From NCBI GenBank assembly GCA_964304625.1, contig OZ199839.1:6886234-6950233 (forward strand): a stretch of DNA of 64,000 bases, given 5' to 3'. Positions 1 to 64,000 of this stretch are shown here, one piece after another. Under the pieces are notes generated by a model that worked only from the letters and a program-made list of their open reading frames with translations, ran no database searches and had not been told where the DNA came from. The translations under genes were made by a program, and so were the position numbers. The DNA is from Kudoa neothunni. Its lineage: Eukaryota > Animalia > Cnidaria. Each line of letters begins with the position of its first letter. Position 1 is the first letter of the stretch.

Positions 1-354
1 ATATTCGAAATTTGGAAATATTTTACTGTTGCTACCTTAGCGTGTTTAAAGGGTAAACTTTCGAAATATTTTATTATTTTGTATTTCTCTTAAAAGTTCT
101 AACAACTTTGGCATTAATTCTTGCCATCTGTATTATTTAATTGATCTCCAACAAAAATTTTATCAAAGATGGTCGAGGAAAATGTGCAAAATCGGCTAGT
201 CACGTGATATTATTTCCTCATTTTAACTATTTTAAATTGTTTATTTTTAGTTAAAACGCTAAAAATATGTACATATATTTTATTTAAATCTAATTAGATA
301 CTAAAAATTTCAATCTAATAATTTTTTCAAGTGTGCAAAATTGGTTACCTACTG
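1..354. mobile_element. End of a pogo/Tigger-like element running off the window
   Basis: Terminal GCAAAATTGGTTACCTACTG|TA resembles the TIR of the 6807-8465 element; related subterminal repeat at about 183-200. Confidence 0.45.
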
Positions 355-477
355 TATCTTAAAAAAATGTTGCGCAACAAATAAATTATTTTATACATTC
401 AAGTGATGTAGGAGTATGAGTTGATAACCTAGAGAATTTTAATTTATAATGGTATGCAAAAATTTCATAAAATTAAA

Positions 478-2426
478 TATATATATATATATATATAAAA
501 TCCTTTGTCTGTCTGTGTGTCTACAAGTGCACATGTGTCATGGAGAAACTTTCTTTAAATACAGATTTTAGTTAGCACAAGAATTAGATGATGCCATTAA
601 TAAAGATCGTTAATTTACTCAAAAGTACAAATATAATCAATATCGCAGTCAGAAGTAAGGAATTTTCTGGTTGACTATTCAAATAGCAGATTAAAAAGTA
701 CCTGCATAATGTTGATAACTGTTTACTTCGGAGCGATAGTCAATTACAATGAACTTTCAGTCACTATATAAAAAGAAAATATGTTAATTTTGGTATAGAA
801 TGTTTCAAAAATGCTACATATGCCTATTTGGAGTAATTTTAAGTCAAATAAAACTATTAACGTTATATTTACGAGAGTTGTTGCATTTCCCTTAAAATTT
901 GTAGCATATTACATTTTTTTTAAATATAGGTTCATTTTTCAAGCGTTATGGATATAGTTAAGCGAAAAAGATTATGATCACTTTAAATAAACCACATGAT
1001 TCGAAATTACAAGTTGTTACCACGTTTAAATTATTTGGGTCTCTATACGCATTCTAAAAACGATGTGAGATGTGTGTAGAGTTTTCAAATAATTAAATTT
1101 TTGTGATTACTTCTTAAATGAAAATTATGCTCCATTGGACTTCCTGAGATGTTAAAATTTCATTTTATCAAATATATCGATTCAGATTGAAACTATATTC
1201 GTCGTTTCGATAAGTTTTTACTCGTTTTTTAGTCTCCCTAAACTTCCTTACAAAACGGCTGGCATAAATAATTTGATAAGTTTCTATATTTGATGAGATA
1301 ATTTTTTAAATAATGTTTAAGGTCTTATTTACCTAATTATTTCTTACCCCCAGACCTTAAGGTTAATATTCGAATCAATATATAATTTTTTTTCGCTAAA
1401 AATCATTCATTATGATATGAAAGCTGCGTGAAAATTGCGACACCGCATTCTATATGTAGTTTAAGAATTTATATTCACGATTACTTTTGCAAAATATACA
1501 GTCTCCTCTCAATACATGTCATGTAAGTTAATAAGAAATTATTAGTCTATTCGATCTAACCGTTATTTACACAAAGTTTTCGTTAATCTAAGAATAGTTC
1601 AATACCAAGAAATTTTTTAAGGCAATCGAATAGTACGTTTACTTTTAAAAGGGTGCACTCCGTCGAGAAAACCAGTTGATATTTATGCATTATTGTAATT
1701 TTCCAAAACAAAAAACATTTAAATTTTAGACTTAATCGTATTTTGTTAATTAAATATGTATATTTTTGAACCAGTAAGTATTTTTGTTAAAATAAAAGGT
1801 TTCATTTATTTAAAAATGGGGAAATTATGTTAAAATAGTGAAAACGTAAGTTACCACACACAGCTTATTAATACCTCATTAATGTCCTTTATAAAATTGC
1901 AAAAAAGGAGTATTAATTAATATTTTCATTGATGATTCACCCTAGGTTGACTTTGTTTTTTTCTCGTTTGTAGACTAATAATAAATTTTATAACTAGGAG
2001 GTTAATTTTTATCGAAGAATTTTTAAAAGAACTGAAAGTCGTAATTAAGTTACTTAATGATTTTGTTTAATAAATAAATGAACTTTAATCGTTAATTAAA
2101 TTGCTCATAAAATTGAGATCATTATATTTTTGGTCAATAATTTGTAAAATATAAACTTAAAAATACTCATTAATTTCTCTCAATACCTTTATTTATATTT
2201 GATTGTAAAGTGTCCGCATAATTTTATTTAACTAAATCATCACATCGCAAAAAATAATGACAAGCTAAAAAAACGCAACAATTAAAATAAAAAAATAAAA
2301 TTTACATGTTTAACGTGCAAATTCGATTAAATCTTCCGTAGAATTTCTCCATTCAAAATTAAAACTAAAAGTTAAAATTTTCCACCGCATAGTATCAGGC
2401 AAACCTGGGTGGGTAGTTCGCGCTAA
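478..2426 (+). mobile_element. Non-autonomous Helitron-like element, copy A (about 1.95 kb)
   Basis: Colinear with 19662-21605 and (reverse) 57834-59766. 5' end is (TA)n-AAAA...CTGTCTGT. 3' end is a GC hairpin (CAGGCAAACCTG) followed by TTCGCGCTAA, a degenerate CTAG. No TIR or TSD seen. Confidence 0.7.
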
Positions 2427-2490
2427 TATTTATTAAAATTGTTTTTGTAATATTAATGATGTTATAAGACGCCTTAAAATTCTTAACGAG

Positions 2491-2508
2491 CAATCGTAGA
2501 CAATCAAA
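2491..2508 (+). promoter_or_regulatory. Conserved upstream motif CAATCG-RRACAATCAAA, about 190 bp before the ATG (representative copy)
   Basis: Also at 12821, 37022, 45918 and 62946-62929 (-), and a variant at 21652 upstream of the membrane-protein gene. Function is inferred from position only. Confidence 0.45.
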
Positions 2509-2682
2509 GAAAATTTTCCATTTCGTCTGAATTAATTATCATCGTATCAATAACAACTCATAAATAATGAATAATCAATCCGATTAATAAATTATGATTC
2601 ACTGAAGTATTATTTACGATTTGAGGAATCGAATTTGTATTCAATATCTATTATTAACGATTAATTTTTATTATTGTGTTTG

Positions 2683-4072
2683 ATGTTAGTATTTTCATTA
2701 TTTACGCTTTTTATTGCAATTGTTACAACTGGTGATTCACTCAATTTGTTATATATTCGTATATAATTATTTACTTTATCAAGAGAGAGCTTTGCCTTCT
2801 TACGAGAAAGATGAAGGTCAAGCACCAGCTTGGTTGGCGAATGAAGAACTAAAAACAAAGGCTGCTGTAGAAAGATGGTATATCGACAAAGATGACGCAA
2901 CTTGTAAACCTTTTACCTATCTTGGGTCTCTTGGAAATTTCAACAACTTTGTTTCAAGAGCTGCTTGCAATGAGCATTGTACATTGCGTTTAATTGATAT
3001 AAGCGTCTAATATTGAAACAGTAAAATTTAAACCAGAAGAACAAGTTAATGCATGCGGATTAGTCAAAGAAGTGGGAAGTTGTGGGTTAACTGGCGAAAA
3101 AATGTTGACAAGATGGTATTTCAGTCTAACTGATGTTGGCGGTAAGACGAGCTCTTGTCACAGCTTCCAATACAATGGTTGTGGTGGAAACGCAAACAAC
3201 TTCGAATCAAAAAAAGAGTGTGAACAAGCCTGTCAAAGTAATTCTCTCATTGTTTAATTTACAATTTAAACTCAATTAATATGATAAATATTATTTTTCT
3301 ATTATGTTTATAGATATAGAAAATGGTCGGATGACCGGACAATTTAACCCTAAAACGATGATTGCAACTCCAAATGAATTTGATTGCAAGTTTGTGCCTG
3401 AAGTGAAAACTGAGAGCCCCAAAATGGGAATAATTCCTCACAAGGATGGAAATAGATGCGTTTATGCTGCTGTCGGAACGGCTGCCAATAGGGGATTTTT
3501 CGGCGATTTACCAGTTTGTGTCAAGACCTGCATAAGTATATAACTCACAGTAGTAAATAATTTATTTATCTCAAATAGAAAGGAAAGTTGCAGCTTGCAA
3601 TGCTGGGGGTCCATATCAAGTTGAGACACAAGAAGCCGTGAGTGATGCCAAAGAATATTTTTACTTCAATAAAACACTTGCATTATGTCTGCCCTTTTTG
3701 TCAAAGGCACCGACCGGTGGTACTCCTGTAATTGACGATGGTGCGTTGAACATATTTAGCTCTGTTGAGTTGTGTGCAAGTTACTGCCCTGCAAGTATTA
3801 ATTTAATTTAAATTACTACGTTTTATATTAATTTAGCTGCTCATATTGGTCAATTAACTGCGGTTGAAGCTTGTAAACTACCAAAAACCGGAGTTTCAAC
3901 AACAAGCGATAAATACCAACTTTCTAGATTCTACTACGATCACTCCGCAACCGAAGACAGTAAAAAATGCACAGAGTTTAAATTTAACGGAAAAGACATG
4001 AACCTGAATAACTTCAAAACTGCCGCTGATTGCCAAAAAATTTGCAAGGACCCTTTGACAGGTTCAAATTAA
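2683..4072 (+). CDS. Secreted five-Kunitz-domain protein, paralogue 1 (377 aa, 6 exons)
   Basis: Exons 2683-2731, 2784-2978, 3022-3237, 3314-3535, 3579-3794, 3837-4072. All five introns are GT-AG and phase 1, and the frame is open to TAA. Signal peptide MLVFSLFTLFIAIVTT. Exon 3 is a 6-Cys Kunitz domain (C..GSC..RWYF..CHSFQYNGCGGNANNFESKKECEQAC). The other exons are degenerate Kunitz-like domains. Confidence 0.9.
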
Positions 4073-4558
4073 TTTCCAGGACCACATATCACCGAAAACA
4101 TTTTCAAAATTTCACTTAGATATACGAATATGTTAGTATTTTATTATTGGGTGAATGTATTATCTACTTAATGCCATTGAATTTGGAACATAATAATGTT
4201 TCAAACTTAGATACATAGCAATCATACCAAAAAGGAATAAATAGTTGTATAGTAGACAACTGCGAATATTCGTCGCAATCATGTTTTTTACATTCATACG
4301 AATTTCTTACGGATTGATCTTCTCAATTGTTTTTTTAATTTAAGTAAATAATTTATACAAAATATTTTTATCATTTTTTGTCCAACAGTTCAATGTAATC
4401 TCTCGTTTATAATTATTTCAGTATAAGCTAGATTATGTTTACTTTGTTATTTTAATTTCTAATTTAAAAATAATTAGTAGATTTCAACTATGATAGAGTA
4501 GCTTTCTAGCGAAGCTATACCTTTAATTCTATCATTTGAAATTGATTTACAATATTAA

Positions 4559-6115
4559 CCTTTTCGCGTCCAGTGCGCATTTGAATGCACATAAGAAAAA
4601 CACATTCTTCTAATACACTTAACTACTATTTCATACAATACATTTGATGTATCATACGCGATATCCTATTGTCTTTACAATTTCAAATGAAGAATAATTT
4701 TCCTTGAAAATTAAAGAAAATATTAAGCTTTTCATCTATATATTGAGCATGCTCCAAATGTGATAGACCACTCATAAAATTGATCAGTGTTAATTATCAA
4801 TGTCAATTTTAAAAAGTAATTTTAATTTTTCATACCAAATAATAAAAAATATAAGAGTACTTTGGGAAAATGTTGTAAGAATAAAGATTTATTTGAATGT
4901 TATAATTCGTGCATTTAAATGTACGCCGGGATCTGGTGGCGCCCAAATGTTGAAGATATTCATTACGATATTTTGGATATATCTGCGAAAATTTGAGAAA
5001 GTCAAAAAGAACTAGTTATTCTTTCAGACAATGATATTTCAGAATCTGAGATATCTTAAGAAAATGAAAATATTGATACTTTTGAAAAATGCGATGACTA
5101 CTCTAAAAACCATAATGAGACTACCGACGATGAAAAATACGAATCAAACTTCAAATTTAATTGTAATATAGAATTCCAACATTAGATGATATTGCAGATT
5201 TTGAGAATTCAGAGTGCCATTTTGAAGGAATAAGTGGACTTTTTAATCCTATCGATTACTTCAACCAAGTTATAAATAACTTCTTCATAGATTCGAAGTT
5301 CGAAGAAACAAATCTTTATGCCAGATATTCTAATACATGTTTCAAAACTGATAATGATGAAATGGATATGTATAATGGAATCCTTATTTTAATGGGTTTA
5401 ATAAGAATGCCTAAATATCGTGGTTATATGCAAAAATGTTCGAAGTTTAAATAAATTTCTAACGTGTTCACTCGCCGTAGATTTCAAAATTTCTTCAATT
5501 CTAAAACAATGGCGAAATAGTCACCCAATAATCCAAACCTGAATTTGATAGGTCTTTGAAAATAAGACCATTTTTGGACCACTTAAGATCAAATTTGTTA
5601 AAGATTTAACCCGAAAAAAGTTATCTGTAGATGAACAGATGATACCATTTTAGGTAGGTGCTGTTCAAAGCAATTTATACCTAGAAAATCTACCCATTTG
5701 GGGTTTCGAATATTAACTTGAAGATAATTTATTAGGGAATAAATTCAGTTATGGTTAACTCTTTGCTATTATACAAGAGAAATAATAAATCAAGAAAAAT
5801 AAAAAAAACGAAATATTAGATTTACTGAATTTCACCTATTTAATACGTGAGTCTTTAATATTTCTTAAAAAGGAAATGAACATAAAGTTAAAGCGAGACA
5901 AACTATCATTATCAGCAGATAATGAATTGGAAAATTGTCTTCCTCTCTTTCTGACGATATCCGAGTCGACAATGCTGGACATTCCCCCGAAGTCACGCCC
6001 ACACGCAATGGACGAAAACTTTGCAAAAACTCACGTAAATCAAATGCATCAAATGTAAAGCCTGCTGTTCTCTGATTAAATAAGAAGTTTTTTTTACGAA
6101 TTTCATCAAGAATTA
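4559..6115 (+). mobile_element. Decayed piggyBac (PGBD3-like) transposon, internally deleted
   Basis: TTAA|CCTTTTCGCG left end. Broken-frame motifs ETNLYA, GILILMGLIRMPKYR and LSVDEQMIPF. Right boundary approximate. Confidence 0.65.
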
Positions 6116-6806
6116 AATTAATTAGATTTAATTAATCTGTACGTTTCATCATACAGTCGGAACCCGATTTTACGCATTTTTTTATTTTTTTAACAACTTA
6201 GTGGTTCTCATATTAAATGCGTATATTTTAAGGTTTGTGTAATTAATATTACCCATTTAATAAATATAAAATCTTCATTTAATATCAAATATTGCCAATG
6301 TATGTAACATCCGTAGTGACCAATTTTACATACATTTTTATTCCGATTTCTATACCACTTGTGGATTTTACGCAATCACTAGATATGATCACTGATAGCC
6401 AAAGGCGCTAAACATTTAAAGGAAAATATGAAATATTGAAGTTTTTTGGAACTCTTTCTCCTAAAAATTAAAAAACAATTACAAGAATTCGATTCGAGAG
6501 TTCCACATTATATTCTTTTTATGAAATAAAAAAAGGATGAAATTGACGGAATCATACTTGGGTAGGAGATAATGAACGATTAAATGGTTGGTATTAACCC
6601 ATCCAGGTTCCATATTTTAGAAATTGATTATTCCCCTAAGTCAAAATTATATTGTTATAATAAAATCATAATTAAAATATTTTTTCCAAAAAATGATTAT
6701 ATGAGCCAAAAATCAAGATTTAAGGTTGTGTCGTAAATAACTCGCAAAATCACACGTTATCGCATTCGCGAAAATTGTCATTTTATTTTAATTATAACGC
6801 CTTATA

Positions 6807-8465
6807 CAGTAGTTAACCGATTTTCCGTAATCCCGTCGGGACCATGGAAAGTTACTGAAAAGACTCCAATGACGTATTCTCCGGAATTTTCTGCACGCGC
6901 AAAAATAAAAAAATAAACCTATTTAAATAAATTAATTTCATTTATACAATAATCTACGTTTATTGAAATAATATGTTATTTTAATTATATTTTTTAATGT
7001 GTATGTCGTAATTTTCTCATCTTAACTCATTATTTCGTCAAGATAATCAATTCCTCTCTGTCGTATATTTCTTCTGCGTTTTTAAACATTTAAATGAATA
7101 TTTTTTGATATAAATTCTACCACTCGTTCATCTTTAGTTTAAAACTAGCAGATTCAACAATCAAAGGAGTTAGCTCGTCAAAGTGTTTTGATGTAGGCAT
7201 AATGACTTCCTCTTGAATAATCTCGGAATTTTCAGCTTAGAATTCTTTATTGCTTAAATTAAAATTTAATGAACGCTTTGTATTTATCGGCTGCATGAAA
7301 CTCATATTTTCTGAATCAGTTAAATACAATATCCATCGAAGCATCGAACCATGATTTTTTAATTAGGAACAATGTTTTAAGCGAATCTTGGTAGGATGTA
7401 TTTATATCACTGCTAACTGCAGCAATATGGCTTTCTATTAAATTATTTTTGTAATTTTGATTTTTATAATAAATTATTCCATGGACCAATAGTTACAAAA
7501 CGCTAGTTGAATTTTTTGTAAGGGATATAAGGGAGATACTGGACAAATGAATTTTGGCGTAGCAAGTGATATTATTATGAAGTATTAAACTTTCTTGTAC
7601 GTCGTTTTGAATTCATTGTTAAAATTAAGAAGATATTTCTTAAATGTTTCCCTAATCATTCATTCTTTCCTGTTTTATTTGTATTTTACTAGGAATGTTT
7701 TATTGAGCATTTTTAAAACAACATGGTTTTTGTGATTACCAGTCACATGAGGTTCAATGAAACCTCCAGGCGTAGATACATGCCGCAAAACAGTAACTTT
7801 GTTTTAGATTTTTTTTCTCTCGACAAAACATAGCATTAAAAATAATGGACCTCTTTGTTTCTACTAAAATAATGCATTTTCGTCATGGTTATAGATACAG
7901 CCATCGTAGTTACCTTTGACTTAGTCATTCAATTTAGGTTACCAATTTTCTACAAAACTTTAGTCAAAGTAAGCAGCATCACCATGGGAAGTGATATTTT
8001 TCAATTAAATCGTGATTTAAAACCAAGAAACCAATCATAGGTCATTACTACGCTTAGGTTCAATTCTTTTGTCAATTGGTTTCTTTCATGTATGATATCA
8101 TGAGCAGAGAGTTCAATTGTTTCTATCTCAAGTAATTCACCCAGTCATATACTATAGTATCGATATCGTGATTTGAGCACCGTTTCTAATTTTTTCTCTC
8201 TGAAGAAGCCAAATCATTTTATAAGATAAAATGATATCTTTCTTCCTAATCAAGATATCTAGATTAGAAATAGAAGGGAATTAAATTTACTAAAAGTAGT
8301 ATTTCTGCATTCCTGATTAGTATACTTTAAATAAAATCAATAAAGTTATATTTTAGTTTTATTATTTCCACATTTTTAACTTTTTCAGATATTTCAAATG
8401 TAAAAAAAGTCACACCACTAAATCCGCCTAGAACTAAAAAATTACGGAAAATCGGTTACCTACTA
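6807..8465 (-). mobile_element. Decayed pogo/Tigger element
   Basis: TIRs TA|CAGTAGTTAACCGATTTTCCGTAAT and ATTACGGAAAATCGGTTACCTACTA|TA. Minus-strand remnant IYNHDENALF...KKSKTKVTV of a DDE_1 transposase. Confidence 0.8.
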
Positions 8466-8589
8466 TATTTTATTTTTTTTCTTTAAACTTTGATTTGTTT
8501 AAAACCAATGTATACATTTTATTTTCTATAACAACTTATTGACAACATTATTTTGCTTTTATTCGAAAATAAATATTACGGAAGTTAAT

Positions 8590-9950
8590 TGATCTTTTCA
8601 AATGACGCGTTGGAAAGTAGGACTAGTCCTCTTTAATTAAATCTTATTTAAATTAATATTTATTATAATGGTTTATTTACTTCTCTCAATAAAAATATCA
8701 TATAACTATAGTCAGCTTTTAATTGGATCAATATAGAATCGATAATTTTATTTAATGAGGAGCCTGAGTTACATAACGATTGTACTCAGATAATGTGTTT
8801 ATTGTTTTTATCAACGCAACGTAATAATTGAATTGAATCTGAATTATCGTAAATATTTTGATAGGATAACAATTGTAAATTTTGTGATGAAATATGAAAG
8901 GTCTAAGCATCCAATTGCAATAAATTTATACACATCAAGCATTTAACAAAAATAATCAAAGGAAAAAAATATAATTCGTTTAATTTACTTTAATATTTCT
9001 ATGAATTCATCCGTCCTCCCTACCAAATATTTCTTCCTGAAAATATACTCGTCAAAGAAACTAAAATATATTAAATATTTCTTTATACAAAACTATTTTA
9101 CCTTTGATATAGATATTTGCTCGTACCATTTTTGGTAAAGAAATCTTTAACAGATGCCATTATCACTCAATAGTAATTATTTTGAGAGCCATCAGTGCCA
9201 CGTAGGTTTTGCTGTGATTAAATGCCTTAGGCTCGTATCCAAGGGATGGTAGTATCTTGTAAAATTCGACAGCATCATTTATGATAATTGTGTCGAATAT
9301 ATTGTACTTTGGATTAATAAATATCCCTATTTACCTGGTAAAATATATTTTTTGACAAATAAAACCAAAACTTTATGGTTTCATTGTTGAACAGGTATAA
9401 ACAACTTATTGTTTGAGTCTCATTTTATTATCTCAAAATCACGATGACCCACTATTTTACACCTGTTATACTTACTCTTTCCAATTTCGTTCTCAACAAT
9501 TTCAACTATTTTCCCATGTCTTTAAGCTTATGTTAGGCAAAAAATGTAGCTAGATGTTACCTTCAATTGGTTTTGAATCCATCAAAAAAAATTTCAGGGC
9601 AACCAAGCCGAAATTCTTTACTACAGTTAATAATTGTATGATCAGAATATATTTCCAGGTCATTTTATATCGAGTTAGAGTGACATTTATTCACTCAATA
9701 ATAAATGAGAAATATTTTATATGTAAAAATATAATTAATAATTAAATCATAATATTATTTATTTTAATCTTCAGATGGGAAGAGAAGAAAATAGAATTGT
9801 TCCTTATGTAGGCGACTTTATGGCGGTACTTACTTAAGAATTGCCATACGCATTTGTCATTCTTAAATGACACCTGTTTGTAGTCTTACGTTACCGACCT
9901 TGCATGTGCAACATGCACCTTCCAACTTATTAAGGAGAATCTTTTGGAGC
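8590..9950 (-). mobile_element. Possible heavily decayed LTR-retrotransposon pol remnant
   Basis: Only scattered, frameshifted resemblance to gypsy-type pol on the minus strand. No intact diagnostic motif and no LTRs identified. Confidence 0.2.
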
Positions 9951-10122
9951 AAAAAGTCCATTATTTTCTGTTAATTAGATAATAAAATATAAATTCTATT
10001 AATGTATGTGTTAAACTCCTTAACCATCTCAAACTTGTAACCACATGAAAGCCCCCTTAGAGTATATATGTAGATATTAATTTTAAGTTTCATTAACGTT
10101 CTAAGTCACATGAAAATTTATA

Positions 10123-12307
10123 TCTTCCGGGTAAAATGTAAAATTTGGGTGTAAGTACATCCCAGTTTTTTTCAGCCAAATTATTGGAAAATAATAGGTA
10201 ATTATTCTTGTGTAATGAGAAGAATTTTTGTCAAGTAATTTTTGAGTAATTAACGAGAAATCATTGTTAAACATTCGATGCGTTTACGAGGGTATACTTG
10301 GGTGTTCTGGCGCTCAGAAAAATTTACATGAATCAATCAATGCTCAACTTTAAACGTATAAACAAACTTGAACAATTCTTTAGAACTTTAAATACACATA
10401 GAAATAAACAAATAAAAAAACTAATATGTGTACTATTTATTACAACAGTTAAGACAAATACATTACAAATGTTTTATTCAATAAAAATTAATACAAACGT
10501 CACACTTTGAGGAAGTTTTCTTGCCATTTGTTCTCTCACATAATCAACATCTGCCTTGAAGAGTCGTTTATCATTCTAAATTTGGTCTAATGTAGGGTTG
10601 AATACTTGTACTTTTTCTCGATAGCAGATGACATGTCATTTTCTCAACCACCATCCTCAAGAAATCTCTTCTTCTAAGACTTACAAAAGAAAAGAGTTCT
10701 TTGAATATGCAAAAAGCATTTATCAAGGTGATATCGATCATATTGAAAAACACAATTAGTGGCTAACGACGATTGATTGTTCTGACATTAATCGAAGCCA
10801 ATAACCTTGCGATGGTATCAATTCCCCTCTTTATCGAATTATACTGCAATACAATGTCAGGCTGAAATAGCGCTTCAATTGCAATATGTATGTTATTTGA
10901 AGATGAACAAAGCATATAGACAGGATTATTCTTCCTCCGTAAATACCTTTATATCATCTTTTTGTTATTAAATATAAAAAGAGATGAAAATAACGGTGTG
11001 TCTCTTTGAGGTCTTAGGTAGAATGGAATATCATGTTTGTTTTCATGCATGGTTCCAACCATTGTAAGTTTTCTACTTAACAATTCATCAGCTAACTCAA
11101 TTGACGTAAAAAAGCTGTCGCAAACAATGTTCCGTCCCGAGTTAATGAATGGTTCCGTAAGTTTCAAAGCAATGGTTTTTCCAGCATTAACAGTTCTCGT
11201 GTAATTCTGAGACCGCTTACCCAAGTAGACAGACAAATTGCAAACATATGTTGATCTAGGATCAACCAATAGAAAAAATTTAATCTCATACATGGCAGGT
11301 TTCATCGACATATACTGCTTGAATTTGCAGCGATCTCTGAATGCAACAAGTTGTTCGTCGACGTAGAGACCTTCATATGGGCGAAAGCTACGATCAAATA
11401 AATCAGCCCAAAGAGCCAAATATGGCAAAATTTGTCATTAACTTTTCTCAAGTAAGTTAGTTTCTGAGTCATTAAAGTGAAGTGCCCCTAAATTTTCCGA
11501 ACTCTTGTTAATGACAAAATATCGCGATATATTTTTCTTCCTTCGCCAGATCCAAATAATTCCTTAAGGGGTCCATGGTTGTCTCTATATATGCTCATTA
11601 AAATTAAGCATCCGATGAGGTCATCAAGTTCGATTTTGTTTATTTTATCCAAGCATTTCCGAAAAAATTTTCTCTATATTTATTTGCAAACTTTAAAATC
11701 TAATTTTACATATCAGGATTAAATAACACCTAAAAGTATCAAAAGCTTTGTTAACATTTCGAGATATGTGAGGAGAAACGCCTGGAAGATTATTAATAAT
11801 AATTTCAACTGTCCATATCTCTCTATTTTTATCAATTAATGAGTCTGGTGGTACATTAGTGGTATAATCTTCATTACATGATAATATATTATCATCAAAT
11901 AAGAAATTATAATCAGAAGAATCAATATCAGAACAACTACCACTGTAATCACAAGAGCTCATTACTTCTCGAGCTTGCACATTCAGTAAACTGAATACGT
12001 TATTGTCAATTTAGGGGTTATTTAACAATTATAATTATCTAATAAGTTCCAAATATATTTCATAAAATATTTTAAACAATTTTATCAGAAAAAACCTTTG
12101 AGTGTATTTACACCCCAATTTTCCTCGGAAGCTGTTTTAGCGTTAAGTCAGAATAAAAAAATTCAAATTTTTCTTTTGCTTATTATGCATTACATAAGTT
12201 TTAAAATTTTGCGGAAACATGAACTGTGTCTATCGCGTTTGTAATAGGAAAAAATTGCATCAACACTCTCCTGAGGTGGAAATACACCCCATTTTACTCG
12301 GAGGGTT
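10123..12307 (-). mobile_element. Decayed piggyBac (PGBD4-like) transposon
   Basis: ORF 10949-11428 has VDEQLVAFR, KPAMYEIK, IVCDSFFTS and MVGTM. ORF 10571-10753 has FFNMIDITLINAF. Terminal repeats CTTCCGGGTAAAATG and CATTTTACTCGGAGGG. Confidence 0.85.
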
Positions 12308-12629
12308 TATTACATAAAATACTCATATGTATTCACACTTTATTATACTCAACTTTAATCATTTTTTAAATAATTATAGAAATAATTTTTATGGATAATT
12401 CAAAATTTTTCAAATATTTTATTTTAAGGACATTAAAAAATTTTCAATTTTTCAAAATTTAATATTAAAAAGTTTTAAAATTATAAATTTATTAAAAGAT
12501 AAGAGTTTCAAATTAACTGTAACATTTTAAAAATATATATTTGTTAAATAAACTAGACCTGGCATAACAAATACGATATATATGATGTTTACTCAATATA
12601 AATAACTTTCCTAACAGTTATTTTCAATC

Positions 12630-12648
12630 ATATATATATATATATATA
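12630..12648. repeat. (AT)n microsatellite
   Basis: Direct reading of the sequence. Confidence 0.8.
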
Positions 12649-13013
12649 TCCAAATATGTTATAAACTAAAAATATGACTCTACTATTAAAATAAATTATT
12701 ATTGGGTCGTTTTTATAGTTGATTCATAGCCTTTTATAATAATTCATTGCTAGTCAAAAAATTTCTGCTCGTGCGTATTGCGAAACACAGATTGTGCCGT
12801 CGCCTAGAATTCTTATCGGACAATCGGAAACAATCAAAATAAGTTTTCCGTCTTGTCCGAATTAATTAATCGCGTTCTTAATAAACATTCATATACAGTA
12901 AATAATTAATCAGATTAATAAATTAAGATTCAATGAAGTATTATTTAGGATTTGAGGAATCGAATTTGTATTTAATATCTATTATTAACGATTAATTTTT
13001 AATATTGTGTTTG

Positions 13014-14403
13014 ATGTTGGTATTTTCACTTGTTACGCTTTTTATAGCAACTGTTACAACTGGTGATTCACTCAATTTGTTATATATTCGTATATAATTA
13101 TTTACTTTATCAAGAGAGAGCTTTGCCTTCTTACGAGAAAGATGAAGGTCAAGCACCAGCTTGGTTGGCGGATAATGACCTAAAAGCAAAGGCTGCTGTA
13201 GAAAGATGGTATATTGACAAAGCTGACGCCACATGCAAACCTTTTACCTATCTTGGATCTCTCGGAAATTTTAACAATTTTGTATCGAGGGCAGCTTGCA
13301 ACGGGCATCGTACATTGCGTTTAATTATTATAAGCGTTTAATATTTAAATAGTAAAATTCAAACCAGAAGAACAAGCTGATGCATGCGAGTTAAACAATA
13401 ATGTAGGAAGTTGTGAGTTAACTGGCGAAAAAATGCTGACAAGATGGTACTTCACCAAAAGTGATGTTGGCGGTAAGACGAACTCTTGTCACAGCTTCAA
13501 ATACAGTGGTTGTGGTGGAAACGCAAACAATTTCGAATCAAAAAAAGAGTGCGAACAAGCTTGCCAAAGTAATTCTCTCATTATTTCATGCAGAGCTTAA
13601 AATAAATCAGTATGATAAATATTATTTTTTAATTTTGTTGACAGATAAGAAAAATGGTAAAGTAACAGAACAATCCGACGCAACCAAACTGACTGCAACT
13701 CCAAATGAATTCGACTGCAAATTCGCGGCTGAAGTAAAAACTCACGAACCCAAAATGGGAATAATTCCTCACAAAGATGGAAATAGATGCGTTTATGCCG
13801 CTGTTGGAAAGATTGCGACAAGGGGATTTTTTGATGATTTACCAAACTGTGTCAAGACTTGCATTAGTATATAATTCACTGTAGTAAATGGTTTGTATAT
13901 CTCAAATAGAAAAAAAAGTTGCAGCTTGCAATGCAGACGGTCCATATCAAGTTGAATCACAACAAGATAAAGTCACATCTGGGGTCGCAGAATATTTCTA
14001 CTTCAATAAAACCCTGGCCTTATGTTTGCCATTTTTATCACTGCCGCCAACTGGTGATACCCCAAAAATTGACGATGGTGCATTGAACATATTTAGCTCT
14101 GTTGAGTTGTGTGCAAGTTACTGCCCTGCAAGTATGAACCTAATTTAATGTGACACGAATAATAATAATTTAGCCGCTCATATTGGTCAATTAACTGCTG
14201 TTGAAGCTTGTAAGCTACCACAAACCGGAGTTTCAAGTGATAGCGATAAGTACCACATTGCTAGACATTACTACGATCACTCCGCAAATCCTAAAGCATG
14301 CAAAGAGTTTACTTTTAACGGAAAAGACATGAACCTGAATAACTTCAAAAGTGATGCTGACTGTACAAAAATTTGCAAGGATCCTTTGACAGGTTCAACT
14401 TAA
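13014..14403 (+). CDS. Secreted five-Kunitz-domain protein, paralogue 2 (377 aa)
   Basis: Exons 13014-13062, 13115-13309, 13353-13568, 13645-13866, 13910-14131, 14174-14403. Same phase-1 intron positions as paralogue 1; frame intact. Confidence 0.9.
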
Positions 14404-16026
14404 TTACTAAAGTCACATATCGGTGAAAAAACATTTTAAAAATTCCACTTATTTAGATATAGGAATATTTTAGTATTTCATTATTGTTATAATGTATTAC
14501 CTACTTAATACCATTGAATATGGTTCACAATAGCCTTAAAACGTAGACACATAACAAACATCGTAGTGTCTCTTTCAACCAGAGCGTCGAAACCATGGAT
14601 TTTTCTATTAGCCTCGTGTTCTTGGGGGTTTTTCACTCTAAACTAAATCTGGAGTTTTTTGTTTATTTGAAAAACTTGCAGATTATTGAATTCTCTGGAC
14701 TCATTTTATAAATAATAACTTTTAGAATTAGGTAAAATAATCATATTTATTGTTTTAGTAACGGGGAGAATTAAAATTATTCTAAATTTTAAAAAGATAT
14801 CACGATCGCCGTCAACACGCTGTTTTCCGATTCTTAAACAATTATTACTTGAACGATTGCAATTATTATTCTGATTATATTTGAGTATTTCAACGTTATC
14901 TTTAAATTTTTCAATGTTTTTAAACATATTTTGAAATTATAGGCATATATTGCTTTAAAGTATGCGGAAATTTTAAACGGAACCAAAAAAACGTGATATA
15001 ATATGTGTTTCAATCAAAATTGGTTAAAGGTAGAAGATTTAAAAGATTGACTTGATCAAGGTGTTAAGGACAACAACTATAGCTACTGTAAACGTTGAAC
15101 AAATTTTTTCATTAATGAACGCAGTAAAAACTAAACAAAGTAACTAATTAAAGGTTGAATCTGTAAAATGTAAACTCATCGCAAAACAGTTGATCAGAAG
15201 TAATAATAATACGTTTTTGACGTCACATCCAACAAATAGACTAACATATGATGTGAGCCAGCGATACCTTGAACGCTTGAAAAATAGATCAAACTTGTTA
15301 GCTGAGGGTTGCGAAGTTGAAGAAAACGATTCAATTGACGACAATAATTAGAAAACGCGATTAAAATAAAATTTTTGTTATTTTAATAATATTATCATGC
15401 TTTCTTTACGACCTTGAGTTTTTTGCCAAATCTTGGCTTCTTCAAGAATTCAATCTTTAGTATTTTCCAATACTCTCATTGGACGCCCTGCTTTCCACAA
15501 CAATGGTGCATACGCCAGGATTATAGCATTAATTTTATTTCCACTAGTTTTGTATGTTATTAAGCGAATAACCCACAGCAATTTTTCAAACCAAATGATT
15601 ATATTTTTTAAAAACATACCTCAGATATCAATATGCTGTTTATCAAATTCAAAATAATCATTGATTGCCTTGGGTATACCTATAGTTTTTACCTCTTTCG
15701 TAATAAAATTAAGTTTGAATTAATGGGTATAAGTTTATTCATACTGCTGTGAAGAGGAGTTAAGCTCAGTAAATAATTTGTTACAATCACTTCCATTAAG
15801 TTAGTGAATGTATGTAATAATCTATCTGTCCCCTCTTTTTTTTCGTAGTTATTATTTTCGTACATTTATGTTTTTATTAAGAGTTCGATTGAATTCAAAA
15901 CAATTCGATTCATTATCTTCTTCGATGTACGCGTTCGGGTCAGTTGATACATCGCCGTTCATTATTATATTCGCCATATTCAGATGCAACATTATGTTTT
16001 GAGTCGATTGAATTATTTTTTATAAC
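14404..16026 (+). repeat. Duplicated 3' flank of Kunitz paralogue 2
   Basis: Near-identical to 38599-40201. Identical or near-identical short ORFs appear in both copies (14706/38882, 15144/39319, 15433/39608, 15808/39983). Confidence 0.9.
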
Positions 16027-17900
16027 TAGGGAATGCCGTTTTCGATTAAAATCGATTTTAGTTGTCGAATTTTTTAAAAGTTCCGGCGTTTATTTTGCCT
16101 AAATGATCGATCTATTCCGAGTTAACTTAGACATGGGTGGACATAAGAGAGAAATTTCTAGTTTTCTGGAAGAGTGGACAGTCATAGAAAATGTTAAAAA
16201 TGAATTAATTTGCAAATATTGTAAAGCAAAACTTATGTCAAAACGAAATAGAATTGATGAGCATATGAAATTGAAAAAAACGTTGAAAGAGGCTTCCGCC
16301 ATGCTAAATATTTTCTTTAGGGATAGAATCGGTGTCTATTGTAGTTTTTGATGGATTTCCGCTGTCTCTGGTTGATAAGAAAAGTTATCTACGACGATTT
16401 TTATCAAAGTATTGTTAGCCTTCTAGATTATTCCCAAACAGTCGCGCCTTGGTGGGTACGTATTTGCCGATGATATTTGAAAATAATGAAGATAATGTGA
16501 GGTCATTATTAGCGACTAAGTCTTATCATTGATGAAACGCCTGATTTTAAAACAGACCATTAATAAACATTTAGAAATTTTTTATGATTCTGAAACTCTC
16601 GAAAGAACAACACTTATGCTTATTAATTCCAAGATATTATCGGAATGTAACTCAGTCATAGTTGCGAATGAAGTTTAGGAAACACTTCGATCATATGGAA
16701 TAAATTGAAGAAACTGTATGGCAATCATTTCTGATTCTGCCTCATATATGAAGAAATATTTCAAGAATTTGTCGGTTATGTACAACCATATTATCAGAAT
16801 ACCGTGTTTTTCCCATATGATACATCTGGTGGTTAAAAAATCGATTGACGTTGTTTGACAGAGTCTAAAAGTTCTGCATGAAATTTTCTGCACTTTTGTG
16901 TAAAAACAGATCTTCAAAAAATTCATTACTTAAAATTCTTAAGCCAAAATTGTGGAATAGAGTTTCGAAAAGAGATCCCGCGAGTACATGACATAAGATG
17001 GTACAGTATGTACAATCGTATACAATGCTGCGTTAAATATTTCCCAGCCATTTCCGACTTTTTGTTGAATTCAAGCCATGATTCTGTTTCATCATTCATG
17101 AGTATTTTTGAAATATCCAATGAATCATTAAGCGAGTTACATATTTACCTTAAACTTATTTCGATATCTTTGTCTCCATTGTATGATTTTTCCACGTCGA
17201 TCGAATCCAAAAGTTCATATGGTTTTTCACATCTCCATAATTGGATGAAATGTAATCACAATATTTCCCCTACAGATATATTAACCAATTTTAAAAATTC
17301 CATCAAAATGTTTCCATTAGACAGAAGAGAAATCATTTTCGGAAATATGTCAAAATTTGTTGATTTGTTTGTCGTTGAGATGTCTACAATAACAAATAAA
17401 CAAATTGAAGGTTGCTTTCCTTCCGATCACTTTTTTTAAACTGTTCGAAATCTTGATTTTTCACAGTATTATAATTTTAATAATGTGAAATTATCGGATA
17501 TTTCACAATTCGTTTGCAGAATAGTGGAAAAAGAAAATCTCCAGCGTGAATTTTTAACATTTCCGCGCTCTGAAACAGGTAATGTATCCGATTCTTGCAA
17601 TTCTTGGTAAACATATAATAAATCACATCCAACTATTTCAAAAATCATTAAATATTTTAATGCAATTCCATTATCATCTATATCAGTCGAACTTAGTTTT
17701 TTCCAGATGAAACATGTATTCACGCAAGATAGGACGCGTTTGTCAAATGAACGATTTAGAATATTTTAAATATTATATTATAATGTTAAAATATAAAATT
17801 AAATTATTTTTCATGTACAGTTTATTTTGCGCAGAATATTTTGTAGGAGTATGAACACTACTCGAAATTAGGAAATAAACATCGAAAACGGCATTCCCTA
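16027..17900 (+). mobile_element. Decayed hAT transposon
   Basis: Perfect TIRs TAGGGAATGCCGTTTTCGAT and ATCGAAAACGGCATTCCCTA. Degenerate 8-bp TSD (TTTATAAC / ATTATAAG). BED-like CKYC..H, IIDETPD, SDSASYM, CFSH, RW and a dimerisation-type motif PLSSISVELSF, all in broken frames. Confidence 0.85.
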
Positions 17901-18042
17901 ATTATAAGATATATAGATTTAAAATCCGATCCTAACACGATTATCAAAATAATAATATAATAAAATATATACAATCCATACTGAGTTGAATATTAAATGT
18001 ATTTTATTAAAAATGAAACAAATCGAATATAATCATTTAATG

Positions 18043-18667
18043 CAGAGGTTCTCAACCGTTTTTTCAAATTTACCCCCTTAATTTAGACGCAAAGTTCATT
18101 TTTACTGCAAGGTTTTATACTGGTTTAGCTATAGCAGAAGTTATTTGAGGTTTGAGGGAGAAATTTTTGTCCTAAAGACACGCTCGCTTATTGACAATTT
18201 TTAATTCCATCAACTCTTACAAGCTGTACATAGATTAATTTTTCAGATTTCCCAAATTAAATTATTTCTTGCCAATTTCTTTGCTCTTATGGCCTATACG
18301 TAATTAAAGTAGTCACAACTATTGACCTATAAATATTAATTACCATGAAAATAGTCATGGTAAGTATTATTATAATTATTAGGAGATGCATCACCACAAA
18401 ATAAAAGAGGCATAAAAGATAGAGATTGATAATAGTTTTAAAAATAACTGTTAAATAATTATCCCTACAAGAATTTCTAAGAATTTCTCCTTAATTCATA
18501 TTGATTTTAATAGCCCCACATAATATAATTCCTTAGGAATCCTGCAATACATCACAAGCACGTAAAGCAAAAAATTCCACATCCGATTCTGATGTTACTT
18601 AATTTACCCGCCCGTCACTTAAATTTTACCCCCAAGTGGTAAATCTACCTCCGGTTGAGAACCTCTG
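18043..18667. mobile_element. hAT (Buster/Charlie-type) MITE, 625 bp
   Basis: TIRs CAGAGGTTCTCAACCG and CGGTTGAGAACCTCTG. The 8-bp flanks ATTTAATG / ACTTATTG have a central TA. Non-coding. Confidence 0.85.
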
Positions 18668-19661
18668 ACTTATTGAATTATGAAAAACAATACAAAATTG
18701 TTTGCCTAATAAACATAATATCTCAGTGAAGATTCCTTTACTATATAATTCTTTTACTATTTCAAAAAGATTTATTTACCAGAAAAATATAATATTATAT
18801 TAAAATTCTCTTTAAGATCTTTTTTGGCAATGAAATAAATATGTAGATTAAAAAATAACACATTAAAATTATTAAATTATTGTCACCGTTTTTATAACTT
18901 AATTGAGAATTGTGTGATTATTATAACATAAAATACATAATATTGCTCAAGATTTGTGATAAAATAGTAATTAATTGACAAATGTATTATTTTAATCATG
19001 TTGCGTAGAAATTATTGCAATTACTATAATAATCATTATTAACATTTATAATCAAACATAATTCTGCTTTCCATGTTTATTTATCAAAAAGAATTGTTGA
19101 TATTAACATATATAATTTTTGCAGTTAATAAATGTTAACAAAAATGCAAGTATAACCATCCTATCAGTAAATATAAAATCGTCAAAAAAATTATAAACTA
19201 AAAATACCTACAGTAAACTTTTTTATACATAGTAGTTAATACGACATATTTGTATAATAAAAAATATGATGTTTTTCGTGAAAAATGCGAAAGGCCTTTT
19301 TTAAGTTTATCAATTTAAAATTGTTATATTAAAATAGACAAAAATTTAAATATTGATAAAATGTAACAGTCGAGTTAATAAGAGGAGAGAGAAAGAGAAA
19401 ATTCAATGTTTATTGTCACATGATGGAGCATGCAAGTGCATCCGACAGTGGTCGGGTTAAGAATTTTTAGAATTTAGAAGTTGCTATTTGAGCTGAATCT
19501 TTGCTCTCGGTATTATTTTATTATAAACAATCGTGAAAAAATTATAAGATGGAACATGCGAAGGATAGTGATTTTTAGGTGTCACACATTCCCCCATTAC
19601 CATTGACTATGGCCTTGGCTTACCCAAGGCTTTAGTCTTGTGGCGGGGCGTTTGCGCTAGT

Positions 19662-21605
19662 TCTATATATAAAAGTTCTTATCTGTCTGTCAGTGTGTGT
19701 GTTTGCAGCAGTACATATGTGTCATGGATAAACTTTTTTTAAATACAGCTTTTAGTTTGCATTTGAATAGATGTTATTGTTAATAAAAATCGTTCATTTA
19801 CATAGAAGTATAAATATAATCAATATCGTTATTAGAAGTAGGGAATTTTCTGGTTGTTAACATCAATTACCAGAGTAAAGGGTACCTGAATAATATTGAT
19901 GTTTGTTTACTTCAGAGTGATACTCAATTAGACTGAACTTTCATTCACCATATAAAAAGATAATCTTTTAATTATTCTATGGAATGTGTTAGAAATGTTA
20001 TATACGTCGTTTGGAATAATTTTAAGACAAATAAAACTATTAACGTCACATTTACAAGAGATGTAGTAATTCCTTTAAAGTTTATGTCATAACCAAATTA
20101 TTTTAGATACAGATTCATTTTTCAAGCACTAAAGATACATTATAGGTAAAAAGACTTAAGATCATTTTAAATAAAACACATAATTCGATATTACAAGTTG
20201 TTACCACGTTTAAATAATTTGGGTCTATACGCATTCTAAAAACGATGTAAGATGTGTGTAGAGTTTTCAAGTAATTAAATTTTTGTGATAACTTCTTAAA
20301 TGAAAATTATGCTCCATTGGAATTCCTGAGATATTAAAATTTCATTTTATGAAATATATCGATTCAGATTGAAACTATATTCGTTTTTTCGATAAGTTTC
20401 TACCCATTTTTTGGTTTTCCTAAACATTCTCTGCAAAACGATTGACATAAATAATTTGATAAGTTTCTATATTTGCTGAGATAATTTTTTAAATAATGTT
20501 TAAGGTCTTATCTACCTAATTATTCCTTACCCCCCCCCCGACCTTAAGGTTAATATTCGAACCAATATATAATTTTTTTTCGCTAAAAATAATTCATTAT
20601 GATATGAAAGTTGCATGAAAATTGCGACACCGTATTCTATATGTAGTTTAAGAATTTATATTCACGATTACTTTTGCAAAAAATACAGTCCCCTCTCAAT
20701 ACACGTCATGTAAGTTAATAAGAAATTACTAGTCTATTCGATCGAACCGCTATTTACACAAAGTTTTCTTTAATCTAAGAATAGTTCAATACAAATAAAT
20801 TTTTTAAGGCAATCAAACAGCATTTTAATTTTTAGAGGTGCATTCCTTCGAGAAAACCAGTTGATATTTAAGCATTATTGTAATTTTCCAAAACAAAAAA
20901 CATTTAAATTTTAGATTTATTCTTATTATGATAATTAAGTTTGTATATTTTTGAACCAGTGAGTATTTTTGTTAAAAACATATGTTGCATTAATTAAAAA
21001 ATCGGAAAATTATGTTAAAATAGTGAATATATAAGTTACCGCTTATAGCATTTTAAAACATCATTAACATCCTTTATAAAATTGCAAAAAGGGAGTAACA
21101 ATTAATATTTTTATTTCTGATGCATCTTAGGTTGTTTTTATTTTTTTAATTATCGTTTATAGACTAATAATACATTTAATAACCAGAAGAATTAATTTTG
21201 ATCGCAAAATTTTGAAAAGGATTAAAAGTCCTATTAAGTTACTTGATGATTTTATTTAATAAATAAATGAACATTAATCGTTAATTACATCCCTCACAAA
21301 ATTAGGTGATTATATTTTTGGTCAATAATTTGTAAAATAAACTTAAAAATACTCATTAATTTCCCTCAATACCTCTATTTATATTTGAATGGAAAGCGCG
21401 TGCATAATTTGGTGTATCTAAATCATCACATTGCAACAATTATGACAAGCTTTAAAATGCATAAATTAAAATAAAAAATAAAATTTACAGGGTTTAAAGT
21501 GCTAATTACATTAAACCTAACGTAGAATTTCTCTATTCTGAAATAAGACTAAAAGTTAATATTTTCCATTACATAGTACCAGGCAAAGCTGGGCATTAGC
21601 GCAAG
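19662..21605 (+). mobile_element. Non-autonomous Helitron-like element, copy B
   Basis: Begins TCTATATATAAAAG..ATCTGTCTGTCAGTGTGTGT (TC start). Ends with hairpin CCAGGCAAAGCTGG then GCGCAAG|T. Immediately preceded by another hairpin+CTAG end at 19612-19660. Confidence 0.75.
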
Positions 21606-21834
21606 TATAATATAAAAATCGTTTGAGTGAATGAAGAACGTTATATTTGGGGAATCAGAAACAATCAAAAATACTCGAAAAGATGATTGTCTATTCATAT
21701 AAAATTTTATCACATTTGAATAGTTATTATCTTTTCGTAAGATCGAAGATGGTTATTTTTTAATTGAATTCCTCTATTCATATTGATACAAATTTAGAAT
21801 TAACATTTTTTGTTAATTCACAAATAGTAAGATA

Positions 21835-24800
21835 ATGATGATGAGATTGTCTTCGATACAACGATATGCTTCCACAATATATCTGTTGATTTTCAGTCGT
21901 AATTTTCTTTGAGATTATAGATATATTAATCGTTATTAGTGTTATGTGCGAAAAATGTGCTCTCTGATAATATCGATAATAATTTAATGGAAGTGAATTT
22001 TTCATACCGTAAATTGGAATATATTATTTCACTTTCTGGATACAATATTGAGAATAGCTTCAGATACTGTGCCTTCCAATATTATGGACAAACTAGAGAA
22101 GCAATTAGCCTCGCCTCTAAGTGCACTACGGGCATAAGTGGTGCAAAATTGGATCAAAATTTAAATATGTGTACTTACAAGTGTAAAAGAATTGAGTTAA
22201 ATCTCAGTGGTGCGGAGTTTAATACAATTAAGTTTTTAAAGTGGTGTCAAGGTATGAGTGAAAATGATGTAAAAAAATGTTTGATCAAGAGAGTTTTTGT
22301 CATAAAAAGTATAGTAACATATTTGATATTGTTTTAATATAATAAAATAGATCTTTATATAAAGAGTTCACTGACAGCAACCAAAGCAAATAGCACGTTC
22401 ACTGTTTTAGTTCGAAGAAAAGAAGGCCGCGATTTGACTGTCAAAGAAAATCTCCTTTTAAAACGTATTCTAGGATCGTCGACTGCGTTTTATACATCCA
22501 AATCTATTACACTGCATTCAAAATCAGATAAACCTACGTATGTGGTTGAAGTTGAAAATCATCCACCAGAAGTTTTATTGAGCCCAAAACACCTCGGTGA
22601 AAATTGTTTTATTGCCACTGGATCAAAAGAAGACGGCATTAATAATTATTATACAATTACGCTCCAAAATCCGAAACCATCGCAAATTTGTTATTTTGGA
22701 ATAAAAGATATTAATGACACTCATTTTTCCTCTAATTGTTCAGAGATGAATAGAGCTGGGCCTTGTCTTCAGCCTTGCTACAAAGCTACCTTATATCATA
22801 AACATAATCCAACCTTGAAATTTGCTCAAGTACTTGTAAAACCCCTTGAAAGGATGATATCGAAAGAGTTTATTCAAACAATCACATGTAAATTGTAATC
22901 TATCTAATGTGTCTTATCGAATCTATAGTCGGCAATCAACCCATTGTTACTGTAACTGGAAAGAACGGGGCATCTGTTGATTTAACTGGTCTAAAATTAA
23001 ATGAAGATGGCCGTTCTGTAGGGGGAGCAGCTATCACAGAAATTAAAATAATTGAGAAAAATGTGGGACTTAAAGATAATTGGGTAAATCCCGCATGTAA
23101 CGGTAACGGAGGATGTGATAGTTTTCTATCGATAACTTTGAGTTCACTTCAGCCACTAACAGAATACATTTTAAAAATTAAAATAAAAGGACTTGAAACA
23201 TTAGATTCTCCCGAAGTTAATTATTATCACCATTATTTATATTTCAAAACTATAGGTAGCGCTAGATGTTGATTCCTTATATATAATGTTAAATAGGAGA
23301 TGAATTAACAAATAGTGGTACCTTCACGATAAGCAACACTTCTGGTCAACATAATGAACTAACTCTAAATCTATCTAATTCATTTTCCAGTGAAAAAAGT
23401 AACAAAGTAAAATGTGATCTCTATTATTCAGTCGTTGGAATTGATAATTCGATATATCCTGCTACATGCAAAAAAGATAGTGATAAAAAATTTTGTTCTG
23501 GTGCTTGTAACGAAAATTTCAATATAATAAATCTTGATCCTAAAACAAACTACAAAATAACTATCTGCCCAAATGGATATAATTGTGTTAAAAGCACTGA
23601 AATGTTGAGTAATTTACTTTTATTATTCTAACAATAATGAATTTAAATAGCTACTGGAACCGATATAACAATAGAAACCTCAGAAATTGAACAAGGAAAA
23701 ACAACAGTTACATTGACTGTTTCTTCAACTGATAATTCAGGAACTTCTTGGGCATACATTCTACTGGAACAAGAATCTAACAAAATTATCAAGGATTGTT
23801 TGAATGGTAGTTGCGAAACTGTCCTAGCGAGTGGATCTAACACCATAGAACCCTTATGGGCTTCTCTCAACTGCGAAGTTGCATATAAACTAGTTGTCAT
23901 AAATGTAGATTACTCTAAACCAAAAGAACAAAATTTAAAATGTAATTTGTCTTCTATTGAAGGATTAACTTTATATTTATAGGTGGTATTGAAGAAAGCA
24001 ATCAGAACATGCTTCTATATTATAATAAAGTGGAATCAAAGTACATGGTAAAATTCAAAGATAATGAACTAACTGGTAAGACTGATAAAGAATGCACAGT
24101 CCGAAAATCTAATAATAAACTTTTGAGTTATTCTGATATTGAAATTAACGGGAAAAATATAAATAAATGCGACGTGCTGTTAGCAGAATTCGAAATTGAT
24201 CCTAATAGTCAGAATAAACCAAATTATATTTCCGTTACTTATGAAGACAATAAAACTAAGAAAATAGATTCCCAAGAATCGGGGCTTAAAAAAAGTATTA
24301 TTGCAAAGTCGAGAAATAATGATGAAGATCTACTTTTGGGTGATAATCATGGCAAAAAGGACGAATTAAAAAATCTCTCTTCACTACTTGAAAAAGATCC
24401 AACGTCACAACAATTGACAGAAGTCAAAATTAAAATAGGAAAGGTCTATTCATACTACATAGGTATTATATAATTAAATTATAAATTTAACCATTTTTCT
24501 AAGATCATTTCAAAGAACTTACTCACATAGCTGAATTAGAAGGTGATAGAATAAAAATGAGTTTAAATAAATGTTCATTATCGTGCAAAGCATATAAGGA
24601 TACCTTGTTAGAGAAATCTGTGATGGAAACAAAATCTGGAAACTCCCCATGTAATTCTGGAAGCTATTCGATTCAATTCGATGAGCTAGTAAAAGATTAT
24701 TACATAAGCTGCCCAGGATATTTTGATTTTCATTATTTCTACGACAATACATTTGTCATGGATCAAGCCCCTGTTTTCAGTAGATTTTATTACGAACTAA

Positions 24801-27800
24801 TACATGATGAACAAAAGAAGACATTCACAGTTCAACTGGTTAATCCAGAGCCATCTGAAATGTGCACATTTGAATGGATAGACGCCACAGCATCGAATTC
24901 AAACAGTTTTTTTTCAAATGAATGTGATAATAAGGAAAACTGTTTTTTCAGTATGTGTAGCAGCTACAGATTTGGATATGTTCATACAAATATAAAGGCG
25001 GTTAAAATAAGGGTCCTAAAATTAGGAATGAAACCTACTATCGGTTATCAAAATAATATATACATACGTAAGATTTAAATATATTAAATAAATCACTGTT
25101 AATTTTTAGTGAAACATGGAAAAGATTTGTCTGCCATAACAGCAGAAAAAAAAATTCAAATAAATGTTAAAGGGAAAGATAGGAACGAGGATGGCGGGGA
25201 TGTTGCCGGTCCAGCTCCTTCATGCATGCTAAAATTTTGGAACACATACGCTCCATTAGTTACTGAAAATGGAAGGAAAGATGTAAGTGGTTCACCTTCT
25301 GCTTGTATCTTTGGGGAGGTTAAAATTACCCCTGAACCAACTTATTTACATAATGATATTATGGTAACCATAACGGGTATACCTAATTATTCACCAAGAA
25401 AATATTTTTTCCATAAAATAAGTATTTTACCAAATATAACGTTATTTAAATATATTTTAAGCTCAAGACAACCAACTTTCCATTGATGAGTCTTCATTAA
25501 CACCTTCAGCTATTGGATTCACGATCACCGGGGATGTTGCAGCATCAGAAAAAATTTGTACCATCTACATAAAAGAAAATGATGAATTATATTATCCTGC
25601 AATTTGTTCAGAAACGGAGTTATGTGTAAGCTCGTGCAGTTCACGGTTTGACATTACTGGACTTAACTCAGATACTACGTATACTCTCAAAATTGTTCCC
25701 AGTGGAAACTATGAAACAAAAATTGTTGAAAACAAGCAAACAAGTAACAATCATAATTTATATATTCAATAAAGAATTAATAATTAATAGGCGGTGAAAA
25801 AATTGAATTTATAATTTCAAATAATTCCAAGAAGAACAAGCTTATAATAAAAATTAAACAAATTTTAAATTGGGCTAGCACTGGAAACTGCAACTATCAG
25901 TTATATAAACACGAAACAGACAAACGTAATTGTGTCATATTACGTTTATTATCTTTAAATAGTTTCACCTACGAGAATAATAAAGTCTTGCATTGGCTGT
26001 GATAGTGATGTTAAAAAATGCAACAAAATTGAATTTGATGATGTATACGATAATAAGTATAACTACAGGTTGATGATTTATGCAGAGGGAAAATCATCGC
26101 CATCCAAGCTATCGATACCAGGTAACTTTTAAAACAATCCCTATTGAGATACATTTATAGCTTTTATTCGACGCGGAACACTTGAACAGAAGTTTATACA
26201 ATCTTCGGATGAAGAATCTGAAAAATTCTCAATTACACTGAAAGATTTTCCTGAGGATAAGTGTATAATAAAGATAGCTAGTTTTACAGGGACTGAATAT
26301 AAAAAGCCACAACTCTGCACAGACGTAAATGGAGATGGTTGCGTAGTGAACTGCAATAGAAATGAATTTGAGGTCGGATACATTAATTCAAAAGTTAATC
26401 GATATATATCAATATGCTATGGTGTCGATGATGAAGAAGCCAAAAAGTGTAAAAAGGTTCAAGTGTTCCCATAATAATGAGTAATTGAACTGAATAGTAT
26501 TTAACTTTAATAATTAAATAATATTCATAGGTTACAAAACAAGATAACACTTATGCAATATCTTATTCTGATGGAAAAGTAAGTTTCTCTTACAAATCAA
26601 ACTCAATAACTGATTGGAATATACAATATGACGGGGAAGATGTTCCACAGAATGACACAAGTAACACCAGCTTGGAAATAAAAGCTTATTCTGAGACTCC
26701 AGAAGATAAATCTACTTTTCTCTTAATTGATAGATACATAAGTTATTATAATATCAGTTCAACATTGTTATGGCCTGGAATATTATATTACATAAATAAT
26801 ACTTATTTGAATTCTGAGGCCCCTCTAAAATCCGAGATCATTTATTCAATTTCGGGTGATGCTAGTAATAGAAAACTCAAAATAAAATTCTCTCCTGGCC
26901 CATATAATGACGAGATTTGTCACATCAAAGTATTTAAGGTAAGTGAAAGGAACCCAACTCATCAAGGTACTGTTCTGAATGGATGCACTGAGGAGAAAAA
27001 AGAGTGTTTCCATCTTTGTCAAGATAGTTTTATCAACTTGATAGAAGAAAGTGATAAAGTTGGAATAATTGTAAAACGAAGGTTTGATAACGATGGATTC
27101 AAACAATACTTTAAAAGTAGCATTGGATTTAACTTTAAAAATAATGTCCTATAGGAAATGACAGTGGCATAAATATAAGCGACATTAAGAGTATGGAAGT
27201 CACCCTTACCGGAGTGGACGTTTATAAGGATATGAAGACCGGTGACGTGGATTCGGTGTGTACAATTCGCATACGCCGAGCGAATACTTTTTCGACTGAA
27301 GCCAGCGCTAATTGTAATAACAATGGTGTATGCAGTACTAGTTGTGAGGGTTCGTACCTTATTACTGGTCTTACGGCCGGAACAAATTATGTAGTTTCTG
27401 TAACGGTAACCAACATTGGAATTAATAACTATGTAAAGAAAACATCATTCCGAACATGTAAAAACTAAAATTTAAAATTCAAATTCAAAAAATATATTTA
27501 GCTGGGGGAAATGATTTAACTGCGAATGATACACTACCAAGCAAAGAGGGTTCCACTGCTACAATAACACCATTTGGATCTGAAAATCTTTTCCTGGTCT
27601 GCAGAATATATGTCAAAAAGAATGGGACATTGGATTCAAAATATATGGCTACATGTGATGAAATGGGAGCATGCGAGAATAAATGTGAGGCTAAGTTCAA
27701 AATTGTCAACCTAGAATTAGGAGCGACTTACACCGTGACGGTCGAACCATCTGATGGCAAAAAACAAAAGGAGTATTCCATTGAAACGAGTATTCCAAAT

Positions 27801-28708
27801 CTATAAGCTTATTTTTAATTATATTTTTCAGTTAATGGTGCTATTTCAACTAAGCATTCGCTTGATGGAGATAATGACTTGACAATTGAAGTGGATTTTA
27901 CAGGAAAAAAAGACAATTCAATATGCCCATTTATAATTCAGGAAAAATCCGGAAACGATCAGGAGGGGGAAATTGTTACATGGTGTAATGATGACGAGGA
28001 ATGCTCGGCGAATAGATGTACTGTTAACATCAATAACTTGTCGACGGAAAAGGATTATATATTGAAACTGAAAGTAAAGGATCACTCACTATATAGATCA
28101 TATATTATTCAATGTAAATATTTTTTGTTTAAACTATTAAATAATCCTTATTGTTAAATAATATATTTTGCGAAGACTCGAGAATAGGTCAAATGAAAAG
28201 GTAACGAAATTCTAATTATTTGCTCCATATATTTATAATGATTCATTTAGTAAATTAAATAAAAAATCTTTGCGGAATAACAAATTTATAGAAGGAGAAA
28301 ACATAAGGAGCGAGTATGCCAACATTGTAGTAAATGATATCGTTCAGAAAATAATAGAAAAGGTTGAGAAAAGGTAAACTACCCACAATTTTTTATGTCA
28401 TATTTATAGCATTATATATAGTAAAATTATTATAATTTAATGAACTGAAAAATAATAAAAATTGTAGATAATGAAGAAAATCACAACTACAATGTTGCAA
28501 AGAATAGTTATTCGTAATTTACATGATTATTCTCATGTTTTACATTAGATAGGTCTGTCGGAAGTTATATGTAACAGAAAATACATATTTGTTGTAGATA
28601 ATCTCTTTTAGCTTATATGCAATGATACCCATCGTGGCTTCACTTTTTGTGGTGATAGGTATAGCTGTTTACAGGAAGAATTCTAAGAACATTTCTTACG
28701 ATCTATAA
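21835..28708 (+). CDS. Large type-I membrane protein with Cys-containing fibronectin type III-like repeats (about 1,970 aa, about 23 exons)
   Basis: Manual exons: 21835-21898, 21940-22308, 22351-22887, 22929-23255, 23297-23608, 23651-23941, 23983-24462, 24504-25067, 25110-25421, 25462-25743, 25791-25925, 25963-26121, 26161-26456 (or 26462), 26531-27116, 27155-27457, 27502-27789, 27832-28113, 28176-28200, 28251-28373, 28410-28420, 28468-28513, 28553-28570, 28612-28708. Hydrophobic N-terminus (STIYLLIFSLLCA). FN3 tyrosine-corner motifs: LQPLTEYIL, LDPKTNYKI, GLNSDTTYTL, GLTAGTNYVV, LELGATYTV, LSTEKDYIL. TM segment ILYAMIPIVASLFVVIGIAVY followed by RKNSKNISYDL*. The junction at about 26460 and the 3' micro-exons are less certain. 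Confidence 0.75.
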
Positions 28709-29155
28709 AGTCAATGATACATTCACTATTCATTACATCAGTTATCTATAATATTATAAAATTTAGTTAACAAGTTTGTTACTAATTTTTGGAAAAATTA
28801 TATTTGAAGTATTATAATTATTAGCTGATAACCTTTAGTATTTTTTCAGATTGAACATAAATTTATTTTCTAAAACTATATAAGCGTTTAAACAACATTT
28901 ATTTAGCACATTATTGTTTAATTCTTATTCATTGAAATAAGTTTAATATATTTAAAATCAATTAGTTATCATAAGAAGTGATCTAAATTAAATGTTATTT
29001 GACTAAATTAAAAGATAAACTAGATTCATTAATTTTAATCTTATGGCGTATTTATCAAATATATAAATAAATATGTAATTAGTCAAGTAGTTTTCTATTC
29101 TCCACAAAATGAGACCGCCTTTAACATTTAACTCTAGCAGCATAAATTCCTATAA

Positions 29156-30407
29156 CCCTCCCGGAACCCTGAGGGGTCATTCGTGACCCATTTTTGGTAA
29201 ATGTTTGTTTTTACCTACTTAAACTTTTCATTTCAATTGTTTAGTTCATGTAATATTAGATTAACGTGTATTGTTTATAAATACAAAATTTAAGATAAAT
29301 TGTAGTATTCTAAGATTCAAACATTGTGTTTCGTGTTACGTACCACTGATATATGTTATTTGAAACTATTTTATATGGCTATATCAAGGGTAATTAATTT
29401 ATCTGCAAAGAAAAATGATCATTTAAATGTATATTGTCACGACCAAACTGAGGAATATTGTATTTAGTAACCATTTTTGTTATCTGTTATAAGATTCAGA
29501 AGATGGAATAGGATCAAACGAGATTAATCCCACTATTATTGTCGTCCAGGTTATTGCGCGTTGAAACCCGAACAGGTCGCTTGATGTTCTTTTAAAGTAT
29601 TTTATAATATTTGTTTTTTCCATTAATTAAATGAAAATTTTATTAAAATAAAATGGGGCCATATTCTACTAAAAAAGAATAATTTAGTCCAATAGTTAAT
29701 AGATTAAAATTTAGTCACATTATTTCTGTCATGATATCGCCAAATTTCAACGATTCCTTATTCCATAAAACTAACAAGTAAACATTTATGTTAATCGTTT
29801 TATTTTTTAGTGAAATTAAGCTAAGTTATTCCCTTATAACTATTGAAATGATTAAAACCAAATTGAAAGAAATAAGTTTTGAATCATATTTATATTCTGA
29901 TTAAAAATATTTTCATTCATAATTCAAATAAATTCATCCACATTTATTCAAACCTAACATTTTTCTTTATTTCTCAAGATGTGTTGTAAACTTATCTTAA
30001 TGTAAATCAATAAGGGATTACCTAACTTCACCGGAGTTGCCTCACGTTAGCGACATGGCTGAGCAGCCTAATATTGATATCAAAAGTGGCGTAGAAGTTT
30101 CAATTTTGTTACATTCAGTTAAATACGAAACCGAAATAGTTATACCTATTACACCAACCATTTGAAATTTTGTTTTGATAAGTTTAATTGGAAATGTCTC
30201 CCGACATGGTCACGATATTTTTAACAAATTCTTTTGTCGCTTTTATATTTTAAACATATATTTTAATGTTTAAAAGATTAATTAATCTATATACCAAAAG
30301 TTAGAATCATACTCAATCATTATAGTAGAAAACCATTGGGGTCGCCGGCCGGCCGACCGACTCCCATGGGAACACACGTAAGTTTTTTGAGTACGATCCT
30401 TCGTGGG
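29156..30407. mobile_element. Non-autonomous piggyBac-like element (about 1.25 kb)
   Basis: ATAA|CCCTCCCG...CGTGGG|TTAA ends. The subterminal block at 30365-30390 is the reverse of a block near the left end of the 34075-35367 element. Confidence 0.5.
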
Positions 30408-30535
30408 TTAATTGTTCAGATATTTCTTGATACATAAATATAAGTTCTACCATAACTTTTAGTTTATGAATTAATTAATTTTCTATATTTTAAACTTGAA
30501 AGTACAAAAAAATAATTGGAATTTTATAAACATAA

Positions 30536-33500
30536 CTCTTTCGTGCCCAAAGGATACCTTGGTGACCACATATATATTCTCTATATGGAAGCTTAGTTAT
30601 GGGAAATATGGTCACGGAATTAGTTTTTTTAAATAATTCAATCTTTTTTTAATACTAATAATAAAAATTTTATAGCAGAAAACTTTAAGCCATTGTGGTT
30701 CCAAGAAGTCATTATATTGTTTCATTAATTAATACTTTTTCAATAAAATATAACACCAAAATTTTGAGTTGTAGATAACAACATAAATAATAGTTTTATT
30801 TAAGTTTGGCATTAGTTTATGTAACTTTTAAAAAATAATACATAATCACTAGGATAGCCTTAGGGTATATGCGCCCAGTCTGAACAAAGATAGATCACGG
30901 CGTTAATTATAATAAACGAAATAATGATAAATCAATATCATAAATAGCTTCTTCCAGATGCCGATCTATCAGAAGCTGACACGGTTTCTGATGATGAAAT
31001 TTAAAAATTATGCTAATTAAAGATGATGATTTCTGTATTTCTACGTCTGATAACATTGATTCCGACTCTAAAAATGATGATGTAGAGTACAAATGGACTA
31101 ACAAAGATTCTTGACTTGATAATCCGAATGATGTCGTTACTGTTAATGATTTTGGAGAAGTTAAAGAATTGATCAACCTTATTGATTACTTTAAATTCTT
31201 TTTTCACGAATCACTAATCCAGATGATAACGGATGAAACAAACATTTATGCGACTCAATGTAGAAAAAATATTGTTACAGATGTTGAAGAGATCCAAAAG
31301 TATCTAGAGGTCCTCATTTTGATGGGTATTGTTAGAATGCCTCGTTATCGCTGTTATTAGAGCACATCACTAGATTTTCCACACGTATCGAACGTTTTCT
31401 CTAGAAATCGATTTGATAAAATTTCAAAATTTATTCATTTTTCAAATAATGAAGATATCACTTAAGGTCAAACAAAAAATTAGGATCTTTTTCTAAAATA
31501 CGACCTTTTTAAAGAATTTACATTTCGCGTTTTTAAAGATAAACCCAGAAATCTGCAATTCAATCGATGAAAACATCATTCCCTTCAAAGGAAGATGCAA
31601 AGCCAAACAGCACCTTCCTATTAAACCAACCAAATGGGGATTTAAAGTGTTTACTTGGTATGGCATCAGTGGCAGTGGCTTAGTCTGATTTTACCCTGTA
31701 TGAGGGAAAACCACCAGCAGTTTCACAAACTTATGGTCAAACTGGGGATGATTCTGTAGTAAAATTGTGCAAAACTTTGCCAACTTCAAGAACCTTCTTT
31801 TATATTTTGATAATTATTTCACATCTACAGTTGTGTATGGGTCGTTAGCAATATGGCTCCAACGCAATTTTTAAAAATTTACTTGTTTACTATTTATTTT
31901 GTTTTAATTCAAATTTAAATAGATAATTCAATACAAAATAGATCAATCATCAATGAATAATTGGTTTTAACAAAATAATAGGTTTGAAAACTTACTGTAT
32001 GGATCTAACGCAAAAATGGCTCAAGAGCAGCGCTTAATCTGAACTTTGCAAAAAATGATGAATGGAGCGTCAATTTTAGCGAAACAAAGCCACTTTACAC
32101 TATCAAAAAACTCGAAATTATTAAGGCTTTACGATTTCATATCATATAATAAAGGTTCTAAATTCCAAGCGATGGAAAAATTTGCCAATAAAATAGCACG
32201 ATAATACAAAGGGCTAAATGATCAGTTTCATTTTTGTGTCTTTCCTTGAGAAATAGAATAGGCGAATCATTATTTCTAGGCTATTTCTCAGCCCACAAAA
32301 AAAATATTTATCTAATGTAACACTGCTACTTTTCTTCTAACGCAACCAATGTGCTTTACATATTTGAGAATGGAATTGTTAAGGTTTTAAAATGACGCAC
32401 AAAGGAAATCTAATGGCGTCATTCATTCATCACATCGAATTTCAAGATAATGGCTACATAGTAACTAATGTCTTAGATGTTATTCATTTGGCAATCAAAT
32501 TGTGAGAATACATCAAAATGGAAACCATAGTTAATTGTTTTGGTAAATCATTTTTCCTCTCTGAAAATCCATTAAACGATGATTCCAATGCTCCTGATGA
32601 TGATCAATTTAAAGATGACATAATTGAGCTGATTAAAGAGGAGAAATCACTAGAATTAACAAATCCTATTGAAGAAACTCTTGAAAGCAACACAGTCAAT
32701 ACCTATGAAATTGTGACAACACCAGCTTTTCCTAATTTTGACAGGATTGATGACGACTCTGATTATATTGATAAAGTTATTATATCAAACCAAGAGGAAC
32801 TATATTAATTGGAAAAAGTTGGAAAACGTTTTCTAAATCAAAATTTGTCAATGCTTGACGATATAAACCAAACTTGAAAAAGCTGACTTAATATTTGAAC
32901 ATTTTTTTCAGAACAAAAAATTTAGAACATTATTTTAATAATAACAAGTATATAAGTTAATTCTTGTTTAAAATTAATTTATTATTGATTATATGATCGA
33001 TGGAAAACTGTTATTTTTGCCTTAACGCATTCGTTATTCGAATGTGTCCGGCGCAAAAATGGATGCAACTCAGAGGTTTTCATCTTCTCCATTTCTACGT
33101 TACATCCATACATTAATGTATTCCACTGCAGCAACTGTTAAAGAAGCGAAACATCTACTTTGTTAGAACCATAAGAAGGAACAGAATTAAAGATTGTCCA
33201 TTAACCCCGGTAAAACAATTCAACAAGAAAGGTTTCGATTCTTACAAAAGCTTTCAGGATACCAAAAATGGAAGAATATTAACTCAATGATGTGACGGTT
33301 CCGTTGTTATGCTTTCTTATGCTCATTCTTCATCCCAACCCCTTGGTGTCGTTAAAAGTTTCGATATAAGGGCTAAAAAAACTACAAATATTGACTATCC
33401 CAATGTAGTTTCAGAGTATAATAAAAACATTGGCGGAGTTGACTTGTCAGACATGTTAATGGCACTGTACAAGTTAAACCACAAATGCCGAAAGTTTTAT

Positions 33501-34070
33501 ATGCGAATATTCTTTTGGGGGCTCAATATCGCCATAACCAATGCTTGGTTAATATATAGACGGAATACAAAGTCAATGGTGAAACAACAAAGTAATGGAC
33601 TTTTTGTAATTTACTCAGTCTATAAGTGAAAGTTAGATTCATTTCAAAAAATCCAATATGGTAAAAAAGCGTGGACATCCTTCATTGGATGATTCTAAAG
33701 TTGTAGCTGTTGATCATTCGCATAAAAAACAATCGAAACCCCTGTCAGAGTCAATAAGATTTGATAATGTCGGTCACTATCCTGAAATAATGGATACAAA
33801 AGGAAGATGCAGATTGTGTAAAAAAATAACACAATTCAGCTGCATAAAATGTTGATTACCGCGTTGTATTTTTAAAACTCGAACCAGATTCGATGGAAAC
33901 TATTTTTTGTGCAAGTGCCCAATGGTCATTCTGGTGACCACGATGAAAAATGTTAAAAAATAATATTTAAACATTTAATTTCTATTCAAAATTTTTTATG
34001 TGAAAAAGAAAAGAAATCATTATTAAATATAATTTTTACAATTCTAATTTAAAATTTGAGCACGAAAGGG
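30536..34070 (+). mobile_element. Decayed piggyBac (PGBD3-like) transposon interrupted by a nested pogo element
   Basis: TIRs CTCTTTCGTGCCCAAA and TTTGAGCACGAAAGGG. Motifs ETNIYA, SIDENIIPFKGR, KPTKWGFK, FDNYFTS, YNKNIGGVDLSD and a C-terminal Cys-rich domain GRCRLCKK..CIKC. Confidence 0.9.
31828..33118 (+). mobile_element. pogo/Tigger-like element nested in the piggyBac transposase
   Basis: TA|CAGTTGTGTATGG ... CCATACATTAATG|TA. Removing it restores FDNYFTS-IPLQQLLKKRNIYFVRTIRRNR. ORF 32518-32808 (ETIVNCFGKS plus acidic tail) resembles a Tigger C-terminus. Confidence 0.8.
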
Positions 34071-34074
34071 TCAA

Positions 34075-35367
34075 CCCTCCCCGTACTGCGGGCGAAAAAA
34101 TTACGCGTGTGCCGATGGGATCCATTTAGGACCCACTTTTAAATTGGTCTTAAAGACGATAAATTATTGCGAAACTAACGTGATGTTATTTAAAGACATT
34201 TATAAGCACAACAAACAAAATCTAGGCTCTCTCCGATAGCTCAAAATGCAGACATGAGACCAAGATGAACTTATTGTGTCGGATCAATGTGATGAAATCA
34301 GCGCATAAATTTCAGCATTAAAGGCTTCGAAGATGTCTAAATGAAATAAATATCTAATTTATCCGACTAAATGCTATAAAAAATTAATAGATGAAGATCA
34401 AACATAAGCCGAATTAAGCGCCCTTCTGTAAAAATTATCGGACTGTTTCGGAAGTGGTAAATGTAACCCCCCATGCAGTTTACTCTGAGTTTTCATAGAA
34501 AGCAGTGTTTGAAAAACTCGCATCGTTTTAATTTCTTCAAAAGTATAATAAAAAAATATAAAATGTGCACTTAATAATTTTTTTACATTATTAAATGCTA
34601 CATCCCATTACGTTTTTTACGAACCTTTTTTAAATTTATTTGCATATTTAAGAGTTAATATGATTACATTAAAGAATTTATTTTTAAGGAAACTAAGTTA
34701 TTTAAATATTTTGGTATCCATACTTGAAAAACTGTTGGAACATACATTTAACGCTTCTATACGAATAATTCGTAGCACATACATGTCGATATCAATAATC
34801 AATAAACACACGGTGCTTTAACTACTGTTAAATACTCAATACAAATATTAATAGACATTATTTCTGACTATTTTTAAAAATTACGGAATCCCCAGATGAT
34901 ACACAAAGATTCTAATAGTGATATTGCATATAAATGAATCATGGACTAGTTTATTGTTGGTAAACAGAGATTCGTTAGAGAAACAAGAGCCTACCAACCA
35001 AGAAGCGCGGCACGTATTAATCCTCGCTAATCTCCTATTAAGTCGAAGTATATATAAATCTTACGTATATATGGCTTTAAAATCAATTAAACGAAAGTTA
35101 TAAGTATAAATAAGTAAAATAGATTAAAATGTTCATAATGGACCATTTTTCTTGAAATTCTATTGGAATAAATATTCGGATTATGAAAGTAATATAACCT
35201 CGAAGACATATTTTTTAATTCAGAAAAAAATTTTAGTTTCTATACTTACTTTTCAACCTCATTGAGGCATCCCTGGAACAGTTAAGAAGTCAATGGTTCA
35301 GTTTCGGAATAACGCGAAAATTACTGAAATTGGGGTCCCTAATGGACCTCGCTTCGGACAGGGAGGG
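34075..35367. mobile_element. Non-autonomous piggyBac-like element abutting the preceding piggyBac
   Basis: TCAA|CCCTCCCCGTAC ... GGACAGGGAGGG|TTGA, with subterminal inverted blocks GGATCCATTTAGGACCC and GGGTCCCTAATGGACC. Confidence 0.65.
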
Positions 35368-36333
35368 TTGAAAAGATAATTAATTTAAACTTTAAAAATT
35401 TTATTACGAAAATACAAATAAATCTTTTGTTTTTAAATCATTTACGTACAATGTTCAAAATAGGAATGAAATGGGAATGCAAAGAAACCAATAAATCTAT
35501 TGAGGAAACTTTATAGAAACAACAAAGAGGATAAAATATTCTTTGATTATCCGCTTACCTGTTCTATGCGATCGTTAACTAACATTTCAAATCGTGGTTC
35601 TTTGTTAGTTAACGCTTTGAAATCCGAATTTAATTCAGTAACTAAACAAAATTTTTTGCTCATTTAGATCAATTTTAAATAATTTTATATAAAATATCCA
35701 AACATTGGAGCAGCCATTTCAAAAATCAATAAGATACACACATGGTGCCAATTGGCAACAGAGGGGCGGCGCTTATTTCAATATGCGGGAGTGAGCATGT
35801 GCTCGTTTTTATGTAACTTTGTTTTTAACCAAGAAAATACTCTTACATCATCAGAAATGAAATATTAAATTATTGATTGCAATTTCAATAATAATCCAAC
35901 AAGCAGTTTCTGTTATTAATGAGGCACACATGGACATTACACTTAATGCAAATATGTTCAAATAATTTATCCCTGAAGAATCGGTTGAAATAAGTGAAAC
36001 ATTCAAATATAATATCTTCAACTAGTTAAAAAATATCAGATGTTTCAATATAATTGTTTATTTAATTTTTTGTGTTCATTGCCTAGTTTAAACGATAGTC
36101 ATCTTACTCCCCATCACTAAAACTGTATTCGAATACAGTACCATCTTATTGGCTTTACAAAATGGAATCCGATTCCAGTCCAACGTCGGATTTGTGCCCA
36201 TCTGGTAATAATATGATTTTCTAAAAGTATGCTCTGTTTACCCCCCCCCCCATGTATTTAGAAACCATTCTGAAGAATACAAACAAACTTAAGTCGAGGG
36301 CCGAATGTTGACTTGTGACAACCGCTCTCTATA

Positions 36334-36594
36334 CCTGCTGACCCGATGTTGCCAAATGACAACATGGATTAATCTGTCCCTATAGTATACATATCAAAAA
36401 AAACAGTTAGATATTCATCTGTATTGTTCTTGATTTGAAACATACAAATTTTTATAATTCATTTATATAAAATCAAATTAACACTAATAATATTAGATTA
36501 TTATAATAAAGATAGATTTAAAATAAGTACTTTAATGGTTAAAACACTCAAAAAATTAAAATGTTGCCATTTAGCAACATTGGGTCCCAAAGGG
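36334..36594. mobile_element. piggyBac-type MITE (about 260 bp)
   Basis: Inverted repeats GACCCGATGTTGCCAAATGACAACAT and ATGTTGCCATTTAGCAACATTGGGTC. Right end is AAAGGG|TCAA. Confidence 0.6.
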
Positions 36595-37214
36595 TCAAAA
36601 AAATCAACGAATGTTTTTTTAATAATTACAAGGAAAAAATATAAATATTTATGAATCTTTTGATTAAATTATATGACTTTTTTGATATATTTTAAATATT
36701 ATTAACCTCAAAATCATAGACCATAACTATTAAAGTTGAGGAATGTAATTTTCCCTTTATTCAAAAAAAAAGAATTACATCATTAAATTAAAAAAATTTA
36801 TCTATTTTTAAGACATTTAGAGAACAACATTAAAGGAATAATGAATAATTTTTCATTCAGTTTTATGAATAACATTAGTCTCATTCTCTTTATTGATGAT
36901 ATGAATAAAGTTATTATATTAAGACAATTGGATTTCTATCAATACAAATAATTTTTGTTTTAATTAATATTGGCCTAGTATTATTATTATTGTTATAGTA
37001 CTCTTTAAAATTTTTATTGAGCAATCGTGGACAATCAAAAAAAAATTCTCCGTTTCGTTTGAATCAATTATTATCATATAAACAACCATTCATAAATAAT
37101 GAATAATCGATCCGATTAATAAATTATGATTCATCGAAGTATTATACATAATTTAAGGAATAAAATTCGTATTTAATATCTATCATTAACGACTGTTTTA
37201 TATTAATTTGTTTG

Positions 37215-38598
37215 ATGTTGGTGTTTTCATCATTTTCCTTGTTCATAACAATTGTTACAGCAGGTAATTCACTCAATTCGTTGTATAAATAATTACTTAT
37301 TGTATCAAGAGAGAGCTTTGCCTTCTTACGAGAAAGATGAAGGTCAAGCACCAGCTTGGTTGACGGATGAAGCTGCAAGAGCAAAGGCTGCTGTCGAGAG
37401 ATGGTATATCGACAAAGCTGACGCCACATGCAAACCTTTTACCTATCTTGGATCTCTCGGAAATTTTAACAATTTTGTATCGAGGGCAGCTTGCAACGGG
37501 CATCGTATATTGTGTTTAATTAATATAAGCGTTTAATATTTAAATAGTAAAATTTAAACCAGAAGAACAAGCTGATGCATGCGAGTTAACCAATAATGTA
37601 GGAAGTTGTGAGTTAACTGGCGAAAAAATGCTGACAAGATGGTACTTCACCAAAAGTGATGTTGGCGGTAAGACGAACTCTTGTCACAGCTTCAAATACA
37701 GTGGTTGTGGTGGAAACGCAAACAATTTCGAATCAAAAAAAGAGTGCGAACAAGCTTGCCAAAGTAATTCTCTCATTATTTCATGCAGAGCTTAAAATAA
37801 ATCAGTATGATAAATATTATTTTTTAATTTTGTTGACAGATACAAAAAATGGAAAGATAGCAAATGAAAGCGACCCTACCAAACTGACTGCAACTCCAAA
37901 TGAATTTGATTGCAAATTCGCGGCTGAAGTAAAAACTCACGAACCCAAAATGGGAATAATTCCTCACAAAGATGGAAATAGATGCGTTTATGCCGCTGTT
38001 GGAAAGACTGCCGAAAGGGGATTTTTTGATGATTTACCAAACTGTGTCAAGACTTGCATTAGTATATAATTCACTGTAGTAAATAGTTTATTTATCGCAA
38101 ATAGAAAAGAAAGTTGCAGCTTGCAATGCAGACGGTCCATATCAAGTTGAGTCACAAGTCCAAGTCACAAATGAAGTAAAAGACTACTTCTACTTCAATA
38201 AAACTCTTGCATTATGTCTGCCCTTTTTGTCAAAAGCACCAACGGGTGATACCCCAAAAATTGACGATGGTGCACTAAACATATTTAGCTCTGTTGAGTT
38301 GTGTGCTAGTTTCTGCCCTGCAAGTATTAATTTAATTTAATATAGTGTGTATAATATTAATTTAGCTGCTCATATTGGTCAATTAACGGCGGTTGAAGCT
38401 TGTAAACTACCAAAAACCGGAGTTTCCGATAGTAATGATAAGTACCAGATTGACAGATTCTACTACGATCACTCCGCAAGCGATGGCACTAAATGTGCAT
38501 CATTTAAATTTAACGGAAAAGATATGAACCTGAATAACTTTAAAAGTTCAGATGACTGTATAAAAATTTGCAAGGATCCTTTGACAGGTTCAACTTGA
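37215..38598 (+). CDS. Secreted five-Kunitz-domain protein, paralogue 3 (377 aa)
   Basis: Exons 37215-37263, 37310-37504, 37548-37763, 37840-38061, 38105-38323, 38366-38598. Frame intact, ends TGA. Confidence 0.9.
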
Positions 38599-40201
38599 TT
38601 ACTAAGGTCATATATCGGCGAAAAGACATTCTAAAAGTTCCACTTATTTGGATATAATAATATTTTAGTATTTCATTATTGTTTTAATGTATTATCTATT
38701 TAATACCATTGAATTTGGTTCACGATAGTCTTAAAACGTAGATACATAACAAGCATGATAGTGTCTCTTTCCATCAGGGCGTTGAAACCTTGGGTTCTTG
38801 AAGTTTTTTCACTCTAAGCTAAATCTGGGGCATTTCGTTTATTCACAAAACTTGCAGATTATTGAATTCTTTGAGCTCAATTTATAAATAATAACTTTTA
38901 GAATTAGGTAAAATAATCATATTTATTGTTTTAGTAACGGGGAGAATTAAAATTATTCTAAATTTTAAAAAGATATCACGATCGCCGTCAACACGCTGTT
39001 TTCCGATTCTTAAATAATTATTACTTGAACGATTGCAATTATTATTCTGATTATATTTGTGTATTTCAACGTTATCTTTAAATTTTTCAATGTTTTTAAA
39101 CATATTTTGAAATTATAGACATATATTGCTTTAAAGTATGCGTGAAATTTTAAACGGAACCAAAAAAACGTGATATAATATGTGTTTCAATCATAATTGG
39201 TTAAAGGTAGAAGATTTAAGATTGACTTGATCAAGGTGTTAAGGACAACAACTATAGCTACTGTAAACGTTGAACAAATTTTCTCATTAATGAACGCAGT
39301 AAAAACTAAACAAAGTAACTAATTAAAGGTTGAATCTGTAAAATGTAAACTCATCGCAAAACAGTTGATCAGAAGTAATAATAATACGTTTTTGACGTCA
39401 CATCCAACAAATAAACTAACATATGATGTGAGCCAGCGATACCTTGAACGCTTGAAAAATAGATCAAACTTGTTAGCTGAGGGTTGCGAAGTTGAAGAAA
39501 ACGATTCAATTGACGACAATAATTAGAAAACGCGTTTAAAATAAAATTTTTGTTATTTTAATAATATTATCATGTTTTCTTTACGACCTTGAGTTTTTTG
39601 CCAAATCTTGGCTTCTTCAAGAATTCAATCTTTAGTATTTTCCAATACTCTCATTGGACGCCCTGCTTTCCACAACAATGGTGCATACGCCAGGATTATA
39701 GCATTAATTTTATTTCCACTAGTTTTGTATGTTATTAAGCGAATAACCCACAGCAATTTTTCAAACCAAATGATTATATTTTTTAAAAACATACCTCAGA
39801 TATCAATATGCTGTTTATCAAATTCAAAATAATCATTGATTGCCTTGGGTATACCTATAGTTTTTACCTCTTTCGTAATAAAATTAAGTTTGAATTAATG
39901 GGTATAAGTTTATTCATACTGCTGTGAAGAGGAGTTAAGCTCAGTAAATAATTTGTTACAATCACTTCCATTAAGTTAGTGAATGTATGTAATAATCTAT
40001 CTGTCCCCTCTTTTTTTTCGTAGTTATTATTTTCGTACATTTATGTTTTTATTAAGAGTTCGATTGAATTCAAAACAATTCGATTCATTATCTTCTTCGA
40101 TGTACGCGTTCGGGTCAGTTGATACATCGCCGTTCATTATTATATTCGCCATATTCAGGTTAAACAATATGTTTTGAGTCGGTTGAATTATTGTTTATAA
40201 C
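38599..40201 (+). repeat. Duplicated 3' flank of Kunitz paralogue 3
   Basis: Second copy of 14404-16026. Confidence 0.9.
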
Positions 40202-40612
40202 CCATGTGAGGATCATAAGTGTTTCTATACTGACCTCAAATAGCTTTACCAATTTTAGTAGGTGGTTACGCGGTAATTGATGCAAAGTAAAGAACGGTCG
40301 CAAACCATTGTGTCCACACTTTCGATAACCATGGCATAGTTAGACTTAAAATTAAAAAAAGTTTAACTTTGATGTCAATGGTATTGTGAGATTATCATAG
40401 TTACAAATCCCAACAAATATTTCCTGTTGTAGAGAGAGAAACATAAAAATGTGCTCATTATTACATCATCAGTCATGTTGTCAGGACTCGTTGATAACTT
40501 GTTTTCCCTAATAGTGAAACCAATTTCCAAAATATTTTTTACCGCAAATAAATATGTATAATAAAGTAAAAAATTAACTATAATCGGTAACTTATTTTAA
40601 AAATCTCATATA

Positions 40613-42429
40613 CAGTGCGTTACGGGTCGTTCGTAAATTCTGAAGTCGCGCGGGCGCAATTAGAGAGAATACAGTGTCATAAATCAGCTATAATAATCAA
40701 TTATTTTTTGGAAAAATATTCAGTTAAGGTGTTATTTTTAAAGTTTTTCACAATTACACTATGTATTTCTCTTCCCATATCCGGAATGTATTTATAACCA
40801 CTCAAACTATTATATTTTAAATAGTGTCTTAAATAAGATAAATGAGAGAGAGCAATTTTTGATGAAATAATTTAGCTTTCTTTGTCGTCCAATTTATTAA
40901 AATTTTCTTCTTCTTTAGAGTTACCATCATTAATCATGCCAAGTATTTCTTCAGAAAAATTTGAACTCAAAATTTCTTTTTCATCCATTTCAGTGTCTGT
41001 ATAGGAATTGGGGACATAGTTTGATTTTCTAAAATCCGCCGTATTGAAATAGTTAATAATTTTCGTTCTAGTCACGGCTTCAGAAGCAGATTTTATCAAA
41101 AAAAGAGCATCCAAAATATTGGATAGTGAACGTTCTAGCTGCGATTCAACTGAAGCTATGTATTGTCGGATGATAAATGTTTTGTAATGTCGTTTGAATA
41201 AGTAATTATACCCTGATCTATGGGCTGAAGGAGACTAATGGTATTTTGGGGTAAAAATACAAGCTTGATATGTGAATATTCTTGATTGACGTGGCTTACA
41301 GTTTGCATTATCCAAAAGCAATAATGTAATTTTATTTTTTCCCTTAAAATATTCATTTAAACCGACCGTATAACTTTAAATATTGAGCAGTTCATCCAAG
41401 CTTGTCGATTATGTTTATAAGTTAATGTTAATGTATTGTTTCCCTTGAAGCATCTTGGTCTTTCAAATTGCCCAATAACAAACTGAGGTGGTTTTTCATC
41501 TGCCATTGAAGAGCCCAGAAGTATTGTTACACATTTTTTCGACCTATTTAATCCCTTCAGATTGAATTCGTTTGATGTGGCATAGCTTTTACCTAAAATA
41601 TAGCAATAAAAATACCTTAAAAAGTTGCAGTTCCTCCGAAATTGTTGATAGAATAATGCGGTATCATCAATATTATATACATTCTCTGAATTAGTATTTT
41701 CCAGAATATTTTTCAGTTGTAGGAGCCAACTTTTAATTTCAATAATATTTACATTAACAGCTTCTCCATAAAATTTAATATTTTTTAAATTAAAATGTCG
41801 CTGGAAATCATGAAACCAGTCATACGTTGCGTTAGCATTAAGTTTTTCTTCTAAACATATTTTATTTTTCTCGTTGATGATTTCGACAGATATTTCAATA
41901 TTTTTTGAGCACACCCAAAGTATCCCTAATCATAAACTCTTTGGTCAAAATTTGGATTTTGTCCTTTTTCTAAGGTATTTTTTCGTTTTAGAAACCAAAC
42001 CAACTTCAAATGTTCTGATTATGTCTTCTTTTTGGTTTAAGATACTGTCGAGAGTAGATATTGAGGATATGCTTAATTATTTAATGGTTTTTGTTTTCGC
42101 TCCACGCCCTGGCTAGTTTTCGAAAAACTTTATTGTCATACTTCTCTTTAAAGTCCTAAATCGATTCTTATTTCTGCTTACCATTTCGCCATCAATCAAA
42201 AACAAGAATCTCGACGCACCCCAAAAGTTTCGAACCACGCGTCACTACAAATTACTCCATAAAAAACATTATTAATTTAAAAATATTTGATTTATATTCT
42301 TAATGGTAAACAAAGTTTTTTGATTAGTTTCATAAATAAATAACTTATTATCTACTAATTCGTGTTAATTTTGTAACATTTTCTCAAATTACGAACTACA
42401 TGTCACTACGAACGACACATCACCCACCG
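40613..42429 (-). mobile_element. Decayed pogo/Tigger (TIGD4/6-like) element
   Basis: TA|CAGTGCGTTACGGGTCGTTCGTA ... TACGAACGACACATCACCCACCG|TA. ORFs contain WFHDFQRHF, YNIDDTALFY, VIGQFERPRCFK, AWMN and FLPQNTISLLQPIDQGII. Confidence 0.85.
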
Positions 42430-42442
42430 TATATCCATTAAC

Positions 42443-42882
42443 GACCGAGGACAGATAGCACATGGGTGCGACACTCGGGCTCAGAACCTTGAGGTAATGG
42501 GTTCGAATCCGCCGGTGGTCAGACTATTGCTTCCGTGTCGGTGGGTCTCTATCCCATATTTGGGAGTTGTGGTTAAAGCGTACGCTCGCTGTGTAGTGGG
42601 GTGAGCGTGAATAAGAGTTTGAATCTCCGGAACCCATCGAAAGGCAAGTAATTTGCAGTCCCCACAGAACCAACGTCCTTAAAGGGATAGGGTTTGGGGT
42701 GGTTTTCGCCTTGAGACCAGGATGTTTAATGGGCTAAAGTCCCACACTACCGTACAAAGATAAGGGACGGGGTTTCATGCTACGTCCTGAGGTACCTAAA
42801 GCGTTAATGGAAGAGGTCTGACCAACCAGAATTCCACAACCTAATAAGTTGCGCCAGGGGTTTACCTTGTAAACAAAAAAAA
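42443..42882 (+). mobile_element. tRNA-derived SINE-like element (about 440 bp)
   Basis: GC-rich island with an A-box-like TAGCACATGGG (about 42456), a perfect B box GGTTCGAATCC (42500-42510), a degenerate cloverleaf at 42443-42521, a roughly 350-bp body and an A-rich tail. Single copy in this window. Confidence 0.65.
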
Positions 42883-43500
42883 CCAAATTTCCATTGTCCT
42901 CCGATAGTTCGGCCGCGATTATACTTGCGTTTCCTGAATTTTGATTCGTCTATTTCGACGATTTCACTAGGACCTAATGAAATATTAATTATGAGTAGAA
43001 AATATACTTACCCCCAATCTTTTGGGAATCCATTTGGAGAATATCTCCACATAGGAACCTAAATTCTTTTTTCCAGTCCACAAGTGTGTTTAAGGAGGAA
43101 ATCCCTAAATCAGATATTATGAATTTATTCCTACATTCGTGGATCCAGTAATAAATAATAAGATCGTCTAAAACTATTATTCATAATGTAGAGTAAATTA
43201 GAATACTTTAATTATTAACTTTGAAAATTCGAAAATAGAATTTTTACGAAGAGGAATAAATTTTCGACATTTTTTATTGTTACATCAAGCAAATTTATCT
43301 AGAATCATTTTTGTTTCTTTCACCAGCTTCACGGTACCGGTTTTACATTTGATACATACACCGACTCTATCTTTTAACAAATTATAATTTTTTAAAAACT
43401 CTACAAGTTTGTCTTTGTTCGAGCACAACTTATATATTTTGTTTGTGTTGAAAATTTTCACCATTTCAAACTTTAAACCACATAAGTTACCAATCATGTT
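42883..43500 (-). mobile_element. Truncated Merlin (IS1016/ISXO2-like) transposase remnant
   Basis: After removing a 38-bp intron it reads [35 protein letters not shown]. Upstream CxxC..CxxxxC zinc-ribbon remnants (ORF 43285-43497) and LVDW. Truncated at the SINE tail. Possible 5' terminus GGTACC at about 44300. Confidence 0.8.
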
Positions 43501-44824
43501 GCAGTTCGATTGATTTCTTGTTTCTGAATTGAAACTTTTTCTTGAATATATTATTCCGCAATATAATAAATTGGCTCTAGTAATTCCATAATTTATATAG
43601 TAATGTTTTTAAGAAGTTTTTCTCTTTTTAGTACTCATTTACTTTTATTAAATTAATTAACTAAGAAATTTAAAGGTTCTATGCTTTAAATTTGTTGCAG
43701 GTGTTGATATGAATAAAAGTTTAAATGCTTTTAATCAATTATTAACCTTATTATTATAATTAAGTAATTTTAACTTTGAAATATAAATATTATTTCTTTC
43801 GTGCCGTTATCAACTCATATATTAATAATCACATCAAATATAATTCTCGTAAAATTATTAATCGGAGATAAATGGCATAAATATGACGAAATGTGTATTA
43901 TAATTAATTACCTATGATTTTGTAATATAAATTCTAATAATATATACTTATAAATCTAAGTACGATTATGATAAATCTCATATTATTCTTGTTGAAATTA
44001 TAATAATTCTGACTTGCAATCGCATTATAATTTAATGGTTTCGTATTTAAACAACATTTGGGTATTGTTAATTTGTAAAAACCATGTTTTAATTCTTAGA
44101 ATTAATGATTTATGATTGGTGATTAGAATCTTTGAGGATTTCGACATCTGCATTGACGACATGTAACTCTGAAAAAATTTCTAAAACTAAAATAGCCGTG
44201 CAAATATTTTTTGAAACATAAAAGAATGCGCTAGCTGCCGAATATCCGGAGATTTCTCGCTTTAGAACGAAACTGTTTGACGCGTGCGCAGCAGGGTACC
44301 ATCGATTCTGATATGGAGGGGTTATTGAAAATTAGAATGTTAATAATATCAATTTTTAAATTACTCGTATATTTAGACGAGAAAATAAATTTTATTTTTA
44401 TTATAAAGAAAGATTTATTAAAAAATTATACATTATAAAAAATGGAGTGAACCTGAAATATAATTACTGTTTTGTGTTATATCGACTTAATTTCTATCAT
44501 TAGTGAAAAAATTATATAATTTTGTTCTATATTTAAACTATCTTTATAATTTATAAAATTCTTCTGTTAAGTGAGTCACGAAAAAGATTTTACATATTTA
44601 GAGTGAATGAGTGAACACGTTCGAGAAACTTTTCAAGAATACTCAGAGTAAATTATATTACTTTTTCAATATATTTAAATATTGTTAGCGTTAAATCATA
44701 GATCAGAACTACTAAAAGTTGATGCATGTAATTTTCAAGTTATGTTAAAAAATAATTAACTAAATTAATAAAATTCAACCACTGTAAAGACAATCAAGAC
44801 ATAATATTAAACGAAAAATATATA

Positions 44825-45719
44825 CAGTTGTGCAGGAATATTACGCACTTTTTTGGGACAAAGAATCGAGTACGTAATAACCCTGCAATACTTAGTGTCC
44901 ATGCTTTGGTGCAAGCACAAGTGGGGGGAAATTTGGTAGATGCGCGTTCATTTTTTCTGTTTTTTGTATTCTCTCGTTGCACTAATAATAACGTTAATAG
45001 AGAGATGTGACAAATTTTCGTAATAATTTTTTTATTGTTCACAGAGTATTTCAAAATAAATAAGGTAGAATTATTTTTTTCAACTAGAAATTTGTTATTT
45101 CTCTTGTTTTAAGCGAAGTTTATTTTATTTTTCAAAAGGAAAAATTTAAATTTGTAATGTGATTAAGCATTTCGATGTGATGTATTTTGAATAATTACTT
45201 TACATCCATTAGATTTTCCATTTAATTTGTTCATTTTTAGACTAACTCTCGAAGCAAACTCATGGAACAATCCTCGACCGACAGTTATAGGAGTGTTGTC
45301 TTTCATGTCGTCCTTTACGCCATTGGCTAATTTATTTTCGTATTATATTGTACCCTCTGGATAGCTTTATATTTCTCGTTCTTGAAAGTTCGATCCATTC
45401 ATTCTTATATCGAGTAGTTTGAACTTTATTAAAGAGTTTTGCGATAAAATCTTTAATCACATGAAATAGCGACTGAAAATATTTTAGATTTTATTGATAC
45501 AATTGTATTCAATGTGGTGACTGGTCTAAGGTTGGAGCGCCTAACAATATTCGTTTTAGAGCCACTCTTAGTTCCTAGTTTTTCCGAGTATTTAACAATC
45601 TACACGTTTTCTTCAATTACGCGATAATTTTTCTTACTAAGTACCAACCATGCCAATTTAATCAAACAACAGATTTGGGGTGCGCAATAACCGAGCTACG
45701 TAATAACCCTGCTCTACTG
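44825..45719. mobile_element. Non-autonomous pogo-like element (about 0.9 kb), copy 1
   Basis: TA|CAGTTGTGCAGGAATATTACG ... CGTAATAACCCTGCTCTACTG|TA. Near-identical copy at 54787-55663. Confidence 0.8.
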
Positions 45720-46108
45720 TATATGTCTAGAAATGATGAATAATTTTCCATTACATATTATGAATAATGGTGCTCTCATTTTTATTGGTTATTTAGAAAG
45801 AGGTATTATATCAAATAAAATATTATTCACATAAATAAATATAATATTTATATTTATTAAAATTGTTCTAATAATAATAATAGTGCTACTATAATACGCC
45901 ATAAAATTCGTAATGAACAATCGTAGACAATCAAAAAAATTCTCCTTTTCGTTTGAATTAACTATTATCATATAAACAACCATTCATAAATAATGAATAA
46001 TCGATCCGATTAATAAATTATGATTCATCGAAGTATTATACATAATTTAAGGAATAAAATTCGTATTTAATATCTATCATTAACGACTGTTTTATATTAA
46101 TTTGTTTG

Positions 46109-47492
46109 ATGTTGGTGTTTTCATCATTTTCCTTGTTCATAACAATTGTTACAGCAGGTAATTCACTCAATTCGTTGTATAAATAATTACTTATTGTATC
46201 AAGAGAGAGCTTTGCCTTCTTACGAGAAAGATGAAGGTCAAGCACCAGCTTGGTTGACGGATGAAGCTGCAAGAGCAAAGGCTGCTGTCGAGAGATGGTA
46301 TATCGACAAAGCTGACGCCACATGCAAACCTTTTACCTATCTTGGATCTCTCGGAAATTTTAACAATTTTGTATCGAGGGCAGCTTGCAACGGGCATCGT
46401 ATATTGTGTTTAATTAATATAAGCGTTTAATATTTAAATAGTAAAATTTAAACCAGAAGAACAAGCTGATGCATGCGAGTTAACCAATAATGTAGGAAGT
46501 TGTGAGTTAACTGGCGAAAAAATGCTGACAAGATGGTACTTCACCAAAAGTGATGTTGGCGGTAAGACGAACTCTTGTCACAGCTTCAAATACAGTGGTT
46601 GTGGTGGAAACGCAAACAATTTCGAATCGAAAAAAGAGTGTGAACAAGCTTGCCAAAGTAATTCTCTCATTATTTCATGCAGAGCTTAAAATAAATCAGT
46701 ATGATAAATATTATTTTTTAATTTTGTTGACAGATACAAAAAATGGAAAGATAGCAAATGAAAGCGACCCTACCAAACTGACTGCAACTCCAAATGAATT
46801 TGATTGCAAATTTGTGCCTGAAGTTAAAACTGACCAACCCAAAATGGGAATAGTTCCTCACAAAGAAGGAAATAGATGCGTTTATGCCGCTGTTGGAACG
46901 GCTGCCGAAAGGGGATTTTTTGATGATTTACCAAACTGTGTCAAGACTTGCATTAGTATATAATTCACTGTAGTAAATAGTCTATTTATCTCAAATAGAA
47001 AAGAAAGTTGCAGCTTGCAATGCTAACGGCCCATATCAAGTTGATCCACAAACAGAAAAATACGCAAGTGCGGTCAACGAATATTTTTATTTCAATAAAA
47101 CTCTTGCATTATGTCTGCCCTTTTTGTCAAAGGCACCAACTGATAATAACCCAAAAATTGACGATGGTGCATTGAACATATTTAGCTCTGTTGAGTTGTG
47201 TTCAAGTTTCTGCCCTGCAAGTATTAATTAAATTTAAAATAGTGTGTATAATATTAATTTAGCTGCTCATGTTGGTCAATTAACGGCGGTTGAAGCCTGT
47301 AAACTACCAAAAACTGGAGAATCAAGTGAAAGCGATAAGTACCACCTTGCTAGATATTATTACACCCACTCCGGGACTAGTGGGACATGCGCAGCGTTTA
47401 AATTTAATGGAGAAGACATGAACCTGAATAACTTCAAAACTGAAGCTGATTGCCAAAAAATTTGCAAGGAACCTCTAGACGGTTCAAATTAA
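46109..47492 (+). CDS. Secreted five-Kunitz-domain protein, paralogue 4 (377 aa)
   Basis: Exons 46109-46157, 46204-46398, 46442-46657, 46734-46955, 46999-47220, 47263-47492. The 5' half is nearly identical to paralogue 3. Confidence 0.9.
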
Positions 47493-48416
47493 TTACCAGG
47501 ATCACATCTCAGCGAAAAAACATAAGGAGAATTTTTATTATTTAGATATAAGAATATTTTAGTATTCCATTATTATGTGAATATATTATCTGCTTAAAAC
47601 CATTAAACCATTCACATACTAATGTTTAAATAACATTCATAGCAGAATTATCAGCCAGGATTTATTTGTCGTATAGCACACATTTACGAATATTCATCGT
47701 GGAGCTGTTATAATTTTGATATGAATCCATTAAGTATCGATTTCTAAATTTTTGACAAGTTTATTTTAAACGATTATTTTGAAAAAATCTAATTACTTTT
47801 CCAACAGTCTAATGGAATCCCTCGTATATCTTTACACAGTAAGAAACTAATTTCACGTAATCCTCTCGGGATCAAGAAATGCCTCAAATCGGTCACATCC
47901 AGGACTGCCACCGGGGTTTTAGAAAAACCCAAATTCGGCAAAAAGCGCTAATTTAAAGTGAAACAAAAAATAGAATCATATCTATTAAACTTTTTAATCT
48001 TCCGATCCTGTAATTACGTCTACAGATATTAAATTTAAATGTATCCTCGTATTATTGCAATTTATTGGCGCGAACACTCACTCATACTTAATGTCTAATA
48101 TAGATCAATACGCTCATAATTAATTCATTCATAGTTCAAGATATATTTTGAAATAACGTTTAAAATTTCTAATAATGTGCGACAACGTTAACTGAACAAT
48201 TGTGCAATCGTGTCACGTTAAACAATCTAAAGCGCTTTCCTTCAATATCGTAAATATTTAAACCCTGTGCGATATAATCGGAATATTATACGTTATTAAA
48301 AATATAAATATTAATGTTTCACATAATAAAATTTGTATTATTATTCAATGTTTACGGATTTGGATCTGAAACAGTATAGGTGCCCCTAATCCGCCATACG
48401 CGTTAATCGTATTATC

Positions 48417-51400
48417 CAGGGCTTCCCTAGAGGGTGCGAGAAACGGTTCTAGGGGTGCGGATAACGAGTTTCGGTGTACCTAGATCATTTAAGCGATTAT
48501 AATTACGAAATATTAAAGTAATGAAATGTTTGGTGTCAGAAATTTTAAAGATGTCACCTAAAAAGAATCTTTATGTGAACGAAACATAACACCCAATTTT
48601 TCGCTAATAATTTTTTAAATATAAAAAATTCTGAAAATCTAAAATTACGCAATTAAAAACAATGTCCCAACATATACATTATGTCAGATCGAAGTAAGTC
48701 GGTTGGACTCTAATCTTAATTATGACAGTCAAAATGTGTCGACTACATCTCGCTTAATCGCGTTGCGTTAACCATTTTTTAGTTTTTTGGTGAATTTTTA
48801 TTTACTAGTAAAGTAAAAATTCGCATTACAACAATATTAAATTCAGTTTAAATTATTTTATTTATATGCTGAGATACCATATTTTGAAATCGTTAATATT
48901 GGATTGAAATATCATTCATCAACCCAGTTGATGATACATTCTTAAATTAATTATTCAATGTGATCTTCAAAGGTTTTTATTTTCATGATTTAAAAGAAAT
49001 CTTATCAAATAGTATTAAGAATGCAGAAATTAACCCAAATTCAATTCATGATATAAATTAATGCACTAAAACATTTAAAAAATATATTGTTTACATATAT
49101 GTAATACCGATAAGTACAATATTTAGCATTTTTTTACTTTGGAATTATTACCCACAAAATCAAATCTAAAAGGTTCAGAAAATGTAGTTTCATTTTTTCC
49201 CCAACATGCATAAAATTAATAAGCATAAAAATAATTAATCACATAATTTTAAAAAAATAATTGGACAAATTTGTTAGAAAAAATACGTATAATTTGTTTA
49301 TGTTTGGACAAAACAGCCCAAAATTATTTATAAACTAAAACAATGTTTATACTTACAAAAACAGCTTACAACCGATATTTAATTAAATATGACTATTAAA
49401 AAGGCATTTTTCTTCATAATATAGGATGATTTCAAAATATGAGTTCTGATAGTTCATTTAAGCATGGAACTAATCAACAAAATTATACTAGAACATTCAG
49501 AATAAATAAATTGGATCGTAAGAAAAATAAATAAAACATCGAAGAACGAACATAATGGAGATAACATTTGCTCCAAATCTCTTTTTGTTACAATCTATAA
49601 ATTTAGAAGTGACTTTTGTGGTGCTACTTTAGAGTCCATAATTTCTTGTTTTAAAAAACTAATATGAAAAAAAGAAAAGTTTGATTAGTGAAGATGTTCT
49701 TTAGATGCCACAATCTTCATCATTACACTGTCAATTAGATAATAAAATTCCCAAATCTTGCAAGATTTGCATGCTTTTGAGTAAAATTAGATGATATGAA
49801 AAATTTATTACTGAAGTCTCGTTAGCTGAATATCGTCACCCACAAATAAACAAACAAACAAATCCCATAATAAAACCCAAAATAACTAGTGAAGTTATCA
49901 ATGTTAATTAAATAGTAATAGATTGTGAACTAACTTTTGATAATTTGTATACTTTCTCGAATCGTAAATGAGTTAACCGATTCAAAAAGAAGAAAATATT
50001 TAATGTAAACATATTTTAAAATAAAGGATAAATACTAATTCTATCCCTACCTATTTTTAATCCTAAACTTTATTCCAATATGACAAGCCACCAAAAAGTT
50101 AGGAAATGGAAGGATGAATATGCCAAATACGGTTTTACCAAAAAACTCGACGATGGTGTTGAAAAACCACAATGCGTTCTTTGTAATGTCGTTTATTCAA
50201 ATTCCAACTTGAAGCCATCAAAGTTGCTCCAACATTTTGAGAACAAACATGGTGGTAAAACACATATAGGAAACGATATCCAGTAATTAAAAGTGAAAAG
50301 AGCGCGTTATGACTTAAAGGAACACTCCCTAAATTAGGTTTCATTTCCCTAGATAAATCCTTGCTTCTTGCTTCATTCAAAATGGCTTATGAAGTAGCAA
50401 CAACGAAAACCCCCACAATATTGCAGAGATGTTGATAAAACTATGCACTTTGGGGGCTGCAAAGATGGTTTTGGATAAAGAAACAGCACAAAAACTCAAA
50501 GGAATACCATTATACAACAATGTTATCCGAAATGAAATTGATGAGATAAGTGCTGATATTCTTGATCAAATAGTTTCGGATATCAAAGCATCTCCAATGC
50601 AAATTTCACTCCAGTTGGATGAATCAATGGATGTCGATAATTGTAGTTAGCTCATCGCTTTCGTAAGATATGTGAAGTCGACTTCTATTGAGGAGGACTT
50701 TTTATTTTGAAAGGCGTTGAATACAACACCAACTGCAGTGGATATTTTCGAAATAGTTAAAGACTTTTTTAACACCAACAGAATTCCAATCACAACTATT
50801 GGATCTATTTGTACCGACGGGGCATCCATCATGTTAGGAAATAAATCGGGGTTTGTTACTCATATAAACTGCCATATTCCGGAAGTGATAATCACTCATT
50901 GTATTTTGCATCGCTGAGCTATGATATCAAAAACTTTGCCGATTGGTCTAAAATCAACAATGGATTATTGTATCAAAATAATAAATTTCATACACCGAAG
51001 AGCTTTAAATCTAAATCACAGAATTTTTAAAGCATTTTGCAATAAAATTAACGATGAAGCTTCTGTTCTTATCAACCACACAGTAGTAAGATGGTTGTCT
51101 CGAGGACGTGTTTTAAGTCGGTTTTTTGACTTAAAATATGAAATCGAGCAATTCTATTGGATCAAAAGTCGGATCTTGCTAATGTTTTCAAGTTCCAAAA
51201 TTTCTCAATTATGTTGGCATGTCTCACGTATATCTTTCAACACTTGAACGAATTAAATTATTTGCTTCAAGGAAAAGATATAAATATTAAAGTGCTTCTT
51301 ACAAGTTGCGAGCATTTCGCGAAAAGCTAACCTTATGGATTATTAGAGGAAAATATTAAAAATGAAAATGTAAACTCCGAAATTTTTCAAATTGAAAGAT

Positions 51401-51715
51401 TCTTTTGACGGCTATTTTTCTACTGGTAGTTTAAATGAATCTGATAGCTGGATTGCCAATCCATTCGCATTCAACATGGAAAAAATGGAGAACAATAATG
51501 ACGACAAAGAAAATTTGATCTAATTAAGATCGTGCCAATCAATGAAACTGTTGTTTGAGTCAAGTTTACTTCAGCACTTATAGTATCACGTCCTTAATAG
51601 TTATCCCGTTTAACGAAAAAAGCGCTGAAGATTTTAGTTCCATTTTCCACCAGGTGGTTATGTGAATCGGGGTTTTCTTTCCTTTTACACATAAAAAAAT
51701 ATAGAAGCACGTTAA
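48417..51715 (+). mobile_element. Decayed hAT/Buster (ZBED5/ZBED8-like) transposon
   Basis: Transposase remnant at 50080-51710: RKWKDEYAKYGF..PQCVLC..LKPSKLLQH, SLQLDES, ICTDGA, THCILHR, HTVVRWLSRG, PFSTRWLCESGFS. Putative left end CAGGGCTTCCC at 48417. Its linkage to this ORF and the right boundary are uncertain. Confidence 0.8.
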
Positions 51716-52833
51716 TCATATATAATCCAAATTTCAACTAGTCTTGAAAATAGAGGGTGTCAAACCCAAAATGAATAGTGAAGTCCAGCTTTATATAGTA
51801 GATATCAAATCTCAGGTTTATGGACGGAAATAAATTCATGCCACCATAATATTTCATTATTGGCGCTAAATGAGTGGTTGAGCATAAAAATCATGATATT
51901 TTTTAAACCCTAAAATAGAATTTCTTCTTATTTTGTAAATTAATGCTGATTGACCTTACCAATATATATTTCCAGTTATAAATAGGTCAGTTATTCAAAC
52001 GAAAAGAAAATCTTACTTTAAAAGTGTGACGAAATTGGAACAGTAAACCTTAATGGGTTAAATTAAAAAACAATTTGGTTTAATAAGGTGATTTTTATGT
52101 TCCTATTACTGTAGTAGATGAGCTCTTGGGGCGACCTTTGTGTTTAATTCTAATTGGATGAATTAATTCTAAGGCAAATATAAGCCAATAAATATCTTAA
52201 GTGAAACCAGGAATCTGATTATTTATAACGATGTCATAATTAAACTTCTGTAATATTGTTATTCTAAACAACGTTGACCTCAACACTCTCTTAACTTATA
52301 TTAGTGTCCATTATGCAAATATTATCATGTTAAAATACCCACGCGTCTTTGCGTATTGTGGATTCAGAATGTATTTATAAATTGAATATTTGAACAAAAA
52401 TATGAAAATTTAAACGCAAATGATACAAATAATTGTTTAATAACAGTTATTCGAGTGACAAGATTATTTTCATATAATCACGCAACTTCTACTTAATTGA
52501 CACTATCATATTCTTCAAATTTGAAAAATACTTATATCATATTTATAATGGTATTAAATGTTACTTTATGTGAAATAAAACTAAAGGAATGGCTTAATTA
52601 ACATGTTCGGACCAACAGGCACTGCGTTTTATTAAACATTCCTAACATCTAAAATAATTTTGCTTTGTATGGTATGAGTCGTATTTAGCGACCCGCACTA
52701 ATAACCATTCATACGTGTCAATAAATCGATTAGATTAGTAAACTATGAATTAATTTGAGTAATGAATATGTCTTAACGATGACAATTCATATTTAATATC
52801 ATTTATAAACGACTTTTTAAATTATTGTGAATT

Positions 52834-54230
52834 ATGTTAGTGCATTCGTTATTTTCTTTTTTCTTAGCAATTGTTACTGCTGGTGACTAATTTAATTCGT
52901 TATTCATATTTACCTATTTCATAAAGAGAGAGCTTTACCTTCTTATGATAGAGATCCAGGTCAGCCACCAGCTTGGTTGACGGATGAAGCTGCAAGAGCA
53001 AAGGCTGCTGTCGAGAGATGGTACATTGACAAAGCGGATGCCACTTGCAAACCTTTTACTTATCTTGGGTCCCTCGGAAATTTCAACAACTTTGTATCAA
53101 GATCTGCTTGCAACGAGCATCGTATATTGTGTTAACTTTATTTAAACGTTTAATTCTGAAATAGTAAAATTCAAACCTGAAGAACAAGCGGGTGCATGTG
53201 CGTTAGCAAAGGCAGTTGGGGAATGCGGTTTAACAGGCGATAAAATGTTAAAAAGGTGGTACTTCAACAAGAACTCTCTTGAAGGAAAAACGGCTTCTTG
53301 TCACAGCTTCGAATACAACGGATGTGGTGGAAACGCGAACAACTTTGAATCCGAGGAAGAATGCAAGAAAGCTTGCCAAAGTGATTCTCTCATTAATATA
53401 GATAATGTTTAAAATAAAATATTAAACAAACAACAAAATTTATGTATATTTATGCTAACAGATAACAAAAACGGCGGAATGGATCCACAAGCTGCTGCCA
53501 ACACTATGACAGCAACTCCAAATGAATTTGATTGCAAATTTGTGCCTGAAGTTAAAACTGACCAACCCAAAATGGGGATAGTTCCTCACAAAGATGGAAA
53601 TAGATGTGTTTATGCCGCCGTTGGATCGGCTGCCAGTAGGGGATTTTTTGACGAATTACCAACCTGTGTCAAGACTTGTATAAGTATATAACTCAAAATA
53701 ATAAATAATTTATTTATCTCAAATAGAAAAGACGGTTGCAGCCTGCAATGCTGAGGGTCCACATCAATTTGAAGTTACCGCCGATAATCCTATCACAGAA
53801 ACATCTGCTGTAACCACATACTACTATTTCAATAAAACCCAAGCATTATGCTTACCCTTCATGTCAAAAACACGAACTAATGACGACCCTGCAATTGACA
53901 ATGGTACATTGAATATATTTAGCTCTGTTGAGTTGTGTGCAAGTTTCTGTCCCGCGAGTATGGACGTAATTCCAAATGAAGTGTAATAATATTCATGTAG
54001 CTGGTCACATTGGTCAATTAACCGCCGTGGAAGCCTGTAAACTACCAAAAGTCGGAGAATCGATTAGCAGTGATAAATATAAAATCAAGAGACATTTTTA
54101 TAGCCATACTGCAAGTGGTACTAAATGCACAGGGTTTGACTTTAACGGAAAAGACATGAACCTCAATAATTTCAAAGATGAAGCAGAATGCCAAGCAATT
54201 TGTGAAACCCCATTGACAGGTTCATCTTAA
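52834..54230 (+). CDS. Secreted five-Kunitz-domain protein, paralogue 5 (380 aa, most divergent)
   Basis: Exons 52834-52882, 52927-53121, 53165-53380, 53462-53683, 53727-53957, 54001-54230. Signal peptide MLVHSLFSFFLAIVTA; frame intact. Confidence 0.9.
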
Positions 54231-54786
54231 TTGTCAAGATTATACTTTAGAGGATAAAAATTCTCTTTATTTTATTATTTTATCGAAAAAATGATATTTT
54301 AATTTTATATTATTAGTATATGAATGTATACTTCTTATATATTTATATCATCATTATAAATAACAAAATTATTAGGTAGAAAGTAATATTTTTTAATTTA
54401 TAACTGTAATGGATTATAATGTTATTTTACTACTTATTAGTCGTTAGTCCTATTAGTATTAAACTACGGCTTTCCCTAGGAGTGGGGGACACGTCACGAA
54501 GTTAGATCGTTGGTATTGTTACAACATTGTCTCAATATCGCTTTCGCCCTCTATTACAATAACTAATCCTTAAACGAACATTAACTATTTTAATAATTTT
54601 TCAACCCAATAAAGACAACATATATATTTCAGGTAGCAAAAGCTGGATTCAAAGCAACATGTACCTACACATTCGTTAGCAGCGCATATAACATGAAAAG
54701 TTGTGAATAAAATTAGAACCTAACTAAAAAAATTCAATAAACATAAAAAATGTTTTTAACCCTCTAACGATCCAAAAAAACATATA

Positions 54787-55663
54787 CAGTTGTGCAAGGA
54801 TACTACGCACTTTTTGGGGACAAAGAATCGAGTGCGTAAAAACCCTGCAATACTTAGTGTCCATGCTTTGGTGCAAGCACAAGTGGGGGGAAATTTGGTA
54901 GATGCGCGTTCATTTTTTCTGTTTTTTGTATTCTCTCGTTGCACTAATAATAAAGTTAATAGAGAGATGTGACAAATTTTGGTAATAATTTTTCTATTGT
55001 TCACAGAGTATTTCAAAATAAATAAGGTAGTTTAAGGTAGAATTATTTTTTTCAACTAGAAATTTGTTATTTCTCTTGTTTTAAGCGAAGTTTATTTTAT
55101 TTTTCAAAAGGAAAAATTTAACTTTGTAATGCGATTAAGCATTTCGATGTGATGTATTTTGAATAATTACTTTACATCCATTAGATTTTCCATTTAATTT
55201 GTTCATTTTTAGACTAACTCTCGAAGCAAACTCATGGAACAATCCTCGACCGACAGTTATAGGAGTATTGTCTTTCATGTCGTCCTTTACGCCATTGGCT
55301 AATTTATTTTCGTATTATATTGTACCCTCTGGATAGCTTTATATTTCTCGTTCTTGAAAGTTCGATCCATTCATTCTTATATCAAGTAGTTTGAACTTTA
55401 TTACAGAGTTTTGCGATAAAATCTTTAATCACTTGAAATAAAGTCTGCAAATATTTTTGATTTTATTGATACAATTGTATTCAATGTGGTGACTGGTCTA
55501 AGGTTGGAGCGCCTAACAATATTCGTTTTAGAGCCACTCTTAGTTCCTAGTTTTTCCGAGTATTTAACAATCTACACGTTTTCTTCAAGTACGCGTTTAT
55601 TTTTCTTACTGAGTACTAACCATGCCAATTTAATCAAACAATAGATTTCGGGTGCGCAATAAG
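54787..55663. mobile_element. Non-autonomous pogo-like element, copy 2 (right TIR missing)
   Basis: Near-identical to 44825-45690, with different flanks. Confidence 0.75.
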
Positions 55664-55861
55664 CATGCACTCCTATTTTTCCCAACGAACAAATTATTTT
55701 GGATAACCTTTGAATTTCCGCTAACTTCTAAAAATAAAGAAATGAAATCATCATCATTAGTTAATTTTGTTATCTAAAAACAATTTCAATGAAAAATTTA
55801 AGGAATAATAATTATGGAAAGGGTTGTGGGGTTTCAACACAAGCTTTCCTTCGTCAATATA

Positions 55862-57640
55862 CAGTAGGTGACGGGTCGTGGACATTACCGCTCCTGGACA
55901 CCTGTCATAGTTTGATGACCTACACTATACTGTTACTAATTTAATTACATTATATAAAAGCATGACAGTTATAGTAAATTATATGACCTTTAATTTTCGT
56001 TTTGATTAGTTTTAAATAAGAGTTCGCACAATTTTACAACTCATGGGCACTTGAAGAGAACCAAACAGTTTCGTTCCCTGGAAGATAAAGAGGATATAAT
56101 CCAATATTTTGAGAGAATATCAATTGAGAAAAACAGTAAAACAAAAACCCTCAATTATTTAAACTTAAAATCTCTGTCCTCATTGAATACGATTTTGAAT
56201 AATAAAGAATGTATAGTGAAGACTCATAACGAAGTAAAAACTACAAAAAGCCGAAAAACATTAAAAAAGGTCATTTCGATACGTCGGACCAACTAACAAA
56301 TAATTGAATTGAGGTCATGATGGTGAAAAATATGGAAATTTCCGCAGATGACATAATTGAAAAAGCTAATACTTTGATCCCTAATGATTCTAATGTTTCG
56401 AAGAAATTGACTTCTGGTTGGTCTCGAGGATTTAAAAATCGTTTTGGAATAAAAAGAACTAAATTCCACGGCAAAGTAAACAGCGTGGACATTAACGTAA
56501 CGGAGGATTGGAAACTTCATCTCAACGAAATATTAGAATCTTGGGAGCCTGATAACATATTCAACCTTTATGAAAGCGGATTATTTTATCAAAAAAGGGG
56601 ACGTATTGTTTTTACAGCTAAATTATTCTAATTCACTTGATAGGGGATGGCTATGTTTTACCATTCGAAGACGATATCAAAGGAACAAAAGTATCAAAAC
56701 AAGAATTACCATAGTTCTTACATGTTCAATGACAGGCGAAAAATTAACACCATTAATAATTGGGAATTATGCTAAGCCTAGATTTTTAAAAGGTATAAAG
56801 GAATATCCTACTTTATATAAAACAAATTCAAAAGCTTGGATGACTTCCCAATTATTTACTGATCACCTAATCAGTTAGAACAAAAAATTCATTAATTCAA
56901 CTAGAAAAATTATTCTACTTATCCACAATTTTCCAACACACCCCAACTTAACACTGTCAAATATTACATTATGTTTTTTCCCGTAAATTCCATCAATGTG
57001 TTGCAACCGCTGGACCAAGGTATCATTCACAGTTTCAAAGCTTAATACCGAAATTATCTGACGAATTCAATTATGGACTAAATAGAATCCAAATGTGAAA
57101 AAGTCAAATTGCCAGATATAATGGATGCGATGGTCACCGTTAAAAAATCTTGGGAATCGGTCACGACAGATACTATTAGTAACTGTTTCAATAAAGCTTT
57201 TTTTCATTCCAAAACAACTACTGAGGAAATATCAATAAACGAAATGTGTACTCTTTGTGGAGATAAAGACAATCTCGTGTGCTGAGAACCAAAAACCGAA
57301 GAAAATACATCTCCTCTTAATACTCCTATGGAAAAATCTGACGAAGAAAATGAAACTTTCAAAGTAAGAACTATTCCTACGAGTGAAGCATTGTTTTCTT
57401 CGAGTAAAATGTACACGTTTTTAAAAACACAATCCTCAAATGTTATGTACTGTCGTCGATCTATCAACTGAGATTTACGATGTAAGAAAATCAGAGTTAC
57501 GCCAGTCGAAAATCACTGACATTTTCCAACAAAAATCAAGTTAATAAATATGTTGAAAGTTTTAGTTGTATTTTATGTAGTACATCATTTAATTTTATGA
57601 GTTTTATGCATATCATTATATATTTAATTGTCACTGGTTA
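55862..57640 (+). mobile_element. Decayed pogo/Tigger (TIGD4/6-like) element
   Basis: TA|CAGTAGGTGACGGGTCG left end. Motifs GWSRGFKNRFGI, IFNLYESGLFY, KLTPLIIGNYAKPRF, KAWMTS and LQPLDQGII. Right boundary approximate. Confidence 0.8.
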
Positions 57641-57833
57641 CTAACTCTATTCCTCCTTCTTTTTGGCATGGAAGATAATTAATTTGTTGTGCAACATTTT
57701 TTACGATAAAACTATTCATAACGTAAGTTTTCTGCTTGTATTTATTTAAAATCATCCAACACTTAAGAAAATAAAAAAATAACTTTTATTTCCTTGATTA
57801 TATTGAAATTGATATTGTGAATTGTATTTATTA

Positions 57834-59766
57834 CTAGTGCAAAAGCCCGGCTTCGCGAAGGCTTCCTTGCACAGACTAAAGCCTTTTTGATTTTTAAGTA
57901 AATAGCGTTAATTCCCAGTTTTGACTGGTATTGTGTGATGGAAAATTTTAACTTTTAGTTTTATTTTTGAGTGGAGAAATTCTACATAAGATTTAATCCG
58001 AATAACATGTTAAACCTGTAAATTTTATTTTTCTATTTTAATTGATGCATATCAAAACTTGTCATTATTTTTACGATGTGATGACTTAGAAAAACAAAAT
58101 TATGCCCGGACTTTCCATTCAAATATAATAAAGATATTGAGAGAAATTAATGAGTATTTTTAAGTTTATTTTACAAATTATGAACAAAAATATAAAGACC
58201 TTAATTTCATGATCAATTTAATTTGCGATTAAATTTCATTTATTTATTAAACAAAATCATTAAGTAGCTTAAATAGGACTTTCAGTTCTTTTCAAAATTT
58301 TACGATAAAAATTAATCCTTCTATTTATAAAATTTATTATTAGTCTACAAACGATAAAAAAAATAAAATCGGCCTGAAATGCGTCAGAAATAAAAATATT
58401 AATTGTTAATCCCTTATTTTCAATTTTATAAGGAATGTTAATGAGGCTTTAATAATCTGTGATTGGTAACTTACGTATTCACTATTCTAAAATAATTTCT
58501 CGATTTTTAAATAAATGAAACCTTATTTTTTAACAGAAATACTTACTGGTTCAAAAATATACAAATTAAATTAACACAAGACGATTAAATCTAAATTGTA
58601 AAGGTGTTTTTGGTTTGAAAAATTCCAGAAATGAATAAATATTTAAATATCAACTGGTTTTCTCGGAGTGCACCCTTTTAAAAAATAAACGTAATGTTTG
58701 ATTGTTCTAAATAAATTTCTTTGGATTGATTTTTTCTTAGATAAACGAAAACTTTGTGAACATATCGGTCAGATCAAATAGATCAATAATTTCTTAACTT
58801 ACATGGCGCGTATTGAGGAGGCTGTGTTTTGTACAATAGTAATCGTGAATATAAAATATTTAATTACGTATAGAATGAGGTGTCGCATATTTTCATGCAA
58901 CTTTAATATCATAATGAATTATTTTTAGCGAAAAGAAAATTAAATATTGATTTGAATATTAATGTTAAGGTCTGGGGTAAGGAATAATTAGGTTACTACG
59001 AACTTAAACATTATTCAAAAAATAATCTCATCAAATATAGAAACACATTGAATTAGTTATGCCGACTGTTGTGCAAGTAAGTTTAGGAAAACCAAAAAAT
59101 GAGTAAAAACTTATCGAAAAGACGAATATAATTCCAATCTATATATTTGATAAAAATAAAATTTCATTTAAGAAGTTATCACAAAAATTTAATTATTCGA
59201 AAACTCCATACACTTCTTACATCATTTTTAGAATGCATATAGAGACCCAAATTATGTGTTTTATTTAAAATGATCATAAGTCATTTTGTTTAAAATGTAT
59301 CTATAATGTTTGAAAATTGAAAATACATTCTAAATAATTAGGTTATGCTTCAAATTTTAAGGGAAATGCAACAACTCTTATAAATGTGGTGATAATAGTT
59401 TTATTTGTTTTAAAATTATTCCAAACAAACATATATAACATTTTTAAAACATTATACACAATAATCGGCAGATTTTCTTTGTATATGATGAACAAAAGTT
59501 CATTTTAATTGGGTATCACTCTGAAGTAAACATACATCAATATTATGCAGGTACTTTTTAATATGCTATCCGAGTAAATAACCAAAAAATTCCCTGCTTC
59601 TGACTGCGGTATTGATTATATTTATACGTCTAAGTAAATGAACGATTTTTATTAATGGTACCATCTATTCAAATGCAAACTAAAAGCTGTATTTAAAAAA
59701 AGTTTCTCTATGGTATATGCGTTATGCGGCAAACACACACTGACAGACATGAGTTTTATATATATA
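57834..59766 (-). mobile_element. Non-autonomous Helitron-like element, copy C
   Basis: Reverse complement of copies A and B. On the minus strand it ends ...CGCGAAGCCGGGCTTTTGCACTAG|T, a typical Helitron 3' terminus. Confidence 0.75.
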
Positions 59767-59900
59767 CTAGCGGGAGGTGCCCAGCGTTGCTTGGAGAGAT
59801 TTCGTATAGAGAAGTTTCTTAATAGCATTAAAAAAAATATATTGAAGTTTTGAATTAACCCATAGAAACAAATTAACTAAAAAATTTTAAACGACATATC

Positions 59901-61118
59901 GGTTTTTGCATCCAAAACCGAACTTGTTGCAATCAAAACCAGATGCTTTGAAACTGAAACCAGATCAAAAACAAGCGACATTTATGATGCCACGAAAACT
60001 ACATCTCCCCAAAGATAAAAGAGCTCTTGCTTGTCATCTTGTTGTGAATAAAGGGAAGTGTCAGAATGACGTTTCGGAGAATCTAGGGATTCCTAAATCT
60101 ACACTGAATGATTTGTTAAAAAAATATAGAGTGACTGATTCATCCAAAAAGACTTTATGCGAAGAGATGAGAAATGTTGTCTTAACACGAGAACTTAAAG
60201 ATAACTTAAAAATTACTTGAAGACAACTGCACTCTAACAATTCAGACTTTAATTGAAAAATTAGATATCACAGTTCACCCGTCCACTGCGTGTCGGCGAC
60301 TCAAAAAATTAAACTACACGTATAAAGTTGTTAGACCAATCCCGGTTAATAGGAATATCTCAGCTGTAAAAGAGGAGAGAAAACTTTTACGCCGAGTGGT
60401 ATATCGGAATTCCTATCGACACGCGATACAAAAATATAATTTTTGTGGATGAGAGCCCCTTTTTCACTCCATATGATGAGGAATCGTGGCAGCGCTTTGT
60501 GAGGTGCAACTCCAAACATCGTAGTTTCGAATAATCGAGGTTCAAATGTGAAGATGATACTCGTGGTGGACGCAATCAATGTTATTAACTGTGAAACCGT
60601 CCTTGGCAGCGTTGAAGGATATATATTCAAAAATTTTTGTCAAGCCTTCCAGATATCATCGGAGATGACCAAAATTACATTATTGTCATGGGTAATGTTC
60701 GATTTCACCACTATAACTAGGATTTGTACGACGCCTTTCCCTATGAAATCCATTTCCTGCCGAAATATTCTCCCTTTATTAATCCCTGTGAAAAGGTTGT
60801 TGCTCAAATAAAGCCAAACGTTCGGAGAAATACTCCGATTCAGGGAAGGGAAGGTGTCCTGAATTGGATGAGAAATGCCTCTAACGTGGTAACTGAGAAT
60901 AATCTAAAAGGTTATTTTCAACATGCAGAAACATTCTTTAGACCATGTTTTCCCTTAATGGATATCAACCATAATTAGATTAAAACAATATACATATTTA
61001 GTTCTTATATATACATGTATATATATAAACTCATCTTTATTTTTCTAGCGTTACTGAATAAAGAGAAAAAATTTCTAATAGACACACGCTAAGATATTCC
61101 GGTTTTGGATGCAAAACC
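59901..61118 (+). mobile_element. Decayed IS630/Tc1/mariner-superfamily element
   Basis: Inverted repeats GGTTTTTGCATCCAAAACCG and CGGTTTTGGATGCAAAACC. HTH (VSENLGIPKSTL), IFVDESPF, VMGNVRFHH and FLPKYSPFINPCE. Confidence 0.85.
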
Positions 61119-61362
61119 AGAAGTAGATAATAATAATGATAATAACGTTATCGCGATGAATATTTGTAGTTGCATACTATACAACTACTTACTCCTTTCT
61201 GGTAGTGTTGCTATGTATTTATGTTTAAAACACTATTATATGACAAATTTAATGGTTTATAATAGATAACACACTCATATAATAATTTAATACTAAATTA
61301 TTTTAATATCTAAATAATTTAAATTCTAAAAATGTTATTTTTCCGATATTTGGGTCTGGAAA

Positions 61363-62753
61363 TTAGGCTGTGGGTGTCAATGGTGTTTCGCAAATAGCTT
61401 TGCAATCATCTTGATCTTTGAAGTTATTCAAATTCATATCTTTTCCATTAAAATGAAACGATATGCATTTTTCAGCAGAAGTAATGGTATGATCATATCG
61501 GTATCTAGAAAGCCGGTACTTATCGCTTGTTGTTGAAACCCCCGCTATTGGCAATTTACAAGCTTCAACCGCAGTTAACTGACCAACATGAGCAGCTAAA
61601 TTAATAGTATACATATTATTTTAAACTCAATTCATACTTGCAGGACAGTAACTTGCACACAACTCAACAGAGCTAAATATGTTCAATGCGCCATCGTCGA
61701 TTACAGGAGTACCACTAGTTGGTTCCTTTGACAAAAAGGGAAGACACAATGCCAGGGTTTTATTGAAGTAAAAATATTCTTTGACAGCACCTGAGAAGTT
61801 TTCTTGTTGTGGATCAATTTGATATGGGCCGTCAGCATTGCAGGCTGCAGCTGTTTTTTCTATTTGAGATCAATAAACTATTTGCCACTGTGAGTTATAT
61901 ACTTATACATGTCTTGGCACATGTTGGTAAATCGTCAAAAAATCCTCTACTAGCCTCTGTTCCAACAGCAGCATAAACGCATCGATTTCCATCCTTGTGA
62001 GGAACTATTCCCATTTTTGGATTGTGAGTTTTTACCTCAGGCACAAATTTGCAGTCGAATTCATTTGGAGTCGCTGTCAGTTTTTTAGGATCGGTTTCAT
62101 CTGTTATCTCTCCATTTTTGGTATCTATCAACGTAATTACAAAATAATTTTTATCATTCTGATTGATCTTGAACCTCACATTAAATAATGAGAGAATTAC
62201 TTTGACAAGCTTGTTCACACTCCTTTTTTGATTCAAAGTTGTTTGCGTTACCACCACAACCATTATATTTGAAGCTGTGGCAAGAGTTTTTCTTGCCGTT
62301 AACTTCAGTTTTGGTGAAGTACCATCTTGTCAGCATTTTGTTGTCAGTTAAGCCACAACCTCCTACATTATGTGTCAACCCACATGCATCAGCTTGTTCT
62401 TCTGGTTTAAATTTGACTATTTCAATATTAAACACTTAAATAAATTAAATGCAATGTACGATGTTCGTTGCAAGCAGCTCTTGAAACAAAGTTATTAAAA
62501 TTTCCAAGAGATCCAAGATAGGTAAAAGGTTTGCATGTGGCGTCAGCTTTGTCGATATACCATCTCTCGACAGCAGCCTTTGCTATTAAGCCAGCATCAC
62601 TCAACCAAGCTGGTGCTTGACCAACATCTTTCTCATAAGAAGGCAAAGCTCTCTCTTGATAAGATGAATAATTATATGTATACATAATTAATTGAGTGAG
62701 TTACCAGCTGTAACAATTACTAGGAAAAGTGAAAATAATGAAAATATCAACAT
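61363..62753 (-). CDS. Secreted five-Kunitz-domain protein, paralogue 6 (378 aa, inverted)
   Basis: Minus-strand exons 62753-62705, 62654-62460, 62416-62201, 62124-61903, 61859-61638, 61595-61363. Signal peptide MLIFSLFSLFLVIVTA; frame intact. Confidence 0.9.
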
Positions 62754-64000
62754 CAAACTTAATAATGTAAAACAGTCGTTAATAATAGATATTAAATACG
62801 TATTCGATTTCTCAAATCATGAATAATACTTTCATGAATCTTAACTTATTAATCAGATTAATTATTAACTTTATATGAATGGCTATTAAGAACGTTAATA
62901 ATTAATTCAAGCGAAATAGAGAACTTGTTTTGATTGTTTACGATCGTTAGATATGAATTTTAAGAGGTACTAGCGCGAAAGCCCGACTTTGCTCAAGAAT
63001 TATTATAAAGTTTTTAATTAAAATATTTCTTGTTCTACTCATGGCACATTAAGTATAATAATATAATGAAAATTTATGATTAATATTCGTTGTCGTGTAT
63101 TTTTTGATCCTAATATCCTGAAAATCAAAACTTGATCCCTATTATGATATGAGTGGATGTGCTTTAACCTTCAAAGTACCGTAAATAATCGTTTATAAGC
63201 CGCATCTGTGAACCTAAAATTTTGTTCAAAAGTTTGGGGTGCGGTTTATACACGAGGATTTGGGGTAACACATAATTAGGCACCTTCCGAGTAAGAATGG
63301 GGTGAAAAAAGACCCCAAAGGTTTTTTGCATATTTCACATCCTTAGGTTATTTAATAATCAATAGTGGCATAAATTGTAAAATTTTTAGATTTTCCATAT
63401 TATTTTCAAGTTTTAAATTTATCCGCGCATGTGCGTATGTACATATTGTCTATATAAAGCGCGATTGTCGAAAATTAAAATTACTGTATCTATGATTCTA
63501 CTAATATCCTCAGAAAATGTACAAAATCCATTAACCTAAAATTGGTTTATTCCAATAGAATAAATTGTTCTATTTTTATAATGTAAAATTGGCAATCTAA
63601 GCATAATACAATAAACTACTCATGCGATCATTTCATTAAATAATTTCTATCTTTATGTCATTATTTAGGAGAAAATAAGTTAAATTTAAAAATTATTTGA
63701 TATACAGTGACTGGCCGATATTACGTACTTTTGTGCACATGCGCATATTTATTTTCTTCATTTATATTTTTTATTTTTTTCTATCCTTATACATAAATTC
63801 TGTGCATTTCAATGCATTATCGTAACGATCTGATGAAGACCTAATTTAAAAATTCCAAATATTACCGAGTGTGAGCGGAAATCATTTGAATATTCGCGAC
63901 GAGATTGAAATAATTTAATGCGTAATTTCACTTAATTTAATTGGCCTCACTCTTTAAATATACCTTCGAAAATACTCATTTAAACCATATTTATTATCTC

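Follow-up and report, generated by a model that had tools for sequence, protein, structure and literature searches.

Kunitz proteins of myxozoans have already been published as 'toxin-like proteins', with 'three KU domains in most myxozoans' (PMC9144971). They are secreted and multi-domain, evolve under purifying selection and have undergone lineage-specific duplications, with published counts of a handful per species, 39 over all surveyed and two in Ceratonova shasta (PMC9144971, PMC8083181, PMC8684318), and Kunitz transcripts are expressed during infection by the latter parasite (PMC8684318). The locus described here lies in a 64-kb stretch of DNA (the window) from Kudoa neothunni, a myxozoan parasite of tuna muscle with ~5,300 predicted genes (PMC12239612), and carries an array of predicted genes for secreted proteins with five Kunitz-like modules (D1 to D5). 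Five modules, a 2/6/4/4/4 cysteine pattern and a family of ~100-200 genes are absent from the myxozoan Kunitz literature, the comparison being by description only; no description of the five-module design or of the scale of its expansion was found in the searchable published literature, and the family goes unmentioned in the K. neothunni genome paper (PMC12239612). Three KU domains is also the number that Pfam sees in the window genes (D1, D2 and D5). Because just three of the five modules are detected in this way, the family in the window and the published three-KU proteins may be one and the same.

Among other parasites, the TFPI-like salivary anticoagulants penthalaris and ixolaris of ticks, the former of a type that inhibits the tissue factor/FVIIa/FXa pathway, are likewise secreted and built of tandem Kunitz modules (five in penthalaris, matching the count here), and they share with the window genes some non-canonical modules and non-basic P1 residues, binding in the tick proteins being non-canonical (PMC5438962). 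However, they belong to another phylum, without detectable sequence kinship to the window genes beyond the domain itself, and ticks feed on blood, whereas Kudoa is a muscle parasite. The cysteine pattern of penthalaris is presumably other than 2/6/4/4/4. Conkunitzin-S1 (PDB 1Y62, 2CA7) has a Kunitz fold without the Cys14-Cys38 disulfide, as in D3-D5, and is among the fold matches reported below, but it is a K+ channel-blocking venom peptide of a single domain, as opposed to a five-module chain with lengthened loops. The comparisons with ticks and cone snails that were drawn in the initial annotation hold as analogies and not as kinship. In Fasciola, proteases of the host or of the parasite itself are modulated by families of secreted Kunitz proteins, and the FhKT proteins of Fasciola hepatica resemble the present set in being secreted by an endoparasite, in being encoded by a multigene family and in having atypical P1 residues and non-trypsin targets; they differ in comprising seven single-domain, three-disulfide genes, whose Leu15 and Arg19 are not conserved in the window family (PMC7692546). 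Among solved structures, the D2 profile has its best match (E 3e-24) in the three-domain SmCI of the annelid Sabellastarte magnifica (PDB 4BD9), which also consists of tandem Kunitz modules and itself has dual specificity, but whose three modules are all canonical and six-cysteine, without reduced-disulfide modules or family expansion.

Six gene copies of ~1.4 kb were located in the window by a six-frame scan, self-BLAST and tblastn (Table 1). Five lie on the plus strand and one on the minus strand; the array reported initially stands as to its six copies, with the strand of the sixth corrected. Exon models were derived from the six units aligned with MAFFT, with junctions predicted from DNA alone. 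Each paralogue consists of a signal-peptide exon followed by five Kunitz-like exons (378-381 codons; CDS of 1134-1143 nt), all 30 introns are GT-AG, in phase 1 and 42-81 nt long, and the sole stop in every copy is the terminal one, as expected from the earlier claim of six intact paralogues with open frames and a fixed cysteine pattern. The predicted product is a soluble secreted protein of ~360 residues, with a 16-residue signal peptide and then five tandem Kunitz-fold modules. Annotation based on open reading frames would, as was also claimed, overlook these genes, since every domain has an exon of its own, ~70 codons long.

Table 1. Features of the Kunitz gene array, in positions of the window
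Feature	Position	Strand	Remarks
Gene c1	exons 2683-2731, 2784-2978, 3022-3237, 3314-3535, 3579-3794, 3837-4072	+	span 2683..4072; 378 codons
Gene c2	exons 13014-13062, 13115-13309, 13353-13568, 13645-13866, 13910-14131, 14174-14403	+	378 codons; intact, splice phases and Cys pattern as c1
Gene c3	exons 37215-37263, 37310-37504, 37548-37763, 37840-38061, 38105-38323, 38366-38598	+	378 codons
Gene c4	exons 46109-46157, 46204-46398, 46442-46657, 46734-46955, 46999-47220, 47263-47492	+	378 codons
Gene c5	exons 52834-52882, 52927-53121, 53165-53380, 53462-53683, 53727-53957, 54001-54230	+	381 codons; most divergent copy
Gene c6	exons 62753-62705, 62654-62460, 62416-62201, 62124-61903, 61859-61638, 61595-61363	-	379 codons; orientation opposite to c1-c5
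Gene-conversion tract, c3 arm	37087..37890	+	~0.8 kb, from 130 nt 5' of the ATG into D3; 100-nt windows 98-100% identical to c4
Gene-conversion tract, c4 arm	45981..46784 (approximate)	+	partner of 37087-37890; placed by the constant 8894-nt c3-c4 exon offset
Conserved 5' flank of c1	2523..2682	+	equivalent blocks upstream of 6/6 ATGs

To judge from the sequence, these six genes are very probably real, intact and selected, and encode secreted five-Kunitz proteins. The window copies are 71-88% identical among themselves (71-73% amino-acid identity between c5 and the remaining copies), with dN/dS of 0.16-0.43 and dS of 0.2-1.2. Indels in exons are of 3, 6, 9 or 12 nt, all multiples of three, and those in introns and flanks are of 1, 2, 5 and 8 nt, among others. 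It is highly likely that the genes are functional and have been selectively maintained. Local pN/pS exceeds 1 nowhere but in the loop preceding strand 1 of D4, the turn of the D5 hairpin and short stretches of D1, of the N-terminal segment of D3 and of the tail of D5, and the variable loops are near neutrality (local pN/pS about 1-1.5), for which relaxed constraint would fit equally well as diversifying selection; D1 and D3 are strongly conserved, loops included. On either side of the conversion tract shared by c3 and c4, identity between these two copies is 68-95%. Their dS is 0 in D1 and ~0.05 in D2, against 0.35-0.77 in D4-D5.

Cysteine counts per exon are 0/2/6/4/4/4 in all six copies (20 in total), with fixed spacings, and both the constant 2/6/4/4/4 pattern and the absence of the Cys II-IV pair from D3-D5 had been correctly noted beforehand. 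D2 (spacing 8/24/7/12/3) is the only module with all six cysteines, three canonical disulfides and a YxGCGGNANNF core, so that the full Kunitz set of 5-55, 14-38 and 30-51 disulfides (BPTI numbering) is found in D2 alone among the five. D3-D5 keep the equivalents of Cys1, 3, 5 and 6, without the Cys2-Cys4 pair (Cys14-Cys38 in BPTI), and D1 retains just the equivalents of Cys3 and Cys5 (the 30-51 pair), i.e. a single disulfide. The modules other than D2 are disulfide-reduced variants of the Kunitz fold. The count of two in D1 hinges on the donor site, as reading through it in c1 would turn a TGT into a third cysteine; the same codon is CGT in c2-c6, a GTAYAT donor common to the copies excludes it, and the same donor position is used in a foreign copy that is 38-40% identical.

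Against PF00014 (gathering score 21 bits), three modules of c1 are above the cut-off, namely D1 (7.8e-12, 45.6 bits), D2 (5.6e-16, 58.9 bits) and D5 (8.2e-11, 42.4 bits); D4 is under it (0.008, 16.8 bits) and D3 has no Pfam match. The D2 profile matches SmCI, boophilin, TFPI and bikunin at E 3e-24 to 1e-14. When aligned to the D2 profile with hhalign, D4 reaches E 0.013 in the correct register, and D3 aligns over 11 columns at a probability of 0.5%, which is not significant; the language-model neighbours of D3 are all Kunitz clusters, at a score of only 0.79. AlphaFold gives a pLDDT of 86.9 for D4 and of 75.5 for the best D3 model (~40 for the other four), and the predicted structures of both modules have an N-terminal 3-10 turn, a two-stranded beta-hairpin and a C-terminal helix. 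The top 50 Foldseek matches in the PDB for D3 and for D4 are all Kunitz (target TM 0.58-0.81, apart from multi-domain targets), and in a wide, unbiased VIA-align scan of 48,161 chains D3 has 23 matches at Z>=2, the highest at 6.5, every one of them Kunitz. In these models D3 and D4 adopt Kunitz folds, though missed by Pfam. The relaxed, disulfide-reduced Kunitz scaffold that had been proposed is thus upheld by D1, D2 and D5 through PF00014 and by D3 and D4 through modelling, and the fold check suggested along with it, on D1, D3 and D4, gave Kunitz in each case.

The same domain order was found in five foreign AT-rich public contigs, at 33-81% identity per exon, and every domain that is whole in these contigs has the same cysteine count as in the window genes; the five-module design therefore predates this array, and the term 'lineage-specific' applies at clade level only. 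An exhaustive search with the D3 profile returned zero annotated proteins. In the K. neothunni genome (40.26 Mb, 30% GC; three chromosomes measuring 17.15, 12.04 and 11.05 Mb and one contig of 18 kb), D3-type exons occur on all three chromosomes, at least 150 having been scored among 223 candidates (~88 at E<=1e-14), and PF00014 matches number at least 150, all above cut-off, among 950 candidates. The family has about a hundred or more copies (~100-200 genes), which have spread through tandem duplication, with gene conversion patching them, in keeping with the expanded and secreted family first proposed, a signal-peptide exon being present in all six window models. The D1-D5 order is kept in all 20 other family loci sampled across the genome; the 2/6/4/4/4 pattern was scored in 16, three appear to be damaged in a single domain and the remaining one has diverged too far for scoring.

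Such damaged loci, together with the piggyBac and pogo/Tigger fragments interspersed with the array, would be expected of decaying or never-expressed duplicates, clutter carried along in transposon-rich DNA. This reading is hardly credible, given that the six window genes are all intact over 1.1 kb despite their dS, that dN/dS is well below 1, that splice sites are conserved and exon indels in-frame only, and that the architecture is conserved in other organisms at 33-49% identity. The surroundings had been described as dead transposons; transposon fragments are indeed present, but 'dead' does not hold for all, as some may be intron-split instead.

All six window genes have G or E as the P1 residue of D2 (that after Cys2), and among 23 members of the family it is one of G/E/S/T/H/K; it is rarely basic, and the next residue is usually Leu. 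Compared with solved inhibitors, D2 has ~4 extra residues just after P1 and ~5 more in the hairpin, and a canonical lock-and-key inhibitory loop is for this reason not assured. D2 was rejected as a canonical trypsin-type Kunitz inhibitor, being without a regular Lys/Arg P1 and having a binding loop interrupted by ~4 residues.

Our preferred reading, tentative and given slightly less than an even chance, is that the family consists of secreted binders or inhibitors of proteases directed at the host. After export, the proteins would act at the surface of the parasite or at its interface with the host, as multivalent binders or inhibitors of extracellular proteases, with (i) D2 as a substrate-like inhibitor whose P1 differs between paralogues, (ii) the loops of D4 and D5, which are untied, lengthened and variable, as extra, paralogue-specific contact surfaces and (iii) the conserved D1 and D3 as a scaffold or as binders of a constant partner. 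An exon-by-exon six-frame search of the parasite genome for trypsin-fold proteases, which can miss genes split into very short exons, gave zero PF00089 matches while detecting the positive controls; ~8 papain-like (Peptidase_C1) genes are present. Any serine-protease targets would then be host enzymes (of the fish or of the alternate annelid host), given that this search gave no trypsin-fold gene of the parasite itself. The Cys14-Cys38 disulfide ties together the two protease-binding loops of a Kunitz domain, and the binding of host proteases is counted against by the lack of this staple in four of the five modules, by the rarity of a basic P1 and by the habit of K. neothunni, which grows within muscle fibres, with little contact with extracellular host serine proteases.

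The parasite's own papain-like cathepsins would be an alternative target, and Kudoa cathepsins are held responsible for post-mortem muscle liquefaction. That the family regulates these enzymes, like the FhKT1 inhibitors of cathepsin L in Fasciola, would agree with the non-basic P1 of D2, with a genome in which Peptidase_C1 and no S1 protease genes were detected and with the Fasciola precedent of Kunitz proteins inhibiting cysteine proteases (PMC7692546), but is improbable: the P1 Leu15 and Arg19 that determine FhKT1 activity are not the pattern of D2, where a variable P1 (G/E/S/T/H/K) is usually followed by Leu and then by four inserted residues, and ~100 inhibitors are hard to justify for ~8 enzymes.

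Loss of the loop-shaping disulfide from four of five modules, conservation of D1 and D3 including their loops (as for constant packing or partner contacts) and a very high copy number in a genome of only ~5,300 predicted genes would also suit non-inhibitory structural or adhesive proteins (e.g. of the spore valve, capsule or surface-coat matrix), with the Kunitz domain as a compact disulfide-stabilised block and the copies serving mass spore production. We regard this as doubtful, though with an appreciable chance, since the copies at 71-88% identity are not homogenised as dosage arrays usually are, the canonical inhibitor core is complete in D2 although P1 there is variable, and the proteins are free of repeats, low-complexity stretches and cross-linking motifs; moreover, the polar-capsule venom-like candidates of C. 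shasta include no Kunitz protein, both of its Kunitz sequences coming from the infection transcriptome only (PMC8684318).

Myxozoan literature classes Kunitz proteins as neurotoxins (PMC9144971), and conkunitzins, among them conkunitzin-S1 with its two-disulfide fold, are found among the fold matches. Toxin-like ion-channel modulators of the conkunitzin or dendrotoxin type, drawn from the cnidarian venom repertoire, are nevertheless very improbable, as known channel-blocking Kunitz toxins are single-domain peptides, fold matches cannot tell toxins from inhibitors, and an intramuscular, non-predatory parasite has no obvious need for ~100 neurotoxins. The window modules were rejected as conkunitzin-type toxins, being embedded in a five-domain protein.

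An unlikely but far-reaching reading is that the 100 or more paralogues form a diversified repertoire of secreted binders, in which D1 and D3 would be a constant framework and the D4, D5 and D2 P1 loops would behave like complementarity-determining loops, reshuffled by gene conversion. A genome-poor parasite would in that case gain a broad panel of binders or decoys of host molecules, for use in immune evasion or host manipulation, beyond plain protease inhibition.

Myxozoan gene sets are among the smallest in animals, and with ~5,300 predicted proteins in K. neothunni a family of ~100-200 genes would therefore be several per cent of the coding repertoire, and probably the largest host-interface family of a parasite responsible for spoilage of commercial tuna. 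Toxin surveys of myxozoans found few 'three'-domain Kunitz genes, and Pfam fails to see two of the five modules; annotation and counts of the family have probably fallen short so far. It may provide (i) candidate antigens or diagnostic markers, (ii) a natural series of Kunitz folds tolerating stepwise disulfide loss and (iii) a test case for effector diversification in gene-poor parasites via tandem duplication and gene conversion.

Of the RNA reads from host samples, very few mapped to the K. neothunni genome (PMC12239612). Upstream of the genes, the blocks CATTCATA, GATTAATAA, GTATTTAATATC and TTAACGA hold their position even in c5 (dS ~0.9), and the conserved 5' flank is a candidate shared promoter. 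At the chromosome ends, a (TAAACC)n telomere was seen at a single end only, as in the genome paper (PMC12239612).

A six-frame scan of the window finds a six-Cys Kunitz exon six times, and self-BLAST resolves six units of about 1.8 kb each, of which five share the plus strand and the sixth is on the minus strand. When the exon peptides of the first gene are used as tblastn queries, a signal-peptide exon followed by five domain exons (encoding modules D1 to D5) appears in identical order in 6/6 units (genes c1 to c6). Splice sites were read off an alignment of the six units, so that the junctions are comparative, and each gene is accordingly modelled with six exons and five GT-AG introns of 42-81 nt, without exception in phase 1 (the median intron reported for Kudoa neothunni is 49 bp; PMC12239612). 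The coding sequences measure 1134-1143 nt and end in a single terminal stop, while 6/6 genes have 0/2/6/4/4/4 Cys in their successive exons, with fixed spacings. The six paralogues proposed in the initial annotation, as well as their invariant 2/6/4/4/4 pattern over D1 to D5, are thus recovered in full. The N-terminus is a hydrophobic, cleavable-looking stretch of 16 residues on its own exon, and no second hydrophobic segment exists in the protein. Searches and fold predictions were run exon by exon, and the joined proteins were used for frame, Cys counts, identity and dN/dS; very few RNA reads from host samples map to K. neothunni (PMC12239612).

The five modules differ in how readily they are recognized as Kunitz domains (Pfam PF00014). 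D1 (E-value 7.8e-12), D2 (5.6e-16) and D5 (8.2e-11) are matched, D4 falls below the cut-off (0.008) and the D3 exon gives no match to this profile. The D2 profile also matches solved Kunitz inhibitors (SmCI, 3e-24; boophilin, 3e-20; also TFPI and bikunin), relative to which D2 has about four extra residues directly after P1 (the residue following Cys2) and about five in the hairpin. Since profile-profile comparison does not link D3 to D2, and links D4 weakly, alignments of both were built from c1-c6 together with 20 further loci of the family (for D3, six public protein fragments as well) and structures were predicted. In the D3 and D4 models, a short helix at the N-terminus is followed by a beta-hairpin and by a helix at the C-terminus; pLDDT is 86.9 for D4 and, for D3, 75.5 in the best model and about 40 in the other four, so that the D3 conclusion rests on one confident model out of five. 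For both models the best 50 Foldseek matches in the PDB are Kunitz domains, with target TM-scores of 0.58-0.81 (single-domain chains) and E-values that are weak (0.007-0.16), as is to be expected of folds with 55 residues. A Foldseek-independent scan of the D3 model against 48,161 representative chains returns 23 chains with Z>=2, all of them Kunitz (best Z 6.5).

Cysteine spacings agree with this assignment. D1 retains Cys3 and Cys5 as a pair with canonical spacing (20), and D3-D5 retain the equivalents of Cys1, 3, 5 and 6 and are devoid of Cys2 and Cys4 (the BPTI 14-38 pair), which is the loss of the Cys II-IV pair that had been noticed initially. Together, the Pfam matches, the D3 and D4 models and the Cys spacings indicate that all five exons encode predicted Kunitz-fold modules, of which D2 alone is canonical; for the modules whose fold had been singled out for checking, the assignment comes from Pfam (D1) and from predicted models matching Kunitz chains (D3 and D4). 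That D1 has two Cys hinges on the start position of the second intron. Read-through would create a third Cys (TGT) in c1, at a codon that is CGT in c2-c6, but the GTAYAT donor at this site is common to all six copies, and the same donor position is used in a contig from another organism that is 38-40% identical in D1. As this shared donor is conserved, a third Cys is excluded and the original reading of D1 stands.

The six genes form one array of a much larger, genome-wide family and are not a unique locus. The assembly used here totals 40.26 Mb and consists of three large contigs (17.15, 12.04 and 11.05 Mb) and a fourth of 18 kb, with about 30% GC in the window; the published description, based on data from yellowfin tuna, gives 40.2 Mb, a scaffold N50 of 12.0 Mb, 30.41% GC, 5,316 predicted proteins, three chromosomes and, besides these, a circular mitochondrial genome (PMC12239612). 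Other origins were considered and dismissed: a rhabditid nematode, as neither SL1 nor the cuticle-collagen N domain was found, an arthropod, as the R&R cuticle domain was not found, and an orthonectid or dicyemid, whose intron sizes disagree and for which the literature consulted offers no connection to Kunitz proteins. HSP70, with best matches of 78% to mixed phyla, shows only that the source is a long-branch animal. A search with the c1 D3 exon gave at least 150 scored matches among 223 candidates, on all three chromosomes and mostly in clusters, including about 88 among the matches listed at E<=1e-14 and at least 49% identity. PF00014 itself has at least 150 matches across the genome, all above the cut-off, among 950 candidates. 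The order and spacing of D1-D5 are kept in 20/20 family loci sampled over the identity range: 16 have the 2/6/4/4/4 pattern, another three each have one domain that seems damaged, and the last has diverged too far to be scored. At least one additional copy lies 4 kb upstream of the window.

Relatives outside this genome are few. An exhaustive search of 1.84 billion representative proteins with a D3-profile HMM retrieved nine proteins, six of them true relatives, all fragments from ENA or Logan assemblies; the remaining three were rejected, one being a TPR protein of bacterial origin and the others low-complexity repeat proteins, and a scan of JGI metagenomes gave no matches. Five contigs carrying such relatives, from three public datasets and with 23-37% GC, were compared with the Kudoa genes. 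In all five the modules follow the same order, with per-exon identities of 33-49% in four contigs and 57-81% in the fifth; one contig has all five modules with Cys counts of 2/6/4/4/4, and the other four have the same Cys count in every whole module. Judging from these sequences, the shared order and Cys counts imply a five-module design that predates the array in the window.

The proteins of c1-c6 are mutually 71-88% identical, and the genes are under purifying selection, with dN/dS of 0.16-0.43 at dS of 0.2-1.2 (pairwise Nei-Gojobori, five domain exons of the six genes). Indels in exons measure 3, 6, 9 or 12 nt, and those in introns and flanks include 1, 2, 5 and 8 nt. Whole-domain pN/pS is 0.21-0.44, and sliding values exceed 1 in a few stretches only (in D4 the loop before strand 1, in D5 the hairpin turn and the tail, in D1 a short stretch and in the D3 exon its N-terminal segment). 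As they never do so strongly, diversifying selection is not claimed; the pattern is compatible with a conserved frame whose contact loops evolve under relaxed constraint or diversify, positive selection being unproven. Genes c3 and c4 share a clean gene-conversion tract, which begins 130 nt upstream of the ATG (candidate promoter), covers the signal peptide and the first two modules and ends within D3, after which identity drops to 72-95%. Conserved upstream blocks are found within about 160 nt of each ATG, at fixed distances from the start codon in 6/6 genes, including the most divergent copy, and are candidates for a promoter shared by the family.

Coordinates of features in the window and elsewhere in the assembly
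Feature	Sequence	Position	Strand	Remarks
Start codon, first gene (c1)	window	2683	+	
Start codon, last gene (c6)	window	62753	-	
Conserved upstream blocks CATTCATA, GATTAATAA, GTATTTAATATC, TTAACGA	window	2523-2682 (c1)		equivalent stretches before the other five ATGs
Tract of c3/c4, about 0.8 kb, 98-100% identical	window	37087-37890 (c3), ~45981-46784 (c4)	+	flanks 68-95% identical
Run of long open exons	window	21835-28708	+	inside the Kunitz array; ORFs at 21939-27468
Transposase fragments, piggyBac (DDE_Tnp_1_7) and pogo/Tigger (DDE_1, HTH_Tnp_Tc5)	window	10949-11428, 33309-33629, 41357-41914, 56317-56878	-, +, -, +	between Kunitz genes
Dense run of Kunitz domains	contig C1	14950483-14956649	-	about 226 nt apart
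(TAAACC)n repeat	contig C2	12039536-12040069		right end of contig

As for function, the family proteins would be secreted as protease binders or inhibitors. D2 retains the invariant Kunitz core YxGCGGNANNF, and its P1, which is G or E in c1-c6, can be G, E, S, T, H or K across the family. D4 has two segments that vary and change in length, namely the loops preceding strand 1 and following strand 2, and these two loops form the protease-binding edge in BPTI-type inhibitors. A six-frame search of the genome for the trypsin fold (PF00089) gave no match (11 of 14 control genomes were positive; very short exons could escape), so that serine-protease targets, if any, would be host enzymes. Binding or inhibition of host proteases is a plausible, if tentative, reading. 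A role in regulating the parasite's own cathepsins, for which Fasciola FhKT1 is the analogue (PMC7692546), seems improbable: the 14 exon matches to Peptidase_C1 do represent about eight genes for papain-like cysteine proteases, several of them in tandem on contig C1 (near 11.95, 13.69 and 13.96 Mb), which could serve as such targets, but the Kudoa family does not conserve the residues on which the specificity of FhKT1 depends. A structural or adhesive role is rather unlikely, and channel toxins or non-function have a small chance beside host-directed binding.

Parasites are already known to have secreted multi-Kunitz families, and Kunitz proteins of myxozoans have been published. Kunitz is one of the few 'toxin-like protein' families retained in myxozoan surveys (PMC9144971), lineage-specific duplications have been described (PMC8083181) and Ceratonova shasta has two Kunitz transcripts expressed at different infection stages (PMC8684318). 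The K. neothunni genome paper mentions neither Kunitz domains, inhibitors, gene families nor paralogues (PMC12239612), and in the literature found, five modules, a fixed disulfide pattern and an expansion this large are undescribed. What appears to be new is (i) an architecture of five modules, two of which escape Pfam, (ii) the strictly conserved 2/6/4/4/4 disulfide pattern and (iii) the scale of expansion in a genome of about 5,300 predicted genes. Since Pfam detects three of the five modules, published three-domain myxozoan proteins, set side by side here by domain count alone, may be the same family with two cryptic modules.

Some further features deserve mention. Five ORFs scanned in the run of long open exons gave no Pfam match above the cut-off (Pox_G9-A16, E-value 0.0095, lies below it). 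The transposase fragments between the Kunitz genes may be split by introns, and their broken ORFs are not sufficient proof that the elements are dead. The 18-kb contig (C4; 18,219 nt) has 44% GC versus 30% for the nuclear genome; translated quickly under four mitochondrial codes, it yields 14 tRNA-like matches only and nothing recognisable as a standard set of genes, and it is probably a highly divergent Kudoa mitochondrial genome. A (TAAACC)n telomere has been reported at a single chromosome end (PMC12239612), and this repeat is seen at one contig end in the whole assembly, on contig C2. Finally, the dense run on contig C1, where PF00014 matches are stronger than anywhere else in the genome, contains at least 24 Kunitz domains of canonical type; it differs from the five-module family and appears to be a poly-Kunitz gene or array in its own right.
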